Below are positions 1 through 64,000 of a stretch of DNA of 64,000 bases, piece by piece. The notes beneath the pieces are model-generated. The model ran no database searches, was not told where the DNA came from, and saw only the letters and a program-made list of their open reading frames with translations. The translations under genes and the position numbers were made by a program. The stretch lies in IMG/VR virus record IMGVR_UViG_3300022885_000003, positions 50,739 through 114,738 of that record, one strand, 5' to 3'. Source of the stretch: a virus. Each line of letters opens with the position of its first letter. Position 1 is the stretch's first letter.

Positions 1-1534
1 GAATATGTTGGTCAGCTGCCGATGTGTTCTTAATCCAAGTAAAATCAGGCTGGAATCCTGCGCCAGTTACAGCGTTACCACCCGATCCGATTGCTGTTCC
101 GTTTCCTGTATAAAGAACTGTTTCAAAGAAGTCAACGCCTTGGAATGTTGGTGTTGGCAAGTTTGCTGAGTTGATCGGCAAGAAACCAGCTGTTGGTGTG
201 TCTTGGAAATCAACTAAATCAAATATAAAATCAAAAGTTGGTGAAAGATAACGGACCGCTATTGGGAACCATGTTTCATTGCTGTTTATTGCAATTGTTC
301 CTTGGCTTACATTATCCTTGAAAAATTCAATTTCATCCGCGTCAGCATCTAATTCAACACGGATCCGATTGGAAGATGTGTATGAGTCCCCGTATGCGGA
401 GTTTGACCCCCCATCAATTGATTTAGTTCCAGAATTTGTGTAAACTATCGCGTGTTGGCTTGCTATTGCACCATCCAAGCGGGTATCGCCGCCGTATGAA
501 TTGGCAATTCCAAACGCCACGTTTGATCCGTTCGTTAACTGAGCTTCCCAGGTATATTTTCCAGTAGAAATTCCCATCGTGGTCCATACCGCTTCTGTAC
601 CACCCGAATTGGATATTGAACCGGATAAGTTTCCATTGCTTAATGTTGCGCGAACTGTTTTATGTAGTGTATTAATCACTGGATAAACAAGTGATGGTGT
701 ATTGTTAGAACCATTTGTAGCATGAGTCATATTTGATGGTGTAAAGTCGTTTCCATTTGAACTTGCGTCAGTTCCATCACCAATGCCATCAGTTAAACAG
801 AATGAATTGCCACCAGCAGCGTCTGCGAGTGCTATTATTTGGTCGTTTGAGGCTGGCGCCCACGTGAAGCCATTCGTGCCAACATTAACGAATTCACCAA
901 AATCAAGTTCAGTTAATCCCGTATCTTCAATGAATGCTGGTTGTGCAATATATCCACTAAAATGATTGCTTCCTCCTTGCGATCCGATTGTCCATGTAGA
1001 GGAACCTAATGGAATAGATGATGGGAATGACACACGGTCATCAATTGAGAAACTGGTTACTTCTTCACCATTGATGAATAATTCTGAATCTGTTCCTTTA
1101 AAATGATAAAGTATATGACACCAACCAATATCCCTAAATTGATGATTAGTTGTTATGGTGGAAGCGGGGCCTCCGTAAATTTGAAGGAAATCACCACCGT
1201 TGGGGATATTAACAAATAGTTGTGTGTTATTTAGGCTAAGTATACCCCACGTCGTTCCGGCATCGAATTCGGTTCTAAGAACCCATAAAGAAATCCAACA
1301 TTCAGTTGTATTCGAAGCAGCATTTGATGTTCGTGTTAAGCGTTGTGAAGAGCTTCTATCAAACCAAGCAGATCCACCGATTGATGTCGTATCAAAAGTT
1401 ATTGGGTTAGCTACATGCCAAGGCCCAGTTTGTGCTTCGGCAGGATATATAGAAGAGTTTCGAAAAGCATTTCTATCAATAAATGCGGTACGGCCTGAAT
1501 TAACTTTTACTCTACTATTAATACTTGTTCCCAT
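1..1534 (-). CDS. Virion/fibre-type protein with LamG/ConA-like and SPRY-like beta-sandwich regions (partial, runs off window start)
   Basis: Not in the ORF track. Manual translation from ATG 1534 (AGAGGA SD): MGTSINSRV...FRDIGWCHILYHF...FSGYIAQPAF...TGKYTWE...LYTGNG...GFQPDFTWIK, open to position 1. Confidence 0.8.
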   Translation of the reverse strand, partial: MGTSINSRVKVNSGRTAFIDRNAFRNSSIYPAEAQTGPWHVANPITFDTTSIGGSAWFDRSSSQRLTRTSNAASNTTECWISLWVLRTEFDAGTTWGILSLNNTQLFVNIPNGGDFLQIYGGPASTITTNHQFRDIGWCHILYHFKGTDSELFINGEEVTSFSIDDRVSFPSSIPLGSSTWTIGSQGGSNHFSGYIAQPAFIEDTGLTELDFGEFVNVGTNGFTWAPASNDQIIALADAAGGNSFCLTDGIGDGTDASSNGNDFTPSNMTHATNGSNNTPSLVYPVINTLHKTVRATLSNGNLSGSISNSGGTEAVWTTMGISTGKYTWEAQLTNGSNVAFGIANSYGGDTRLDGAIASQHAIVYTNSGTKSIDGGSNSAYGDSYTSSNRIRVELDADADEIEFFKDNVSQGTIAINSNETWFPIAVRYLSPTFDFIFDLVDFQDTPTAGFLPINSANLPTPTFQGVDFFETVLYTGNGTAIGSGGNAVTGAGFQPDFTWIKNTSAADQHI

Positions 1535-1588
1535 AAGTAAAATTTCCTCTTGACATTAATTAAAATTTCATATATATTTATTTATGCT

Positions 1589-1840
1589 ATGGGTAAAACT
1601 ATAATACACAAAGAATTGACTGAAAAATATCTAGAATGGGTCGGTACCATTTCATTGATAACAGGGGCAATTTTAAGTAGTTTGAACATTTTCCCCTGGA
1701 ATGTGGTAGCCTTTCTTATGGGTGGAGTTTTTTGGGTTATTCTTGGTAAACTATGGAAGAAAAATAGTGTCGTTATTCTAAACGCTTCAATGATGTCAAT
1801 ATATATATTTGGAGTAATCAAAGGATTTAATTGGTGGTAA
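1589..1840 (+). CDS. Small membrane protein (about 3 TM helices)
   Basis: Hydrophobic segments (LEWVGTISLITGAILSSLNIFPWN...); ATG 1589 in frame with track ORF 1550. Confidence 0.65.
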   Translation: MGKTIIHKELTEKYLEWVGTISLITGAILSSLNIFPWNVVAFLMGGVFWVILGKLWKKNSVVILNASMMSIYIFGVIKGFNWW

Positions 1841-1843
1841 CGC

Positions 1844-2116
1844 ATGTCAAAAAAGAAATTTGCTATTGAATGCACAACATATGGTCTCGTTACTGACCAC
1901 CGTCGACAAAAAGGGTGGATGACAGGAGAAACTAGCTGCCGATGGGTTCTACGAAAACGTCCAGGAGAATCTGGTCCTGGGTGTATGTCTATTGTTATAT
2001 TTAAGACCAAGGAAGAAGCAAAAGAATATATCAATACAGAAGTAAAACCCAAAGAGAATAAAAGTTACCGGATTAGAAAACTTCCTAAGGATATAACAAA
2101 TACCATGGAGTGGTAA
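1844..2116 (+). CDS. Hypothetical protein
   Basis: Starts 3 nt after the previous gene; basic 90-aa ORF. Confidence 0.6.
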   Translation: MSKKKFAIECTTYGLVTDHRRQKGWMTGETSCRWVLRKRPGESGPGCMSIVIFKTKEEAKEYINTEVKPKENKSYRIRKLPKDITNTMEW

Positions 2117-2137
2117 ATAATAAAAAGGAGAACTATT

Positions 2138-2506
2138 ATGCCTACTGATCCATTTGCATTACCTGTACAGAAACCAACAGGACCAACTATTATTAATATC
2201 ACTGACAGTGCTAAAGAGCATTTTGAAAATCTGCTCAAACAACACAATAAAAAAGCTATTCGATTCGGGGTTAAATCTGGAGGTTGCTCAGGTTTTACAT
2301 ATGATATTGATTTTACTGATGAAATTGAAAAGGGTGATGATATCATTCCATTAGAAAATGGAGATTTTGTTGTAGATGCAGCAAGTATCATGTTTGTAAT
2401 GGGTGTTGAGGTTGACTGGGTAACCGATATGATGGGATCTAGCTTTAGATTTACCAATCCAAATGCAACTGCTTCGTGTGGATGTCAAACAAGCTTTTCA
2501 GTATAA
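2138..2506 (+). CDS. iscA: Fe-S cluster assembly A-type carrier (IscA/HesB family)
   Basis: GGCSGFTY, F.NPNA..SCGC..SFS motifs; AGGAG SD. Confidence 0.93.
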   Translation: MPTDPFALPVQKPTGPTIINITDSAKEHFENLLKQHNKKAIRFGVKSGGCSGFTYDIDFTDEIEKGDDIIPLENGDFVVDAASIMFVMGVEVDWVTDMMGSSFRFTNPNATASCGCQTSFSV

Positions 2507-2796
2507 TGACAACTAGCGAATATTTTGGTAAATATTTTCAAGGACAGAATTGGAAAAAACCTACCTTACCCACAATTGATGTTTATTTGTATGGTCATGA
2601 AGGCATAGTATTATCATCAATAGATTGGTGCATCAACAATTGCAAGCATAGATGGGGTTGGTGTTTCGATAATTTTCCACCAAACATAGACGAGATAATA
2701 GAAAAACTATCCGCAGATGAGTTTGTACACCGAACACCAATTATGAAATTCGAATCCAAGCAAGAAGCCATAGAATTTAAACTTTATTGTTTATAG
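2506..2796 (+). CDS. Hypothetical protein, DA-x-x-FKL C-terminal module family
   Basis: TAATG overlap with iscA; WCINNCKHRWGW...MKFESKQEAIEFKLYCL. Confidence 0.75.
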   Translation: MTTSEYFGKYFQGQNWKKPTLPTIDVYLYGHEGIVLSSIDWCINNCKHRWGWCFDNFPPNIDEIIEKLSADEFVHRTPIMKFESKQEAIEFKLYCL

Positions 2797-2812
2797 CGAA
2801 CTTCTCCTGTAA

Positions 2813-2818
2813 TAAATA
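2813..2818 (+). promoter_or_regulatory. Late promoter (T4-late-like TAAATA)
   Basis: TAAATA about 30 nt upstream of the structural gene; the motif recurs before most structural genes. Confidence 0.6.
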
Positions 2819-2848
2819 CTTAGTAGAGTATTCTTACAAGGATTGCGC

Positions 2849-5800
2849 ATGTCTGACATAAAAAAATATATTGCAGTTACGAAGCCAGGAACAAATGACC
2901 AATTTGGTTATTATCTTGCATCAAACCGCATTGAACACACAAATATCACCCCAATGAATAGTCATTGGATTATAAACTGTACACATAAACAATATATCAG
3001 CATTCTCGGACGAAGCGAGATTGTTATCATTGAGGAAGATGTTGAATTTTCAACTTGTGCTGTTCAAAACTTGAATGGTGTGGTCGATGATAACTGGGGA
3101 TTGGATCGAATTGATCAACGCTCTACACAATTAAATAATGTTTATAAATTTAATCGGAATGGTTCAACTGTTGATATTTATGTAATTGATACAGGAATTA
3201 AGATTGACCACGAAGAGTTTGGAGGGAGAGCTTCGGTTCTATCCGACTTTGTTAATGAAACTGGTGTTGCCACAGGTCAAGATGGCAATGGTCACGGAAC
3301 TCATGTAGCAGCGACAGCGTGTGGTGCAACATACGGTGTCGCAAAAGCGGCGAAAGTCTTTTCCGCAAAAGCTCTAAATTCAGCAGGAAGTGGTTCAGGT
3401 TCAGCTATTATACAAGCTATGAACTCAGTCCTGTCACACCATGTATCCAAAACAAATAATCGCCCGTCAGTTGCCAATATGAGTATTGGATTTAATGGTC
3501 GGGTAACTTCTGTTGATCTAGCAGTTGCAAACTTGGTTAATGCTGGTATAGTTACAATAGTCGCTGCGGGCAATTCGAATCGACCAGCAATTGAAGTGTC
3601 GCCAGCTGGTGCCCCCGAAGCTTTTACGGTTGGTGCTATCGGCTTCGGCGATGCAAGAGCCAGTTTTTCTAATTTTTCTAGCGGGGATGGGCCAGGAGAC
3701 GGTGATAGGGGATTCGGAGAAGCTGGTATTTCAAACCTCGGATCAGCGGTTGATGTTTTTGCACCTGGTGTTGCTATTCGTAGTGCTGCACCATTTGAAG
3801 TACCATCATTCTTCTTGCGCGTTGATGCACCATTTGAAACAATTGTTGGTAGAGTTCCTGCAGGTGAAACAATTCTATCGACAAGATTTAGAGTATTCTT
3901 CCCATATGATGGTACAAGCCGTGTTAGGATTGGGACACGTTCTAACCCTACATTATTATTTGATGGTTCCCCTACATTCCTATCAAGAGTCCGAGATCTA
4001 AGACTAAATCCAAATATTATCTTACCAACAGATGAGGAAATCATTTTACAATATGAACAAAATGATTCTACACAAGGTTCTTTCCAGTCAAACATTACAT
4101 TATCAACCAAGGATGGAAGTCAAAGATTAAATGGTACGTCAATGGCTTGTCCTCATGCGGTTGGCGTTGCAGCATTATTCTTAGAAGATAAGCCAAGACC
4201 AACAAATTCAACTGGAGTACAAGAAGTTAAAGACTTTATGATCAACAATGCAACGGTTAATTCAATCCCCGATTTACCGATTGGAACCCCAAATCGGGTA
4301 TTGTTTAGCTTCTTTGTTGAAGAAGCATCATTCGAGTGGATTACTCTACCAGGAATTATCAGAAGCCAAGAAGAAAATACCGCTTTTAGCCAAACAGTGG
4401 TTGCTAGGTTTGTAGATGAACTCGGAAATGAACAACCGGTTACATACCAAACTAATCCAGATTTCCCAGTGTTCTTATCACTAAATCCAATAACAGGTTT
4501 ACTTACAGGTACCCTCCCTGAAGTCACCGAAGATACCGAATTTGAATTTACATTAACTGCTATTGCTCCTGATCTTAGTACAATCGACCAAGTATTTTCT
4601 ATTAATGTTCTCGATATACCAAACCGACCACCTATATGGGTTACACAACCGAACCAGATAAAAGTTGGTGTTACGCCACATGACCCAGTAGAAGGCGAAG
4701 TGGTTAGTTTCCAATTAGAAGCAACCGACCCTGAAGGATTGCCTATAACTTATTCCCTGCAAGTTGGTGAAAATCCAAGCAACCCTGGTGAAATTAGAAC
4801 TTCCGGATTGTTCTTAGATTCTAGCGGATTAATTTCTGGTACTGTATCAAATTTATTGGTAAATCAAACAATTTCATTTACCGTTAGAGCAAGTGACGGT
4901 GAACTAATTACTGATAGATCATTCTTTATTGACTTGATCGCAGTTAATTCATCTCCTTTATGGTTCCCATTGGTTGTTAGTGAACCAGTCGAAATATTAA
5001 CCGCTAGTCAAGGTGATACAATACTTTATGATTTTGCATTATTGACCAATGTTGATCATGCGGCGGATCCAGACAATGATCCATTGACATTTACTTTAGT
5101 TGGTGGCGCTCTTCCGAATGGTACAACACTTTCATCAGATGGTAAATTATCAGGTTCTCTCATTGGGAACGGTAATTTTGTCTTCACAATTGAAGTTACT
5201 GACACAGTGTTAAGTGCAACACGAGAGTTTTCTGTTGATGTTGCTGAAATTGTAACAAATCAACCGCCGGTATGGAATACACCAACCGGAAACATTGTAA
5301 CAGCAAATGAATTATCATTATTTATTTTCCAACTTAATGCAATTGACCCAGAAGCTGGATTGGTTACTTATGCGCCCAACCTGCAATTTGGTGAAGAATT
5401 CCCCGCTACGCTTAATATATCATCATCCGGATTAATTACCGGTACGTTGCCAAGCATTAATGAATCAACAAAGGTGTTTACCTTTACAGTAAATGCAAGT
5501 GATGGCGTTCTTGTTACACCCAGAGTTTTCGAAATCACCGTAAGTAATGTATCAGGTGATGTTCCACCCATTTGGATTACTCCGGAAGGTTCATTAGGAA
5601 CAACCGATGAATGCATTGATGCGATTTTCAAAGTTGAAGCAACTACTGCCGCAGTTTTAATTGATAGTGATAGTGAAGTAGATTTTGAATTAATCATTCA
5701 AGCGTTAACAGTGATTACTGAACTAGATGATCCACTAAATGATTTACCAAATGAAATCATTGAGGTACTAGCTGATGCTGGATTTGTATTTGATCCACTT

Positions 5801-7081
5801 GATCCTGATATTTTATTCCAACCAAAGATCACTTATAGTTTTGATTTACAACCAGGAGAGCAATTCCCACCTGGATTAATCCTAAATACAAATACCGGTG
5901 AAATTTCAGGAACCCCGTTTGATGTATCAAGTGATACAACCTTTACATTTACAATAGTAGCTGATAATACTTTCTTCCAAGAGTCAAGAACTTTTTCTAT
6001 TACTGTACTCGATATAACTGAACCAGAAACGATTAGTGTCGTCGTCCCAATTATGGGAGAAGACCGAAGAATATTGCATGATGCGGCCTTGCATTTGTTC
6101 ATACGTGAAGAAGTTAAGAGTATCAAAGATAGTGAAGAAATATTTGTCCCATTAGCCTTTGATTTTGGTTTCACTCCTGAGATCATCCTCAATGAAGAAG
6201 ATTTGGATGATGAAGATATTGAAAATCTACCGTTTGAAACAACATCAAACTTCGATGATGCGGGATTTATTACCGCCGAGATCGAAGGAAACACAATCTT
6301 TGTTCCAATACAACCACCTGAAAGAGACTCAGACTTTTTTGCTGAGTTTGATATCTTTGGTGATACTGTTCCCAGCTTCGGTATTGTGCGAGATCCACAC
6401 ATTTATATGGTCGGTGGTTTGCAGCGTTCATTAAACGTTGGTCAAGAATTGGAAGATTTTTATCTAAGCTTAGATGAACATCATAGAAAAGATACGGTTG
6501 TGTTTGGTGATTTCAAATCCGTGGTTGTTCGAAACAATGAAGGTGAATATATATACGATGCAATTTATGTTGAAGTGCGTGATAGACAAGCAGGGGCGGC
6601 ATTTGTTCGAACCTATCCACAAGCGCCTGGTCCTGTAAACGCGGTTACACCAATTAACAATTTGTTCCCACCTTCGTTACTCAATATGCGGGATGGTTTA
6701 ATTGCAGAAAATGGCTTACCAGGCCAAGAACTCGCGCCAAGATGGCAGAAATCAGAACAAGTTGAAGGTGAACCTTCTTCGGTACTTGGGTGGACGGCAG
6801 CAATTGTTATTGCTTATGCTAAACCAGGGACGGGAGAACGTGTAGTTGATAACGTTTCTCCAGAAATTAGAAAATTGGTAAGTAATCGACCATTTACTAT
6901 TGATCGATATAGTGTGTCAACGAAAGCTACACTCACAACTACCACTTTTGATGGTAATACACCCACAACGTTTGATGGTAATTTTAATGTTTTTGACGTA
7001 TTTCAATCACAAATTATTGAAGAGACGTTGGTTAAATTCCCGCCAGGTGATGTGCCAGGAATTGCAGCAATTGGTCCATAA
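2849..7081 (+). CDS. Subtilisin-like S8 serine protease fused to Ig/cadherin-like repeats; probable virion (baseplate-associated) protein
   Basis: Triad IDTG, GHGTHVA, GTSMACPH; WGLDRIDQR start of mature domain; repeated 'P.W.T..G...F.L.A.DP...G.ISG' Ig-like units. Confidence 0.88.
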   Translation: MSDIKKYIAVTKPGTNDQFGYYLASNRIEHTNITPMNSHWIINCTHKQYISILGRSEIVIIEEDVEFSTCAVQNLNGVVDDNWGLDRIDQRSTQLNNVYKFNRNGSTVDIYVIDTGIKIDHEEFGGRASVLSDFVNETGVATGQDGNGHGTHVAATACGATYGVAKAAKVFSAKALNSAGSGSGSAIIQAMNSVLSHHVSKTNNRPSVANMSIGFNGRVTSVDLAVANLVNAGIVTIVAAGNSNRPAIEVSPAGAPEAFTVGAIGFGDARASFSNFSSGDGPGDGDRGFGEAGISNLGSAVDVFAPGVAIRSAAPFEVPSFFLRVDAPFETIVGRVPAGETILSTRFRVFFPYDGTSRVRIGTRSNPTLLFDGSPTFLSRVRDLRLNPNIILPTDEEIILQYEQNDSTQGSFQSNITLSTKDGSQRLNGTSMACPHAVGVAALFLEDKPRPTNSTGVQEVKDFMINNATVNSIPDLPIGTPNRVLFSFFVEEASFEWITLPGIIRSQEENTAFSQTVVARFVDELGNEQPVTYQTNPDFPVFLSLNPITGLLTGTLPEVTEDTEFEFTLTAIAPDLSTIDQVFSINVLDIPNRPPIWVTQPNQIKVGVTPHDPVEGEVVSFQLEATDPEGLPITYSLQVGENPSNPGEIRTSGLFLDSSGLISGTVSNLLVNQTISFTVRASDGELITDRSFFIDLIAVNSSPLWFPLVVSEPVEILTASQGDTILYDFALLTNVDHAADPDNDPLTFTLVGGALPNGTTLSSDGKLSGSLIGNGNFVFTIEVTDTVLSATREFSVDVAEIVTNQPPVWNTPTGNIVTANELSLFIFQLNAIDPEAGLVTYAPNLQFGEEFPATLNISSSGLITGTLPSINESTKVFTFTVNASDGVLVTPRVFEITVSNVSGDVPPIWITPEGSLGTTDECIDAIFKVEATTAAVLIDSDSEVDFELIIQALTVITELDDPLNDLPNEIIEVLADAGFVFDPLDPDILFQPKITYSFDLQPGEQFPPGLILNTNTGEISGTPFDVSSDTTFTFTIVADNTFFQESRTFSITVLDITEPETISVVVPIMGEDRRILHDAALHLFIREEVKSIKDSEEIFVPLAFDFGFTPEIILNEEDLDDEDIENLPFETTSNFDDAGFITAEIEGNTIFVPIQPPERDSDFFAEFDIFGDTVPSFGIVRDPHIYMVGGLQRSLNVGQELEDFYLSLDEHHRKDTVVFGDFKSVVVRNNEGEYIYDAIYVEVRDRQAGAAFVRTYPQAPGPVNAVTPINNLFPPSLLNMRDGLIAENGLPGQELAPRWQKSEQVEGEPSSVLGWTAAIVIAYAKPGTGERVVDNVSPEIRKLVSNRPFTIDRYSVSTKATLTTTTFDGNTPTTFDGNFNVFDVFQSQIIEETLVKFPPGDVPGIAAIGP

Positions 7082-7103
7082 ATGTTAATTAGGATTAATA
7101 TAA

Positions 7104-7109
7104 TAAATA
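7104..7109 (+). promoter_or_regulatory. Late promoter TAAATA
   Basis: TAAATA followed by AAGGAGG SD of 7138. Confidence 0.6.
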
Positions 7110-7137
7110 ATAGAGAATAAATTAAGGAGGCTATTTA

Positions 7138-9318
7138 ATGGCTGTTGGTATTAATAATGGAATTTCAGGCACTGATGCCGATGGATTCACTTGGAATAGT
7201 GAATATCCAGTTGTTGGGCAAAATAACGATACATTCCAATTTAGATGGAATTGGTGGATTGCAAAAGTAGCCATTGAAAATCTTCAATCAAAGGTTCTTA
7301 GCGTTGCTGGCGACGTAGTTGGTGATTCAAGTATTTTTGATTCCGGTGATGGTGAAGTACCATTAATTCTAAATCTTATTGATACTGGGGTTGGTGCAGG
7401 TAGTTACTCTTTGGCCTCATTAACCGTTGATTCTAAAGGCAGAATTACCGCAATAAGTGATGTTTCAAGTGATTACGTCCCAGTTACTGGCGGCAACTTT
7501 ACGGGCATTGTAACGGTCCCAATGGTCACTGGTGCTAGTCCAGGGTTAGCAGCGGCTACTAAAGACTATGTTGACCTGGTTGCTGGTGGTGGGGCAGGAA
7601 CGTTTGTTCTAACCGATGGTTCAGTAACAATGTCATCTGCTCTTGAATATGATGCTCTAGTTGTTACTTCAAACGATGATCAAGTACCAAATATGGCTGA
7701 AGTAAAGAATTATGTTACGCCTATTACAAACGGTTTAATTGCAAACAAGCTCAATATTTCCGGCGGGACGATGACTGGCAATTTGATTCTCAATGCAGAT
7801 CCCACACTTGCATTACAGGCGGCTACAAAGGATTATGTTGATACCTTCTTACCTCTTGTTGGTGGGACATTAACTGGTGATCTAGTTCTTAATGCAGATC
7901 CCACACTTCCATTGGGTACGGCTACTAAGCAATATGTCGATAATACAACAATGACATTAGATGGCATAAATTCAATGGTTGCAGATCTTGATGCTGGAAC
8001 AAATAAAGTTATTAATGTGGTTGATCCAACCAATCCTCAAGACGTAGCAACTAAGGCTTATGTAGATTTTGTTGGGACTGCTTGTGTTGCAATACTTGCC
8101 GATGGAACAGTTGCAATGACAGCGGATTTGGACTTAGGAACAAACAAAATTGTTAATGTAGTTGACCCAGTTTTACCACAGGATTCAGCTACGAAGAATT
8201 ATGTTGATACCATAACGATGACATTAGATGGCGCCAATTTTATGGCCGCAGATCTTAATGTCGGGACAAATAAAGTTGTTAACGTAGTAGATCCAATTGA
8301 CCCACAAGATGCGGCTACTAAGGCTTATGTTGATGCTATTATGTCACCGGATATTTCCGATTTAATCAAACAAGATGGTACCGTTGCAATGACAGCGGAT
8401 TTGGACTTAGGAACAAACAAAATTGTTAATGTAGTTGACCCAGTTTTACCACAGGATTCAGCTACGAAGAATTATGTTGATACCATAACGATGACATTAG
8501 ATGGCGCCAATTTTATGGCCGCAGATCTTAATGTCGGGACAAATAAAGTTGTTAACGTAGTAGATCCAATTGACCCACAAGATGCGGCTACTAAGGCTTA
8601 TGTTGATGCTATTATGTCACCGGATATTTCCGATTTAATCAAACAAGATGGTACCGTTGCAATGACAGCGGATTTGGACTTAGGAACAAACAAAATTGTT
8701 AATGTAGTTGACCCAGTTTCAGCACAAGATGCAGCCACTAAGAACTACGTTGATACATTTGCTCCACTAAGTGGTGCCACATTTACAGGTGATATCACAC
8801 TAAATGCAGATCCTACGGTTGCACTTGGTGCGGCCACTAAGCAATATGTTGATAACACAATACCAACTGATCATATAAAGCAAGACGGCACTGTTGCAAT
8901 GACAGCGGATTTGGACTTGGGAACAAACAAAATTGTTAATGTAGTTGATCCAGTTTCAGCACAAGATGCAGCCACTAAGAACTATGTTGATACAAGCATA
9001 CCAGGAACATTTGAAAGCACACAACAAACGATTACATCAGCTGGACAATTGATTCTATCTCATGGCTTATCATCGACCCCATTGTTTATGACTGAGTATT
9101 TAATTTGTACAACCGCTGAGCATGGATATACTATCGGTGATAAGGTGTTATTTGGACAGCAAGGTTCAGGTAGCACATCAGTTGTATTTGATTCAACAAA
9201 TTTAACGATTAGGTTTGCCAATATTGCTGCGGTTTTCCAAGCGTTAGATAAAACTATTGGGAATATTGTTAGCCTCACAAATACTTCATGGAATTATTTG
9301 ATCGTAGCTCGGACATAA
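7138..9318 (+). CDS. Fibre-like virion protein with ATKxYVD repeats
   Basis: More than 10 copies of (D/A)ATK(N/A/D/Q)YVD plus GGTMTGNL-type segments typical of phage fibre shafts. Confidence 0.82.
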   Translation: MAVGINNGISGTDADGFTWNSEYPVVGQNNDTFQFRWNWWIAKVAIENLQSKVLSVAGDVVGDSSIFDSGDGEVPLILNLIDTGVGAGSYSLASLTVDSKGRITAISDVSSDYVPVTGGNFTGIVTVPMVTGASPGLAAATKDYVDLVAGGGAGTFVLTDGSVTMSSALEYDALVVTSNDDQVPNMAEVKNYVTPITNGLIANKLNISGGTMTGNLILNADPTLALQAATKDYVDTFLPLVGGTLTGDLVLNADPTLPLGTATKQYVDNTTMTLDGINSMVADLDAGTNKVINVVDPTNPQDVATKAYVDFVGTACVAILADGTVAMTADLDLGTNKIVNVVDPVLPQDSATKNYVDTITMTLDGANFMAADLNVGTNKVVNVVDPIDPQDAATKAYVDAIMSPDISDLIKQDGTVAMTADLDLGTNKIVNVVDPVLPQDSATKNYVDTITMTLDGANFMAADLNVGTNKVVNVVDPIDPQDAATKAYVDAIMSPDISDLIKQDGTVAMTADLDLGTNKIVNVVDPVSAQDAATKNYVDTFAPLSGATFTGDITLNADPTVALGAATKQYVDNTIPTDHIKQDGTVAMTADLDLGTNKIVNVVDPVSAQDAATKNYVDTSIPGTFESTQQTITSAGQLILSHGLSSTPLFMTEYLICTTAEHGYTIGDKVLFGQQGSGSTSVVFDSTNLTIRFANIAAVFQALDKTIGNIVSLTNTSWNYLIVART
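8110..8719 (+). repeat. 273-bp near-perfect in-frame tandem repeat (2 full copies plus a partial one)
   Basis: gttgcaatgacagcggatttggac... starts at 8110, 8383, 8656; a further partial copy at 8893. Confidence 0.92.
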
Positions 9319-9341
9319 TTTCTAAAATTTATCTTTAACGA

Positions 9342-9347
9342 TAAATA
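9342..9347 (+). promoter_or_regulatory. Late promoter TAAATA
   Basis: Upstream of structural gene 9375. Confidence 0.55.
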
Positions 9348-9374
9348 ATTATAGCAAGATTATGGAGTATAATT

Positions 9375-12300
9375 ATGGCCAACAAAAATACATTACGCAA
9401 AATCGATAGTATTGAATCAAACGACCAAGGTGGTCTACTGATCGACAACCCTTATTTCTTAAGATTACCAACGGGGTCTAGTTCAAATCGTCCAGGTTTG
9501 CTCAGCACCAATATACCGGAATCTACGAATGGTATGATTAGGTATAATGAAGAAACTGGTAATATCGAAATTTTCCTTCCTGAAGTTGACTCTGGCGGCG
9601 TTCCAACAACGGCACAAGTATGGACTAGTTTAGGTTTAGGGTCGGATCCAGAATCACCAGGACAAGGTGACTTCTTACAACGATTCGGTGGCGTTATGTA
9701 TGGTGACTTACGTATGTCAACCGGAGATGATTTCCACGATGGCTTAGGATCATTGCTTGGTGTGTCAGCTCAGGGAACTGGTTTACGGGCTGGTATTCAA
9801 TCCGATAGTACCAATAGTAGAATATTAAACTCTGCAGGATCTATTGCTAATCCATCTTATAGTTTTGATGTGGAAAGAAATACAGGTATTGCTCTAACAG
9901 CACCTAATGAAATGTCATTTATTGTTGACGGTATACCACAATTAACGATTGACAGTGGCGGTGCCACTATTCCAGCCCCAACATCAATGAATAACGGTTT
10001 TGAAAATGCGCCAGGATTAGCGTTTGCTTCTGATCTTGATACTGGGTTTTATCACTCAGCTGCCAATACAATGGGATTAACCTCCGGCGGATTTGAAGCA
10101 TTAGAGATTACGATTACTGGTGGCGCTTCATCAAGATTAGATACACAAGTGACAATTCGAGGAGACCTAATTGTTGAAGGAACAACAACAACAATTGATA
10201 CAGCAAACCTTGTTGTTGCAGATAACACTATTACACTAAATGATGGGGAAGTTGGTGCCGGTATTACGGCCGGAGCAGCAGGAATTGTGGTTGACCGTGG
10301 TAGTGAGACGGATGCCGGCTGGTTTTATGACGAAACGAATGATTGGTGGGGGCCAACTGGACCAAGTGGTATTGCAGGAGAGGGTGGCGCCACAAATGTT
10401 ATTGGTAACGTACAAGAGATTGATTCTCGAACAGCACCAACCGCAGGAGTTTTATTTACCAACACTGATGCTATTCGTATAAAGAATTCTGGTGGCGGCG
10501 GAACAAGTCACGGAACTATTGCTGCGCCGGCATACTCGTTCGAAGCAGATGAAAATACAGGAATATACCATCCAGCACTTGAACAGCTTGGGTTGGTTAC
10601 AGATGGCGTTGAAATGGTTCTCGTTGATGGTTCAGTTACAACTGACCAACACACATTATTCTCCCGGCAAAGTCGAGCAGTTAAACAACCAATACTTCCA
10701 ATTATTAGCGTAACTTCTATACCATCATGGTCGTTCGATGGAGATAGTGATACCGGTATTGGTAGCACAAATACAAATGAATTAGAACTAATTGCCGGTG
10801 GTGAAGTTGCAATGACACTAGTTTCTGATGGTGTTCTTGGACAATTGTTGATCGATGACGGAACAGTTGGCGCGCCATCCATAGCATTTAGATCAGATAC
10901 CGATTCAGGTGTATTCAAAAATGGTACAAGCGTTGGTATTGCTTCTGATGGTGTATTGTCAGGAAACTTTAATGCTAATCAGGTCAATTTATTACCAGGT
11001 ACAGAAGCATTGCCAGGTATTTCGTTTATTTCCGATGAAGATACCGGAATATGGAATCCGTCTGCAAATAATATGGCAATGTCGACCGGTGGTGCCGAAA
11101 GACTGCGCATAGATGATGTAGGTAATGTTGGGGTTGGTACGACCACTCCTGCCACGTTATTGGATGTGCAAGGTAATATTACCCAAGGTGTTGTTGGATC
11201 CAATGCAGGTCGATTGCTTATCGATAATACAACCGATGATGTTCAAAGGATTAAAGTTAGTCGTACGGGAATAACTGGTCAATTAGCTTTCCATACAGGT
11301 GACGATACCGAACATATGAGGATCGACGATAACGGTAATATCGGTATTGGTACAGATGATCCACTTGGTACCGTGCATATTAAAAAATCAACAATTATAG
11401 CTGACCCAGTTGATACATTAGTTGACGAATTGGTTATTGAAAATGCAACGACAAATGCTGGTATTTCAATTATAACAAATTCAGTAAGTGCCGGCACCAT
11501 TGCGTTCGGAGATGATAGTAACTCAAATGACGGTTCTCTTTCTTATAATAACACTGATCGTTCGATGCAGATTAGAACGAATGATACGAATAGATTCTTA
11601 ATTGACGCTTCGGGTAATGTTGGCATAGGCACAATCCAGCCAGAAGCTGGACTTGATCTATTTACAGGATTAAACGGTTCGTTTAGTAGATTTAGAATTG
11701 AACATTCAGATTCAGCAGGTGGCTCTGCAGGTGGCGCAAAAATTGCAGGGTATGGTAGCAATGGTGCTATTGTTGAAATTGCTAATATTGATTTCGCCTT
11801 AACTAATGGTTCAGTAGGTAACGAGACCGGTGATATCATATTTAGAACAGCTTTGAATGGTGCAGCCCCGGTTGAACATATGCGTCTAACCAGTGCAGGA
11901 TTATTGACAATAACAGATTTAGAAGTTGCTGGGGACTTAACAATCCCATCAATCAATGATACTAATGGTCAAATCGCAGGATTTAGAAATAAAATCGTTA
12001 ATGGTAATTTTGATATTTGGCAACGTGGAACATCCGGATTTGGATCTGGCTTTAATGCTGATTTATGGAGAGTTGATACTAATACAGATGATATCATTGT
12101 TATATCTCAACAACCTTTCGATCTAGGACAAACAGACGTTCCAGGAGAACCGCAATATTTTATGCGTGCAACATTAACATCTGGTACATCTGGTTTCCTT
12201 AATGATTTCCGTCAAAGAATCGAAGGTGTCCGTACATTTGCCGGTCAAACCGTTACTCTCTCTTATTACACTAGAGCAAGTGTTGGTGCTACAACTCAAA

Positions 12301-12899
12301 ATAGGAGAGTCGCGCAACAGTTCGGAACCGGTGGTTCCCCGTCGACCGCAGCCACACAAGCATTGCCTGATGTAGTGCTTACAACACTGTGGACGAAAGT
12401 AACGAATACTTTTACCTTCCCATCGTTAACAGGAAAAACGATAGGAACAAATGATGATGATTTCATAAATATCGTATTAGGACTTCCAGTAAATACAACT
12501 ATTGATGTTGATATTGCTTGCGTTCAACTTGAATTGGGGTCAATTGCTACACCATTTGAAAAACGTGATCCGACAGTTGAATTAACCATGTGTCAGAGAC
12601 ATTATTATGAAACTGCGAAGTCTGGTAGCGCATGGGCGGTAGCTGCAACTGACATTGTTGCATCGATCATCTTCCCAACGACAATGCGTAGAATTCCAGA
12701 TGTATCGTTAATAGATACAACACCAACATTTAACGATTACAATGTATCATTGACTTCGTCGGGTTCAAGTTTGTCCACTAATGCATTTACAGAAGATGGT
12801 GGTAATGTCAGAATGGACGGTTTCTCTGGAGCAATCGTTAGTAGACCTGGATTTTGGAATCAAACAAATTCAATTTGGGCGTTTGATGCTGGATTCTAA
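9375..12899 (+). CDS. Tail fibre-like protein with C-terminal carbohydrate-binding-like domain
   Basis: P(S/G)xSFxxDxDTG repeats, RIDxxGNVGIGT repeats, FRNKIVNGNFDIWQRG...VQLELGSIATPFE..ELTMCQRHY C-terminal module. Confidence 0.82.
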   Translation: MANKNTLRKIDSIESNDQGGLLIDNPYFLRLPTGSSSNRPGLLSTNIPESTNGMIRYNEETGNIEIFLPEVDSGGVPTTAQVWTSLGLGSDPESPGQGDFLQRFGGVMYGDLRMSTGDDFHDGLGSLLGVSAQGTGLRAGIQSDSTNSRILNSAGSIANPSYSFDVERNTGIALTAPNEMSFIVDGIPQLTIDSGGATIPAPTSMNNGFENAPGLAFASDLDTGFYHSAANTMGLTSGGFEALEITITGGASSRLDTQVTIRGDLIVEGTTTTIDTANLVVADNTITLNDGEVGAGITAGAAGIVVDRGSETDAGWFYDETNDWWGPTGPSGIAGEGGATNVIGNVQEIDSRTAPTAGVLFTNTDAIRIKNSGGGGTSHGTIAAPAYSFEADENTGIYHPALEQLGLVTDGVEMVLVDGSVTTDQHTLFSRQSRAVKQPILPIISVTSIPSWSFDGDSDTGIGSTNTNELELIAGGEVAMTLVSDGVLGQLLIDDGTVGAPSIAFRSDTDSGVFKNGTSVGIASDGVLSGNFNANQVNLLPGTEALPGISFISDEDTGIWNPSANNMAMSTGGAERLRIDDVGNVGVGTTTPATLLDVQGNITQGVVGSNAGRLLIDNTTDDVQRIKVSRTGITGQLAFHTGDDTEHMRIDDNGNIGIGTDDPLGTVHIKKSTIIADPVDTLVDELVIENATTNAGISIITNSVSAGTIAFGDDSNSNDGSLSYNNTDRSMQIRTNDTNRFLIDASGNVGIGTIQPEAGLDLFTGLNGSFSRFRIEHSDSAGGSAGGAKIAGYGSNGAIVEIANIDFALTNGSVGNETGDIIFRTALNGAAPVEHMRLTSAGLLTITDLEVAGDLTIPSINDTNGQIAGFRNKIVNGNFDIWQRGTSGFGSGFNADLWRVDTNTDDIIVISQQPFDLGQTDVPGEPQYFMRATLTSGTSGFLNDFRQRIEGVRTFAGQTVTLSYYTRASVGATTQNRRVAQQFGTGGSPSTAATQALPDVVLTTLWTKVTNTFTFPSLTGKTIGTNDDDFINIVLGLPVNTTIDVDIACVQLELGSIATPFEKRDPTVELTMCQRHYYETAKSGSAWAVAATDIVASIIFPTTMRRIPDVSLIDTTPTFNDYNVSLTSSGSSLSTNAFTEDGGNVRMDGFSGAIVSRPGFWNQTNSIWAFDAGF

Positions 12900-12911
12900 A
12901 AGGAATTAATA

Positions 12912-13451
12912 ATGAAAACAAATAATTTACGTCAATGGATGAATATACTTGAAAGCAAAGATGATTTGAAATTAGATAAACTTTCCTTTTCAAAAGATTC
13001 GTTATCTCCAATCATGAGTAAAGAAACTATTGATATACATTATGATATTCTTACAAAAAATTATCACAAAAATGCCAAGGACGGCGATCCTTTTCAGATT
13101 GCGGGGGCATTCTTACATGATTTGTTCTGGGAGAATTTACAACCACCAACGGACAACAACAAACCATTAAATGATTTCTTAGAATTAATCAATGATAAAT
13201 TTGGATCATTGGCTAAGTTCAAATCTGAGTTTGAGGAAACAGCAACCACAATACAAGGTAATGGTTGGTGTGCTCTAACGAAGTCAGGGAAGATTGTTCA
13301 AATATCCAATCACAAAAAACGTTCTGATATCATATTGTTACTTGACATGTGGGAACACGCTTATTTCTTGGATTATGGCGCAGACAAGAAAAAATACGCT
13401 AAAAGCTTTTGGAAAATTGTTAATTGGGAAACGGTGAACGGGAGGCTCTAA
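12912..13451 (+). CDS. sod: Fe/Mn superoxide dismutase
   Basis: All four metal ligands: IHYD, FLHDLFW, DMWEHAY; QGNGW motif. Confidence 0.9.
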   Translation: MKTNNLRQWMNILESKDDLKLDKLSFSKDSLSPIMSKETIDIHYDILTKNYHKNAKDGDPFQIAGAFLHDLFWENLQPPTDNNKPLNDFLELINDKFGSLAKFKSEFEETATTIQGNGWCALTKSGKIVQISNHKKRSDIILLLDMWEHAYFLDYGADKKKYAKSFWKIVNWETVNGRL

Positions 13452-13459
13452 GGCCTCCC
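13440..13459. terminator. GC-rich hairpin between convergent sod and RNA ligase genes
   Basis: gggaggc-tctaag-gcctccc. Confidence 0.55.
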
Positions 13460-13466
13460 ATCCAGT

Positions 13467-14654
13467 TTAGTTAAACTCTGTTGTATCACCCTTACGAAGA
13501 AGATACTTTGGGCTTACATACTTGAGCATTACCCGGCCGATGAAATCGTTTTGCCGTTCAACGTGCGGACGAATAACAATCCCTTCCCGGATATTGGAAT
13601 TGCTGTAATCGCGCCCGTCACGAAGTTCTTCCATCTTCTCCATGCTGAACGGTCCTTCATACAACATAGGAACGGATTCAATTCCCTGAGTAGAAAGAAT
13701 GTCGATACGAACAAAAGAGTTTACATATTCACCCTGCCCAGGCTGACCAGAATAAAGATCAAACGCTCGGAAGGTTGGCTTATCTTCACCATACGCAAGA
13801 TCCTGCACACCCTTTCCGTAAGTTTCACCGAGAAGATAAAACGGCTTTCGTTCGCGATCAGAACGTTCGTAGATACGGTTCATCTTTTCAATTAAACGGT
13901 CAATAATGTCAAAACCATTCTCGTCTTTGGTTTCGTTCAACATTCGAACATAAAGGTTACCAGCATTTTCCTCGGTCAATTTGAATGCAAGACCCTTGGC
14001 ACTCATGCCTTTGCTTGTTACGATTTTAGTCCACGTTCCATCTTCTTCAGGATAAGCACCGAAGCAGGTCCATGTTCCGTGAAGCTTCTCAGTCACGTTA
14101 ACGGCTTCCCCTTCAACGAAAATATCAGGATACTTTTGGATGTTTTCAACATCAAACTTCAATGTTTTCCCGAACGCATCAAACATTTCACCGTTCATAC
14201 TGGACGGAATAACTGGTTCATGCTTGGTGATGCCAAGACCTTCAGCAACATTGTCACCGAGTCTCCATAGTCCAGCGCCCTCATTGCCATTATGAGGTTC
14301 AGAAATAACCAGGACATTATCTTCAGTTGAATCTGGCTCAACAGGCAATAGAATTCCTTGTGAGAAAATTCCCCGAAGCTTCATCGCTTTGACGCGGTTC
14401 CCTTTGGAGCCGGCAAGTCCGCCGGTATCCTTCTCGTCGTTCCAGAAGCCCATGTGCTTCAAGAGCCAATCAGGAACAACGGCACCTTCGGGAATATAGA
14501 CAACCATGTCTCCACCCTGATAGCGCCAGGAGCCGTCTTCCTTCTTATTGGCGATGCAATTGAACCCACCAATCTTGACTACCGTTAGGCGATCGGCATC
14601 TGGATGATCAACTACGTCGTCGATCTTAACGACCTTTACTTCAAACTCTGACAT
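13467..14654 (-). CDS. RNA ligase, DRB0094 family (N-terminal tRNA-binding OB-like domain plus nucleotidyltransferase)
   Basis: HPDADRL, KLRGIFSQG, motif I EKLHGT, GETYG, FRAFD, REGIVI, LKYVS..YL. Confidence 0.9.
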   Translation of the reverse strand: MSEFEVKVVKIDDVVDHPDADRLTVVKIGGFNCIANKKEDGSWRYQGGDMVVYIPEGAVVPDWLLKHMGFWNDEKDTGGLAGSKGNRVKAMKLRGIFSQGILLPVEPDSTEDNVLVISEPHNGNEGAGLWRLGDNVAEGLGITKHEPVIPSSMNGEMFDAFGKTLKFDVENIQKYPDIFVEGEAVNVTEKLHGTWTCFGAYPEEDGTWTKIVTSKGMSAKGLAFKLTEENAGNLYVRMLNETKDENGFDIIDRLIEKMNRIYERSDRERKPFYLLGETYGKGVQDLAYGEDKPTFRAFDLYSGQPGQGEYVNSFVRIDILSTQGIESVPMLYEGPFSMEKMEELRDGRDYSNSNIREGIVIRPHVERQNDFIGRVMLKYVSPKYLLRKGDTTEFN

Positions 14655-14679
14655 ATCTATTCTCCTCTGTTATTTGCTA

Positions 14680-14707
14680 ATTATAGCATTATTTCATTAA
14701 TAGTCAA
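14680..14707 (-). promoter_or_regulatory. Sigma70-like early promoter
   Basis: TTGACT-16nt-TATAAT with TG extension. Confidence 0.75.
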
Positions 14708-15014
14708 GTAAATTATTGACCATTGCATACATCATTTTGAATGTTATCGCGTCGTGTTCATTTGCAAAAAATACTCTAGAATTAAGTAGATAAAACACAC
14801 CACCAGTTAGATGATCGTCGATCCATGATTCAATTTCTTTATATTGTTCATTAGAAAGGCTTCTAGAAAAATGAACTACAATAATATCACCATCAGACAC
14901 CCCATCATCAAACGAATCAACCCCGAACGGAACATTGGGTTGCGCCCATCCCCATACATTATGCGTTACGCGCAATGTTTTTTTACTGTAAAGTGGTAAT
15001 CGTTCTATTGACAT
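14697..15014 (-). CDS. Hypothetical protein, DA-x-x-FKL module family
   Basis: IESWIDDHL...VFFANEHDAITFKMMY. Confidence 0.75.
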   Translation of the reverse strand: MSIERLPLYSKKTLRVTHNVWGWAQPNVPFGVDSFDDGVSDGDIIVVHFSRSLSNEQYKEIESWIDDHLTGGVFYLLNSRVFFANEHDAITFKMMYAMVNNLLDY

Positions 15015-15035
15015 ATCATCTCCAAGTTTTTTATT

Positions 15036-15063
15036 ATTATAACACTAAAATAGCATAGGTCAA
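15036..15063 (-). promoter_or_regulatory. Sigma70-like early promoter
   Basis: TTGACC-16nt-TATAAT with TG extension. Confidence 0.75.
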
Positions 15064-15065
15064 TT

Positions 15066-15371
15066 TTATCCCCAAGTTAATTTGAATAATATGGCGTCTT
15101 GTTTCCTATAAAAGTATATTGTGGGAATATTTTGGATATGAACATAATACTTTGCATTTTCTTTCAACCATTCGTTTAATGTTGGGTTAACTTCGTATCT
15201 TACATACACATTTTGGCGTTCTTTTTGACGTCTATCTGGTATTTCCCAAAAACTCTTAACATGATCAATGATATCATACATAAATGGATATCGACCACCG
15301 GACAAACGGTAAAGAGATATAGAAATAACCATTGTTACTATTTCGGTCTTGGTATATTTTATGTTAGCCAT
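15066..15371 (-). CDS. Hypothetical protein, DA-x-x-FKL module family
   Basis: EWLKENAK...IYFYRKQDAILFKLTWG; start moved to ATG 15371. Confidence 0.78.
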   Translation of the reverse strand: MANIKYTKTEIVTMVISISLYRLSGGRYPFMYDIIDHVKSFWEIPDRRQKERQNVYVRYEVNPTLNEWLKENAKYYVHIQNIPTIYFYRKQDAILFKLTWG

Positions 15372-15373
15372 TA

Positions 15374-15667
15374 TTACATCCATACCAATCTGCATAAAAC
15401 AGCATCTTCTTTACGGAAAAAATAGATATAAGATCCATAACGATCAAGAATATAATATTTGCAATTTTGGCTCAACCAGATTTCAAAATTGGTAGTTGTT
15501 GAACCGATCGGAGGACATACGACACAAAGATTTTCCACTTTATCCAAATCAATACGATACGGATATTTTTTACAAGTAATGTGATATAATGTCGAAGACA
15601 GAGATATATTTTTAATCCAATGATAATACCAAAAAATTGTTACCAATGTTCTATTATAACGGTCCAT
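15374..15667 (-). CDS. Hypothetical protein, DA-x-x-FKL module family
   Basis: WLSQNCK...IYFFRKEDAVLCRLVWM. Confidence 0.78.
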   Translation of the reverse strand: MDRYNRTLVTIFWYYHWIKNISLSSTLYHITCKKYPYRIDLDKVENLCVVCPPIGSTTTNFEIWLSQNCKYYILDRYGSYIYFFRKEDAVLCRLVWM

Positions 15668-15668
15668 A

Positions 15669-16025
15669 TTATCCCCATGCCAATTTAAACATTATTCGAT
15701 CGTTTTCATCTTGGAAATAAAAAACACCAGTAAATGATGGCCTCCATTCACCACTGCATGTTTCAATGATCCAAATAATTATATCACCGTAATTTTTAAC
15801 ACCTTTTTCGGATACCTTTATTACGGTTTTAGCTTCGGCAAAAGTTAAACTATCAAATTTAATCCTAGGAAGAAGTTCTGCATTTGGTCCTTTAAGCCAT
15901 TCTGGATACAAAGAAACCTTACCTCCAGACGCTTTCATAATTTGATAGACACCATTACTTAGCTGGGGATAAACCCAACCTTCAGGTAATTCTATATCAC
16001 AGTTTTTGGGTTTCTCAATATTCAT
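15669..16025 (-). CDS. Hypothetical protein, DA-x-x-FKL module family
   Basis: WIIETCSGEW...FYFQDENDRIMFKLAWG; paralogue of 31594-31947. Confidence 0.8.
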   Translation of the reverse strand: MNIEKPKNCDIELPEGWVYPQLSNGVYQIMKASGGKVSLYPEWLKGPNAELLPRIKFDSLTFAEAKTVIKVSEKGVKNYGDIIIWIIETCSGEWRPSFTGVFYFQDENDRIMFKLAWG

Positions 16026-16140
16026 ATTGGGTTATTATATTATAATTATATGATATTTGTCAATAGTAAACATAATGTTTTTTTATAATTGGTTAGGCTA
16101 AATAACAATGAGCAGCAGGTAAACATAAAAGGAAACTGAT

Positions 16141-16404
16141 ATGGAAATTATTCCATTTCCTGGTGCTCGAAAATCAACCAGGACGAAAAAAATAACAAAA
16201 ATTAGCGCAGTGCCAGAAATGACTGAGGCGGCTGAACGCCTATACGTGTCTGATATGGAATATACCTGCTACCATTGTCAAAATAAAACAACATTATCAG
16301 TAACAGGAATGATATTCAAAACACTTGAATTTTTCTGTAATACTTGCGGAACCAAGCATAAAGTGGTAAATCCAGCATTTAGTAAAGTAAAAACTCAAAA
16401 TTAA
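16141..16404 (+). CDS. Zn-ribbon protein
   Basis: CYHC...CNTC; TAAATA upstream at about 16099. Confidence 0.7.
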   Translation: MEIIPFPGARKSTRTKKITKISAVPEMTEAAERLYVSDMEYTCYHCQNKTTLSVTGMIFKTLEFFCNTCGTKHKVVNPAFSKVKTQN

Positions 16405-16474
16405 ATTGATTGTTGCATCCCCCAACAAGTATAATTGGAGTAATAATAAATTAACCAATAATATTGGAGATAAA

Positions 16475-16939
16475 ATGAAAGAATTGTCGAGTATACTTTC
16501 TAGAATAAATTTCAAACAAACGACTAAAAAGCAAATTGAATACATATATCATGAGGGCAATACTAATGATATGCCCATGTTTTCATATACCGAACATAAA
16601 GGTCCTGATCTATTAGTTGAAACTTTTACATCTGATGGTAAAGAAACACAAAATACCGCTAAAGATGGTGATATTATTATGTGCGGACCAAGTCTAGAAA
16701 AATATATTCTAAAACATGATAAATTTTTAGAAAAGTACGAAATAATCAACGGTATAGCCATCCCTGAACAATCTTATCGTAACGTGGCTGAATACCTTGA
16801 CGAAGAAGAAATAATGTTCACAGCGTCATGGGGTGAGTTAATGGTATTAAAGAAGAATGATTTTCTAGTTAAAGATGGTGATCATTATTATCGCATTGCT
16901 AGGAAGGAATTCTTAGAGACGTATAATTTACCAGAATAA
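16475..16939 (+). CDS. Hypothetical protein, PGDYG-like
   Basis: GGAG SD before ATG 16475; AKDGDII..GP..EKY...F...Y and TASWGE...DFLV...YRI...F..TY duplicated half-domains. Confidence 0.65.
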   Translation: MKELSSILSRINFKQTTKKQIEYIYHEGNTNDMPMFSYTEHKGPDLLVETFTSDGKETQNTAKDGDIIMCGPSLEKYILKHDKFLEKYEIINGIAIPEQSYRNVAEYLDEEEIMFTASWGELMVLKKNDFLVKDGDHYYRIARKEFLETYNLPE

Positions 16940-17006
16940 TATTGCATTTCACATTCTTAATCTGTTATTATTATTTAATAATAAATCTAATAATAAAGGG
17001 TGAACA

Positions 17007-17414
17007 ATGTCACAAGAAAAATTAAATCTATACATGGATTTTGTAGAAAAAATTACTTCTGAAGAATCCAATAATACATTAGCTTATATTGAACGTCTTA
17101 AGAAGCTGGATGCAGCGGGCGTAAATATGGCGTTACTCGATACAGCCGCTTCTGGTCTATCCTCTGAAGGTGGTGAAGTAGCAGAAATCGTAAAGAAAAT
17201 TAAGTTTCACGGTAAGGATATGGATGAAGATGTCCGTTTTCACCTTAAGCGGGAACTCGGTGATGTTATGTGGTACTGGATTAACGCCTGTCGTGCCTTG
17301 GGTTTGGAACCATTTGATGTTATTGAAGAAAATATCAATAAACTTGAAGCTAGGTACCCGGGTGGTACATTTTCCGAATGGCATTCAGATAACCGCAAAG
17401 ACGGTGATATTTAA
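17007..17414 (+). CDS. mazG: MazG-like nucleotide pyrophosphohydrolase
   Basis: GLSSEGGEVAEIVKK...RELGDVMWY...N..KL..RYP. Confidence 0.9.
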   Translation: MSQEKLNLYMDFVEKITSEESNNTLAYIERLKKLDAAGVNMALLDTAASGLSSEGGEVAEIVKKIKFHGKDMDEDVRFHLKRELGDVMWYWINACRALGLEPFDVIEENINKLEARYPGGTFSEWHSDNRKDGDI

Positions 17415-17417
17415 ATA

Positions 17418-17606
17418 ATGCGTAAACAATTGGTGCGGGATTTAGCCACAGTAATCAATAAACACAATGTAGAAAGTATTTCGGATACTCCAGATTGGAT
17501 ACTTGCGGAATACTTGGTCACTTGTTTGGACAATTATCATAGCATTGATACCGCTAAGAAATCATATTACAGCCCCGACGGGGTTGACGAATCAATCGTT
17601 TTTTAA
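17418..17606 (+). CDS. Hypothetical protein
   Basis: INKH..E..SDTPDWILAEYL..CL motif; tight packing. Confidence 0.7.
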   Translation: MRKQLVRDLATVINKHNVESISDTPDWILAEYLVTCLDNYHSIDTAKKSYYSPDGVDESIVF

Positions 17607-17616
17607 GGAGAATATT

Positions 17617-17925
17617 ATGCATGGATTGCGCTTAATTTTTATACCGCATCAAAACGTTAACATTAATAATGATAAAATGTTCCAGAACTATGTTGAGAAC
17701 TATTTGGATTCATTCAATGGACATTATGCTGGTTATATTGCTGCCGGAACCACTGCCACAGAGGGAAAGCGTTCTGGTGTATTTTATCAATATATAATTG
17801 AGAATCATTCCCCATCGTTGTTGGCTTACTTACAAGAATATATTGCAAGAAATCCTATGCACGGATATAATGTTGACATATATGAAGGTCAAATTGGTCA
17901 GCCTGAGATATTAATTAATGTCTGA
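17617..17925 (+). CDS. Hypothetical protein
   Basis: AAGGAG SD before ATG 17617. Confidence 0.7.
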   Translation: MHGLRLIFIPHQNVNINNDKMFQNYVENYLDSFNGHYAGYIAAGTTATEGKRSGVFYQYIIENHSPSLLAYLQEYIARNPMHGYNVDIYEGQIGQPEILINV

Positions 17926-18208
17926 TAATCCAGATCATTTGGGTCGCAAACATCGTATATTTATGAATCCAAGCGTGACTGGTAAAGCAAGTGTTTGCAC
18001 ATGGGATCTAACATTTACTTTCAGAACACGTGAGCAATGCACTTCATTTATAAATGAACTGTTAGAAACAAGTGATATCCCATGGAATGTTTCGTATGAA
18101 CAAAAAGACAACAATGTCCACGTTGTTGATATCGTTGAAATGTCATGGGCCAACAATTTGAAATATGTTGCGGAAATATTGCAACGAGTGGACCATAAAG
18201 GAGTATAA
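17918..18208 (+). CDS. Hypothetical protein
   Basis: Overlaps neighbours in operon fashion. Confidence 0.65.
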   Translation: MSDNPDHLGRKHRIFMNPSVTGKASVCTWDLTFTFRTREQCTSFINELLETSDIPWNVSYEQKDNNVHVVDIVEMSWANNLKYVAEILQRVDHKGV

Positions 18209-18712
18209 ATGGAAAATCATATAACATGGGATACATTTTTTATGTCACTTGTTTATCTAGTGGCTATGAAAAGTAAAGACCGTTCAACCCATGTTGGGTG
18301 CGTCGTGGTTGACAAAGAGAATACAGTAAGAAGCATTGGTTATAACGGCATGCCGCGTGGTGTAGATGATGATGTTGAAGATAGACACGCTCGCCCAAAG
18401 AAGTATTTGTATGCTGAACATGCTGAGAGAAATGCAATTTATAATTCTAGAAGTGATTTGCGTGGATGCTCTGCTTATGCCAACTTTCTGCCATGTGCCG
18501 ATTGTGCCCGAGGGCTCATTCAAGCAGGAATAAAAGAAGTTATTGTTCACGAAAATTTTAGCAATTCGTATCAATTAAATCAATTCGATGAATCTCATAA
18601 GGCTACTTTAGAAATGTTTGAAGAAGCTGGTGTTAAGGTCGTTGAATGGGATGGTGAAATTGTAACAGAAATTGCAGGATTTGTAGGCGGTAAGGTATTA
18701 CCATTAACCTAA
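18209..18712 (+). CDS. dCMP deaminase
   Basis: GYNG, HAERNA, PCADC zinc motifs. Confidence 0.93.
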   Translation: MENHITWDTFFMSLVYLVAMKSKDRSTHVGCVVVDKENTVRSIGYNGMPRGVDDDVEDRHARPKKYLYAEHAERNAIYNSRSDLRGCSAYANFLPCADCARGLIQAGIKEVIVHENFSNSYQLNQFDESHKATLEMFEEAGVKVVEWDGEIVTEIAGFVGGKVLPLT

Positions 18713-18754
18713 TATAAAAAGGTGTAAATATTAGGAATAAGGAGTGTTTTTATT

Positions 18755-19033
18755 ATGATGCCATTTTTAGATGTTAGTAAATTTTCAGATGCCGAGCTAG
18801 AGAAGAAAACGGGAGATCTTGCGAATCGTATCAGCATTGCGCAAAGAACAAATTCACAAGCATATCAACAATTATTACAAATGATGCAAATGTTGAATGA
18901 TGAGCGTTTGAATAGGTTTAATAAAAAACAGGGCGACGAAAATCCAAGAATGAAACCGGGACTCGTTATGACAACAGATGAAAATGTTGATGCAAAGAAA
19001 GAGGACGATGATGGTCTTATCAATATACAATAA
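18755..19033 (+). CDS. Hypothetical protein
   Basis: TAAATA plus AAGGAG upstream; helical. Confidence 0.7.
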   Translation: MMPFLDVSKFSDAELEKKTGDLANRISIAQRTNSQAYQQLLQMMQMLNDERLNRFNKKQGDENPRMKPGLVMTTDENVDAKKEDDDGLINIQ

Positions 19034-19045
19034 AGGAAAAAGAAT

Positions 19046-19309
19046 ATGTCAATACAAGTATTAGAAATCACTAATCCAACAGACTCAGGTACTGTTATGG
19101 CCAAAATTGATAAACGATATCAAGCAGATATTAATTCTCAATTAATAAAACAAATGGCATTCGGGAATGGTGATAAGACAGCTAATTATAAATTTGATCA
19201 AGACTTTAATACATTTTCGTTATTTGGTTGTTGGTTCAAAAATATCGACTATACCAACCAGGATCATATCCAAGTAGAAATTCAATATGATAATTCAATC
19301 GTAAAATAA
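19046..19309 (+). CDS. Hypothetical protein
   Basis: AAGGA SD, operon packing. Confidence 0.65.
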   Translation: MSIQVLEITNPTDSGTVMAKIDKRYQADINSQLIKQMAFGNGDKTANYKFDQDFNTFSLFGCWFKNIDYTNQDHIQVEIQYDNSIVK

Positions 19310-19324
19310 AAAGGAAATAAAACA

Positions 19325-19681
19325 ATGGGTGGCAAATCATCAGGAACAACGTATACATCAAGTGGTGAACGACGTAATGTCGCAAGGAAGACATTAAATA
19401 TGATGCGTAAGGAACGTAAAACAAATCCAAGTATGCGATCATTAATTGCAAAAAGAGCTTATCGTGATGAAATTATGAATAGGCAAGGAAACAAGGAGCT
19501 CAAAGATAAGATCATTCTTAAAGAGAAACTTGAAAATACCGCATTGCAGTTGTATGAAACATATAAATCAGCAGGTATTACATGGAGCGCGTGTATGCAA
19601 GCCGCAAAAACGGACTGGGTATCAGAATTGCATCATAAATGGTCACAAACATTAGCTCGTTCAAAAGATAGTAAAAAATAA
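19325..19681 (+). CDS. Hypothetical basic protein
   Basis: AAGGA SD; K/R-rich. Confidence 0.7.
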   Translation: MGGKSSGTTYTSSGERRNVARKTLNMMRKERKTNPSMRSLIAKRAYRDEIMNRQGNKELKDKIILKEKLENTALQLYETYKSAGITWSACMQAAKTDWVSELHHKWSQTLARSKDSKK

Positions 19682-19730
19682 TCATTTTATATGGTTATTC
19701 TTGGCTATAAAAACTGATAAGCTAAATATT

Positions 19731-19810
19731 ATTGTTGAAAGGATGTACTAATAACAATAGGCTGCTCACATCTTTTCGATAATTTAAATACCGGCGCCGG
19801 TATATTAATT
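19731..19810 (+). ncRNA. Candidate structured non-coding RNA or element
   Basis: 16-bp stem 19731-19746/19768-19783 (3 G-U pairs) plus a perfect 16-nt palindrome 19788-19803, directly after TAAATA 19723-19728. Confidence 0.4.
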
Positions 19811-19876
19811 TCAAAGATAAATGAAAGATATAAAATATATCTTGAAATTTGTTGTACTCATTAGTTATAATTAACT

Positions 19877-20437
19877 ATGACTGAAAATTCAAATAAAATT
19901 GATCTCCAAAATAGAACACGTGATAAGTTTGGTAATATCACTCTGAAACCAGATTCTGGCTGCGAGTTATTATTACATGGAAAAGATATAACTTCCTTTA
20001 TGTTTAATGACGACCCGGAGGTTCATCTCTATAATAAATATATCAAAATTTTATCCGGGTTAGATGACGATGATACGCCATTGTCCATATATAAAGAGCC
20101 GACCGTTACAATTGAAGAATTTGATTCTGAAATACAAAAAAATTGGCTAACACCAGAACCATTCACATCAGCTAATATTGAAGAATTGTTACTTGAATTA
20201 TGCAAAACAGATGAAGAACGCGATCGTGTCAAGGATGAAATGATTTTATTTAGACATTATGAGTTAGAACAAATGTTGCGTTGTTTATTATGGCTCGTGT
20301 CGATAATGCGGAAGAATGGTATTGTTTGGGGAGTTGGGCGTGGGTCATCTTGTGCGAGCTATTGTTTATATCTCTTGGGTATTCATAGAGTGAATTCTTT
20401 GCGTTATAATTTAAATTTTAGAGAATTTCTCAAATGA
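19877..20437 (+). CDS. DNA polymerase III alpha (DnaE)-like fragment
   Basis: GVGRGSSCASYCLYLLGI...LNFREFL motif; ends before the catalytic PDID motif. Confidence 0.82.
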   Translation: MTENSNKIDLQNRTRDKFGNITLKPDSGCELLLHGKDITSFMFNDDPEVHLYNKYIKILSGLDDDDTPLSIYKEPTVTIEEFDSEIQKNWLTPEPFTSANIEELLLELCKTDEERDRVKDEMILFRHYELEQMLRCLLWLVSIMRKNGIVWGVGRGSSCASYCLYLLGIHRVNSLRYNLNFREFLK

Positions 20438-20451
20438 CAGGTTTTTTAAAG

Positions 20452-20459
20452 TATAAATA
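20452..20459 (+). promoter_or_regulatory. Late promoter TATAAATA
   Basis: Exact T4 late consensus. Confidence 0.7.
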
Positions 20460-20494
20460 AAACTATACAGATTAGCCAAGGAGTTAATATAACA

Positions 20495-20944
20495 ATGTCA
20501 CTAGTGAGAACATCAAAAGGCACGCTAATTGATATGGCGGCTTTAGCAACAAAGAATAAAAAAATTGTAGCAGTTTCTGGAGGCGGCGTTTCGATGAACG
20601 CCCAAGGGGATATTCTCGGAAAAGGCGGTAAGGTTATAAGGTCACGTAAAGACCTAGAAGCTGCATACGCTGCCTATACTGAGGCTAATCCACAGGGAGC
20701 AACACAAGTCAATATTCGATCTAAGAATATCACCCCAGATAAATTTAAAAATCGTCGAGCACCAACTGAAGAAAACGAAAAAGTGGTTCTCGAATTGGAT
20801 GATGTTACAAATATGCTAAATGGTAAAGTGCCTGAATCACCCAAACCAGAAGAACCAATTGAAGATAATGATTCTGAAGACGAAAGTAGAGACGAGGAAA
20901 TTGCTAAAAAGTCCCGAAAGCGTAAGACCGTGGAGGAGGAATAA
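20495..20944 (+). CDS. Hypothetical late protein with acidic/basic tail
   Basis: AAGGAG SD, late promoter upstream. Confidence 0.75.
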   Translation: MSLVRTSKGTLIDMAALATKNKKIVAVSGGGVSMNAQGDILGKGGKVIRSRKDLEAAYAAYTEANPQGATQVNIRSKNITPDKFKNRRAPTEENEKVVLELDDVTNMLNGKVPESPKPEEPIEDNDSEDESRDEEIAKKSRKRKTVEEE

Positions 20945-21360
20945 TGAACGCATTGTTGGAATTTGATAATGTGGAAAACAAAAAATGTATTTATAATAGT
21001 CTAAATTCAGACCTTGACGGTACTCTCCAAACAAAGGCATGCCAATTCTACGACGATCTATTTAATATTATGCACAATGTTGAAGAAATAATAAACGACG
21101 ATGAATTTGTTCACCTAGTTCTTCCAATTGCCAAATATGTGATAAGCAATTATGACATTACTAATATTCAAGATTCTGCATTAAAATTAAGCAACTATCT
21201 AAGCCAATTTCTTATATATAAAAATGGATCGAGACATTATGTGGTACCATGTGAAATTATAAAGAATTATCCTGGTAACAAACATATGAAAGATATCGAT
21301 GTCATGATTGTTCTCGCATGTGATTTTATAAATTATTTCCAAGATAGAAAGGGTTATTAA
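20944..21360 (+). CDS. Hypothetical protein
   Basis: TAATG coupling. Confidence 0.65.
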   Translation: MNALLEFDNVENKKCIYNSLNSDLDGTLQTKACQFYDDLFNIMHNVEEIINDDEFVHLVLPIAKYVISNYDITNIQDSALKLSNYLSQFLIYKNGSRHYVVPCEIIKNYPGNKHMKDIDVMIVLACDFINYFQDRKGY

Positions 21361-21362
21361 GA

Positions 21363-21695
21363 ATGTCCGAAATGAAAGAACCTTATGTTCACACAATCAC
21401 CGGTGATGTACAACCATTGAAAGATGGAGTTTTAGTTACTGATATGGAATATGGTGAACAAAAAACTGGTCGCGGTATTATTATACTACATGACGATGGT
21501 AAAGATGCAGGAATTCGCCCACGTTGGTGTACTGTATACAGTGTTGGGTCTGAAGTTGATTATGTAAAGAAGGGTGAGCGCATCCTTGTTGCTCATGCCC
21601 GTTGGACGCGCGGAGTTAAAATTAAAGCTGGTACACCTGAAGAAAAAGTAATTCGAATGGTTGATACTGACGAGATTTTGTTAGTTCAAGAATGA
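21363..21695 (+). CDS. groES: Co-chaperonin GroES-like
   Basis: PLKDGVLV...T.RGIIIL...V..VG...VK.GERILV...EILLV. Confidence 0.85.
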   Translation: MSEMKEPYVHTITGDVQPLKDGVLVTDMEYGEQKTGRGIIILHDDGKDAGIRPRWCTVYSVGSEVDYVKKGERILVAHARWTRGVKIKAGTPEEKVIRMVDTDEILLVQE

Positions 21696-21696
21696 T

Positions 21697-21957
21697 ATGT
21701 TTATCCATAGTTCACCCTCATCGGATGATCCATATGGTCTGTACAATTACCAAATTTTAATAAGAGATCATTATCCGAACGAAGTCGTCAATTGGGTCAA
21801 TAATAAAAATATCACCAAATGGCTTTCAGTTAATTTAATGATAGAAGATTATGGCTATTCATGGATTGAAGAAACTTCTCAAGTTTCATTAGTAATTATG
21901 TTTAGTTTTCATGGTGATTATGTTCAATTCCTAAAAACATTCATATTATGTAAGTGA
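21697..21957 (+). CDS. Hypothetical protein (divergent DA-x-x-FKL module family member)
   Basis: ITKWLSVNL...IMFSFHGDYVQFLKTF. Confidence 0.55.
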   Translation: MFIHSSPSSDDPYGLYNYQILIRDHYPNEVVNWVNNKNITKWLSVNLMIEDYGYSWIEETSQVSLVIMFSFHGDYVQFLKTFILCK

Positions 21958-22373
21958 CTTTCATGGACCAATATAAACAGAGAGTAATCAAGTTTGTTAT
22001 TAATTGTTTAACCGGTTCAATCACAACCGTATTTGTTTTATCTATATATTGCTTACTAATTTGTATTATGGTGTTAATAGCTATTAATGAATCAATAAAA
22101 TACATCATTGACAAAATATACAAATATCAAGAAGATATAATGTATGATTACAATTTTAGAATAGATGAATTTAGAACATGGTCTAAAGGACAAATACCTT
22201 GGTATGCTTGGTATCACCGTAAGCAGCGTGTATACTATGATGAAGAAATGGATGTATTTTTTCCATTAAATGATTTTTTATCAAATGATATTGGTGGGTG
22301 CTATATAACAACCAGTTATAAACTATATTTTTTACGAAAATCAGATCAAGTGTTATACAAATTGAGTTTCTAA
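21954..22373 (+). CDS. Hypothetical protein with TM segment plus DA-x-x-FKL module
   Basis: Hydrophobic N-terminal helix; ends LYFLRKSDQVLYKLSF. Confidence 0.65.
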   Translation: MTFMDQYKQRVIKFVINCLTGSITTVFVLSIYCLLICIMVLIAINESIKYIIDKIYKYQEDIMYDYNFRIDEFRTWSKGQIPWYAWYHRKQRVYYDEEMDVFFPLNDFLSNDIGGCYITTSYKLYFLRKSDQVLYKLSF

Positions 22374-22428
22374 ATTGACTTATTATGACAATAATTGTTA
22401 TAATGATGTATAATTATGGAGATACTAA

Positions 22429-23247
22429 ATGATAACCAATGAAGCAACTAGTATTCGTCGTTCCATGCATCTGAACGTAACGGATATGAAATTCCTATCC
22501 GAAAAAGAACGACTTGTATTTTTAGAAAACAAGTTTATTATAGACATGGAAGATAACAAAGCATCAGAATCACCCATCGAAGAATTCTTTTCAACGATGC
22601 GTGACTCATGTAAGCATTTCTATCATGTAAGTTCTCCCGAGAAGAAAAATGACAGACTTGTTTATTACATTTATTTCTCTTCTAAAGATGATGTGCAGCG
22701 GATACATTCAAAAATATTAAAACCCATGGGGAAAGAGTTGAGTGAAAATGATATAATATTCTTGGATAATGAAACTAAAAGGAATATGTTGAATAATAAA
22801 TTTGCTCTAACTACATTAGAAGACGATGAATCTGATGAGATTGAGTGTCTAAAGCAGATTAGAGCAAAATATAAACACTATTTTTACATTGGTGCCACGG
22901 TTATAAGCAATGATAATAATTATGTAACACGACATATATATTTTGAAAATGCAAAGGATGCAGAAAAAATCAAATCAGAATATTTATCACCAACCAAAGA
23001 ACTCGTAACATCAGATTTAGAATGCCTGCGTGATGATATCAAATCTAAACTTTTGCAAAATAAATTCATTGTGCGAACAAATGAAGAAAAAAGAGATGCT
23101 ATCTTTGAAAATTATAAATCATGGCTTCGAGAAAATTGTGAAAGCTTTTTCTACTTGGGTGATAAGAAATATGATAAAGGTGATTCAGTATTCTATATCT
23201 ATTTTGAAGACCAAGAAGAAGCAAAATTATTTAAACTAACGTTTTAA
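22429..23247 (+). CDS. Protein of three tandem DA-x-x-FKL modules
   Basis: IYFSSKDDV, IYFENAKDA, IYFEDQEEAKLFKLTF; each preceded by L(E/N/Q)NKF. Confidence 0.8.
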   Translation: MITNEATSIRRSMHLNVTDMKFLSEKERLVFLENKFIIDMEDNKASESPIEEFFSTMRDSCKHFYHVSSPEKKNDRLVYYIYFSSKDDVQRIHSKILKPMGKELSENDIIFLDNETKRNMLNNKFALTTLEDDESDEIECLKQIRAKYKHYFYIGATVISNDNNYVTRHIYFENAKDAEKIKSEYLSPTKELVTSDLECLRDDIKSKLLQNKFIVRTNEEKRDAIFENYKSWLRENCESFFYLGDKKYDKGDSVFYIYFEDQEEAKLFKLTF

Positions 23248-23257
23248 GGAAAACCAT

Positions 23258-24196
23258 ATGGAAAACAAATTATGGGTTGAAAAATATAGGCCCGTTGAAT
23301 TAGAAGATTATGTTGTAAGGGATAATGGTTTAAAGGAAGCAATTAAAAGTTGGATTGATAATAAATCTTTGCCAGGAAATATGCTTTTTAGCGGGCATTC
23401 AGGTACCGGTAAAACAACTCTAGCTAAACTAATCCTAAAACAGCTTGGGGTACCGAAAGCAGATATATTAACAATTAACGGATCTAACGAAGGTCGGAAG
23501 ATTGATGTATTGCGTGATAAAATTGAGGGGTTTTGTTCAACTTATTCTTTATCAGGTGGTATGAAGTATGTCTTAATAGATGAGGCTGATTACTTGAATA
23601 AAGAATCAGTTCAGCCAGCATTGCGGCACGTTATTGAAAGATATGAGGATAATATCCGATTCATATTCACATGTAATCACCCAAACAAAATCATGCCTGC
23701 TCTACATTCCAGACTACAGGAAATTACATTCAAAGAACTTGATAAGGAAGAATTTTTAAGCCGCGCATTACAAATTTTACTGGATGAAGAAATTCAGTTT
23801 GAACCAGATGACGTTGTTGAAATTTCAGAACTGACCTATCCAGATTTAAGGAAGTTTATTAATGTTCTACAACAGAATACACGCGCGGGCACATTACATT
23901 ATGTTAAGGATGAGTTATCTACAACAAAAGATTATCTACTAGAAATGCTACCTCTAATTGCTGATGGCAAACTTACAGAAGCGAGGCTATTGGTTTGTTC
24001 TCAAGCATCAGAGGATGAATATGATGATATCTACGAATTCTTGTATAAAAATCCTGAGATATGGGGTGAAGGTGAAGATTCAATTTGCCAAGCTTTAATT
24101 ATTATCGATAAATATTTGTATAGAGATGCCATTGTTGGTAAGAGGGAAATTAATTTAGCGGCTTGTTTTGCGGAATTAAGAACACTTTTGATGTAA
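23258..24196 (+). CDS. Clamp loader ATPase subunit (RFC/T4 gp44-like)
   Basis: LWVEKYRP, GHSGTGKTT, IDEAD, LHSR sensor. Confidence 0.92.
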   Translation: MENKLWVEKYRPVELEDYVVRDNGLKEAIKSWIDNKSLPGNMLFSGHSGTGKTTLAKLILKQLGVPKADILTINGSNEGRKIDVLRDKIEGFCSTYSLSGGMKYVLIDEADYLNKESVQPALRHVIERYEDNIRFIFTCNHPNKIMPALHSRLQEITFKELDKEEFLSRALQILLDEEIQFEPDDVVEISELTYPDLRKFINVLQQNTRAGTLHYVKDELSTTKDYLLEMLPLIADGKLTEARLLVCSQASEDEYDDIYEFLYKNPEIWGEGEDSICQALIIIDKYLYRDAIVGKREINLAACFAELRTLLM

Positions 24197-24280
24197 AGAA
24201 ATATTCAATAATCTCGATGATGTCATCAAGGTAACACACCGGCGAACGTTAAGAACGTTTGTGAATAATAAGGAAAAGAA

Positions 24281-24745
24281 ATGGGAAAATTTAATAATCT
24301 ACGCAATCGGCCATTTATGATGATATCTTTAGTGTACCGACCTAAGGATGGTATCAATACTAGTGTAAAGGGGTGGCAGGAACAGCCACGATCAATGCAA
24401 GTAATTGAAAAAGCAGATTTCTATGATCGAGTAAATGATAAGCATTTTTCAAAATATTCAGTTATTATCGATTTATTTCACGGTGAAGTATTATCGCATA
24501 GAATACCGGAGAAAACAAATCAAGAAGTATTTGATTATTTTACCAATAAATATCGTGATCAAATTAATGAATCGGTTGGTTTGTTTATGAAAAAAATGAG
24601 GGATTCTGGGCGAAAGGACTTGATATTAAAAGAAATGAATAATTTCATTGAGCGATTCAAAGACGTTAGCGGTAACGAAGATCCTACAGATAAACTTGTG
24701 TTAGAAGAAAAAGGATTGGGTGATGCAAAAATTACTATTGACTGA
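24281..24745 (+). CDS. Hypothetical protein
   Basis: AAGGA SD; 154 aa. Confidence 0.7.
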   Translation: MGKFNNLRNRPFMMISLVYRPKDGINTSVKGWQEQPRSMQVIEKADFYDRVNDKHFSKYSVIIDLFHGEVLSHRIPEKTNQEVFDYFTNKYRDQINESVGLFMKKMRDSGRKDLILKEMNNFIERFKDVSGNEDPTDKLVLEEKGLGDAKITID

Positions 24746-25301
24746 TATTGATGAAACTTGCCTAAAGTGGATTGACCCATTCTTTGAATGGGTGGTAAAC
24801 GAAGTTGGCATTGCCCACAAACGGGATCCTAAAGTTTGGGATTTCAAAGATGCTCTAGGTTGTCATACCTCAGATGAATCAGATGCCATTATTAGATGGT
24901 TTAATAATACGCCACATTTTGGACGACTTGAACCATACCCCCATGCAGTTGAAGTAATTAATAAATTGCATGATGAAGGTTGGAAATTTATTGGTATTTC
25001 AACATGTAGTTCGTCTGAAACCACAAAGAGCCTAAGAGAGGAAAACATTAGAAGAGTATTTGGTGACGTATTTTTAGAAGTTCATTGCATTGAGCATCAA
25101 ATCGGTAAAGAATCAATACTACAAGAGTTTCCGGGTACTTGGTGGGTTGAAGATAACACAAATTGGGCAGAGATTTCATTAAAATATGACCATAAGCCAA
25201 TTCTCATAACACAACCATATAACGAGGATTTTAACCACCCTGAGATACCAAAGGTAGCAGACTGGCGGGAAGTTTACGATATTATCAATCAAAGTAATTG
25301 A
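24723..25301 (+). CDS. HAD-superfamily 5'(3')-deoxyribonucleotidase-like
   Basis: LTDIDET motif I, WVEDN motif IV, PYN. Confidence 0.82.
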   Translation: MQKLLLTDIDETCLKWIDPFFEWVVNEVGIAHKRDPKVWDFKDALGCHTSDESDAIIRWFNNTPHFGRLEPYPHAVEVINKLHDEGWKFIGISTCSSSETTKSLREENIRRVFGDVFLEVHCIEHQIGKESILQEFPGTWWVEDNTNWAEISLKYDHKPILITQPYNEDFNHPEIPKVADWREVYDIINQSN

Positions 25302-25412
25302 CACTAAGTATATTTATACTAGCAGAATTCAATTAAAACATAAGTTAAAGTTATTGAAACCAACCGATAAATATTCATAGCAGCCTATATTTAAAACCCC
25401 TTGAAGGAGGCT

Positions 25413-26147
25413 ATGATGAAGACCAAACGTTCTAAACGAGCAACTCGTCGTAATCCACGTGAAGACCGAAACTATTCGGCAACTAGCGAAAAACAATCAT
25501 TTAATGCACCAAAACATATAGCTTTGATTCCCCGTAATCTAAGTCAAGAACATTATGTCAATGCCTTAAAAGATGATACTAAGGCAATTGTTGTTGCAAC
25601 TGGGCCAGCAGGTTGTGGTAAAACCTGGTTAGGATCAATTGCAGCTATCAAAGCATATAACGAAGGACAATGTGATAAAATTGTAATTACTCGCCCTAAT
25701 CGCGCAGTAGATGATAAAGATATCGGGTTCCTCCCTGGTGACATTTTTAAGAAGATGATGCCATGGATGCTACCAATTATGGATGTATTCAAAGAATATT
25801 ATTCACCACAACAGGTAGAAAAAATGCTTGAGGACGAAATCATCGAGGTGTGCCCAATTGCGTATATTCGTGGTCGTACGTTCAAAAATGCATTTGTTAT
25901 TGTTGATGAAGCGCAAGGCACTACAAAAAATTCAATGTTGTCAATTCTAACACGAATTGGTGAAGGATCTAAGATGGTTGTAACAGGTGATGTCCGTCAA
26001 TCAGACATCGGCTCAAGCAACGGTCTACAGGATTTCATTAATCGCTTCGAGGGTTCAGATTTAATTTCAGTGATTAAATTTGAAAGAAAAGATGTTGAAC
26101 GTTCTCCAGTAGTTTCGGAAGTTTTACGAATTTACAAAGAAGAATAA
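25413..26147 (+). CDS. phoH: PhoH-like ATPase
   Basis: GPAGCGKT, IGFLPG, RGRTF, DEAQ, TGD..QSD. Confidence 0.95.
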   Translation: MMKTKRSKRATRRNPREDRNYSATSEKQSFNAPKHIALIPRNLSQEHYVNALKDDTKAIVVATGPAGCGKTWLGSIAAIKAYNEGQCDKIVITRPNRAVDDKDIGFLPGDIFKKMMPWMLPIMDVFKEYYSPQQVEKMLEDEIIEVCPIAYIRGRTFKNAFVIVDEAQGTTKNSMLSILTRIGEGSKMVVTGDVRQSDIGSSNGLQDFINRFEGSDLISVIKFERKDVERSPVVSEVLRIYKEE

Positions 26148-26171
26148 AGCCAAACATCTAAACTTTATTAG

Positions 26172-26207
26172 AACAGCGGGTGCTCAGTGCATCCGCTGTT
26201 TCTATTT
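26172..26207 (+). terminator. Intrinsic terminator after phoH
   Basis: aacagcgggtgc-tcagt-gcatccgctgtt then T-rich tail. Confidence 0.75.
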
Positions 26208-26247
26208 GCATAAATAATATAGTAAATAATGAATAAAAGGTTAGCCG

Positions 26248-26793
26248 ATGTCAGAATTAAAAAGCGATAATTCAGTTAGAAGTTTAACAGACAACGAGAG
26301 TCTTCTAGATGTTATGCTTCAAGTTGAAGATTATTTAGATTCTCTCGATTTATATGCTTTTGCCAATTGGGTTGAAGGTCAAGTAGTTGAAGGACCATTC
26401 ATCCATCGGTATTGGGTTAATCTTGCGTTGTTATATCCATATAAGAAAATGCCTGATCCACGTGGTGGTGAGAGATTGCTCAAATTTGGTACTAAGGTCA
26501 AGTACAAAAAGATTAAGCAAGAAGTCGCGAGCGAAATTCGAGATCAAGGTGATCTAGGTAGCGACGGTCGTCCCAAAATGGAAGAGAAATTAATGTGGAT
26601 TATCTATCTGAAAATTCCACGACGTTTCATTGAAGAGCTTGGTCTATGGGATCTTGATGATTCGGAAGAAGATATTAATGTTGAAGATGTTGAGGATGCT
26701 AAGGACGAAGGCGTCGACGACGAGACCGGTATTACCAATAGTGGTGATATGGAAGATAATGATAGTTTTGAAGAAGACGATTTTGAACTCTAA
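26248..26793 (+). CDS. Hypothetical late protein with acidic tail
   Basis: TAAATA at 26211; 181-aa ORF. Confidence 0.75.
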   Translation: MSELKSDNSVRSLTDNESLLDVMLQVEDYLDSLDLYAFANWVEGQVVEGPFIHRYWVNLALLYPYKKMPDPRGGERLLKFGTKVKYKKIKQEVASEIRDQGDLGSDGRPKMEEKLMWIIYLKIPRRFIEELGLWDLDDSEEDINVEDVEDAKDEGVDDETGITNSGDMEDNDSFEEDDFEL

Positions 26794-26807
26794 GGAGAAA
26801 TAACGAG

Positions 26808-27761
26808 ATGGCAACAGAAGTTCGAAGAAGAAGGGGATCAGAGGCTGAAAATGATGCCTTTACTGGTGCTGAAGGTGAAGTAACAATTATCATTGAGGGC
26901 GGCGGTGTTCCGGCAACTAATGTCATCACAGCCGTGGTTCATGATGGTATTGAAGTCGGTGGGTTTCAATTAGCGCGTAAAACATTGGATAATATTTCCG
27001 GTGTTCCCGCTGATCAAGCCACAGCAAGAACAAATCTTGATCTTGGGTCAGTTGCGACAATAGATACAGGAACCGCTATTGGTGAAGTTCCGGTTAACTC
27101 ATTTGCGGGTGCTTTGGGTTCGGCAGCGTATGAAGCGGTGGGCATCGTTGATCAAACCGTTCCAGTGTTATTAGATTCAGTTGTTAATCCAGGTACGGGA
27201 GCGTTACCAATTATTTCAGCAGAGAACCTAATTAATATTCCTACCACAACTGTTGACACTACTTCTAGAGCTAATAGTGCATTAACGACATATTTAACGT
27301 TATATCAGAATAACTTACCAGCACAGATTTTATCTGATGGATTCATGGATGCGTATGTAGGTTCTGCCTCAGCAACGGTATCTGGCGATGGTGTTTATAA
27401 TTCAGGAAACAAAACATTTGATGATGATGTTGGCGCTACGGGGTTCTTTCTAGATTCAAGCACCTTTACTGCTAAGGTCACTGATCCAGCGGCGGCGCAT
27501 ATTGCAATCCTTATGGCTGGTAGTACAACATTTACCGCTAGGGCAAGTCGGGATGCTGGTACGACATTTACTGATTTTACGCTTGTTAATAGGGGAACAG
27601 TTCTAGATGGTTCCGTAACATTGCTCACGGGGACCGTAGATATCTCAGCACAACCAGCAGGGTCTGGAATGCAGTATCAAATTGAAGTTCCAGCAGCGAA
27701 AGTTATCCAAATTCATGGAACTGCTTTATTCTGGCAGACAGAAGTATTCGTAGGAATCTAA
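26808..27761 (+). CDS. Virion fibre/structural protein
   Basis: N-terminal RRRRG...FTGAEGEV...VHDG...GG module and ARTNLDLG, both common in phage fibres. Confidence 0.75.
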   Translation: MATEVRRRRGSEAENDAFTGAEGEVTIIIEGGGVPATNVITAVVHDGIEVGGFQLARKTLDNISGVPADQATARTNLDLGSVATIDTGTAIGEVPVNSFAGALGSAAYEAVGIVDQTVPVLLDSVVNPGTGALPIISAENLINIPTTTVDTTSRANSALTTYLTLYQNNLPAQILSDGFMDAYVGSASATVSGDGVYNSGNKTFDDDVGATGFFLDSSTFTAKVTDPAAAHIAILMAGSTTFTARASRDAGTTFTDFTLVNRGTVLDGSVTLLTGTVDISAQPAGSGMQYQIEVPAAKVIQIHGTALFWQTEVFVGI

Positions 27762-27762
27762 T

Positions 27763-28479
27763 ATGAAACAATTAGTTGAAGGTTTAAAAACAGGAGATCT
27801 CGACGATCTTGTTCTAAATAGAATTTCAGTTGATGAATTTGAATCAAAAATTGATAATGAAAAAGCTATTGTTATTGGCTTTTTCGTCGATGATAAAGAG
27901 CCAGCAAACGATTTAAGAAACTTTTTAGATAAATCAGCAACAGAATTATTAGACTCGGATCGTTCCCCTGCACCGGATATCGACGGCCAATATATGGTTT
28001 TCGTCGAGTTTGAAAGAAACAGTTCTTTTCCAGAAGAAATGATAAAGATGGTAGAGACGATTGAAAATCTCGTCGATGTGGATGAATGGGTGTTCACAGT
28101 TTATAAAGATAAGGGTCCATTCCCATTAACGGAAGAAAATTTGAAAAAGCATGTTCGTTTAGAACCAAAAGAAGAAAAGGATGACTTTGAAGAAAGCTTC
28201 AAGTATTCTCTAGTCGACTCCGCTGATATAGAAAATAACATTTTGACATTATCCAAAGGGAGAATGGAAGAATCGTTTATTATTGTTAGAGCAGGCCCAT
28301 TTGATCAATTAGAAGTAGCCATTTCTGAATCAAATTATAATTTAAAGAATAGAAATTATATGAAAAACACACTTCGAGAAATGCTTGGAGAAAGTTGGGA
28401 CATTTCAGTCACTGATAAACAAATTGTTTTATATAATATAGTAACGGATTACGCTTTAATTCTTAAAGAGCATGATTAA
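27763..28479 (+). CDS. Hypothetical protein
   Basis: Starts MKQLVEG (possible short propeptide); coupled to the previous gene. Confidence 0.72.
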   Translation: MKQLVEGLKTGDLDDLVLNRISVDEFESKIDNEKAIVIGFFVDDKEPANDLRNFLDKSATELLDSDRSPAPDIDGQYMVFVEFERNSSFPEEMIKMVETIENLVDVDEWVFTVYKDKGPFPLTEENLKKHVRLEPKEEKDDFEESFKYSLVDSADIENNILTLSKGRMEESFIIVRAGPFDQLEVAISESNYNLKNRNYMKNTLREMLGESWDISVTDKQIVLYNIVTDYALILKEHD

Positions 28480-28518
28480 TACTTGATTTTTTTGTAAAAT
28501 CAATTTATAATAAACATT

Positions 28519-28908
28519 ATGGCATACATGTTTAATCCAGAAGACTTTAGATGTACGGGATCGTATAATAGGATTAGTTCATTTAATGTTGGAAAAAATG
28601 GTAACACCGCAACATATGGTGAATGGGCGAAATCTGTTGCGGATTTTTTACCACATCATATATTGTTGAATAATCAACAACTAGGTGATAGTTTTCATCA
28701 CAGACGATGGATTTCATCAAATTGTAATTATTGGTGGACAAATTCAAACCTTACATCTTCTTATCTACTAAGAAAAAATAAAGATATACCCGAAGTGGGC
28801 GGATCACATACACCATTGAATAGTTTGCTATCTATTGTCTCATCAAAAGATTATTATTTGTTTGAAGATAAAAATGATGCAATTATTTTTCGACTATATG
28901 CTTCATAA
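28519..28908 (+). CDS. Hypothetical protein, DA-x-x-FKL module family
   Basis: WISSNCNYWW...YLFEDKNDAIIFRLYAS; TATAAT 7 nt upstream of ATG. Confidence 0.78.
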   Translation: MAYMFNPEDFRCTGSYNRISSFNVGKNGNTATYGEWAKSVADFLPHHILLNNQQLGDSFHHRRWISSNCNYWWTNSNLTSSYLLRKNKDIPEVGGSHTPLNSLLSIVSSKDYYLFEDKNDAIIFRLYAS

Positions 28909-28921
28909 CCCGGGGAAGATT

Positions 28922-29257
28922 ATGGCTGTAAGAGTTTATCTTAACAACTCCAACGAAACCAAAGAAGCTATTGAATGGATTGAGCAGCGTGGTATCAAAT
29001 ATAAGATTCTACGTGGAAACAAAGCAGTCGATCCTGATACTCGAGTAAGGGCTCCTAATATGTGGAGATCTAGTCATCATTCTTATTTCGGTATTGAATC
29101 ATATACAGAAACTGAAAAGGATGAATTCTATCCAAGAATTAGAAACTCTATCTTGTATGAAAATGGCCCCAACACGGAACACAACAAAGACTATTCAGTT
29201 GGATTCGTATTATTTGATGAAAAAGAAGCGATCGAATTTAAACTTATTTACGGCTGA
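28922..29257 (+). CDS. Hypothetical protein, DA-x-x-FKL module family
   Basis: GGGGAAG SD; AIEWIE...[17 protein letters not shown]. Confidence 0.75.
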
Positions 29258-29301
29258 ACATAAATAAGATTAATAATGTATTTAACGCTCAAAGGAAAAT
29301 A

Positions 29302-29526
29302 ATGAGTAAACAAGATATAATTCTAGTTCAAGGTGTTATCACCAACGTTCTCCCCAATGCAATGTTTAAAGTAGAACTAGATGATTCAAAACACGTAATT
29401 ATCGGTCATATATCAGGAAAGATGCGGAAGAATAATATCAATATTCTTCTTGGTGACCGTGTTGATGTCGAAATGACACCATATGATCTTACCAAAGGCC
29501 GAATCGTTTTCCGATATAAGAAATAA
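29302..29526 (+). CDS. infA: Translation initiation factor IF-1
   Basis: [10 protein letters not shown]...[31 protein letters not shown]. Confidence 0.96.
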
Positions 29527-29561
29527 TTTAGATTAAAACGTTACTATCAGTAACGTTGTGC

Positions 29562-29861
29562 CTATCTTGATTTCTTAACAGCTGGTGCGGAAGCAATTCG
29601 GGCCATAACTGCTTCTTGATATGCTTTATTATTATTGAATTGTTTGACATATCCAAGAAATTCTTTGACATTAAATACATCCGTTGATTTAGCTCTTTCT
29701 GCTTTGGTTGACAACTCTTCGAGTTCATCATGTGCAGCAAAAAAATCACTAATTTCTTTTGTATTCAATTTCTCTTGGATTTTTCTAGCGTACATCTGCA
29801 TAGCCATCACGCGCTCTGCTTTGCTGAATGAACTAAAGTTACCCTTTTGATATCGTGCCAT
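29562..29861 (-). CDS. Hypothetical early protein
   Basis: AAGGGA SD; promoter upstream. Confidence 0.7.
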   Translation of the reverse strand: MARYQKGNFSSFSKAERVMAMQMYARKIQEKLNTKEISDFFAAHDELEELSTKAERAKSTDVFNVKEFLGYVKQFNNNKAYQEAVMARIASAPAVKKSR

Positions 29862-29888
29862 GTTCTTTTCCCTTTTTTAATGTAAAGT

Positions 29889-29917
29889 ATTATAACGCGG
29901 CATCAATCCATTGTCAA
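29889..29917 (-). promoter_or_regulatory. Sigma70-like early promoter
   Basis: TTGACA-17nt-TATAAT. Confidence 0.8.
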
Positions 29918-29920
29918 CAG

Positions 29921-30331
29921 CTATCTTTGGAAAGGTCGCGTTTTAACCATCTCCTTGAATTGCTCTATCGTTGACTTGTCTGTTAAGACTAAAGCATACG
30001 TGTGACCCATCAAATCAGCAGCGATAAGGCGGTGCCGTCCGTCTGTGAACTCTAAATATTTCCCATTAACAACATGAATTAGGCTTGGATTCATATAACC
30101 ACCAGATGTCCAATGTTCTTGTGCGCAGGATATACGTCGTGCTTTACCTGTTTCCCCGCCTGATGGGTCACCTATTGGTAAACGCTGCCACTGTGATGTA
30201 TGATTGAAAATATCGTTGATGTTTGCCCAAATCAGGATAAGGGACGGGTCTTCAAGATCTCTCTTGCCGGTACCATATGATTGTGATGGTTCAGTTGCCC
30301 ATCTTAATTCTTCGAGCTCTTTGAGTTTCAT
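29921..30331 (-). CDS. ParB/sulfiredoxin-like protein with MKLKELEE leader
   Basis: DGRHRLIAA motif; TAAATA 5 nt upstream of ATG. Confidence 0.75.
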   Translation of the reverse strand: MKLKELEELRWATEPSQSYGTGKRDLEDPSLILIWANINDIFNHTSQWQRLPIGDPSGGETGKARRISCAQEHWTSGGYMNPSLIHVVNGKYLEFTDGRHRLIAADLMGHTYALVLTDKSTIEQFKEMVKTRPFQR

Positions 30332-30335
30332 AAAA

Positions 30336-30770
30336 CTATTTAGTTTCTGGCTTATGCAAAGCGTTTATTCGTCTAATTTCATTTAGGACATTTCCAAAAT
30401 TCATGGCATCTGATTTTGGAACATCCGGAAAAACTTCTCGAATCCAGTTATCGATTTGTTCGTGATCAACAACAGTGGAACAACCATGATAGAAGCAAAT
30501 CCATCGACCTTCAATTTTTTGGAAGGACAGTTCAACCACTACTGGTCTCCCCGCAATTCTACCAACTTCCTGCATCCCGCCTTGTCGACTCCGATCATCC
30601 CAATGAACTCGATATTTCCTATCTTTTTCTAATTCATAACGAGCATGATCCGACTCAAGTGCTGTCTCCTTCCATAAGAAAAAAGAAGCATCGTTGGATC
30701 CGTCAACCAATCCTACAATTTGTGGTATAAGTTTTTGGCATTCATCATTTAGTGCGACAGAAACGTGCAT
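30336..30770 (-). CDS. Hypothetical protein
   Basis: Likely start ATG 30770 (MHVSVAL...), TAATG-coupled to the upstream remnant. Confidence 0.7.
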   Translation of the reverse strand: MHVSVALNDECQKLIPQIVGLVDGSNDASFFLWKETALESDHARYELEKDRKYRVHWDDRSRQGGMQEVGRIAGRPVVVELSFQKIEGRWICFYHGCSTVVDHEQIDNWIREVFPDVPKSDAMNFGNVLNEIRRINALHKPETK

Positions 30771-30935
30771 TATACTATCCCATGTTTCTTTAGGGTTGCT
30801 ACGAAATAATTGAGGCCTTCTTGTGTGTCGATGTGATAGCCGCCAACGACTTCCATTCCGCAAATTTTGTGATCCAGGACCCTTTCAGATGGATGCGGGC
30901 AACCGCAATCACCAGAAACACGGATATCCTTTCGA
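30770..30935 (-). pseudogene. C-terminal remnant of a gene (GRKDIRVSGDCGCPHP...YHIDTQEGLNYFVATLKKHGIV)
   Basis: Protein-like frame with stop coupled to the next ATG but no start of its own; abuts the truncated HRxDGPA gene. Confidence 0.5.
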
Positions 30936-31139
30936 CCATTCTGTTCTCCCATTTGGATATTCAACAGCAGGTCCATCAATTCGATGTAATTCCCCATTCA
31001 CATACCACTGTTTTGTTCCATCTGCGCATTCAAGAGCGGGGGCGCCTTCTCGATGAATGGATGGTATTAATGACTGATATTCATCGAAAGATATCCATTT
31101 GTTTCCATCTCTTGTCCATATATGAATATTCTTTTCCAT
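30909..31139 (-). pseudogene. Truncated HRxDGPA-repeat protein, duplicate of 31142-31591
   Basis: N-terminus near-identical to 31142-31591 (MEKNIHIWTRDG.KWIS.DEYQS); similarity ends abruptly at about 30935. Confidence 0.55.
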
Positions 31140-31141
31140 AT

Positions 31142-31591
31142 TTAACCCCACGTCATCTTAATTAAAACCAAATCTTGTTTTGTCGTATTATATGGGTCGA
31201 TATCATTTTCTTTAAACCAACTCAGAGGTATATGGCCTCCATTCAAATACCACGCATTTGATCCATCTACGCCTTCAACAGCCGGACCATCATGTCGATG
31301 TAATTCCCCATTCACATACCACTGGTTTGTTCCATACTTAAATTCAAGAGCTGGCCCATCAATTCGATGTAGTTTTCCGTCCTTGTACCATACCTTTGAT
31401 CCATCCGCAGATTCAATAGCTGGTCCATCAAGTCGATGTCGTTTTCCATCAACCCACCACTCCTTTGTTCCATCTGCATCTATAAGAGCTGGGCCGCCAT
31501 CTCGATGCAGGAATAATAATGATGACTGATATTCATCATTAGATATCCATTTGTCTCCATCTCTTGTCCATATATGAATATTCTTTTCCAT
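31142..31591 (-). CDS. HRxDGPA-repeat protein with C-terminal LIKMTWG helix
   Basis: Four (L/R)HRxDGPA-type repeats. Confidence 0.8.
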   Translation of the reverse strand: MEKNIHIWTRDGDKWISNDEYQSSLLFLHRDGGPALIDADGTKEWWVDGKRHRLDGPAIESADGSKVWYKDGKLHRIDGPALEFKYGTNQWYVNGELHRHDGPAVEGVDGSNAWYLNGGHIPLSWFKENDIDPYNTTKQDLVLIKMTWG

Positions 31592-31593
31592 AT

Positions 31594-31947
31594 CTAGCAC
31601 CATGTCATTTTAAACAACACTGCGTCATCGCAGTTTTCGAACCAATACAAATCACCGGAAAGACTGCACCATTTATGTTCAGTATTTTCTATTATCCATA
31701 TAATTTTTACTGGGTACATCCCATCAGAATTGAATTCTCGTCGTGTGAAAAATGTTTCAACCATATGTCCGTCATCAATATCACCGCTGTCCAATTTGTC
31801 ATTATATCGTGGCAGATTGCCTAAATCAGAAGTTAGCCATTCCGGATAATTTTCAATTTTTCCTTGAAAATGTTTCATAATCTCAACAACACCAATACTG
31901 ATTTTTCTTTTATTCCAACCAGTTGGATATTCTAGTTCATTTGTCAT
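31594..31947 (-). CDS. Hypothetical protein, DA-x-x-FKL module family
   Basis: WIIENTEHKW...YWFENCDDAVLFKMTWC. Confidence 0.8.
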   Translation of the reverse strand: MTNELEYPTGWNKRKISIGVVEIMKHFQGKIENYPEWLTSDLGNLPRYNDKLDSGDIDDGHMVETFFTRREFNSDGMYPVKIIWIIENTEHKWCSLSGDLYWFENCDDAVLFKMTWC

Positions 31948-31948
31948 T

Positions 31949-32287
31949 TTATCCCCACGCCAACTTAATTAAGAGTTGATCTTCAATTGATGGCGGCAAC
32001 TCAATTCCCATTTCGTCTAGCCATGAATCAATCCTTTGATCATTGACCCAATATTGCTCTTCTATAATGTTTCCGGACATGAAATACTTGGTGCAAGCTG
32101 GGCCATCAATTCGATGTCTTTTTCCGTTGTTATAATACAAAGCATCATTCAGAATGTTTCCTGGATAATAACTGATAAACGCTGGACCATCTTCTCGATG
32201 AAAACAAAACTTGGGGGGAATTCGGTAACGCTCCTCAAATAAATTACCATCCATCCCGTAAGTTTGTGTTCGGATTACATTTTCCAT
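31949..32287 (-). CDS. HRxDGPA-repeat protein with C-terminal LIKLAWG helix
   Basis: FHREDGPA, RHRIDGPA; ends EDQLLIKLAWG. Confidence 0.78.
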   Translation of the reverse strand: MENVIRTQTYGMDGNLFEERYRIPPKFCFHREDGPAFISYYPGNILNDALYYNNGKRHRIDGPACTKYFMSGNIIEEQYWVNDQRIDSWLDEMGIELPPSIEDQLLIKLAWG

Positions 32288-32289
32288 TT

Positions 32290-32526
32290 TTAACACCATA
32301 CCATTTTGAACAAAGTGGCCTCTTCGATATCATATATACAAAAAATCATCCTAGAAAGATGCTCATAATTAGTAATATTATCCATTAGCCATGTATTCAA
32401 CATTTCAACTTCGAAATATTCAGTAATTAGAATACTAAAATAAACGGCGGGTTCAAGGCGAAGATGTTCAAGATAAAAATCTTCCCGGTCAGCTTGAACA
32501 ACAACTAAGGTATCGATATCTTCCAT
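32290..32526 (-). CDS. Hypothetical protein, DA-x-x-FKL module family
   Basis: WLMDNI...IEEATLFKMVWC; TAATG coupling. Confidence 0.75.
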   Translation of the reverse strand: MEDIDTLVVVQADREDFYLEHLRLEPAVYFSILITEYFEVEMLNTWLMDNITNYEHLSRMIFCIYDIEEATLFKMVWC

Positions 32527-32915
32527 TATAGTTCCCCGCCCCAACATATCTGCATTAATACTTGTTCTTCTTTAGTAATATTGGTTATGTCGATGATATT
32601 ATCCTTGATCCATTCATCCGGGATTCGATTCCCATCCACAAACCACGCTTTGGTTCCATCTGGATATTCAATAGCTGGTCCATCAATTCGGTGTCGATTC
32701 CCGTTTATAAACCACTCTTTTTTACCATTGGCGCGTTTGATTGCGGGGCCATCGGCGTGGTGGCGTTTTCCGTATATATACCATTCAACTGATCCATTTT
32801 TAAATACAACCGCTGGGCCATTAATTCGATGTAGAGCGTTTCGATATAGATCGTTATCAATAAACCACATCTTTGTACCGTATGGAGAAATATCTGGATT
32901 AGTCTTTTTAGACAT
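32526..32915 (-). CDS. HRxDGPA-repeat protein
   Basis: Three repeats; ends TKEEQVLMQICWGGEL. Confidence 0.78.
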   Translation of the reverse strand: MSKKTNPDISPYGTKMWFIDNDLYRNALHRINGPAVVFKNGSVEWYIYGKRHHADGPAIKRANGKKEWFINGNRHRIDGPAIEYPDGTKAWFVDGNRIPDEWIKDNIIDITNITKEEQVLMQICWGGEL

Positions 32916-32962
32916 TATCAATTATCCACATGAATATATCTTTTCATATTAGCCAATGTTTA

Positions 32963-33388
32963 TCACTTCACTTCGTACGGCTTGTTCCACTTACCAATGT
33001 TCATCCGAACATGATAACCAATGTCGAAATAGTCCGACTGGATGTCGCTGTTATCATAATTCTTGATGTTCATCGCCTTCAGCAATGCAACAATTACCTT
33101 CTGGGCTTCATCGGTAAAATGTTCATGTGCCCAGAACGGGTTGATATCAATGCTGTCTTCAGCGAGTCGATTCTTCATGTGGTCTGTGATATATTTGTTC
33201 TTTTCTTCGGCTACCGCGTTATAGTTGCCAATGAAGTCAATCGGCCCACTTTTAACATTCAATGTGAGCATCGTACCGTTGCTAACAGCGAGGGAATACT
33301 TCAACTTTCCCTTCAAACCAAGGATTTCAACGGTTGCATCAATCGCCGCTTTGATTTCTTTTTTCATTTCCTGGTTCATGTACGCCAT
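32963..33388 (-). CDS. Hypothetical early protein
   Basis: GGAG SD, strong promoter; C-terminal DNSD.QSDYFD.GY.V...IGKW.KPY motif. Confidence 0.8.
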   Translation of the reverse strand: MAYMNQEMKKEIKAAIDATVEILGLKGKLKYSLAVSNGTMLTLNVKSGPIDFIGNYNAVAEEKNKYITDHMKNRLAEDSIDINPFWAHEHFTDEAQKVIVALLKAMNIKNYDNSDIQSDYFDIGYHVRMNIGKWNKPYEVK

Positions 33389-33423
33389 TTTCGATCTCCG
33401 TGTTGCTGTTTGCTTATGTCATA

Positions 33424-33451
33424 ATTATAACATGGAATGACGACATGTCAA
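33424..33451 (-). promoter_or_regulatory. Sigma70-like early promoter
   Basis: TTGACA-16nt-TATAAT with TG extension. Confidence 0.8.
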
Positions 33452-33453
33452 CC

Positions 33454-33723
33454 TTACGAAAAGGTTAAACGGAATAAAACAGCGTCTTCTTTAGATTTAA
33501 AATAAAAGGATTTTACGCCAGTGTAATAAAGGTCCGATGAGGTGCTATACCATTCATCGGTTACATTGTTAATAATCCATATACGTAACTGCCAAACCGA
33601 TGTTCCAATTGCGTGTCTCAATGAGTCTGACATTTCAACCGGGTTCCAAGTATCAAATACTTCTCTCTTCTTAGCCGCTCGTTCGACGCCCAGCAATGTA
33701 TGTACTTCAAGATCCGACATCAT
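33454..33723 (-). CDS. Hypothetical protein, DA-x-x-FKL module family
   Basis: WIINNVTDEW...FYFKSKEDAVLFRLTFS. Confidence 0.78.
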   Translation of the reverse strand: MMSDLEVHTLLGVERAAKKREVFDTWNPVEMSDSLRHAIGTSVWQLRIWIINNVTDEWYSTSSDLYYTGVKSFYFKSKEDAVLFRLTFS

Positions 33724-33729
33724 TCATCC

Positions 33730-34236
33730 CTATTTGATATATGCACCGAGTTCGATTTCTTCTTTGGTTAATAATGCCATATAGGCCGTCCGTAATTCGG
33801 CTCTCTTAATCTTCTGGTCGGCCTTGGAAACATTCTTCTTAAAAACCTTTGATTGCCATCTCCACGGCATGACGCCATTAACTCGATAAATTTCCATATA
33901 TTGCGTGGCGGCGAAAGCATATGCCTGGATCTTCTTCTCGTCATCCAATCCCGGAAAGATTGTCACTGTGGACAGAAATTCCTTCACCGCGAATTTAACG
34001 GTCAATGGAGCATTACCGAGAACACTGTTGATATCCCGGTGCGATGCAACCAAATTCCATTGATCACGTTTGACAAATTTGTGAATCTTCCGCAATGCAT
34101 CCTGCGAGACCAAATGTTCAACCGAATAAGTGTCGTCGATTAATTTCACACCTGTGTAAAAGCACGTCGAATACGTAGAACGAACATATTCTTTGGGAGT
34201 AAGACGCTTACCATTCACTTGATTATCATTGAGCAT
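33730..34236 (-). CDS. HNH endonuclease-like protein
   Basis: CFYTG...SVEHLV...NLVASH..IN..LGN. Confidence 0.7.
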   Translation of the reverse strand: MLNDNQVNGKRLTPKEYVRSTYSTCFYTGVKLIDDTYSVEHLVSQDALRKIHKFVKRDQWNLVASHRDINSVLGNAPLTVKFAVKEFLSTVTIFPGLDDEKKIQAYAFAATQYMEIYRVNGVMPWRWQSKVFKKNVSKADQKIKRAELRTAYMALLTKEEIELGAYIK

Positions 34237-34267
34237 ATCGATCCCTTTGATTCCGTGTTATGCTATT

Positions 34268-34295
34268 ATTATAACATGGATCGATATGTTGTCAA
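34268..34295 (-). promoter_or_regulatory. Sigma70-like early promoter
   Basis: TTGACA-16nt-TATAAT with TG extension. Confidence 0.8.
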
Positions 34296-34297
34296 CC

Positions 34298-34564
34298 TTA
34301 GTGATACAGATATGCTGCCGGCGTTCCTTCAAAATCATCTGATGGGATATGAGCCATATCAACGTCGATTCCGTATGGCTCATACCCGTAATGAGTCTCA
34401 CCGTTTGAGTCGGCCCATCCATTTTTTGAATTTAATTGTTTTAGGATTTTGTCAATATACTGACAAGATACTGCAACTGTTCTTAAACTATGGCAATTAC
34501 ATAACTGCCGTTGAACGATCGCGTCTCGTCTGAGGCTTAGAAATTGATACTTCGTCATATACAT
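34298..34564 (-). CDS. Hypothetical protein
   Basis: TAAGGAG SD. Confidence 0.55.
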   Translation of the reverse strand: MYMTKYQFLSLRRDAIVQRQLCNCHSLRTVAVSCQYIDKILKQLNSKNGWADSNGETHYGYEPYGIDVDMAHIPSDDFEGTPAAYLYH

Positions 34565-34685
34565 TTTGCATCTCCTTAATGGAGTTTGACGTCTTTCGCA
34601 AATGCGGGGCGCGTGGCATTCCCTTGCTATTATTTATAATATAATACTGTTCGGGTATGTTGTCAAGTTTTAAAATGTAAGTTTT

Positions 34686-34916
34686 TCATTGCTGCCACAC
34701 CAGTTTCACCATAACAGCATCTTCAAGTGAAAGGCTAAAGATCATATCAGGTGAACCAGTATAACATTTAATATCAAATATACCGTTTAATTCCAAATTT
34801 ATCCACTTTAGGAATTTGGCATATTCATAACCATCATCAAAATCAAGTGTATAGTGTTTCTTATTTCGATCTAAGTGAAATCTTTCGATTTCATTTTCTT
34901 TTAATTCAACCAACAT
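34686..34916 (-). CDS. Hypothetical protein, DA-x-x-FKL module family
   Basis: LKWINLEL...FSLSLEDAVMVKLVWQQ. Confidence 0.72.
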   Translation of the reverse strand: MLVELKENEIERFHLDRNKKHYTLDFDDGYEYAKFLKWINLELNGIFDIKCYTGSPDMIFSLSLEDAVMVKLVWQQ

Positions 34917-35493
34917 GATGTTTATACCTCACAGTCTCTTGGTTATGGGTTACCTTCCATGCTGAGAATTTAACACACGGGAACTCATCTTTCAACTCCA
35001 AAAACGAATCCAAATTCTTTTCATAATCGTCGATCATTTTCACATGCGTATAATTTCCATTAGAAAGATAAACTCGCATGATATCCTTTTTTAATATGTT
35101 GCTTGATCCACGTTTGTTTCCTGCGCGTTCAACATACATGTTGTCGATGTCTAGTCCATGATCACGGAATGTTTGCAGGAATGGCTCTTTATCATAGAAA
35201 TCTTGTCGGGCGGTAAGGAGAATCATTTCAGAACCAACCTCAGACTTAACCTTTTCATGTATATCATTAATTTTTTGAATCACATTGTGTATTGGTTTTG
35301 ACGTTCGTTTAAAGAGATCACCATCTTTGAATTCGTGAAAATCGTAAGACTCACCGTTTTTTAGCTCATAAGCGTTGAATTCCTGATTGTCTAATTCACA
35401 AACGATTTGCCCATCATTCATAACTCGCACTTTGGCAAAAGTCTGGAATAAGGTTTCATCAATATCTATCATATAAAGGGCTTTTCTTATCAT
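34906..35493 (-). CDS. HAD-superfamily phosphatase (PNK-phosphatase / RNA-repair type)
   Basis: DIDETLF, LLTAR, K, MIDD..KNL. Confidence 0.82.
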   Translation of the reverse strand: MIRKALYMIDIDETLFQTFAKVRVMNDGQIVCELDNQEFNAYELKNGESYDFHEFKDGDLFKRTSKPIHNVIQKINDIHEKVKSEVGSEMILLTARQDFYDKEPFLQTFRDHGLDIDNMYVERAGNKRGSSNILKKDIMRVYLSNGNYTHVKMIDDYEKNLDSFLELKDEFPCVKFSAWKVTHNQETVRYKHHVG

Positions 35494-35499
35494 AATAGC

Positions 35500-35527
35500 A
35501 TTATAACACCATTATGTAAAATGTCAA
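35500..35527 (-). promoter_or_regulatory. Sigma70-like promoter predicting a leaderless mRNA
   Basis: TTGACA-16-TATAAT, 6 nt before ATG 35493. Confidence 0.75.
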
Positions 35528-36195
35528 GCTAGTAATTGCGGCAGATAATGTTCCCATGACAATGGTATTGCATAATAACTATTTGGTCCAGTAATTAATA
35601 CCTCTTTTCCTTCTTCAATAGCCATTTCTAAATTTGTATTCATTGGTTCATACTGTTCAGTCATCAAATAAAGTTGATCCATAATAAATTTCTCCGCTGT
35701 TGGAAAATCGTTATGTGATTCATCATCGTCTAAGTTACGATATTCCTCGAGACTATCATCGATGATTGCGTTGAATACAAAATACATATAATCACCTTTA
35801 TTTTGGTTTTTGAACCAAGTATATTGGAATCCATTCATCGGAAACACAATAAACGGAGATCCCCAATCTTTGGCAATCTTCATACGGGGACTAGTAAAAA
35901 TTGAATTTCCTCGAACAGCCTTCATGCCTTGTCTATGCAACACATCGTCAATCATATCCTGGCGATTACTACTCATATCAACAGGTGTTCTATATTCCCA
36001 ATAATCTATTTTATTGCCCGTTGGTCGGATTCCATTTATTCCTCTATATAAAGCGTTTCCGTTTGCTTTACGATAAACATCAATGATTTCTGAACAATCA
36101 TTTTGAATTAGTTCGACAAATTCGTCTACACTTGAAACTATATCATCTAATTCTTCGGTATGTGGTGCTTCTTCTGTTAATTCATTGTATCTCAT
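35524..36195 (-). CDS. ADP-ribosyltransferase-like protein with MRYNELTE leader
   Basis: LYRGI...SIFTS...GKEVLI (R-S-E pattern); paralogous to the C-terminal domain of 39386-40715. Confidence 0.55.
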   Translation of the reverse strand: MRYNELTEEAPHTEELDDIVSSVDEFVELIQNDCSEIIDVYRKANGNALYRGINGIRPTGNKIDYWEYRTPVDMSSNRQDMIDDVLHRQGMKAVRGNSIFTSPRMKIAKDWGSPFIVFPMNGFQYTWFKNQNKGDYMYFVFNAIIDDSLEEYRNLDDDESHNDFPTAEKFIMDQLYLMTEQYEPMNTNLEMAIEEGKEVLITGPNSYYAIPLSWEHYLPQLLA

Positions 36196-36953
36196 TCGGT
36201 ATAGTCCTTAATAACGCGATATACAGTTTTTAGGAATTTTTTCCATGTTTCACCAGCAGCTGGATTGTTTCGCAACGAATTATAATATTCTTTCATAGTA
36301 TTTGAATACTGGATAGCATCTTTAATTCCATCCTGTGTTCTCAATTTGCTTAGAATAGTTTCCAAGTCTCTATCATAGGCAAATAGTAACTGATGAGCGG
36401 CATTATTGGCATAAGCTTCAATCTCAATTGGTTGCCCAAAATAATCTGTCCTCTCATTCCCTGTATTTGATAAACTTTTATCAAAACCATACATCTCTTT
36501 TTCTTGGTCTAATGGTCTTTTGTTTATTTGGATAAAATGTAAAACTTCGTGCGAGAACATTTGGGCCAGTAAATTTGAAATCTGTTCCACGTCTCCTTCA
36601 CCTTTAATAATATCAATAAAATGTTGCTTATCAACATAAAGCTCAATCGATAATTTATTAGTGGAATATTCCATATTTCCCATTTCATCTGCTTTATGAG
36701 TAAAAATAGTCAACATAATGGAAAATTCATCACTGAAATTAATTGTAAAGTAAGAATTTAAATCAATATTTTTTACTATTTTCCTAAACGCATTTTCCAA
36801 TTTATCAGATAAAAGTCTTGAGCAAGAAAGAATATTTCGATTATGAATATCACCTGTACCGAAATATTCATTTAAGACCTGCATAGAATGTTTATATGCT
36901 ACATCATAAAATGGTTTAGTATTTGTCCGATCCAATAATTCATATAAACGCAT
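36192..36953 (-). CDS. HEXXH zinc metallopeptidase-like protein with MRLYELLD leader
   Basis: SHEVLHFIQ...YF..PIEIEAYA. Confidence 0.7.
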   Translation of the reverse strand: MRLYELLDRTNTKPFYDVAYKHSMQVLNEYFGTGDIHNRNILSCSRLLSDKLENAFRKIVKNIDLNSYFTINFSDEFSIMLTIFTHKADEMGNMEYSTNKLSIELYVDKQHFIDIIKGEGDVEQISNLLAQMFSHEVLHFIQINKRPLDQEKEMYGFDKSLSNTGNERTDYFGQPIEIEAYANNAAHQLLFAYDRDLETILSKLRTQDGIKDAIQYSNTMKEYYNSLRNNPAAGETWKKFLKTVYRVIKDYTE

Positions 36954-38077
36954 TATAATTCTCTTATATAATTCTGTGCATCTCGTATATTGTCGAATCG
37001 TTCATTATTGATATAAAATTCCATTTTATCACGTTGATCTCTAAGTTGTCTTAATGCATATTTTTTTGTTTCAGGTGACATGGAATTAAATTCCATACCA
37101 AATTCTTGCGGGCGGTCATACACTCTTATCCATCCTCGATTTAACGCAACTTCCAAATAACCTTCTAAATCTAAATCTTCTGGGTCATCTACATATTGAT
37201 TTAAATGATCAGAGGCTACATTTTCGTGGTGGTAATCGTTTTCGTAATCAACATCGATTCTATTACCATTCTCATCTATCCACCACCCTTTCCAATCTTT
37301 AGTGATATTGAAGTTTTCGTCAATAACGGTATTTCCCATATTTTTTATATTGTCTGGATGCAATGGCCCCGGAACTGATTCACCACCATCGAAATATCTT
37401 AGTTCAACTGGTAACGTTTTCCAACCAAGTTTAGCTGCGGCCATAATACGATGATTTCCTTCACTTACCCAAGGTTGACCGTCATATCCAACAACGATAA
37501 ATGGAGCGTATTCCGAATCATTATCCTTAGACATTGGTGGTAGTCTATCATTGGCCTGCATGTAATTTGTTAGCCAATCCAAATCTTCTTGTCGAACGTT
37601 CTTCTGTTCGCCACTGGCTCCAGGTATATTTTTTAAAAGAGATACTGGTAAACGAACATAATCACTGAATGAGCCAGTCATTGTGCTCATAAAAGGCTTA
37701 CCGTGTACATTCCGACCCATTTCTTTGGCATATTCGATCTTTCCACGTAACCAATCACCGCCAGGGTTATCTACTCTAAGTTTTGTCTGATTGCCGCTAT
37801 TTTCATTTATATTTTCGGATACGGTGATCCTATTACCAACTTGTCCTTTCATATAATTAGAAGCGGATAATGCATCGTTGATAGGAGTGCCGTTAACCAT
37901 CCAGGATGAAACACCTCGATCGTTCCATTCGTTAACATCTTTAAGAATAGAATTAAATTCTTCTTCGATTATGATGCTTGGATCAAAGGTGATTGTAACT
38001 TCAGCCGTTGATGGATTAACATCAAATCCTTCGAAGATTGGTTCATATTTATAATCGAATAGTTCTTTTAAATACAT
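36953..38077 (-). CDS. Multidomain protein with ParB-like domain, MYLKELFD leader
   Basis: PFIVV...EGNHRIMAA..LG...LPV; C-terminal W-I...HH...GWIR domain. Confidence 0.72.
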   Translation of the reverse strand: MYLKELFDYKYEPIFEGFDVNPSTAEVTITFDPSIIIEEEFNSILKDVNEWNDRGVSSWMVNGTPINDALSASNYMKGQVGNRITVSENINENSGNQTKLRVDNPGGDWLRGKIEYAKEMGRNVHGKPFMSTMTGSFSDYVRLPVSLLKNIPGASGEQKNVRQEDLDWLTNYMQANDRLPPMSKDNDSEYAPFIVVGYDGQPWVSEGNHRIMAAAKLGWKTLPVELRYFDGGESVPGPLHPDNIKNMGNTVIDENFNITKDWKGWWIDENGNRIDVDYENDYHHENVASDHLNQYVDDPEDLDLEGYLEVALNRGWIRVYDRPQEFGMEFNSMSPETKKYALRQLRDQRDKMEFYINNERFDNIRDAQNYIREL

Positions 38078-38078
38078 A

Positions 38079-39383
38079 TCAAACCTTATATTTTGATTCA
38101 GCAGCTTCTAATATATTATATTTATATTCATCATACTTATCACGTTTCTTTCTATATTGTCTCTCAAGTTTGAACGCATTTTCAATTGCTGGTAATGATG
38201 AATCTAAATAAATTACGCCATCTCTTTCTTCGGTATATTTTAAATCTTGTATCGACTCGGAGAAATCACTTGCTGATTCCTCTATATCTAATCCATCACC
38301 ATCCCTAGTCACGATCTGCAACGATGCATAAAGAAGCATAGTTTCGGCTCTATTGTTTTCATAATCAATGGAATATAAAAATGCGTTGCCCTTTGCATCA
38401 TTTCCACGGATTAATGAATAACCCATAATATAATCTCTTGCACCCTCAAATGATATTTCGCTTTCGTAAATATCTTTATGATAAACAAGTGCGCCAGATT
38501 CAGTGTCCATAATCAACCAATTTTTGTAATCGTTTACATAATCAGTCTTTGGTTCATCTTTATATTCTGGTCTATCATCTAAATCTTTTATAATTTCCTT
38601 TACTCGACTAGATGATATCTTTCCAGATTTAACCAGTTTTGAATAAGTACCATCTGCTAATGCTTCTCGAACAAACTTGTTCCATACACGCTTTACTTGT
38701 GCAGATCCCGCATATGTGGTCCCACCAGTGTTCTTTTCTGGATAGCGTTCTCTATAAATTTTACCAAGCAATGTACCAAAACCATATGAACGGTATTCTT
38801 GCGCAACACTTACAAGAATTGCACCCCATTCATCTTGTGCAACAGCAACTTTTTGAGCATCGTTATTGAAGATTGCAAAATCGCCATTATCCTCTCTTAT
38901 TTGGAAAGATTGGCCCTTAATTTTAATATTTTGTAGCAGTTTTGAATATTTGCTACGTTGGGCTATTGCTTCTTTTTGCTTGAAATAAGCCATTGGATAC
39001 TTTACATATTTTATGATTAAATCACCGTTAACTAACCGATCTACATCGCGCTTCAATGCCCTGTCATCAAATCCCTTAATAATATATAAAACATTATCCA
39101 CGGTATAACCAATTAATGAATGACTATCCTTTTTGAATACACGCAAATCATTATCATTATGGGATTGAATAATTTCCTTATCCATTGCTTGACCAGCTTG
39201 TGGATCAACAATTTTCCCACCTAAATCAATTCTATTCATTTGGTCCAAATCCCAATTGTAAGCTTCATCTGAATGATGCTTTCCGCCAGGATTCATTACC
39301 TCCCAATATTCTTCCCAAGTCATAAGAGCTGGATTTTGTGGATGGCTTAAAGGAATTTTTTCAAATAATTGATGAAGATACAT
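38079..39383 (-). CDS. Protein with GNAT acetyltransferase-like region, MYLHQLFE leader
   Basis: VSVAQEYRSYGFGTLL (motif A, R-x-x-G-x-G) followed by T.AG...W. Confidence 0.6.
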   Translation of the reverse strand: MYLHQLFEKIPLSHPQNPALMTWEEYWEVMNPGGKHHSDEAYNWDLDQMNRIDLGGKIVDPQAGQAMDKEIIQSHNDNDLRVFKKDSHSLIGYTVDNVLYIIKGFDDRALKRDVDRLVNGDLIIKYVKYPMAYFKQKEAIAQRSKYSKLLQNIKIKGQSFQIREDNGDFAIFNNDAQKVAVAQDEWGAILVSVAQEYRSYGFGTLLGKIYRERYPEKNTGGTTYAGSAQVKRVWNKFVREALADGTYSKLVKSGKISSSRVKEIIKDLDDRPEYKDEPKTDYVNDYKNWLIMDTESGALVYHKDIYESEISFEGARDYIMGYSLIRGNDAKGNAFLYSIDYENNRAETMLLYASLQIVTRDGDGLDIEESASDFSESIQDLKYTEERDGVIYLDSSLPAIENAFKLERQYRKKRDKYDEYKYNILEAAESKYKV

Positions 39384-39385
39384 GA

Positions 39386-40715
39386 TTATTTTTCCTTTTG
39401 GGTTTTTCGAGAAGGAAACGGTTTTTCCTCACGGATTGTAAAATTGGCAACATATGATAACTCATCTGGTGATAATTTATATAGAACATCTTCCAAATCT
39501 ATATGTTCGTACAACCATGGATATATAACGTCATTCACCATAAAATCATTTATCCAAAGCACTTGTTTAGCTTTAAGCATAATCTCCATTTCTGATTCAA
39601 TTGCGGCTGCTAAATCATCATCTCTATAATTCTCTTTAATAAAGTATACTGCATAATCATAATTTAACAATAAACCATCCAAATTCTTACGACGAAGTTT
39701 AAATGTAATATCGAGTTTAGATTTATAATCTTCAACAAAATCGTCACTTCTACGTGGATCATCTAATAGATCCTGAAACCAAGCAATGCTTGATTCCCAG
39801 GTGGGATCGTGTTCTTCTCCATTCTCATCGGCGGATTTTATTTCGTCTTTGTAATCATTAAGCTCATCTTGCCATGTAGCTGCATATTTTTGATATATAT
39901 CACTAAATATCTCGCTTTTATCTTTATCACTAATATCCAACCATTTTTCTGCACTTTTATAATCATTGCTCAGCAATGTGAAGAAATCTTCAACCATTGG
40001 GCTCCAAGTAAAACTAAATTCTCCTAATGGGAAAACCGCGCCAAGGGTACCATATGCTCCTGCTTCTGTCATATCACCAGTGACAAAGAAGTCATCTCGG
40101 TTTGCTTTAAAACCAGCTTCAGAAAATGCTTTTATTAAATCATTGTGTATATTAAGTGGTGTATTCTTGGGGTTGGTTCGAGTTGAAAGATTTTTAATAA
40201 TTCCCATATCCGGGCTTAATATTTTGTTTGATGCTCCATGCCACATAATCTTGCCATTGGTTCGTATTAAGAATTGTTCCATTATATTCCAAATATCTTC
40301 ATCGATGTCCTGTAAATGTGCATAGGCTTCTTGAACCAAGTCATCTTGATCTTCAGTCAATCTTTCTTCAAATAATTCCGAATCATGAACTAAATGTTCC
40401 ACGTCGATAATTTTAGCTTCTGAAACTGAAAATTCTGTTTCCCTATCTTCCAAATTTCCTGTAATTAATTCAGTTGGATCAAATTCTAAAGTAAGAAGAA
40501 CTTCATTCTCAGAAAGCTCAGAATAATATGTTAAAACATATTCTTTATCTAAACTCATATAAATGCCATTACCACGCATTTGAATTGTTTCGCCGACACG
40601 AATAGGAAAGCTCAATCGTTTATTGGCACCTGCTAATAGCACGGCCTGTTTCAGGATCATATGCCATCACCTTATAAGCGATATTTTTTTGGTTATGAAG
40701 TTCTGTTAATTTCAT
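39386..40715 (-). CDS. Tandem ADP-ribosyltransferase-like protein with MKLTEL leader; interrupted by a 1-nt frameshift at about 40631
   Basis: ATG 40715 gives MKLTELHNQKNIAYKVMAYDPETGRAIS, which continues in the +1 frame GANKRLSF...GIYMS...ETEF; second domain WHGA...FFVTGD...EMEIML. Confidence 0.6.
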
Positions 40716-40720
40716 GGTTC

Positions 40721-42052
40721 TTATTCCTTCAATGCAAACACGATATGACCTTCGTCGATAATATCAAAATTTCTTTTGATATAATCATTGCCGTTGGCTA
40801 TCATAATATCCTGTAACAATTCAGCACAATCCATAACATATCTGTCTTCACCATCTATCCATTTTTTATCCAATTCCAATCGATGACTAGTTTTTGGGCT
40901 TAATCCTAATTCCTTCATAGCCGCATTATGAATAAGTTTAGCGGCGTCCCACCAATAAAATGACCCTGTATCGTATGCATATATTCCACGCAATTCTTGA
41001 TATCCGCTTTTATCTGCAAAACGCTTTAATTGTTTATATTCAGGATCAACCATTGCAACTACATCTTCATTACCGATATCCATCTTTTCAATACGATATT
41101 CATCTAGCTTTTCCGATGGCATCAATTTCTTAATTCTACCCTTAAAAATCTGCTGATCACCTTTATTTGTTTTGGCGATTGGTTGATTGTTCTTGTCTTT
41201 CTTAAAGCCCTTAATCTCTGCTTTGCGGTTTTTAAACTTACCAACCATAAGTGTGTCACCAACGTTAAGGGTTGGTAGCTTTAGGCTATCTTCATCTTCA
41301 TTGATGGTTTCTCGGTCTAAAATCTTAATCTGTTTATCAGAGAACGTAACCCATGTCGTTTGATCATCATCTTCTAATTTAAGACCATCATATCCACGTC
41401 CGATAAGCTCATCTGTTCCAAATTTGTCATATTCTTTCCAACCAGCAGGATTTTTAATGTCTAGTTCAGCGGTGATAATTGTACCTTTTGAACTAGCACC
41501 GACTCCTCCTTGCAGAATCAAATCTTTATTATCAGTAAACCATGTCAAAGTACCAATAGCAAATTCGTCATTAAATGAATCAAATGACGCGCCGGTGCCA
41601 TGATATGCAATAATTTTATCGTCCAAGGATTCTTTTAGATTCGAACCGGTGATTTTATCTTCAAATGAATGAACACGTCTCTCAACCTTTGCCACCCATT
41701 CTTTGGACGGACGTTTTCCTTTTGGGCCATCATAATATTGCAAAACTTTTTTTGGGTTGCTCTTGCTCACTAGTGCCCATTTTCCGTTAACCTGCTTTAA
41801 TGTTTCAGTCATGAAGCCTGGTTGTTCCGCTTTATCTAATCGATCATAATAGTCGATAAATTCATCCAAATGATCTAATGAAATTTCTCGAGCTTCTGCT
41901 TCATTATTGGTATGTTCTAGTTCCACCTTAATACCTTTAACAATTTCAGATTCGACCCGAGAAACACTGACACCATGTTTTTTTGCGATTTCCTCTGCTG
42001 ATGGTGTTTGTTTACCAATCAGATCCTTTTCATATAACTCAAATGCTCTCAT
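40721..42052 (-). CDS. Multidomain (polyvalent-like) protein with ART-like domain, MRAFELYE leader
   Basis: KGIKVELEHT...SLDHL.E..DYY domain; AYHGT..F..F...WFTD...GYDG (ART-like); further small domains. Confidence 0.72.
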   Translation of the reverse strand: MRAFELYEKDLIGKQTPSAEEIAKKHGVSVSRVESEIVKGIKVELEHTNNEAEAREISLDHLDEFIDYYDRLDKAEQPGFMTETLKQVNGKWALVSKSNPKKVLQYYDGPKGKRPSKEWVAKVERRVHSFEDKITGSNLKESLDDKIIAYHGTGASFDSFNDEFAIGTLTWFTDNKDLILQGGVGASSKGTIITAELDIKNPAGWKEYDKFGTDELIGRGYDGLKLEDDDQTTWVTFSDKQIKILDRETINEDEDSLKLPTLNVGDTLMVGKFKNRKAEIKGFKKDKNNQPIAKTNKGDQQIFKGRIKKLMPSEKLDEYRIEKMDIGNEDVVAMVDPEYKQLKRFADKSGYQELRGIYAYDTGSFYWWDAAKLIHNAAMKELGLSPKTSHRLELDKKWIDGEDRYVMDCAELLQDIMIANGNDYIKRNFDIIDEGHIVFALKE

Positions 42053-43146
42053 TGTTTTTCTTTCCTCGTTTCCTTCATATCATTTATTATCTCGGATACA
42101 AGCCTAGGTGGTATGTTAAACATTTGGGCGGTTTTATTTATTGATGAATTCTCACCCTTTTTCTCTAAATGCATTACCATATCAAAAATCCTTTTCTTTG
42201 TACCATATGATAATATATTCTTCTTAAATGAACGAGTAATTGCTGGTATACTCCACTCATCAACCGTTGATTTACGGTTGTCTTTAAGGAATTTTCTTAT
42301 TTCATGCTTACCATCTAATGTTTCGTAATTATTCTTCTCATCCGATACGTGATATGATTCACCACTTCGGTTATTGGTTATCAACCAACGCAATGCTTTT
42401 GCAACATCATGTAATGTCTTACCTTGTAAAATTGCTTGACCACTTGCATCATGATATCTTACCCATCCTTTATCAAATAATATTCTACCAACTGGGCTAT
42501 CAGGGTCGGTGGATTTAACATCTTCTAGTGACACGTTGTCAAATATTTTACCACTTAACCCCATCTTTTCTGGATGATCATACGCAAATTTTATATGGTG
42601 CGTTTCATTAGAATTTAAAGGAATGACCTTTGCATTTTTTGGATCGTTGGTCGGATTAATCCATAGTTTTTCATCGGCTATTGATTTAATGTGTGCTTCT
42701 CGAAACTGGGAAACCGAACTACGGTCTTTTTCTGGAAATCTACCATATCGTAGCCAATAATCCATGTCATACCCTTTTAGCTCAATCCAACTACGACTGG
42801 AAAACTCTTCATAAAAGGTATCAAATAAAATTGCTTCAAGTGGATAGATTTTATTGATTTGGCGTGCGGCTTTTAGGATTATCTCATTGCTATCGCCCTG
42901 CATAGATAGCGCAGTTGTTCCATCTCGAGACAACTCCATATTGCAACGGATCCATCCCATGTCACCAACAACTTCCATAAGAGTAGAACTCCAACCACCG
43001 ATTTGAGTGATCGTATCTTGATCCAAATCAAATAGTTCTGGATGATCTTTGACAATCTGAAAATGTTCTTGGTTTCGGGCCGGTATAATTCTGTTATCTT
43101 CTGAAAGATTTGGATTATACCAAAAACTTCTGGGTAGCTCAGTCAT
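42049..43146 (-). CDS. Protein with two W-x-N-P...H...GW(I/V)R domains
   Basis: FWYNP...EHFQI...GWIR and LWINP...HHIKF...GWVR. Confidence 0.72.
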   Translation of the reverse strand: MTELPRSFWYNPNLSEDNRIIPARNQEHFQIVKDHPELFDLDQDTITQIGGWSSTLMEVVGDMGWIRCNMELSRDGTTALSMQGDSNEIILKAARQINKIYPLEAILFDTFYEEFSSRSWIELKGYDMDYWLRYGRFPEKDRSSVSQFREAHIKSIADEKLWINPTNDPKNAKVIPLNSNETHHIKFAYDHPEKMGLSGKIFDNVSLEDVKSTDPDSPVGRILFDKGWVRYHDASGQAILQGKTLHDVAKALRWLITNNRSGESYHVSDEKNNYETLDGKHEIRKFLKDNRKSTVDEWSIPAITRSFKKNILSYGTKKRIFDMVMHLEKKGENSSINKTAQMFNIPPRLVSEIINDMKETRKEKQ

Positions 43147-43168
43147 AAATATCCCCTTTGTTATATAT

Positions 43169-43176
43169 TATTTATA
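43169..43176 (-). promoter_or_regulatory. Late promoter TATAAATA
   Basis: Exact T4 late consensus on the minus strand, upstream of 43146. Confidence 0.7.
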
Positions 43177-43203
43177 ATTTCAGGGAGGAGAGGTGTTAGG
43201 AAA

Positions 43204-44295
43204 TTATTTGGTTATCTTTGCAGCCAATTTCGCCGAATCCCACATGCTTGGTGGATTGCCATCCTTATCAAGTTTATTGCCGAATTTAGCTGCTTGGCGC
43301 TGTGTTTCGCCTTGTTTAACATCGACTGTGGTGTTAACACCAGGGACAATTAAACCATCTTCCATAATAACCGTAACATTATCAAATGTCAATTTAAAAT
43401 CTAAAACAAAATTTTCAGCATTCTGTTCATTATTAAACAATAATATTGCAATATTTGGTAATGGTGCATTATGATCTGGTGCAATGCCATCGAGATCAAT
43501 ATCATAATAACCCGGATCAATAGCAATACCATCGCTAGTTGCTGTAATAACAACGGATGGGTGTGAGCCTTTAATTACATTACGTAATATTCCATAATCA
43601 TCACGATAATCATCAATCCAATTATTAATTTCGGCATATTCGTTCTGAAATATTTCATTAATCTGAATATCTATCAAGCGTTTTTCAGATTCTGATAGCA
43701 TATTACTATATGCATTATTTGGCGCCCATTCCAATAGATCTTTTATTGAAGTATTATCTATTTGTTTAGACATTGCGCGAAAAAGGCTACCTTTTTTTTT
43801 AGTAAACTTAATTTCTTCTTTCAACGGTTTTGGTGACCAATCGCTGTTAAATGGTCTTATAAATTCATCGGCAAACTCTAGATCAAGGTTCCATTCTGGT
43901 AGATCCTCTACATCGCCGGAAAAATCATAACTTAAACTCAAATGCGGGATATATTCAGGGAAATCGTATTTAATATCGTTCTTATCTTTAATTTCCGTAT
44001 GACGCTTTGATAGAGCTGGTTCTGCGAAAGCAACAACTAACACATTATTATCTTCGCCAAAGAGTTTATACTCACAATCTTTAGCCTTTATTTTAAGAGC
44101 TGGATCATATGATTCAGGTGCTTCCGAAAATGTCTTTTCTTTATCAATGATAATAGTTGTGTGGAAATCATCATGCACATTTTCAATTTTATTCTTTTTA
44201 CACCATTCTACAATTTTATCATTGCATTCATCGGTGGGATTCATTCCCATAAATGTTCCTGAAGTTTTACCTTCTAATAGTTCTTGATATCTCAT
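43204..44295 (-). CDS. acb1: 2H phosphoesterase (anti-CBASS Acb1 / T4 57B-like) fused to further domains; MRYQELLE leader
   Basis: FHTTI and YIPHLSLSY (HxT/HxS), DFPEYIPH; GAGGGAG SD before ATG 44295. Confidence 0.72.
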   Translation of the reverse strand: MRYQELLEGKTSGTFMGMNPTDECNDKIVEWCKKNKIENVHDDFHTTIIIDKEKTFSEAPESYDPALKIKAKDCEYKLFGEDNNVLVVAFAEPALSKRHTEIKDKNDIKYDFPEYIPHLSLSYDFSGDVEDLPEWNLDLEFADEFIRPFNSDWSPKPLKEEIKFTKKKGSLFRAMSKQIDNTSIKDLLEWAPNNAYSNMLSESEKRLIDIQINEIFQNEYAEINNWIDDYRDDYGILRNVIKGSHPSVVITATSDGIAIDPGYYDIDLDGIAPDHNAPLPNIAILLFNNEQNAENFVLDFKLTFDNVTVIMEDGLIVPGVNTTVDVKQGETQRQAAKFGNKLDKDGNPPSMWDSAKLAAKITK

Positions 44296-44311
44296 ATTAA
44301 TCTCCCTCGAA

Positions 44312-44653
44312 CTATTTAGTAGCTCGGCGATTAATAAGATTTTGTATCTGATGCCATGCTTTCGACGCCTCATTGTGGTTTAAATCGAAGAACCCTCTCA
44401 TCACTTCTTGAACATCTTCCCCACGGTTTACTAATTCAATGGTAATTCTATCTCGGGCAGGTTCCCATTCATCTAGTTTATCAGCGAACGGACACGAATA
44501 CGATAAGACACCAATCATATAATCAGTTAAATCATCATCTTTGATGTTTCGCAAAAGTTCGTTGAGGTTATCGAGTTGGTTAGCTGTCATCATATTATGA
44601 ATTACAGTGCATAAATTGGCTAACTCTCGATCAGTCATAGTTTGTTCTGTCAT
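44312..44653 (-). CDS. Hypothetical protein
   Basis: 113-aa helical ORF in operon. Confidence 0.7.
   Translation of the reverse strand: MTEQTMTDRELANLCTVIHNMMTANQLDNLNELLRNIKDDDLTDYMIGVLSYSCPFADKLDEWEPARDRITIELVNRGEDVQEVMRGFFDLNHNEASKAWHQIQNLINRRATK
44313..44318 (-). promoter_or_regulatory. Late promoter TAAATA heading the 35.5-44.3 kb block
   Basis: TAAATA 17 nt upstream of ATG 44295. Confidence 0.6.
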
Positions 44654-44656
44654 ATC

Positions 44657-44869
44657 TTAATTAATTTTCTGGTATAACCAGCCAAAAAATCCAGTAACGC
44701 TGCCGAGATAAAATGCGCCCACAGACAATGCAATGACCACAATAAACCAAAACCATCCCATAATCATGGATACAAATGACCCAATAAGTAATCCAATAGC
44801 GATAAGGATTATCGGCAATCGCCAACCCTTTGGGATCTTATAGAAAATACTCAATAAAAATTCTACCAT
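44657..44869 (-). CDS. Small membrane protein (2 TM)
   Basis: GAGG SD; long hydrophobic stretches. Confidence 0.7.
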   Translation of the reverse strand: MVEFLLSIFYKIPKGWRLPIILIAIGLLIGSFVSMIMGWFWFIVVIALSVGAFYLGSVTGFFGWLYQKIN

Positions 44870-44870
44870 G

Positions 44871-45617
44871 TTATTCCTCTGTATCGATTGCAACCCTACC
44901 GGATCCAATCTCATCTAGATAAACTGTTGATTCTGGATTATCCGCTGCCAACTTAGCCATTGCTCGAGTTGGTGTAAAAGAAGGCCAATCATCTTCGAAT
45001 ATGTAGGCTGCAAAATGCGTATGCGTTCCGCCACCACCTGTACCTGTATGTATACAACTATTCCCGAATAACCCCGATCCAACATAAACCGTATGACTAA
45101 AATTCCTTTGCCCTTTCTTGCTTGAAGGAGCAATCATTGTAACATCGCATGTATCGAAATGTATATCAAGCGTACCACGCCATCCCGGATACGAGGTTGG
45201 CAAATCACCACGCTTCCCGGCCCAATTTCTTGCGCCATCCTTTGGGCAATGATGTGAATTACTAACTCGGGGACTATATAGTGCGCCGATCGTTATATCC
45301 AATATTTTGGGAATTTTAACAGTCCATTTGAGATTAATAGCCTTGATCAACTTCCTAAAGGTTTCATTGTTCTCACGCAAGATTGCCTGCATAACAAACG
45401 CTTCTTGATTTTCTATCATGTACTCAAGAACGTCTTGGATACACAACTGTTCTCGAGCAACTTTCGTAATTTCCGACAACTCTTTAAGAGTTTTTCGATA
45501 ATGGCGGCTTGATATCTTACCAGCAGCCAACTCCCGGAGATGCTTCCTATATTCGGGTTTGCTTTCAAAATAGCATTTCTTATGGTAATCACACTTCCAA
45601 ATTTCAATTTTTGACAT
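44871..45617 (-). CDS. Hypothetical protein
   Basis: SNSHHCP..G..NW...YPGWRG...HTGTGGG motif; promoter TTGACA-16-TATAAT at about 45648-45675. Confidence 0.75.
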   Translation of the reverse strand: MSKIEIWKCDYHKKCYFESKPEYRKHLRELAAGKISSRHYRKTLKELSEITKVAREQLCIQDVLEYMIENQEAFVMQAILRENNETFRKLIKAINLKWTVKIPKILDITIGALYSPRVSNSHHCPKDGARNWAGKRGDLPTSYPGWRGTLDIHFDTCDVTMIAPSSKKGQRNFSHTVYVGSGLFGNSCIHTGTGGGGTHTHFAAYIFEDDWPSFTPTRAMAKLAADNPESTVYLDEIGSGRVAIDTEE

Positions 45618-45676
45618 AGTATGTCCAATCTTTATTCCAATGCAAATATTATAACACTGGAACAAGGATTGTCAAA

Positions 45677-46501
45677 TTATTTTTTCTCGAAGGCGCCACG
45701 TGTTTGACCACAAGCTGCGCCAACCTTCGACCCATCAGTTGCGTGATATTCGACTGTTAATCCGTACCAACGCAATTGACCAACGAACCATTCATAGTTT
45801 GAAGACGCTTTGAATTTGTCGTTTTCAATTGGATTGTATCGACTGATCTTGATATATTCATTCCTAAATACATCGACGATGGCTTCAACGTCATCGATTT
45901 GATCATTCACTCCTTGGATGAGCGCAAAGTTCAACTCCACTGGTCCATCATTGTGTGCATGATAATAATCAATTGCTTTTTTAATTTCAGAAATTGGCTT
46001 AGCCAGTGGCATAAACCAGGAACGAACATCTTCATACATTGAATGAATTGATACTTGAAGTTTAAACGGAGCCCCAAAATCTTCATGCGCTAGTTCTTTA
46101 ATTCTCTCTGGGGCAGCACCTGAAGTCGACAAACTAAACTTTGCATCATCGTATGTCTGAGAAATTTCATGCAATGCAGCAATAACATTCTTGTAATTGA
46201 GCAAGGGCTCTCCCTCTCCCATTACGGAGAACAGCATCGGCTTATCATACGAAAGTTCTGTATCATAGGTTGCTCGCATGTGAGCAACTTGATGAAGAAT
46301 TTCATCCTTGGTAAGATTTATTGTACGACCCGGGCCTGGGCTCGCACAGAAAACACAACCCACAGCGCAATTGAGCTGGGTTGAAAAGCAAATTACACGC
46401 TTTTCGGGGCGATTGAAATAAATGGCCTCAGCCATTCTCCCTGAGCTAACTTGAATGAGGTCTTTTTGGACGGGTGCCTCTCCCATTGGTATTTGTTCCA
46501 T
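45677..46501 (-). CDS. RlmN/Cfr-family radical SAM RNA methyltransferase-like
   Basis: ICFSTQ.NCAVGCVFC (CxxxCxxC plus upstream Cys), MGEGEP, STSG, SIH, AACGQ. Confidence 0.85.
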   Translation of the reverse strand: MEQIPMGEAPVQKDLIQVSSGRMAEAIYFNRPEKRVICFSTQLNCAVGCVFCASPGPGRTINLTKDEILHQVAHMRATYDTELSYDKPMLFSVMGEGEPLLNYKNVIAALHEISQTYDDAKFSLSTSGAAPERIKELAHEDFGAPFKLQVSIHSMYEDVRSWFMPLAKPISEIKKAIDYYHAHNDGPVELNFALIQGVNDQIDDVEAIVDVFRNEYIKISRYNPIENDKFKASSNYEWFVGQLRWYGLTVEYHATDGSKVGAACGQTRGAFEKK

Positions 46502-46511
46502 TTAATCCTCC

Positions 46512-46844
46512 TTATTTCGAATCCAATGATAATTTTAACATTATTGCGGTATCTCGATCCTTAACAAATAACGACGCTCTCTTATCACTCATATGAAGTT
46601 TACGGGTATCCCAATCAATGGCAAATTCGCCGACATTATCGCGCAACCATTTACAAACTTCCATATTATGACGAACATTGACAAGAACCGGACAATTAAC
46701 TATTCCAGCTTCTTCCCGTTCATTATATTCGTCACGAACTTTATCATAACATTCATTGCTCTCGCAATTTTTAGGATGATAATCTCTTCTCATCAAATAA
46801 TATAGATCTCGTGAAGTTTTAGTCTTATAATCATCTTCTCGCAT
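46512..46844 (-). CDS. Hypothetical protein, DA-x-x-FKL module family
   Basis: KWLRDNVGEF..DW...LFVKDRDTAIMLKL. Confidence 0.75.
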   Translation of the reverse strand: MREDDYKTKTSRDLYYLMRRDYHPKNCESNECYDKVRDEYNEREEAGIVNCPVLVNVRHNMEVCKWLRDNVGEFAIDWDTRKLHMSDKRASLFVKDRDTAIMLKLSLDSK

Positions 46845-47398
46845 TATGCAACTCCGATCTCGCCAGCCATTACCAACTTTGTCAATACGGCGTTCTCCTT
46901 CGTATCAACGAATATTACTTCATTGCGAACATGCCAGTTTAGACCATATTCACCAATGTTCTCTTTGAGCCAGTCCAGCGATTCCTTAGAAACATATCTG
47001 TCATCACATAACGCCGGATAATAGACTGTTCCGATACCATTACCAAGTTCGATCTGACAATTCTTTTGCCCTAGTTTGTCAATAGCCACTTCCAATAGCT
47101 GCTTACAATACTTCCCAATTCGAGACGTATTCGAACCCTTCCGGCACGGTTTCTGCCAATACGCAATTTGCTTTTCCGTCAAAAATCCCCGATTCTTATA
47201 GAACTTGGCCATGCCAGTCCCTTTCTTGGCATCATTAACAGCAAAACCCTCCGAATTGGCAAATCGGGTAATTTCCACTGTCGCCTCATAATGCGTTTGT
47301 CGATTCAATAAATGAACCAATGCTCGACCAACCGCGTGCATTCCAACTTCGTCTTTCCGGTCTAAAACGTTTTTAATAGTGTCAACTGTCGGCAACAT
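46844..47398 (-). CDS. Two-domain protein ending in DA-x-x-FKL module
   Basis: DWLKENIGEYG.NW...IFVDTKENAVLTKL; AGGAG SD; TTGACA-17-TATAAT upstream. Confidence 0.78.
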   Translation of the reverse strand: MLPTVDTIKNVLDRKDEVGMHAVGRALVHLLNRQTHYEATVEITRFANSEGFAVNDAKKGTGMAKFYKNRGFLTEKQIAYWQKPCRKGSNTSRIGKYCKQLLEVAIDKLGQKNCQIELGNGIGTVYYPALCDDRYVSKESLDWLKENIGEYGLNWHVRNEVIFVDTKENAVLTKLVMAGEIGVA

Positions 47399-47457
47399 AT
47401 TCGATCTCCTTATTTTGTACCACCATTATAGCACCAGGAATGACTGGTGTCAACCTT

Positions 47458-47766
47458 CTACATAAACGTTAATTTGAATAAAGTAGCATCAGATTTGAGT
47501 TCAAACCGTATTACGGTTAATGGTTCATCAGTTGATGTAAAATCCACTGAATGATATCTCGCCGTTGCCCAAGCGCCATTCATATTGTCCCAAACCCATT
47601 GTAGTATTTCATCATAATCTGGAGTGCCGCCTAGGGTAATCGGAATCGTGTAAGGAAGCATAACACAATCACCGGTTTTCCTATTTTCATCTGCCGGAGC
47701 GTGTTTTTTCGCAGGACCACAATGAGCATTGTGTGTCAAATATACAGGGCATTCTAAACAATTCAT
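47458..47766 (-). CDS. Cys-rich (Zn-binding?) DA-x-x-FKL module protein
   Basis: MNCLEC...CGP...DC; IRFELKSDATLFKLTFM. Confidence 0.8.
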   Translation of the reverse strand: MNCLECPVYLTHNAHCGPAKKHAPADENRKTGDCVMLPYTIPITLGGTPDYDEILQWVWDNMNGAWATARYHSVDFTSTDEPLTVIRFELKSDATLFKLTFM

Positions 47767-47767
47767 G

Positions 47768-48079
47768 TTAATTCCAAGTTAACTTAAATTTAACAGCATC
47801 TTCTTCAAGTTCAAATTTAAATTCAAAAAGATCTTCTTCATGTTCTGGTCGGTGCCTTCTAGGAACATAAGTCCAGTCACCTTTGTTATTAGAATTTAAC
47901 CAACTTAACATGTCGAACCCGTATATAGCTGATTGATGTTCTTCTAAAGTTGGTTTTGATATTACAACTGTATATTCTAGTCGTTGACATGAATGATATT
48001 TTCGCCCGTCGATTGGATAATACCATTCATCGGTTTTGTAGCCACATGTTTCTTTAAATTGACATGTTTCACAATCCAT
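47768..48079 (-). CDS. Cys-rich DA-x-x-FKL module protein
   Basis: MDCETC...CG...SC; FKFELEEDAVKFKLTWN. Confidence 0.8.
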   Translation of the reverse strand: MDCETCQFKETCGYKTDEWYYPIDGRKYHSCQRLEYTVVISKPTLEEHQSAIYGFDMLSWLNSNNKGDWTYVPRRHRPEHEEDLFEFKFELEEDAVKFKLTWN

Positions 48080-48285
48080 TAATCATCATTCCATGTCATT
48101 TTAAATAAAATTGCTACAGAATAGTCATGAATTCTCATACCATCTCCACTAATTGTATAATCAGTCTCATCATAGCCGCGACTATCAAACCAATTCCTAA
48201 CTTTATCCATTAATTGACGAGTAGAAATCATGCTCCTGCCGCGCTTATTTCTCGGCATTAATTCATGAAACCAAAATATAGTCAT
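48079..48285 (-). CDS. Hypothetical protein, DA-x-x-FKL module family
   Basis: VRNWF...VAILFKMTWNDD. Confidence 0.7.
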   Translation of the reverse strand: MTIFWFHELMPRNKRGRSMISTRQLMDKVRNWFDSRGYDETDYTISGDGMRIHDYSVAILFKMTWNDD

Positions 48286-48286
48286 A

Positions 48287-48628
48287 TTAATCCCATGTTA
48301 ATTTAAACATAATAGCGTCTTCTTCAAATTCAAATTTAAATTGCATATAGTCATTTTTAATATTATGCCTTAAATTTTCACGATCTTCAATTTTAAAATT
48401 TGAACGGGCAGTCCAAGCACCCTTAATATTTTCTTCAATCCATGTGGTTAATTTCAAATATTCAACACCGTGCGTATGTTTTCCTCTTAATATATTGGTA
48501 ACATGTGGTAATATTAAGCAATTATCGGATTTTTGTTTATGAGGCGACTTGTAAAAAATCATGTGCCGGGCTTCAAACGGGCCACATTCATTAACAGCTT
48601 GATCGATATTACAATCGTTGCAATCCAT
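48287..48628 (-). CDS. Cys-rich DA-x-x-FKL module protein
   Basis: MDCNDC...CGP...NC; WIEENIKGAW; FKFEFEEDAIMFKLTWD. Confidence 0.8.
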   Translation of the reverse strand: MDCNDCNIDQAVNECGPFEARHMIFYKSPHKQKSDNCLILPHVTNILRGKHTHGVEYLKLTTWIEENIKGAWTARSNFKIEDRENLRHNIKNDYMQFKFEFEEDAIMFKLTWD

Positions 48629-48922
48629 TTAAATTAACATCCTAAACATCACAGCATCCTCTTCGTCTTCAAAATAGAAAAATGTTCCACCGTGATCTCC
48701 ATCTCCTTGTCTGTCTACTCCCCATCTACCCTTACATGTTTCATGAACAATTGCCATAAAATCAATTATTTTAAATCTGTTTTCTTCGTTAACAAAGACA
48801 CAGTGTTCAAATATAAATCGAAGATTTGATCTTCGCTCATATCGACTGTCTGATATAATCTCTTCATATTTTTCATCTTGCCTAATACTATATTCAAACA
48901 TTAGTTCAATATAATTTACCAT
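48629..48922 (-). CDS. Hypothetical protein, DA-x-x-FKL module family
   Basis: ETCKGRW...FYFEDEEDAVMFRMLI. Confidence 0.78.
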   Translation of the reverse strand: MVNYIELMFEYSIRQDEKYEEIISDSRYERRSNLRFIFEHCVFVNEENRFKIIDFMAIVHETCKGRWGVDRQGDGDHGGTFFYFEDEEDAVMFRMLI

Positions 48923-48930
48923 GGCTTACC

Positions 48931-49221
48931 TCACACATCTATATCCATAAATGTCATTTTTGCTAAAATTGCATCCTCTTTGAGTTCAAATTTAAATCGC
49001 ATCGGGCTTAGAGCAAGTCCTGACCTATAACTCAATGTTCCTTTGCAATTTTCATCAATCCAATCAACTACATCCGTTAAATGCCTTCCTTTTTTAAAGG
49101 GTATAATAACAAAATGTTTCAAATATATGCAATTGGAAGTTTTTGCATTTGATTCACCCGTAGTAAATAATGGTCCACATGGATCAACACTCGAATAAAT
49201 TGGGCAATTTTCACAATCCAT
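48931..49221 (-). CDS. Cys-rich DA-x-x-FKL module protein
   Basis: MDCENC...CGP...NC; WIDENCKG; FKFELKEDAILAKMTF. Confidence 0.8.
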   Translation of the reverse strand: MDCENCPIYSSVDPCGPLFTTGESNAKTSNCIYLKHFVIIPFKKGRHLTDVVDWIDENCKGTLSYRSGLALSPMRFKFELKEDAILAKMTFMDIDV

Positions 49222-49294
49222 AAACAATCTCCTAATACTAATATATTAACAAATAAATATAGATATGTCAATTAAATACAAGTATAATTAAAAT

Positions 49295-50167
49295 ATGAAC
49301 GAACATTATCAAACCCTTGGTGTCAGTAATACTGCTACTCAAGATGAAATCAAAGCTGCTTATAAAGAGCTTGCTAAAAAAAATCACCCCGATAACGGTG
49401 GTGATCCAAATAAAATGCAGAATATCAACGCCGCATGGGATGCACTTAAAACACCCGAAAAGCGTCAACAGTATGATCGCGAACAAACTATGGGAAACGC
49501 TGGCTTTCATCCGTTCAGTGGTGGCACAAGTGAGAACGCTGATATCAATTCAATATTTGAAGAAATTCGCCGAGCAAGAGGCGGACAACCATTCACAAGC
49601 ACACACTTTGGTCATGGTTTCCAGCAGGTTCGACGTAACCCAAACACAGATGTTCAATACGGCATTGACTTAAAACAAGCATATAACGGCTATTCAATAA
49701 CTGTAAAAGTTAGATTACAGACCGGGAAAGAGAAAGAATTCAAACTCGACCTACCAGCAGGTATTGAGCATGGTTCTAGACTATTGTTTAGTGGGCAAGG
49801 CACCCAGCCCAATCCCAATATACCCGCTGGTGACGTTATTTTTCATATTATGGTGCAAAATGACCAACCTGAAGGGTTTCATCGCCAAGGAGCAGATCTT
49901 TACGGAAAGGTTGTGGTGTCATCACTTGATGCAATCACTGGTTGTACCGTTGATTTTAAGAACCTGAATGATAAGACGATTCGCGTTAATATCCCAGCGG
50001 GGTCACAGCCCGGATCATTGTTAAAATGTGCGAATTATGGGTTTCCAGTACAACCAGGTATTCGAGGAAATTTATTCATAACAGTTGAAGTAAATACACC
50101 AAAAGGTCTTTCAGCCAAGCAACTTGCCCTAGTTGAAGAATTAAAAAATAAATTGAAATCAACTTGA
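49295..50167 (+). CDS. dnaJ: DnaJ/CbpA-type co-chaperone (no Zn finger)
   Basis: J-domain with HPD; G/F-rich linker; C-terminal GDV/GNL domains. Confidence 0.92.
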   Translation: MNEHYQTLGVSNTATQDEIKAAYKELAKKNHPDNGGDPNKMQNINAAWDALKTPEKRQQYDREQTMGNAGFHPFSGGTSENADINSIFEEIRRARGGQPFTSTHFGHGFQQVRRNPNTDVQYGIDLKQAYNGYSITVKVRLQTGKEKEFKLDLPAGIEHGSRLLFSGQGTQPNPNIPAGDVIFHIMVQNDQPEGFHRQGADLYGKVVVSSLDAITGCTVDFKNLNDKTIRVNIPAGSQPGSLLKCANYGFPVQPGIRGNLFITVEVNTPKGLSAKQLALVEELKNKLKST

Positions 50168-50221
50168 AATTGCGTTCATCCATACATATATTATAAATAT
50201 GCGTTATGTTTCCTTTTAAGG

Positions 50222-50249
50222 TTGACAAGTGTTATACTCAGTGTATAAT
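50222..50249 (+). promoter_or_regulatory. Sigma70-like promoter
   Basis: TTGACA-16nt-TATAAT. Confidence 0.75.
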
Positions 50250-50282
50250 GCACTGATAATTTACTTTTAGATTGGATCGAAA

Positions 50283-50732
50283 ATGAAAATGTTACAGGCT
50301 TTTATTATCGCAGCAACACTAACAGTTTCATTTGTTGTAAACGCCGTTGCGTTTGAAAGTTCACAGCTTGGTACTGTTCAGGGGAACGCGGCGGCGCAAA
50401 ACTTGTGTCGGCATTGGGTTGTTAAAGTTGAACGCAATGCAACGATAGCACAGAGCTGGTTGGTTCGACATACGAACGGTTTGAGCGGAAACAAACTCGG
50501 CGCTGGTTATCCACAATACGCGAAGATTTTCGATTATGATACAGGAAATGGTTACCGCACGTTACTTGTAGATGTTGGTTGGGAATTGCGCGACGTTAAT
50601 TACGTAATTGCACGCAACCCAAACATTCACCCAGAAACCAAAGCCGCCCAATGCGAGGCAAATGGTAAGCAAGCAAACCTGGCGGTAATTGAATTATATG
50701 AAAAGCTGAATCCAGGAGACAAAATCCCATGA
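50283..50732 (+). CDS. Secreted/periplasmic protein
   Basis: Sec-type signal MKMLQAFIIAATLTVSFVVNAVA-F. Confidence 0.7.
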   Translation: MKMLQAFIIAATLTVSFVVNAVAFESSQLGTVQGNAAAQNLCRHWVVKVERNATIAQSWLVRHTNGLSGNKLGAGYPQYAKIFDYDTGNGYRTLLVDVGWELRDVNYVIARNPNIHPETKAAQCEANGKQANLAVIELYEKLNPGDKIP

Positions 50733-51226
50733 AACTTGAACTACTTCCTGAGAACGACAAATTTCTAAAAACAGTTTGCCCACCGTTTGATTTCAAATCA
50801 ACTGATATAGATACTGTTGATCTCTCGAGAAGTATGCTTGAATTAATGCATGAAAACGACGGTATTGGGTTGGCTTGTCCACAAGTTGGCTTAAACCAAA
50901 GAATGTTTGTAATGGGGCTTGACGGGGTTGAACTTGTATGTTATAATCCTGAAATACTAAACGAATCGGGTAAAATTATAACGATCCAAGAAGGTTGTTT
51001 GAGTTATCCAGATTTGTTTATGAAGGTAAAAAGGATTGAATCTATCCAAATTCGATATCAAGATGTTTTAGGAAAGGTGAATGAGGATGAATTGACAGGA
51101 ATTTTTGCCAGGTGTTTCTTGCACGAATTAGATCACCTGAATGGTATTGTATTTTTAGATCGCGTTGGTCGAGTAACCACGCAAATGGCAAAACAGCGTA
51201 GACACAAACAAAGGAAGAAATCATAA
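50729..51226 (+). CDS. def: Peptide deformylase
   Basis: GIGLACPQ, EGCLS, HELDHL. Confidence 0.95.
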   Translation: MKLELLPENDKFLKTVCPPFDFKSTDIDTVDLSRSMLELMHENDGIGLACPQVGLNQRMFVMGLDGVELVCYNPEILNESGKIITIQEGCLSYPDLFMKVKRIESIQIRYQDVLGKVNEDELTGIFARCFLHELDHLNGIVFLDRVGRVTTQMAKQRRHKQRKKS

Positions 51227-53511
51227 TGACTATGCAACCACAATTTGATGTTTCGGAAGTTGAAAACACCCTTCGTAAAGCATCAGCCGATGCCAGTAAC
51301 AGGAACCAGCAATATGTTGTACTTGAGCATATTTTGCATGTTCTATTAACTGAAGAAACCGTTACGACGGTACTTGAAGATGCAAAGGTTGATGTTGTTG
51401 AATTGCAAAACAATGTCGAAACATATCTTTCATCAAACATGATCCCAGCAACAACTAGGCAGGTCCAGCCTAAAGAATCCGAAAATGTTATTATTGTTAT
51501 CCAGCAAACGGTTGCTCGTTGTCGCGCTGGTGGTCGGAATAAAGCAACATATTTTGATCTTCTCATTACTGTTTGTGAGCAGGACGGTTCCCACGCAGAA
51601 TACTTCTTCGGCCAGGCCGGCGGCGATCCAGCAACGTTGAAACAGGCTATCGTTGATACCACCGGTGAAGATGAACCGGATATGATTATGACCCCAATGG
51701 GGCCGATGCCCAATCCGAACGCCAAGAAGGCGGCGATGACGGAGAAGAAGGCGAAAGAAGTTCTTGAAAAGTTCTGCATGAATCTTAATGAACGCGCCAA
51801 GGACGCCAAAATCGATCCACTAATCGGGCGAGAAGACGAGATCCTGGACACCGTTCATATTGTTTCTCGACGCACTAAGAACAATGTTGTGCTAACCGGT
51901 GAACCCGGTGTTGGTAAGACGGCTATCGCTGAAGGGCTTGCAAAGCTTATCGTCGAGGAAAATGTTCCAGACACTGTAAAGGAAGCGGTTGTTTACAGTT
52001 TGAACATCGGCGCCCTAATTGCCGGTACCAAATATCGAGGAGAATTTGAAGAACGGATGCAGGACATTCTCGAAGCACTTGAGTTCGTTGATACCCCGAT
52101 CCTGTTTATTGACGAAATTCACATGATCATGGGCGCCGGGTCCGGTGGTAGTGGTAGCATGGACGTTGCTAATCTCTTGAAGCCAGCGTTGGCTAAGGGT
52201 TATTTGCGCTGTATCGGCTCCACTACGCTTGAAGAATTCCGAAAGCATTTTGAAAAGGACCGGGCACTGCTTCGTCGCTTTACAAAGGTCGCTGTTGAGG
52301 AGCCGTCAATTGACGACAGTATCAGGATCCTTGAAGGCCTCAAGTCCTACTATGAAGATTTCCATAAGGTAACGTATGATTCAGAAGGACTGGCTTTAGC
52401 TGTTAAATTGACAGACCGTTATATTACAAATCGTTTCCTTCCTGATAAGGCGATTGATGTTATGGACGCGGCTGGTGCCCGGCAGCGTATCCGGCCTGCC
52501 GAAGAACGTGTTGATATCATCACCTCGGAACTAATCGAAGACGAAGTTTCAAGACTTGCGAAAATTCCTCCTCAGACAGTTAAGGAAGATGAAGCGGCCA
52601 AGTTAGAACGACTCGGCGACGACCTTGAAAAGGTTGTGTTTGGTCAAGGGGATGCCCTACTTGCGTTGCAGGAAGCGGTCTATATGTCCAGGGCAGGGCT
52701 TCGAAATAAGCTCAAGACGCAAGGAGCGTTTTTGTTTACTGGACCAACTGGTGTTGGTAAGACTGAGTCAGCTAAACAGCTTGCCGCTACACTGGGTATT
52801 GAACTGGTTCGATTCGATATGTCGGAATACATGGAGAAGCATACCGTATCCAAGCTTATCGGTGCACCTCCAGGATATGTTGGCTTCGAAGATGGTGGTG
52901 CCGGGTCAGGACTATTGACCAACGAAATTGAGCAGCATCCACATTCTGTGCTATTGCTCGACGAAATTGAGAAGGCTCACCCAGACGTGATGAACGTTCT
53001 CCTACAAGTTATGGATAACGGTCGCCTTACCAATAGCGACGGTAAGACTGTTGATTTCCGGAACGTGATCTTGATTTTGACCACAAACCTTGGTGCAACT
53101 GAGCGAGATAAACCATCGATTGGCTTTACTTCAGCTGATAACGACGATGCCGATGTGAAGGTTATCGAGAAGGCATTGAGCCCAGAGTTCCGAAACCGGC
53201 TTGATGCAATCGTCCGCTTCAAGAAGCTTAGTCAGGATATCATGATCAAGGTGGTAAACAAGTTCTTGAAGGCAACCGCTGAACTCGCAGTTGAGCGAGA
53301 CGTGACGATCATAGTAACCGACGCTGGGCGTGAATGGCTTGCCGATAAGGGTTACGACCCAAAGATGGGCGCTCGGCCTCTAGAGCGAGTCATTAACAAT
53401 AACATCGTAAAGCCAATGAGTCGAGAAATGTTGTTCGGTCAGCTAGTCGGCGGCGGCACGGCAACTGTTGATCTTGCAGATGATGCACTAGTCATTACAT
53501 ATAGCAAGTAA
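51226..53511 (+). CDS. clpA: ATP-dependent Clp protease ATP-binding subunit ClpA-like
   Basis: Clp N-domain; two AAA+ modules ([16 protein letters not shown]); IGF ClpP-docking loop; no ClpB coiled coil. Confidence 0.93.
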
Positions 53512-53521
53512 GGATATTTAC

Positions 53522-53544
53522 GGGAGGGTAGTTTCTGCCCTCCC
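53522..53544 (+). terminator. Hairpin terminator after clpA
   Basis: gggagggtag-ttt-ctgccctccc. Confidence 0.65.
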
Positions 53545-53592
53545 ATTCCTTATGAATATAATTTAAAATACAAAAATAATAGGAAATTATAA

Positions 53593-54369
53593 ATGGGGGC
53601 GGGTGCATCAAAGCTAGACAAACTCGTGTTGGATTGCGAAAAAAATAATATCAAATGCTCTAGAATTTTGAAATTATTTTACAAGAAATATCCGTACAAA
53701 TTAGTTATGTCAGGCGAATATCTAAAATCATCGCAACGTCCACCACCATCATATAAAAAAGAAAAGCTAGGCACTTATGCACTGCTTATGTTACACTTGG
53801 GATCTTGTTTTGGCAAGGAAAAAACCATTGATCTATTAGATAACAATGATATTAAAATATATAATAGCCAAAGCACGAATATTTTTTTTAAAAATGAAGA
53901 TGAATTTATAAAATTTGTGCAATTGTCTAAAGAATATATAAAGGAAATATCTGTTATTGAATCTACAGATTTATTAGAACTTTTAGATAATGATCACGAA
54001 GTAATTTTTAAGAAACAATATTACTTTAAGAAATTTCCATTTCGTGTTCAGATGTCAAGTTATACAGTAGATGCTTCTCTAGAACAGATGGGTTTAATAA
54101 TACAGGAGACAGGAAACCGTTTCACGGTGGGGTTGAGGTATCGATATGATGCAGTATTCGAAAGGCATAAAAAGAATGCTCGGCAAGAATATTTCGAGGA
54201 TTGGGCTAAAGATAATTTACAGAACCCATTTCAACGTTGTAGAGTACGTGGTAAACAGGAGGTGCCGACGATATTTTTCTTAGAATGCCAGGACGTTATT
54301 TTGTTTAAGATGCAATTTACAGATTATATAACCAACATCGATAGAATCACATTACTTGATCAGGGATAA
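53593..54369 (+). CDS. Two-repeat protein related to the DA-x-x-FKL module
   Basis: LFYKKYPYKL...IFFKNEDEFIKF and YYFKKFPFRV...IFFLECQDVILFKMQF. Confidence 0.7.
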   Translation: MGAGASKLDKLVLDCEKNNIKCSRILKLFYKKYPYKLVMSGEYLKSSQRPPPSYKKEKLGTYALLMLHLGSCFGKEKTIDLLDNNDIKIYNSQSTNIFFKNEDEFIKFVQLSKEYIKEISVIESTDLLELLDNDHEVIFKKQYYFKKFPFRVQMSSYTVDASLEQMGLIIQETGNRFTVGLRYRYDAVFERHKKNARQEYFEDWAKDNLQNPFQRCRVRGKQEVPTIFFLECQDVILFKMQFTDYITNIDRITLLDQG

Positions 54370-54375
54370 AAAATT

Positions 54376-54741
54376 ATGAATGACAATCTTGTACAGGCGT
54401 TAATTAAAGACGGAATTATTAGGGAAGACACTGAATTCGTTGCTAAATATCTAGGTACTGGTTTAGATGGTGAATGCAACCAAAAGGTTTCTGGGTTATT
54501 TGTTACTAAATCAGTGGTGAAAACAAAAGGTAAGATTGTTATCAAGGCTATTAATAAAAGCAATAATCAACTATACCGGATCATTCCTGAAAACGTTATA
54601 GAATTGGATGGTATGGACCCAATTAGATTAGCCAAGATATTCAATATTAAGCCTGATGGTACAAGGCAAAAGGTCAAACTTGATGAATTTGGTAACCCTG
54701 TTCGTCCTGGTAGGAAGCCAAAAACATATAAAAAGGAATAA
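54376..54741 (+). CDS. Hypothetical protein
   Basis: IELDGMDP.RLA...I..DG; basic C-terminus PGRKPK. Confidence 0.72.
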   Translation: MNDNLVQALIKDGIIREDTEFVAKYLGTGLDGECNQKVSGLFVTKSVVKTKGKIVIKAINKSNNQLYRIIPENVIELDGMDPIRLAKIFNIKPDGTRQKVKLDEFGNPVRPGRKPKTYKKE

Positions 54742-54742
54742 A

Positions 54743-55165
54743 ATGGCTAAAATAATTGAGTTTGAAGGATCTCCAGTTCACAAATTGAAACGTGAACTGG
54801 AGGAGAAAAACAAAGAAATAGAAATACTTAGGCAGCAAATACGTGTCACTACACAACGATTAGCATCTGTTATATCTGTTAACGATATGTTGAAATTGCA
54901 AATTAACGATATGCAAACCAATCTTCAGTATTTGAAATACCAAATCAAGAATACTGAAAATAATCTAATTGTATTAAAATCCAAATTACCAGATTTATCA
55001 GGATTAGAGGCGGCGCTTATGTCAATTGATTTACGTAGGAAATTCGAAAATGAGCAGGAAGTTAACCTAAATCCTACTGACACCAAGCTTAGTTTTGAAA
55101 TTGAGGGTGAGAATGATAAACCGGAAAAACCAACATTCAACCCAGAAATCCCACCAAAAGATTAA
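54743..55165 (+). CDS. Coiled-coil protein
   Basis: AAGGA SD; heptad pattern. Confidence 0.68.
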   Translation: MAKIIEFEGSPVHKLKRELEEKNKEIEILRQQIRVTTQRLASVISVNDMLKLQINDMQTNLQYLKYQIKNTENNLIVLKSKLPDLSGLEAALMSIDLRRKFENEQEVNLNPTDTKLSFEIEGENDKPEKPTFNPEIPPKD

Positions 55166-55548
55166 TGGTTCATTAATACTCTAGAAATTGCACCGATTGC
55201 TTGAATTTGTTCCACGGTTTGTGGTGGTGGAACAATTTGGCTACGGTCAACTCTTACACGAACAAAAACGAAGTTTCCTTGGAAAGTGTATGCATGTATA
55301 CCAGTATCGGAATCATAATCAAGAAATGGATCACAAACTGTTAAGGACACTGGGAACCAATCCTCGTCAGTTGGTTCGTTGGCTAATGTAGCTTCTAACC
55401 AAAATCGCCCAGTAAAATCAATAGTTTGGATTGAAACAGTATGAAGACCGTCCTTTTCGCCGAACCATCCATCCCCACGTACAGGATCACCAGTAACGTC
55501 AACCAACCCGCCGGTATTTCCCATTAAAACTAATGATGTTTGAGACAT
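55162..55548 (-). CDS. Probable virion beta-sandwich protein
   Basis: GDGWFG..DGLHTVS...F.GRF.LEATL...P...DWF...FQGNFVFVR. Confidence 0.7.
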   Translation of the reverse strand: MSQTSLVLMGNTGGLVDVTGDPVRGDGWFGEKDGLHTVSIQTIDFTGRFWLEATLANEPTDEDWFPVSLTVCDPFLDYDSDTGIHAYTFQGNFVFVRVRVDRSQIVPPPQTVEQIQAIGAISRVLMNH

Positions 55549-55557
55549 ATTGTATCC

Positions 55558-55869
55558 TTAAATATCTTCTAGTTCTTTAGCAATTGCCGCTGCTTCTTCG
55601 TCAATTTGTTTGGCAATTTCACGAGCATGTTGAATATACTCGAATGTTTCAGCAATGGCTTCCTTGCTTACCATTCTATTTACAACAGAAAAAGAATTAG
55701 CAGATTTATCAGCTTTCTCTAAATATTCTTCAGCTTGTCTTAGACGAGCAATTTGTTCTTCGCTTAGAAAGCGAGATGCTTTTTTAGCGCGATTTAATAC
55801 ACCATAAACTTCTTTCATTAGATATGCTCGGCGATCTACGGCCTTCATTTTACGCAAAGATTTATACAT
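55558..55869 (-). CDS. Hypothetical helical protein
   Basis: GGAG SD before ATG 55869; TAAATA upstream. Confidence 0.7.
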   Translation of the reverse strand: MYKSLRKMKAVDRRAYLMKEVYGVLNRAKKASRFLSEEQIARLRQAEEYLEKADKSANSFSVVNRMVSKEAIAETFEYIQHAREIAKQIDEEAAAIAKELEDI

Positions 55870-55941
55870 TACAAATGTTCTCCAAATATTAAATATTGTT
55901 AAAACGTTAATAATATTTAGCACATATGGATTCTTTTATAA

Positions 55942-56760
55942 TTACTTAAATTTGTAAAATGCCTGTTTGCGTAGATCGTCTTTTAGTTTTTGTAATGGGA
56001 ATGCGGGGCCTGGATCAATCTTTCTACCTGGTGCGATATCTTCGTGACCCAAAATATCTACACAACTGTATTCTTCAGCAAGTAGAAGAGCTATGGAACA
56101 AGCCGTACCAATTTGAACGTCGGTGAATTTTTCCCAACCAGTACCATCTTCATGAATAAATACATTCGCATCTTGTACAAGTTTACCATATGGATTAACC
56201 CATCTTCCCTTATCATTCTTTGTTAGCTTCCCAGCATTGGCCATCTCAATACCGATTGAATATCGGTTTAGTGAATTATAGGTCTTACCAGTATTTTTAG
56301 CTTCCCAACTACTTTTTCCGGCGTGCCAAAGTACAGATCGTAATCCATCGATATGTTGGTTTACTTCACCATTTCTCCCAATAGTTAGATGCCATGATAC
56401 CTTAGAATTGGGGTCCCCTGCCCAAGTAGTTGATGATTTATAAGTGCCGTGACTTCCCGTGTAATGCATAATCACAAAGTCGCAAATATTCCGTGACACG
56501 TTTTTATGAGGGGAATCGAAGGTTGTAACCTTGCGTCCATTCTTACAAAGAAAATCATCCCTAATCATAAACACTGGTTTGGCTACTTCAATAGTCTCTT
56601 CAGTTCGAACAGGTGCCTCTTGAATTTTTTCTACAAGCTGTTTATCTTGTTCAATTACTACTTTATTCTGATCGTTCGATGTCGACGATGCAGCCTGCTC
56701 CGTCGCTTGTGTTGGTGAGGAGCTCTTGAACAAGCTCAATAATATTTCCAGCCATTTCAT
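55942..56760 (-). CDS. N-acetylmuramoyl-L-alanine amidase (Amidase_2), probable endolysin
   Basis: IMHYT, SWH, WHAGKS, N..SIGIE, GHEDIAPGRKIDPG. Confidence 0.9.
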   Translation of the reverse strand: MKWLEILLSLFKSSSPTQATEQAASSTSNDQNKVVIEQDKQLVEKIQEAPVRTEETIEVAKPVFMIRDDFLCKNGRKVTTFDSPHKNVSRNICDFVIMHYTGSHGTYKSSTTWAGDPNSKVSWHLTIGRNGEVNQHIDGLRSVLWHAGKSSWEAKNTGKTYNSLNRYSIGIEMANAGKLTKNDKGRWVNPYGKLVQDANVFIHEDGTGWEKFTDVQIGTACSIALLLAEEYSCVDILGHEDIAPGRKIDPGPAFPLQKLKDDLRKQAFYKFK

Positions 56761-56848
56761 CTGATAGTACCTCTAGTTCATCGTTAGCAGAAGACGCAAC
56801 CGCCTTGCTTACTTTTAATATGATAAATTGCTCTGCGAGTTTCGCCAT
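56663..56848 (-). CDS. Small hypothetical protein overlapping the amidase 5' end
   Basis: AGGAG SD; protein-like composition. Confidence 0.6.
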   Translation of the reverse strand: MAKLAEQFIILKVSKAVASSANDELEVLSDEMAGNIIELVQELLTNTSDGAGCIVDIERSE

Positions 56849-56990
56849 TTGTCTGTTTCTCCTATAACCGCAAAGTTATATATTTTTAATTAAATACTAT
56901 GTTTATTTAGCAATGAGTTATTTTTGATATTTGCAAAAGACCACATGAAAAAAACTAAATAAAGTATAATACCACGTTTAGGAGTAAGAT

Positions 56991-59900
56991 ATGGCAATCT
57001 TTGCGCGTCGAGTTGGTTCTTTAGACCTAGCAGGCATTTTAAAATCAGTTCATTGCGATTCACCACCAGTTGATGGTGACTTATTGGTATGGGATGATGA
57101 TGTTGCTGCATTCGTCGTTAAAACTCCTAACACATCACCCTCTGGCGTTACCGATACAGCCACGTTTGGTGGAGCGAATGCTCACACAGTTGATGCGGGA
57201 ATTGCATTTAATGTACATAACTTCAAAGAGATTGTTCCAGGGGCAGGGATTGAACTTGTTAGTACACCGACATCATTAACCATTTCAAGTAATTTGGCTG
57301 CTGATACCTTGTCAGTTTCAGGCGACTATGTTATTACAATTGACAATGATGCAGATGATTCAAATGCTAAATTTGAAATTAGAACAGTAATTGCCTCAGG
57401 TGCATCACCTCTTGTTGCAACTAGTACCACACCAGTTAATCAAATTATTTTTAATAATGCATTTACTGGTCAAGTGGGTGGTTTTGGTTTTATAGAAACA
57501 ACCACTCAGGATTTTGATGCATTGGGATATGAACCCGGAATGTTTGTTACTTTGGCACAAGCAGGCCCGCAGGTTGGCAACTTTGTTATTGGATCAATAA
57601 CTAATGTCGCTGGCGTAAGTCGTATAATTTTTACTGTTCCTTATACTGGATCAGCAGCAATTGGTCTCGGTGGACCATATAATAATATAACTCTTTCATC
57701 AGCGCCTTTGAAAACCAATTCATCAACTGAATTGGAATCATATGATACTGATTTTGACGCTGCTGGATTTGCTTCTGGTCAAGTTATGCGTATTGTAGAC
57801 TCAGACGTGCTTGATGGTATATACGAGATTGCTTCTGTTGCTGGAAATATCATAGAAGTGAGCCCCGGGACACCATTTCCGATTATTGGTTATGTGAGGG
57901 TTGATAGCCCAGCATTGCAAATTACCACAACAGTCGAAGAATATGAAACAGGGACTGGTTTTGTCGTTCACAAAGACGGCGTCGTTGAAGCTACACAAGT
58001 TACTCTGGCGCAAGAACCAACGATAGATAGCGATGCAGCAACTAAAAAATATGTCGATGATACGCTTACCTTTGCTACCGTGGCAACAACAGGTGATTAT
58101 AATGATCTAATTAACCTACCAACTGTTGCCACAACTTTCCTTGGCTTAACTGATACCCCCAGTGCTTACACTGGTTTTGAGAATCGTGTTGTTAAGGTTA
58201 ACCCAGCTGGTACAGGGCTAATTTTCAGTACAGACTTCGTAAGTAGCGCAGTTAACTTGGGAACAGGAACTGGCGTTTTTGCTTCGCAAGCAGGATCAAC
58301 TCTACAGTTTAAGAGCTTGGTTGCTGGTGCTGGAACAAACATTACATCGTCTTCCACAGAAATTGTTATCACTGCAACTGGAGTTGGCGCACTAAGTTTA
58401 GATGACCTTAGTGATGTTGATCTAAGTGTCAGCCCAACAATTGGTCAAATTTTGGAGTTTGATGGTACTAATTGGGTTGCTGCTAATAACACAGGCGCAG
58501 GTGGCGGGTTTGACTCAGTTCTAGATCATACAGATACACCCAATTCATACGTTGGTAATTCACTTGATGTTCTACAGGTTAATGCTGCCGAAGATGGTGT
58601 TACTTTTACTCCTCTTGCTACCGTAGCCTTTACTGGCGAATATGCCGATTTGCTGAATAAGCCTGGTATAAGCACCGTTGCTATAACAAATGATTATAAT
58701 GATCTAGACAATTTACCAACACTAGCAACGGTTGCCACAACTGGTGATTTTAATGATCTTCTAAACATCCCAGTTCATGTTGAAACAGTGTCTTCAGGCG
58801 ATGCAACCATTGTTGTTGATAACACAGATCCACAAAATCCAATTATAACAGTTGGGACAGTCCCAGCTAGTCAAGTTAGTGGGTTGGCAGCGGTAGCCAC
58901 AAGCGGCGATTACAATGACCTAAGTAATCTACCAGTAATTCCATCATTGTCAACAATTGATAACATTGGTGATGTTGATACGAGCTCGGTTGTACCAGTT
59001 AATGGTGACATTTTAGTATTCAATAACATCTCAGGTAATTGGGAACCAGAAGCCCCAGGGACAGTTAGCGGTGGTAATGATTCATTCGGCGTTGTTATTG
59101 CTGATTCGGGCACGTCGACCTCTACATCACCCGGTGATACTTTAATATTGGTTGGTGGTACTGATATCAACACAATTGCAGTTGGTAACACCATAACTAT
59201 TGATTTTGATGGAACAATTCCTGCTGATATTGAAGACTTAGACAATGTTGATGTTACTGGTGCAGTCAATGGTTCTGTTCTTGTATTCAACAATGGAACA
59301 AGCACTTGGGAAATTGGAACCAACGGATCACAAGATGTTTTCACAACGTTCACTGGTGATTCAGGATCGACTACAGCCAACATTTCAGCTGATACATTAA
59401 CAATTGCAGGCGGAACTGATATTACGACTTCTGTTGTTGGTGATACACTGACAATTGATTTCAGTGGTACTCTACCAACAGAATTAAGTGATTTGAGTGA
59501 CATTGATACAACAGGTGCTTTCCTAGGCGCTACATTGGTATTCAATAATATATCAGGTAAATGGGAAGTTGGTCCAGTAGATAGTGATTCACAGAATTTA
59601 TTTGAGACAGTTGCCGCAGATTCAGGAACAACAACCGCCAATACCCCAACAGACACATTGAATATTGTCGGTGGAACTAACATAACAACAACACTCGTTG
59701 GTGACACACTTACAATTGATGCTGATATTTCAACAACGGTCGAACTTACAGAGATTACTTCAACTGGAGATTTGACTATTAATCCTGGTGGGGATACAAT
59801 TATTGGTGGTGTTACTTATGCCAGCAAAGTAACTATTGTAATCGCTGATAATACGACAGGGGGTGCGGTTACAACTTTCCCAGCATTAAATCATGAAGCA

Positions 59901-60134
59901 TATTATTTGGATTATATCTTGAACCGCCCAGGGGATGGATTTAGAACAGGATCATTATTTGTTACCACCAATATTGCAACCGTTCAGCTATCCGATGTCG
60001 GAGTTGATGATGGTGATATTCTAGTAACATTTAATGCGGTAATTAATGCAGGAAACGTTGAAATTACTTATGATTCTGCATCAACTGGTAATAGTGGAAC
60101 AATGAGCTTTGCTGCGCGTTGGTTTGCATTATAA
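56991..60134 (+). CDS. Virion structural/fibre protein with VAT(T/S)GDYNDL and L.DL.DVD repeats
   Basis: Repeated modules; TAAATA 56956 and AGGAG upstream. Confidence 0.82.
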   Translation: MAIFARRVGSLDLAGILKSVHCDSPPVDGDLLVWDDDVAAFVVKTPNTSPSGVTDTATFGGANAHTVDAGIAFNVHNFKEIVPGAGIELVSTPTSLTISSNLAADTLSVSGDYVITIDNDADDSNAKFEIRTVIASGASPLVATSTTPVNQIIFNNAFTGQVGGFGFIETTTQDFDALGYEPGMFVTLAQAGPQVGNFVIGSITNVAGVSRIIFTVPYTGSAAIGLGGPYNNITLSSAPLKTNSSTELESYDTDFDAAGFASGQVMRIVDSDVLDGIYEIASVAGNIIEVSPGTPFPIIGYVRVDSPALQITTTVEEYETGTGFVVHKDGVVEATQVTLAQEPTIDSDAATKKYVDDTLTFATVATTGDYNDLINLPTVATTFLGLTDTPSAYTGFENRVVKVNPAGTGLIFSTDFVSSAVNLGTGTGVFASQAGSTLQFKSLVAGAGTNITSSSTEIVITATGVGALSLDDLSDVDLSVSPTIGQILEFDGTNWVAANNTGAGGGFDSVLDHTDTPNSYVGNSLDVLQVNAAEDGVTFTPLATVAFTGEYADLLNKPGISTVAITNDYNDLDNLPTLATVATTGDFNDLLNIPVHVETVSSGDATIVVDNTDPQNPIITVGTVPASQVSGLAAVATSGDYNDLSNLPVIPSLSTIDNIGDVDTSSVVPVNGDILVFNNISGNWEPEAPGTVSGGNDSFGVVIADSGTSTSTSPGDTLILVGGTDINTIAVGNTITIDFDGTIPADIEDLDNVDVTGAVNGSVLVFNNGTSTWEIGTNGSQDVFTTFTGDSGSTTANISADTLTIAGGTDITTSVVGDTLTIDFSGTLPTELSDLSDIDTTGAFLGATLVFNNISGKWEVGPVDSDSQNLFETVAADSGTTTANTPTDTLNIVGGTNITTTLVGDTLTIDADISTTVELTEITSTGDLTINPGGDTIIGGVTYASKVTIVIADNTTGGAVTTFPALNHEAYYLDYILNRPGDGFRTGSLFVTTNIATVQLSDVGVDDGDILVTFNAVINAGNVEITYDSASTGNSGTMSFAARWFAL

Positions 60135-60166
60135 AATAATTAACTGCCGACGGGGAGAATGAACTG

Positions 60167-61849
60167 ATGGCTAACGAATTTAGAATTAAAAAAGGGCTAA
60201 TTGTTGAACGCCTAATCTATCCAAACATAGACGGAACCGCTGGACAGGTTGTTAAAACTGATGGCAGCAATACGCTAACGTTTGGTGATGTAGCGGCTTC
60301 AGAAGTTACTGGGTTGGCAAATGTTGCCACTTCAGGTGATTATGCTGATCTTATAAATCTACCAACACTTGTAGAAAACTTCACTGATTTAGCTGATGTC
60401 AATCTTGTGGCGCCGGCGACCGGAGCAATTGTAAAGTTTAACGGTTCACAATGGGTAGTTGGTCCAGATTTGGGTCTAGTCGAACAGATCGACAGTGCTA
60501 ACACTCTGTTAACGGTTACGGACCCAAATGGTCCGATTACAACACTAACAGTTAATGAAGCCAATATTGATATCTCAAATACAACTGGAACAATTCCAAA
60601 GACAAGAGTAAGCGGTCTTGTAGAAGCATTTGTTGATCTTAGTGATACCCCCTCTGATTATACCGGAGATTCATTAAAATATGTAAGAGTAAATGTTGGT
60701 GAAACAGCATTGGAATTCAACCCATTAGCCGATGTTGCTGAATCGGGTGATTATAATGATCTACTTAATCTTCCAACTCTATCGATTGTTTCTGGAACAG
60801 GAGACTTTAATGATCTTCTAAATATTCCAGCAAGTGTTAATGTTGATACATTCCTAGAACTTCTCGATGTTCCCAACTCATACGTTGGTCAAGCTGGAAT
60901 GGTATTACTTGTTAACCCAGCCGAAAACGGTGTTACTTTTGATGATGTTAATAACTTCGTAAGTATTGCACTTGATGATCTGACTGATGTAGATACAAGT
61001 GGAGCAATTAATGGTTCAGTTATAAAGTTTAACTCGGGAACCAGCACTTGGGTTATTGGCACAGATGATACTGGTACTGATATACAAAACTTATTTGAAA
61101 CATTTGCCGCCGACACGGGCTCAACAACTGCAAACTCTGCTACTGATACATTAACCATTACCGGTGGTACTAATGTTACAACAACTATTGTTGGAGATAC
61201 ACTTACAATAGATGCCGCTGCTGGGTCAGTTAATGAAATCAATGACATTGGTGATGTTGATACAACTGGCGTTGTTGATGGGTCAATTTTGGTATTTGAT
61301 AATGGTACCAGTACATGGATTATTGGTACTAATTCTCCCGTCACTGGTGGTATAGATGATCTAGATGATGTTGATACAACAACAAATGCGGCCGTTAGAG
61401 GTGATATACTAACATTTGATGGAACTAATTGGATACCAGGTAGATCAAATGAATGGGTTAAAATTACTTATACTATTGCCGGGACATTCGATTCTGAAAC
61501 ACATTCAGACGGTATTAGTAATGTTTCGATCCTAACAACTGATGCGAACAATACAACAATTGATGTTACTTTTACTGATGCTAAGGGTTTCCCACCACAA
61601 AGTATTATTGAATATGGTTACATTTATAACCAAAATGAATATATTAGACAAGAATTAACAGCAACTTTGGATTACTTTATTCGTCCTGGTGGTACTTCGG
61701 GATCACCGAGTCCAGATCCATTCGGCGCGTTCGGCGATGGTATGGAAATGGGTACTTTTAAAGTTGATAGAAATGAAGCTGGGGCCGTTAATGGCGGATC
61801 CTTCCCATCGTTTATTGCAACCCATTCTTATCTAGTATTCGGATTTTAA
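60167..61849 (+). CDS. Virion structural/fibre protein sharing repeat modules with 56991-60134
   Basis: GDYNDL, DTP..Y.G, LDDL.DVD, QNLFET.AAD.G.TTAN modules. Confidence 0.82.
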   Translation: MANEFRIKKGLIVERLIYPNIDGTAGQVVKTDGSNTLTFGDVAASEVTGLANVATSGDYADLINLPTLVENFTDLADVNLVAPATGAIVKFNGSQWVVGPDLGLVEQIDSANTLLTVTDPNGPITTLTVNEANIDISNTTGTIPKTRVSGLVEAFVDLSDTPSDYTGDSLKYVRVNVGETALEFNPLADVAESGDYNDLLNLPTLSIVSGTGDFNDLLNIPASVNVDTFLELLDVPNSYVGQAGMVLLVNPAENGVTFDDVNNFVSIALDDLTDVDTSGAINGSVIKFNSGTSTWVIGTDDTGTDIQNLFETFAADTGSTTANSATDTLTITGGTNVTTTIVGDTLTIDAAAGSVNEINDIGDVDTTGVVDGSILVFDNGTSTWIIGTNSPVTGGIDDLDDVDTTTNAAVRGDILTFDGTNWIPGRSNEWVKITYTIAGTFDSETHSDGISNVSILTTDANNTTIDVTFTDAKGFPPQSIIEYGYIYNQNEYIRQELTATLDYFIRPGGTSGSPSPDPFGAFGDGMEMGTFKVDRNEAGAVNGGSFPSFIATHSYLVFGF

Positions 61850-61859
61850 GGAGTAAACA

Positions 61860-63809
61860 ATGGCTTCTATTAGACCACAAGCTGTAAACATACCAAATAA
61901 AGTTATGCAAGTTGAAGTTACTAGTATTGTAAATGACGAAGTATGGCAATTCGATGATGGGGTAGGAGATCCATATTGGTCAGGTGGCTCAACACCGTCA
62001 CCTTATCGTTGGCTTATGACAATGTCAATTACAACACAAACACATTCATCCCATGTAACACGTGAACCCTTTGAATTCAATGGTCTTGATGTTTATGTTG
62101 GTGATTGGATTACAAATACTGGTGCGGCCGTTGCCCTAGAAGTTATTGCAGTACAGTCCAAAACTGAAACATCTGCTGTTCTGTTAGTAGAGGATAGAGA
62201 TCGGTATAACACATATAAAGATCCCAACCAGAACGGTTTAGGAAGATTTACACCCGGAACGGCGGTTATTTTCCAACTTTCCGACGAAGGTATGCCCCTA
62301 ATTGATCCTTTGCCACCAACAGTATCCCAAGTTAATTTTGCGCCACAACTAAATGCTCGATTTAGAAATTTTGATAAAGAACAAAGATATCGTTTAAGTA
62401 AGACAGCACATGGTTTTGAAGAAGGTGAAGTTCTCGCAATTAACAGTGGTGTTATTACACAGGCATCTGGAGCAATTGATGAGAAAATGATTGGTACCGT
62501 TTTAGAATCTGGGCCAGGACCCAATTATTATTACTTACGACCATTTACGAAGGTTATTGAAAATTACCAACCAAATCTACCAGGTAGTATAGGTGATTAT
62601 TTGTATAATGATCCGGGAAGTCCTGGAGATTTAACAACTGATCAACATGGCAGTCCGGTACTTTTGCGCTTAACAGATGCTGGTCCATCAACGATTACTA
62701 GCATCCCAGCGCCCACACTTACACCAGGGGATTCGTTCGAAATTAACAATACACCTATATCAGTTGTATCAAATTTGGCACAATTAATAATCGATATCAA
62801 TGCATCAACAGGGACACATGGAGTAGTTGCATCTCCGTCGCCTGCTCCTGTAATTGCCGAAACCGATTTCTTAGATACTGGTTTTGGTATTGTTGGTGGT
62901 TCTCCTCCATTTGATGCAACAATCAATACTGTTTTTGTAAGCTTCACAACAACTACACATGGTGTCACTTTTGCCGATGAAGTTGACATTGCATTCGACA
63001 TTAATGCAGCAAGTATTCCTAATTTAATAGCGTCAACCAGTGGCGGTAAGGTAATTCTTACTGAAACAGCGGGTGGAGCAATTAACATCGTTAATGGAAC
63101 ACTTGATGGTTTCGCACAGCCATTTGGTGGACCAGGATCAGTTACTGGCTTACCGTTAACAACTCCAGCTTCAACAGATATCGCAATGATACTTACCCAA
63201 CCCGATGGATTAGAAATACTCTTAGAAAATGTAGTCGGAACACCAGTTGAGGATTTAGGAATATTCAGCACATGGAATGGTCAAGTTCCGGTTTGCTTAG
63301 TAGTTGATCAAGGTATTAGAAGAGGTGACATGTTTGTTGTCGCTGATATACCAGCACGTGATGCAATTAATGCACTAATTGGTGATCAGGCTTATGTTAT
63401 TAACACTGGGCAGGGTGAATTCGCAATGTATCTATTCGACGGAAGTGTTTGGATACAAACAGGTGATCAAGATTCAAGTAATGTTGATGCTACAACAGAA
63501 AGTATTACAATTACATCTGCTGATTCATTCCCAGAATTAATTCATCGCGTATCTGATGGCGCAAGGGTTGTTAATGTCAATGTTGATGTTACAGTAGCTT
63601 TTGATGGGTCTCCTGTTATTAATATCGGAGACACGACGGTTAATGATCGTTTAATGCCAGATGCGTTTATTGATTTAGGCACTATTGGATCATATTCCAA
63701 TACACCATCTCATCAATATGATACTGCTGGCGTAGAAACAGAGTTGTTCGTATTCCTTTCAAGCCCAGGCACTGTTGGTGAAGCCATAGTTACGATAACT
63801 TATGCATAA
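61860..63809 (+). CDS. Virion structural protein with C-terminal small beta-sandwich domain
   Basis: Late operon; beta-rich; AGGAG SD. Confidence 0.78.
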   Translation: MASIRPQAVNIPNKVMQVEVTSIVNDEVWQFDDGVGDPYWSGGSTPSPYRWLMTMSITTQTHSSHVTREPFEFNGLDVYVGDWITNTGAAVALEVIAVQSKTETSAVLLVEDRDRYNTYKDPNQNGLGRFTPGTAVIFQLSDEGMPLIDPLPPTVSQVNFAPQLNARFRNFDKEQRYRLSKTAHGFEEGEVLAINSGVITQASGAIDEKMIGTVLESGPGPNYYYLRPFTKVIENYQPNLPGSIGDYLYNDPGSPGDLTTDQHGSPVLLRLTDAGPSTITSIPAPTLTPGDSFEINNTPISVVSNLAQLIIDINASTGTHGVVASPSPAPVIAETDFLDTGFGIVGGSPPFDATINTVFVSFTTTTHGVTFADEVDIAFDINAASIPNLIASTSGGKVILTETAGGAINIVNGTLDGFAQPFGGPGSVTGLPLTTPASTDIAMILTQPDGLEILLENVVGTPVEDLGIFSTWNGQVPVCLVVDQGIRRGDMFVVADIPARDAINALIGDQAYVINTGQGEFAMYLFDGSVWIQTGDQDSSNVDATTESITITSADSFPELIHRVSDGARVVNVNVDVTVAFDGSPVINIGDTTVNDRLMPDAFIDLGTIGSYSNTPSHQYDTAGVETELFVFLSSPGTVGEAIVTITYA

Positions 63810-63860
63810 TTATAAAAGCACTCATTCTATTATATAAACACTAAATTTTCCAGTGGGTTG

Positions 63861-63868
63861 TATAAATA
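63861..63868 (+). promoter_or_regulatory. Late promoter TATAAATA
   Basis: Exact consensus, followed by two hairpins. Confidence 0.7.
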
Positions 63869-63956
63869 AGAGTGGAGATAATCATCTCCGTTCACGTGAC
63901 TATCCGAAAATAGGCTGGTCATAATTTCATTAAACCATATTTAGGAAAAATATAAT

Positions 63957-64000
63957 ATGGCTGCAATTAACCAATATCAATTATCTGGTGTTGGCGCAGA
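63957..64000 (+). CDS. Start of next late gene (partial)
   Basis: AGGA SD; MAAINQYQLSGVGA... Confidence 0.6.
   Translation, partial: MAAINQYQLSGVGA

Follow-up and report, generated by a model that had tools for sequence, protein, structure and literature searches.

A virus-only Trp/Phe-core domain multiplied in jumbo phages: a candidate panel of separate binders encoded in putative early arrays

The DNA analysed here (the window) spans the final 64 kb of a 114.7-kb IMG/VR contig with a completeness of 31% (CheckV), a fragment of an uncultured giant phage in which one small domain occurs in about 25 old, diverged copies. The relatives of this phage are jumbo phages of the group that includes Sinorhizobium phage Phosso and Agrobacterium phage Atu_ph07; a megablast comparison of 12 kb of the window with cultured phages gave no match. 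The domain, which has a core of Trp and Phe residues, is virus-only and widespread. The reading that we favour, with about even confidence, is that it was expanded in jumbo phages, in arrays that would be expressed early, and that each paralogue acts as a separate binder. Together the paralogues would probably form a panel whose members bind different host targets.

A first-pass annotation had described a family of about 26 genes, and all of the ORFs that it claimed are present and end in the motif given for them. Their C-terminal homology was assessed with a family HMM built on the last 60 aa of 21 ORFs, with the 1054 six-frame ORFs of the contig as the target. Leave-one-out HMMs regained 17 of the 21 ORFs at E<1e-3 against these 1054, and in the reversed-ORF control the best E was only 0.2-0.65; by these two measures the homology is significant. 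An HMM dominated by external sequences retrieved 25 contig ORFs at E<=1.4e-3, of which 19 lie in the window and 6 further upstream; a later HMM added the gene at 46512. In all, 20 of the listed genes are supported, and 5 or 6 additional copies are located upstream of the window. That the family is unreal, a chance motif or a set of non-coding ORFs, has the shortness of the motif and nothing else in its favour. It is ruled out by leave-one-out E values down to 1e-12, reversed controls at E>=0.2, 1182 external relatives and the selection data, and we assign it practically no probability. The median dN/dS of orthologues is 0.15 (n=19), compared to 0.11 in neighbouring genes (n=40), so that the family genes are real and maintained; the orthologues evolve under purifying selection, with every copy conserved. 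No gene-wide positive selection was found by dN/dS, and an ongoing arms race is therefore not demonstrated.

The solid members, 20 in number, are placed along the window as follows (E values are leave-one-out values unless stated otherwise). One, which was outside the HMM seed, lies on the plus strand at 2506..2796 (HMM E 2.6e-9 to 8.6e-7). The minus-strand array 16025-14697 holds 14697..15014 (E 1.3e-5; 9 aa past the module), 15066..15395 (E 1.3e-11), 15374..15667 (E 9.3e-12) and 15669..16025 (E 1.4e-6), with a perfect sigma-70 consensus promoter upstream of it at 16034..16063 (minus). Two plus-strand members follow: 22429..23247, for which a promoter matching 11/12 positions was found at 22375-22404, and 28519..28908, which has a long hairpin insertion (E 2e-6). 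On the minus strand, the operon 33388-31142 includes 31594..31947 (E 1.6e-8) and 32290..32547 (E 5.6e-8), downstream of a perfect site at 33424..33451; 33454..33723 (E 1.1e-9) belongs to 34236-33454, with a perfect site at 34268..34295, and 34686..34916 (E 3.9e-4; broader HMM 8.8e-14) to 35493-34686, with another at 35500..35527, all three sites being on the minus strand.

The largest array, 49227-46512 (minus, eight genes), begins with 48931..49227 (E 1.5e-12), for which a 10/12 promoter with a TG element is predicted at 49271-49243. It continues with 48629..48922 (E 9.6e-7), 48287..48628 (E 1.2e-10), the short member 48079..48285 (E 5.5e-4 to 1.4e-3 with the HMMs), 47768..48079 (E 2.2e-9) and 47458..47766 (E 4.6e-9). 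A further perfect site at 47425..47453 (minus) stands upstream of its last two genes (47398-46512), namely 46844..47398 (E 3.8e-4), in which the module is fused behind a phrog_21015 domain (residues 6-106, E 6e-11), and the divergent 46512..46844 (E 8.5e-5; leave-one-out 0.02). The last member, 53593..54369 (plus, E 7.2e-7), encodes 258 aa and has a single supported module close to the C-terminus, with 15 aa after it.

The remaining six of the roughly 26 proposed genes are less secure. Three are marginal: 21954..22373 (plus, E 0.014-1.6), in which a TM-like hydrophobic N-terminal segment is visible in the sequence, 28922..29257 (plus, E 0.01-0.2) and the gene at 21697 (E 0.1-5). The other three, 31142..31603, 31949..32299 and 32526..32921 (all minus), have visible HRxDGPA repeats and non-significant HMM scores (E 0.3-46). 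Their tails retain just the W-helix and the terminal helix, the beta-hairpin being missing. A regular expression for these two helices matches 4/6 HRxDGPA-type proteins and 24/5565 other ORFs, all of the latter visibly sub-threshold family members. We read the trio as a putative hairpin-less variant of the module, which probably goes back to one ancestral event. When the HRxDGPA proteins were checked for a MORN profile, the sole Pfam match was to DUF6745 (31142, E 3e-4), short of its cut-off.

Internal repeats had been proposed for two genes. The three tandem modules of 22429..23247 were borne out (pairwise Z 10.6-12.8, 0/500 shuffles as good; the last copy scores E 8.6e-11, and the last helix is degenerate in the first two), and the second module in 53593 was rejected (Z 2.3, 16/500 shuffles). 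The N-termini, said to differ completely, mostly do, but three subgroups have related ones: 15669 and 31594 (blastp E 1.6e-9 over the N-terminal part); the Cys-cluster proteins 47458, 48287 and 48931, with 47768; and the HRxDGPA trio.

The length of 45 aa first given for the module is too short. The homologous region takes in one more strand upstream and an additional conserved Trp, and the unit amounts to an entire small domain (about 65-75 aa), modelled as beta1-alpha1-beta2-beta3-alpha2. Two AF2 models reach a pLDDT of 81-96 across the module (in 48287: H53-67, E72-79, E92-99, H102-112); the predicted order is that of a generic ferredoxin-like half-sandwich, with the final strand of the sandwich missing. 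The most conserved positions are W13, W36, C/L37, L41, W45, F59, F61, A67, F70, L72 and W74, and N40, D66 and K71 are also conserved. These mostly aromatic positions look like a hydrophobic core with helix caps and not like a docking face, though N40, D66 and K71 may form a small conserved surface patch. A Zn or other metal site at the Cys pair of helix 1 was considered and dropped, the two Cys being present in just 33% and 18% of sequences with no further conserved ligands. The hairpin loop varies from 0 to 35 aa between copies. Among 405 members the median protein length is 85 aa, and in 96% of 401 members the module ends <=6 residues from the C-terminus; apart from tandem repeats it is practically never N-terminal or internal. 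A pure scaffold model offers no account of this near-absolute placement.

A structure comparison with VIA gave a best Z of 6.7 (rmsd 2.2-2.5 across 55-60 residues) and 42 chains at Z>=5. Foldseek found no match in the PDB at E<=1e-3 for either AF2 model, and a structural search of BFVD returned weak rows only, from uncharacterised proteins of uncultured Caudovirales, PA5oct and Atu_ph07. The module resembles ferredoxin-like and split beta-alpha-beta domains (ACT, RRM, KH, the N-domain of V-ATPase subunit a) in its two-layer alpha+beta layout, but lacks their fourth strand and any sequence similarity to them; such a common fold teaches nothing about function. One possible explanation is nevertheless that the proteins are small nucleic-acid-binding regulators with an RRM/KH/ACT-like sandwich, for instance translational or transcriptional regulators of early genes, each acting on a separate RNA or DNA target. 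KH, RRM and ACT domains are indeed among the VIA neighbours at Z 5-6.7, and the genes lie among those for replication and nucleotide metabolism, but the neighbour list is flat and generic with no chain at Z>=8, the members are mildly acidic (median pI 5.7, 56% below 6), K71 is the sole conserved basic residue, and Pfam gave no RRM or KH match. We consider this explanation improbable.

Another scenario is that of self-associating half-ferredoxin units, which would form mixed oligomers with themselves or with paralogues and serve, for example, as assembly factors or decoys. Natural tandem fusions speak for it (the three copies of 22429-23247 and the external two-copy proteins P0014, P0020 and P0022), and a fold of one three-stranded sheet and two helices, both very hydrophobic, would be small for a stable monomer. 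Against it, few proteins are tandem forms (at E<1e-3, the 405 ORFs contain 405 domains), and the AF2 model of the tandem P0022 has a pTM of 0.44, its first copy being so poorly modelled that the packing is unreadable. The chances of this scenario appear slim.

The first-pass annotation recognised no characterised family, and database searches agree. In Pfam-A, no family was matched consistently at E<=0.1 by 10 window and 82 external members; in PHROGs v4 one of the 82 external members matched phrog_19083 (E 2.5e-4), with no consistent family; NCBIfam 20 gave no match, and a sequence profile search of the PDB nothing under E 0.12. A full-text literature search with motif strings and Phosso yielded no relevant paper, and no mention of the family was found in it. 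Alignment-based homologue search retrieved 11 metagenomic proteins, and a single-member query only itself; by tblastn with single members, P0016 had no match and P0022 only Phosso, at E 0.5. External relatives nevertheless amount to at least 1182 representative clusters (50% identity, E<=1e-3), mostly 55-150 aa long with the module at the end. IMG/VR loci were chosen by a degenerate DNA motif and then checked by HMM, and 102 of 105 contained supported members (421 ORFs in total, with as many as 20 in 12 kb). Compared to the 25 copies in the 115-kb fragment, related near-complete genomes have 39 (561 kb), 30 (465 kb), 11 (424 kb) and 6 (359 kb); the short carrier contigs are 10-48% fragments of similar-sized genomes. 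Of the cultured phages, Phosso has 21 copies and Atu_ph07 two, and RaK2-like and Vibrio jumbo phages have none. In 596 Gb of cellular genomes 99 motif matches were obtained, with only 2-4 real ones, which are phage-contig-like, and the neighbours in the ESM Atlas are without exception viral clusters labelled 'hypothetical protein'. Many paralogues per genome, tandem arrays and one phage lineage mark a lineage-specific expansion.

Perfect TTGACA-N16-18-TATAAT sites occur eight times in the window, compared to 0.125 expected and a maximum of two in 200 simulations. Five of the eight are directly upstream of operons with family genes, which bears out the earlier remark that several clusters lie behind sigma70-like promoters. 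In other contigs, only 6/29 perfect promoters have the end of a same-strand family gene <=1.5 kb downstream of them. A sigma-70 site directly upstream, as in T4-type early genes (a consensus match only), suggests that the window arrays are expressed early; no transcriptome was located in the literature for Phosso or Atu_ph07. The arrays have genes for replication and nucleotide metabolism (MazG, dCMP deaminase, clamp loader, PhoH) as neighbours, and their MazG...DnaE-fragment position is common to Phosso.

The annotation had gone further and proposed a constant docking module with variable heads, converging on one hub. Under this explanation the C-terminal domain would dock on a phage ClpA-like unfoldase, a host protease, RNA polymerase or the clamp, and the variable parts would recruit targets. 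The position of the module at the very C-terminus would fit a recognised free end, and some members do have distinct N-terminal parts. A ClpA-like ATPase is present in 4/4 near-complete carriers (47-54% identity to 51226-53511). In the window the eight-gene array and 53593 flank a DnaJ-deformylase-ClpA cluster, the array ending 2 kb upstream of it and 53593 lying directly downstream. The carrier genomes are kin, however, so that co-occurrence with ClpA is not independent evidence, and we rejected it as evidence for a hub; moreover, Vibrio phage 2.275.O and E. coli phage CRJP21 both encode ClpA yet lack any copy, and Atu_ph07 has only two. Most members are barely more than the domain, heads being exceptional, and the residues that are conserved, aromatic and hydrophobic ones, are those expected in a core. 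As the conserved positions look like a folding core, docking on one hub is unsupported. The suggested resemblance to F-box-type adaptors found no backing either: Pfam matched no F-box (PF00646), ClpS (PF02617) or other adaptor family in the members, and the only F-box row in BFVD had a probability of 0.06. We regard the adaptor explanation as unlikely, and similarly doubt its most attractive form, in which the domain would be a handle for the phage ClpA-like unfoldase working with DnaJ and a ClpP. If that were true, at least 25 paralogues would be programmable substrate adaptors, by which selected host proteins, e.g. defence proteins, would be directed early in infection to be unfolded or degraded.

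Known viral expansions offer partial parallels. Bacillus phage G has a zinc-ribbon family of ~35 copies, a lineage-specific expansion in a jumbo phage (Iyer et al. 2021, PMC7824862), and the present family is absent from the text of that review. Both families consist of dozens of diverged small-domain paralogues in one jumbo-phage genome, with a role in host interaction or regulation proposed; ours differs in being a beta-alpha-beta-beta-alpha sandwich of a group-2.2-like Atu_ph07/Phosso lineage. Poxvirus ankyrin/F-box-like and giant-virus BTB/F-box expansions are likewise large paralogue families with a constant element and variable remainders, but they have no sequence or fold relation to this one, in which the entire fold is the constant part. 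The family also recalls the early genes of T4: in both cases the proteins are small and mostly acidic, and their tight, co-directional operons follow consensus sigma-70 promoters and lie between genes for replication and nucleotide metabolism. The hyperplastic regions of T4 encode small host-takeover proteins behind strong sigma-70 promoters, which are mostly unrelated singletons, whereas here one domain is repeated at least 25 times and early timing is predicted from promoter consensus.

Taken together, these results are most consistent with a panel of separate binders. A lineage of 350-560-kb phages related to Phosso and Atu_ph07 would have multiplied the domain into dozens of old, diverged paralogues, packed in tight tandem operons; in the present phage, the consensus sigma-70 promoters of the arrays are probably used early by the host RNA polymerase. 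The conserved residues would make the fold, and the surfaces would differ between copies in the hairpin loop and the N-terminal extension, with the occasional addition of a Cys cluster, a TM-like segment, HRxDGPA repeats or the phrog_21015 domain. Since the fold residues are constant and the surfaces vary, each paralogue is most likely a separate binder, which we infer would engage a different host (or phage) target in takeover or counter-defence. Of the repertoire first envisaged, the large real family behind early-type promoters stands, which makes a host-takeover or anti-defence role a reasonable inference, but the convergence on one hub is unsupported.

Comprising at least 1182 clusters (50% identity) and reaching dozens of copies in a single genome, the family is among the largest gene families seen in phages and a visible share of the 'dark matter' in the largest cultured and uncultured ones. 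Since cultured Phosso carries about 21 copies, timing, toxicity and partners are measurable in a laboratory host. The domain is a compact natural scaffold of 55-85 aa with diversified surfaces, and naming it would be an immediate gain for the annotation of jumbo phages.

The translations of the ORFs listed in the first-pass annotation do carry the proposed C-terminal ending, and 21 of them supplied their C-terminal 60 residues as seeds for an HMM. Beyond these seeds it recovered 2506 within the window plus six copies farther upstream in the contig, the best E for reversed ORFs being 0.65; in leave-one-out tests 17 of the 21 seeds were recovered at E<1e-3 (best 1.5e-12). With an HMM made up mainly of unrelated external sequences, 25 contig ORFs scored at E≤1.4e-3, and a later HMM added 46512. 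The family had been put at about 26 genes: twenty window members are solid, 21954, 28922 and 21697 are only marginal, and the three HRxDGPA-repeat proteins (31142, 31949 and 32526) received no HMM support for the module. Gene 22429-23247 indeed encodes three copies of the module in tandem (Z 10.6-12.8), whereas the second copy proposed for 53593 was without support. The N-termini, described as completely different, are mostly unrelated, but three subgroups exist. In 46844-47398, the N-terminal 106 residues, fused before the module, match phrog_21015 (unknown function; E 6e-11).

In the HRxDGPA trio the Trp-helix and the terminal helix are present and the hairpin is missing. A regular expression for the two helices matched four of six HRxDGPA-type proteins and 24 of 5565 other ORFs, all of the latter visibly sub-threshold family members. 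We read the HRxDGPA proteins, from their sequences, as a probable hairpin-less derivative of the module; as they are mutually paralogous, the loss was counted as one event. These proteins with MORN-like repeats form a small family, found at 31142-32921 in the window and, farther upstream, at contig 45855-46721, one having 10 repeats and most terminating in the two helices without the hairpin.

The module of 48287-48628 was modelled by AlphaFold2 as helix-strand-strand-helix (pLDDT 81-96), and an external member with better coverage as strand-helix-strand-strand-helix. This extra strand, together with a conserved Trp about 23 residues ahead of the main Trp in a profile of 405 members, indicates that the unit is a domain of about 65-75 residues and not the 45-residue tail first described. 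The informative positions of that profile are W13, W36, C/L37, N40, L41, W45, F59, F61, E65-D66-A67, F70-K71-L72 and W74. By helical periodicity, the hydrophobic ones would lie on faces that pack onto the sheet and onto the second helix; D66 would occupy the helix N-cap, and N40, which precedes a Gly, the C-cap. Foldseek gave no significant match for the module models, and no family was found for the module in Pfam, PHROGs, NCBIfam or by PDB sequence-profile search. The structure search returned a flat list of generic neighbours (ACT, RRM, KH, V-ATPase subunit a N-domain, designed ferredoxins; best Z 6.7, none at 8); nucleic-acid binding is considered a lesser alternative for the family's activity. 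ESM Atlas neighbours were viral "hypothetical protein" clusters only. One member of the external alignment matches the Pfam Gp23 major capsid protein weakly (E 0.0034), and the nearest Pfam-labelled Atlas cluster carries Gp23 on 13% of its members.

When 1.84 billion representative sequences were searched with a profile built from 17 of the window's modules, 1182 proteins matched at E≤1e-3, including a few long repetitive proteins that are likely false positives; nearly all matches are 55-150 aa long, with the matched region C-terminal. In IMG/VR, 105 loci were picked by a degenerate DNA motif for EDAxxFKLxW; 102 contained HMM-supported members, totalling 421 family ORFs, which run co-directionally in arrays reaching 20 genes within 12 kb. 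Whole-record counts in near-complete genomes were 39 (561 kb), 30 (465 kb), 11 (424 kb) and 6 (359 kb). Phosso has 21 copies and Atu_ph07 two; no copy was found in one Vibrio and one E. coli RaK2-like jumbo phage. Since the shorter carrier contigs are 10-48% genome fragments, the family looks confined to the Phosso/Atu_ph07 jumbo-phage lineage. Searched against 596 Gb of genome sequence from bacteria and archaea, the same motif gave 99 loci, about the number estimated to arise by chance; only 2-4 of them are real. Among these, a Sphingobium contig carrying four copies is probably phage DNA, as is a Microvirga contig of high coverage. The former (JBPPMC010000261.1, 85 kb), from a Sphingobium sp. 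MAG and binned as bacterial, is probably a mis-binned jumbo-phage contig, a hint that one relative may infect a sphingomonad.

The window itself covers bases 50739-114738 of a 114,738-bp IMG/VR virus contig (GC 33-41%), whose CheckV completeness of 31% points to a genome size of about 350 kb or larger. Tail fibres, a baseplate connector and RNA ligase are among the products of the window's large genes, as is a ClpA-like ATPase (51226-53511). This ATPase shares 53.5% identity with its counterpart in Sinorhizobium phage Phosso (469 kb) and 48% with the one in Agrobacterium phage Atu_ph07 (490 kb); identity to the RaK2-like and Vibrio jumbo-phage versions is about 41%. DnaJ (49295-50167) and peptide deformylase (50729-51226) are encoded upstream of it, an order shared with Phosso; in Atu_ph07 DnaJ is immediately upstream of ClpA. 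This proteostasis cluster (49295-53511) also holds an uncharacterised 149-aa gene and is followed by a strong terminator-like hairpin at 53522-53544. The 16-29 kb region encodes MazG, dCMP deaminase, a DnaE fragment, a clamp-loader ATPase, 5'-nucleotidase and PhoH. A stand-alone 186-aa fragment (19877-20437) matches the DNA polymerase III alpha NTPase domain and is placed like the Phosso "DnaE-like" gene, downstream of MazG and small family genes. A 1412-aa protein (2843-7081) has a protease-like PHROG match; the next, of 726 aa (7138-9318), has many tail-fibre and collagen-like PHROG matches through short repeated stretches.

Family members have a median length of 85 aa and a median pI of 5.7, and in 323 of 401 cases the module runs to the very last residue; in 96% it ends no more than six residues short of it. 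This strict C-terminal position is best explained by the adaptor scheme originally proposed, in which a constant module docks on one hub such as the ClpA-like ATPase; the core-like conservation pattern, the small size of most members and the phyletic pattern of ClpA do not favour that scheme, and we consider it unlikely. A Met-(Arg/Lys)-x-x-Glu-Leu-x-Glu leader was found at the N-terminus of no translated family ORF.

Median dN/dS was 0.15 for orthologous family genes (n=19; the pairs are partly redundant) and 0.11 for neighbouring genes (n=40). Seven pairs of related contigs at 81-88% nucleotide identity were tried; of these, the external pair L090/L117 yielded no rows, and the pair L026/L065 no family gene. 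The value of 0.15 indicates that the copies are real genes, each maintained; gene-wide positive selection was not seen in the 19 comparisons.

Eight perfect TTGACA-N16-18-TATAAT sites occur in the window (16034-16063, 29889-29917, 33424-33451, 34268-34295, 35500-35527, 45648-45675, 47425-47453 and 50222-50249) against 0.125 expected and a maximum of two in 200 simulations; the whole contig has 12. As the annotation had noted, promoters precede family clusters: five of the eight, each of them a minus-strand site (16063, 33451, 34295, 35527 and 47453), lie directly upstream of family-containing operons, and near-perfect sites precede 14697, 22429, 28519 and 48931. External loci hold 29 perfect sites against 1-2 expected, but only six have a same-strand family gene ending within 1.5 kb downstream. 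In T4-like phages, consensus sigma-70 promoters mark early genes, transcribed by the unmodified host polymerase; by analogy we infer that the family arrays are expressed early. The eight sites suggest that the early regulon is large and that the host uses a canonical sigma-70.

The data are consistent with a small, stable scaffold that keeps one core while its loops and termini vary from copy to copy. Self-association of members is a lesser alternative. Multiplication of the scaffold would have produced a panel of early proteins, each retained by selection and most likely each binding a different target.

Follow-up and report, generated by a model that had tools for sequence, protein, structure and literature searches.

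Putative cut-site remnants of a capsid-targeting leader at the joints of multi-module proteins in a jumbo T4-related phage

The stretch of DNA analysed here (the window, 64,000 nucleotides, positions 50,739 to 114,738 of the IMG/VR record IMGVR_UViG_3300022885_000003) is part of a jumbo T4-related myovirus near Agrobacterium phage Atu_ph07 and Salicola phage SCTP-2, which together with Phosso are the closest phages to the record. Between 36953 and 44295 it encodes, all on the minus strand, several proteins built of unrelated modules, and sequence comparison supports the view that the joints between these modules are genuine, not randomly placed, and descend from the cut site of an N-terminal leader. 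That the cut-site half of the leader is kept at the joints suggests loading as one chain and cutting into separate injectable enzymes, and we consider gp21-type processing of leader-loaded multi-module proteins into separate effectors the probable explanation. In this scheme, the protein would dock by its leader to the prohead scaffolding core, and a gp21-type prohead protease would then cut behind the Glu of [LIV]-x-E. The multi-module proteins would have arisen through fusion of leader-plus-module units, each inner leader losing its targeting half and keeping the hydrophobic P3 and the P1 Glu behind a Lys/Pro/Gly-rich linker; since the targeting half of the inner leaders is lost, a single N-terminal leader would load the entire chain. 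Cutting at these particular sites within the head would presumably yield small effectors (an ADP-ribosyltransferase, a ParB-like module, Acb1 and others), which, once cut, could exit together with the DNA. Elsewhere in the window, a ClpA-like ATPase is encoded at 51226-53511.

The leader family and the module joints

Approximately 28 genes of the 115-kb record begin with a leader of 8-9 residues, M-[RK]-x-x-E-[LF]-x-E. Those of the cluster (MRAFELYE, MRYQELLE, MYLHQLFE, MRYNELTE and MYLKE/MRLYE) each end in [LI]-x-E, and their match to the T4 capsid-targeting sequence (MKTYQEFIAE, PMC8442874 for the sequence), in which residues 4 and 7 serve targeting and residues 8 and 10 serve processing, is supported. 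Most modules also exist as small stand-alone metagenomic proteins with T4-like leaders, e.g. MRAHEFIVE/ and MRAKEFITE/ (a slash follows the Glu of the putative cut site), and the internal FMTE/, NLKE/, TINE/, KLDE/, VIME/, NINE/ and RLTE/ align on the final residues of these leaders, whose upstream targeting half is absent at the joints. This comparison with stand-alone leader-bearing homologues is the deciding evidence. The cluster also contains single leader-bearing genes:

35524-36195, minus strand: single-module leader protein, 223 aa, 'YRG' family, leader MRYNELTE/ (translation, paralogue comparison)
36192-36953, minus strand: 253-aa leader protein (MRLYE/LLD) with the HExxH zinc-protease motif (HEVLH in the translation)
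38079-39383, minus strand: 434-aa leader protein, MYLHQLFE/, orthologous to gp377 of Atu_ph07 (AUZ95136, 31% identity)

All 13 tetrapeptides listed in a preliminary description of this DNA are present in the minus-strand proteins that it named. Its placement of them at domain junctions holds for 11, which lie at borders set without reference to the motif, but not for PIFE/G or LLE/G, as detailed below. The clearest case is the following protein:

40721-42052, minus strand: 443-aa polyvalent protein of five modules (Pfam, stand-alone homologues)
41804-41815, minus strand: joint FMTE/T (E83; leader Glu of stand-alone homologues)
41630-41641, minus strand: joint NLKE/S (E141; stand-alone ART proteins)
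41297-41308, minus strand: joint TINE/D (E252; stand-alone homologues)
41099-41110, minus strand: joint KLDE/Y (E318; alignment with P0002)

Behind the leader MRAFELYE/ it carries, in this order, DUF5661 (Pfam, residues 19-77), a small 'TLKQVNGKW' module, ART-PolyVal (Pfam, 148-205), an SH3-like 'GKFKNRKA' module and a C-terminal module, all of which are also found stand-alone, with a leader on most copies. FMTE/T coincides exactly with the leader Glu of every stand-alone homologue that bears a leader (14 of 14, e.g. MRAHEFIVE/TLKKV), and the stand-alone ART proteins MIKLKDLLLE/SNKPLIVYHGTG and MIKLKSLISE/G map to residues 141-142. TINE/D is exact for nine stand-alone homologues with leaders of 8-9 residues (MRAFEFLAE/DKDTL), and a further 17 with 5-residue leaders (MKLSE/LQLP) map 4 residues downstream. 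At the last joint, MRIYEIINE/YKIEK of P0002 aligns on SEKLDE/YRIEK, and [LI]-D-E behind the SH3-like module recurs in L007, L008, P0017 and P0052. Among the eight non-leader occurrences of [LIVMF]-x-E in this protein, four are exactly the four predicted joints.

Two further leader-bearing chains contain Acb1 and a ParB-like module, respectively:

43204-44295, minus strand: 363-aa protein (Pfam Acb1, stand-alone homologues of the C-terminal module)
43816-43827, minus strand: joint PLKE/E (E160), directly after the complete Acb1 profile match
43360-43371, minus strand: joint VIME/D (E312; leader Glu of stand-alone proteins)
36953-38077, minus strand: 374-aa protein (stand-alone homologues, AlphaFold, Foldseek)
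38030-38041, minus strand: PIFE/G (E16), no domain joint (coil position in AlphaFold)
37802-37813, minus strand: joint NINE/N (E92; MAFFT alignment, AlphaFold linker)
37316-37327, minus strand: joint VIDE/N (E254; homologue ends, AlphaFold linker edge)

In the 363-aa protein, the leader MRYQELLE/ precedes Acb1 (2H phosphoesterase, anti-CBASS family; Pfam 2.6e-19, residues 13-155; T4-type gp57B genes matched by tblastn), a middle module and a 'GLIVPGVNTTVDV' C-terminal module that is also found stand-alone. LLE/G is not a joint here, since it is the leader itself. The leader Glu of 11 stand-alone proteins (MKIFDVLSE/DGKIVPGVNT and similar) lands exactly on VIME/D. The support for PLKE/E is the domain border, because no leader-bearing homologue of the module that follows it was found. 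The 374-aa protein consists of the leader MYLKE/LFD, an N-terminal module, a ParB/sulfiredoxin-like module (about 50 stand-alone homologues; sulfiredoxin and ParB N-domains matched in Foldseek; pLDDT >93 over approximately residues 101-240 as 10-residue block means) and a 'WWIDENG..GWIRV' module. In the MAFFT alignment, the 'ITE' of stand-alone MRAKEFITE/ leaders falls on INE, and their 'MRAKEF' on the N-terminus of the protein, while stand-alone ParB-like homologues stop at residues 244-247, shortly before VIDE/N. The AlphaFold model places E92 inside the low-confidence linker 81-95 and E254 at the edge of another (end of helix 241-254, start of the low-confidence segment 253-265). PIFE/G sits in the coil leading from leader helix 2-7 to strand 18-21, was rejected as a domain joint and found no support in the comparison with homologues; it is possibly a second cut within an extended leader.

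The preliminary description had listed five candidate polyproteins, of which two need correction:

39386-40660, minus strand: 424-aa body, N-module plus 'YRG/WHG' family module (paralogue BLAST, phrog_11975)
40352-40363, minus strand: joint RLTE/D (E103; paralogue leader alignment)
40623-40715, minus strand: orphan leader ORF MKLTELHNQKNIAYKVMAYDPETGRAISRCQ, ending in a stop, one frame off the 424-aa body (three-frame translation)
42049-43146, minus strand: leaderless 365-aa protein in which a 'WxNP...GWVR' module, present twice, precedes a short C-terminal tail (homologue comparison)
42697-42708, minus strand: joint QFRE/A (E150; conserved module tail)
42256-42267, minus strand: joint TVDE/W (E297), closing the second copy of the module in the position equivalent to QFRE/A; weaker support

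The first cannot be read, as sequenced, as a single open frame, since 39386-40715 comprises 1330 nt and the leader ATG at 40715 (MKLTELHNQ...) is out of frame with the body; the frame shift must lie within approximately 40620-40652. By BLAST, its 'YRG/WHG' module is paralogous to leader-bearing single-module genes, and ELFEERLTED matches, residue for residue, the leader MRFNEIISED of the paralogue at genome positions 20518-21123. The 365-aa protein has its own RBS and begins at TELPRSFW, just past the position of the leaders carried by its homologues (MRYLELLES/TTLPRSFW). The conserved module tail '...S.QFRE' occurs in six unrelated architectures (P0218, P0221, P0229, P0234, P0235 and L007), in which the protein either ends there or continues with unrelated sequence.

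Placement of the motif

Across 53 supported joints from a pool of 613 proteins, [LIVMF]-x-E lies no more than 4 residues from the cut predicted by the leader at 42 (79%, against approximately 16% by chance) and exactly on it at 19 (against 2.6%), in a set whose joints are not phylogenetically independent; about 20% of the pooled joints are without the motif. The motif is thus more frequent at module joints than chance would give. Seven joints of the window map to leader ends, and the motif is exact at six of them. The earlier caveat that the tripeptide is common applies to its total number (75 in 2879 residues, against 64.7 +/- 6.6 in shuffled sequences), which is uninformative, but not to its placement, which is informative. 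A coincidence between a frequent tripeptide and borders picked by eye would be compatible with that total, which is not above the shuffled expectation, but it is refuted by the placement statistics, both in the window and in the pool, and its probability is practically negligible.

At the joints, P3 and P1 are conserved and P4-P6 are not, and the linkers in front of them are K/P/G-rich in place of the rest of the leader. The T4 rule of (I/L)-x-E, invoked from the outset, is followed in part: P1 is Glu and P3 is hydrophobic, but P3 is Val at 17 of 42 internal joints, whereas it is Leu or Ile in the leaders. The same pattern bears on the possibility that the motifs are fossils of gene fusion, that is, inner leader remnants that have not decayed in proteins packaged and acting intact as 'polyvalent' proteins. 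Such fusions could easily arise by read-through, given that neighbouring leader genes are tightly packed, overlap by 1-4 nt and in many cases have overlapping stop and start codons, and the polyvalent N4 virion RNA polymerase is packaged unprocessed (PMC5512222). However, the decay is selective, P3 and P1 surviving at most joints as the remainder turned into linker, and the window modules share just 30-60% identity with their stand-alone homologues, which argues that the fusions are not recent. We regard fusion fossils as an unlikely explanation, for which the virion proteins of a relative are also relevant.

Virion proteins of Atu_ph07 and the candidate protease

Of the 36 leader-like ORFs of Atu_ph07, 22 are listed in its published virion proteome (PMC6102473), whereas of its 678 other ORFs 118 are listed, a strong enrichment (odds ratio 7.5, p = 2e-8). 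Four of its multi-module proteins, none of them orthologous to the polyproteins of the window, migrate at or near single-module size, as judged from the gel slice of peak abundance rather than from mapped termini, the same proteins being present in other slices too. The 33.7-kDa tandem duplicate gp483, with MLLSE/LFDT at its N-terminus and KKNLTE/LFDT at its joint, peaks in a ~15-kDa band, and gp63 (41.4 kDa, joint GSITE/TAEL) peaks at ~29 kDa, its predicted C-terminal fragment being 28.0 kDa. gp482 and gp53 also migrate far under their full size, the predicted 24-26-kDa pieces of gp53 being slightly above its ~21-kDa band. These four argue against intact fusion proteins, whereas gp54 (two modules, no joint motif), gp377 (49.7 kDa, gel band 4) and gp394, which run at full length, count in favour of them. 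The full length of gp54, given its missing joint motif, also fits cutting at such motifs. Since gp377 and gp394 stay uncut in size in spite of internal [LI]-x-E, the motif alone is insufficient for cutting. The proposal that one leader ferries several effectors into the head to be released there is supported in part, by the leader-derived joints, by the protease gene in relatives and by the virion leader proteins of Atu_ph07, several of which migrate at single-module size.

As for the enzyme, no prohead protease gene was found in the 114,738-bp record, which is approximately 31% complete. Peptidase_S77, of the T4 gp21 type, is present in Atu_ph07 (E 2.4e-22; also in its protein table, Table S3 of PMC6102473) and in SCTP-2 (E 9.4e-25), and by analogy the phage of the window probably encodes one as well. 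Cutting of the joints by another enzyme, either the co-packaged HExxH zinc protease or a host or Clp-type protease after ejection, would draw on the leader-bearing HExxH protein in the same cluster, on the ClpA-like ATPase of the phage and on the MPTase-mediated processing of polyvalent proteins predicted by Iyer et al. (PMC5512222). Against it, the invariant P1 Glu and the hydrophobic P3 are the signature of T4 gp21, the N-terminal leader, removed by gp21 in T4, ends in the same tripeptide, and a Pfam search of the HExxH protein gave 0 matches; this alternative is thus quite improbable, and gp21-type processing is preferred.

Relation to known systems

[quoted passage not shown] Shared with them are the leader pattern (MKTYQEFIAE against MRAHEFIVE or MRAIELYE) with its [LI]-x-E end, the attachment of this leader to unrelated cargo proteins, an ADP-ribosyltransferase among them, the gp21-type protease in relatives and the presence of cargo in the virions of one relative. 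Unlike T4, which has a handful of such proteins, with the internal proteins cut once, there are about 28 here in one-third of a genome, several of them composed of 2-5 unrelated modules, every joint of which carries a cut-site remnant. It seems to us somewhat likelier than even that this represents a plug-and-play cargo system across T4-related jumbo phages (Atu_ph07, SCTP-2, the phage of the window and many uncultured ones), comprising entry by leader, fusions keeping the protease-recognition residues only, a prohead protease that processes polyproteins, and injected effectors. If so, any small effector could enter the head via a short leader like that of T4, the prohead protease would be a true polyprotein-processing enzyme, and enzymes for anti-defence and host takeover, among them pre-loaded anti-CBASS Acb1, would be released as a stoichiometric set and injected with the DNA.

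As in the polyvalent proteins (Iyer et al. 2017, PMC5512222), several unrelated effector domains share a polypeptide, modules are shuffled between proteins and delivery with the DNA is predicted. At least two unrelated effector-type domains per chain, taken from the domain pool common to such proteins, are present in 40721-42052 (DUF5661 and ART-PolyVal), in 43204-44295 (Acb1 plus other modules) and in 36953-38077 (with its ParB/Srx-like module). Processing of polyvalent proteins, if any, is predicted to be done by their own zincin (MPTase) domains, such a domain or another peptidase domain being common in them but not obligatory (PMC5512222). The chains described here differ from them in that they contain no protease domain and that the motif at their joints is that of the prohead protease, derived from a capsid-targeting leader; HExxH is absent from the multi-module chains of the window, its sole occurrence being the separate gene at 36192-36953. 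We read these proteins as a probable variation on T4 leader targeting and gp21 processing, combined with polyvalent proteins.

In the phiKZ-like giants (phiKZ, 201phi2-1, SPN3US), a gp21-related protease likewise processes many head and ejection proteins by cutting behind Glu, in some cases at several sites. However, the motif there is S/A/G-x-E, a short shared leader family has not been described, and the SPN3US cuts identified so far, besides self-cleavage of the protease, release N-terminal propeptides rather than separating unrelated enzymes. The T4 scaffold and core proteins gp22, gp67 and gp68 are also cut by gp21 at several [LI]-x-E sites, but their fragments are waste exiting the head, whereas those predicted here would be folded effector domains, and kept.

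Leader-bearing genes of the block

The record to which the window belongs (114,738 bp, IMG/VR, 31% complete) belongs, by its proteins, near three jumbo phages: Atu_ph07 of Agrobacterium (490 kb), SCTP-2 of Salicola and Phosso of Sinorhizobium. It was placed there by a ClpA-like ATPase, a clamp loader of the gp44 type and baseplate proteins of the gp10 type; in megablast, no phage genome matched the region. About 28 genes of the record start with a leader of the form M-[RK]-x-x-E-[LF]-x-E (e.g., MRAIELYE, MRYQELLE, MRSYELFE) that, as a sequence, resembles the T4 capsid-targeting sequence (CTS), MKTYQEFIAE (PMC8442874). In the latter, targeting is set by residues 4 and 7, and cutting by the prohead protease gp21 by residues 8 and 10 (PMC9026906). 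The genes of the block and its neighbours are the following:

36953-38077, minus strand: 374-aa protein, with a ParB/sulfiredoxin-like module
38079-39383, minus strand: 434-aa protein, orthologue of Atu_ph07 gp377
39386-40660, minus strand: 424-aa protein
40721-42052, minus strand: 443-aa protein, with DUF5661 and ART-PolyVal domains
42049-43146, minus strand: 365-aa protein, the sole leaderless gene in the block
43204-44295, minus strand: 363-aa protein, counted from the inner start MRYQELLE; residues 13-155 are Acb1 (anti-CBASS 2H phosphoesterase, T4 gp57B family)
36192-36953 (minus strand) and 35524-36195: two more leader-bearing genes, beyond the six-gene block

The Acb1-type anti-CBASS phosphodiesterase of 43204-44295 stands immediately behind the packaging leader, which would imply an enzyme arriving with the DNA and not produced after infection. 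The leader-bearing 253-aa protein of 36192-36953 has no family match and contains HEVLH with a Glu further downstream; this zincin-like motif makes it a candidate packaged metalloprotease. Outside the window, at 18905-30963 of the genome (loci L001-L002), about 20 plus-strand genes lie in a row, every one of them leader-bearing, including one for a 538-aa protein in which a P-loop kinase-like module is fused to a "YRG" module at RRNKLNE/D (here and below, a slash after Glu marks the predicted cut).

Two genes depart from the preliminary description. It had placed RLTE/D in 39386-40715; this span is 1330 nt long, and its leader ORF (MKLTELHNQ...RCQ; MKLTELHNQKNIAYKVMAYDPETGRAISRCQ and a stop, 40623-40715, minus strand), as sequenced, differs by one frame from the 424-aa body. 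The surplus base is located within about 40620-40652, the likely site being free of homopolymers, and no orthologues with which to locate the shift were found in IMG/VR or phage genomes; assembly error, pseudogene and programmed shift are all conceivable causes. The gene 42049-43146, listed there among the candidate polyproteins, turned out to start exactly where its homologues' leaders end, with a ribosome-binding site of its own, GGGGA. The T4 late-promoter consensus TATAAATA lies 30 nt upstream, within 43147-43203, and was not counted as evidence; the octamer, with 9 copies in the window, occurs at about the frequency that base composition alone gives (an estimate).

Module joints and stand-alone homologues

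The proposal of polyproteins cut by the prohead protease was built on 13 hydrophobic-x-Glu tetrapeptides at apparent domain borders between 36953 and 44295, all of which are present in the window proteins. The accompanying caveat that the tripeptide is common was justified: [LIVMF]-x-E occurs 75 times in eight proteins (64.7 +/- 6.6 when shuffled), so that the motif count is uninformative, overall enrichment was dropped as not significant, and placement alone tells. In homologue searches confined to shorter proteins, most modules of the multi-module proteins were also found as small stand-alone metagenomic proteins. Of 140 such proteins mapped to internal positions, 126 carry the leader at their start.

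Table. Stand-alone homologues and the corresponding internal joints
Protein, module; stand-alone N-terminus; internal sequence
443-aa, module 2; MRAHEFIVE/TLKKV; QPGFMTE/TLKQV
443-aa, ART module; MIKLKDLLLE/SNKPLIVYHGTG; GSNLKE/SLDDKIIAYHGTG
443-aa, SH3-like module; MRAFEFLAE/DKDTL or MKLSE/LQLP; RETINE/DEDSLKLP
443-aa, last module; MRIYEIINE/YKIEK; SEKLDE/YRIEK
363-aa, C-terminal module; MKIFDVLSE/DGKIVPGVN; TVIME/DGLIVPGVN
374-aa, ParB-like module; MRAKEFITE/SQPSLKVDNPGG; SENINE/NSGNQTKLRVDNPGG

MAFFT split the stand-alone leaders, placing "MRAKEF" on the N-terminus of the 374-aa protein and "ITE" on the internal "INE". In the 424-aa protein, ELFEERLTE/D aligns residue for residue with the leader of a paralogue within the genome (MRFNEIISE/D), the joint of the 538-aa protein lying at that same place. 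QFRE/A and TVDE/W are the ends of both copies of the "WxNP...GWVR" module in the 365-aa protein; in six other architectures, the sequence beyond this module's conserved tail "..S.QFRE" is unrelated. PLKE/E comes after the complete Acb1 domain of the 363-aa protein. Most of the sites sit at module borders, as had been claimed; PIFE/G does not, falling after the leader helix and before the first strand. The suggested linker check by AlphaFold, made for the 374-aa protein with a ParB-module alignment (mean pLDDT 74), gave low-confidence segments at 81-95 and 253-265; E92 lies inside the former, and E254 borders the latter. For the 443-aa protein, a single-sequence model (pLDDT 35) was of no use for defining linkers, and a MAFFT alignment with its short homologues came out misaligned, every N-terminal leader being drawn onto that of the query, and was kept out of the folding.

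Joints were then counted in a pool of 613 proteins (the present record, Atu_ph07, SCTP-2, two related contigs and metagenomic matches), a joint being a position where the N-termini of at least two leader-bearing homologues align inside another protein. Single-support clusters and SCTP-2 proteins were left out because "NPSEE" repeat proteins of SCTP-2 and a truncated ORF (P0001) had contaminated the first pass. [LIVMF]-x-E lies within 4 residues of the leader-predicted cut in 42 of 53 joints (79%; chance, about 16%) and exactly at it in 19 of 53 (chance, 2.6%); the nominal p of 1e-17 to 1e-24 is overstated, the joints being phylogenetically non-independent, and the effect is still large. That such placement arose by chance is extremely improbable. 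A second alternative is that the joints are fossils of fusion, never cut. Upstream of P3 they are indeed Lys/Pro/Gly-rich and no longer resemble a leader, the targeting half being missing; P3 and P1 (hydrophobic and Glu), the T4 processing positions, are nevertheless retained. Read from sequence, this combination is what selection for cutting would predict and is not expected from decay, which leaves the fossil reading unlikely.

A leaderless protein of L007 (IMGVR_UViG_3300023210_000034, ORF 2305-6072; 1255 aa) has modules homologous to four different window proteins, with [LIVM]-x-E at most joints (KLDE/V, QFQE/S, MVAE/G, LVTE/D). L006 (IMGVR_UViG_3300024265_000023) is a complete 41.9-kb phage that has terminal repeats. 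Its ORF 7388-14050 codes for a polyvalent protein of 2220 aa, which contains an HExxH motif and an ART-PolyVal module 58% identical to that of the window; no Peptidase_S77 was found in this genome.

Protease and virion evidence from Atu_ph07

A Peptidase_S77 gene was not found in the present record, a 31%-complete fragment, in which a PF03420 search gave zero matches, an uninformative negative given the fragment and the likewise silent control genomes; Atu_ph07 and SCTP-2 have one such gene apiece (for Atu_ph07, where the gp21-type protease is gp204, also Table S3 of PMC6102473). The published Atu_ph07 virion proteome gives gel band, mass and coverage (PMC6102473), and its entries were assigned to ORFs via mass and gene order. 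Virion proteins comprise 22 of 36 leader-like ORFs vs 118 of 678 others (odds ratio 7.5, p = 2e-8), gp377 among them. With gel bands calibrated on the remaining proteins, four multi-module leader proteins peak far under full size.

Table. Multi-module leader proteins of Atu_ph07
Protein; full size; joint; predicted pieces; peak
gp483 (tandem duplicate; N-terminus MLLSE/LFDT); 33.7 kDa; KKNLTE/LFDT; 16.3 + 16.9 kDa; ~15 kDa
gp482; 31.7 kDa; KIKVE/AFDS, assumed cut (Lys at P3, outside the [LIVMF]-x-E rule); 14.6 + 16.1 kDa; ~15 kDa
gp63; 41.4 kDa; GSITE/TAEL; C-terminal piece 28.0 kDa; ~29 kDa
gp53; 87 kDa; YLKE/, NLTE/LFDT, NLNE/LFDT; 14-26 kDa; ~21 kDa

Full-size peaks are given by gp377, gp394 and gp54, the last having two modules and no joint motif. 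Indirectly, by peak-abundance slice and not by mapped termini, this pattern is what cutting predicts; the joint motif would be necessary at best, and insufficient alone. Cutting of polyproteins by the prohead protease is the best explanation and a probable one, unproven for the present phage; that a different protease does the cutting, for instance the co-encoded leader-bearing HExxH protein, is improbable.

Meaning, and a second N-terminal motif

In the literature searched on Atu_ph07 and on the CTS of jumbo phages, no description of the leader family or of the joint sites turned up. T4 CTS/gp21 processing and the multi-site processing in phiKZ-like heads are already known, as are polyvalent proteins (PMC5512222); what is new is the combination of the three. 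If prohead-protease cutting holds, giant phages could fill the head with dozens of different enzymes by means of a single short tag, and a rule for reading genomes would follow, by which a module preceded by either a leader or a joint motif is read as packaged, injected cargo. Many "hypothetical" jumbo-phage genes would gain a place and time of action, counter-defence enzymes such as Acb1 would be inside the cell as early as the first second of infection, and a natural template would exist for multi-protein loading of T4-type capsids via one fusion. Atu_ph07 is a cultured phage whose existing virion mass-spectrometry data bear on the idea.

Another N-terminal motif, "..R-[KQ]-[FYW]-[MIL]-N-[IL]-L-E" (MKTNNLRQWMNILESK, MSDLRKFINILN, MNDIRKYMSLLEN), is carried by the product of 12912-13451 (plus strand) in the window, by Atu_ph07 gp33, gp205, gp206 and gp594 and by SCTP-2 genes 458 and 460. 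These proteins may be a second class of core/scaffold-targeted protease substrates: those of Atu_ph07 are in the virion, two of them adjoin the prohead protease gene, and gp205 and gp594 migrate under full size.
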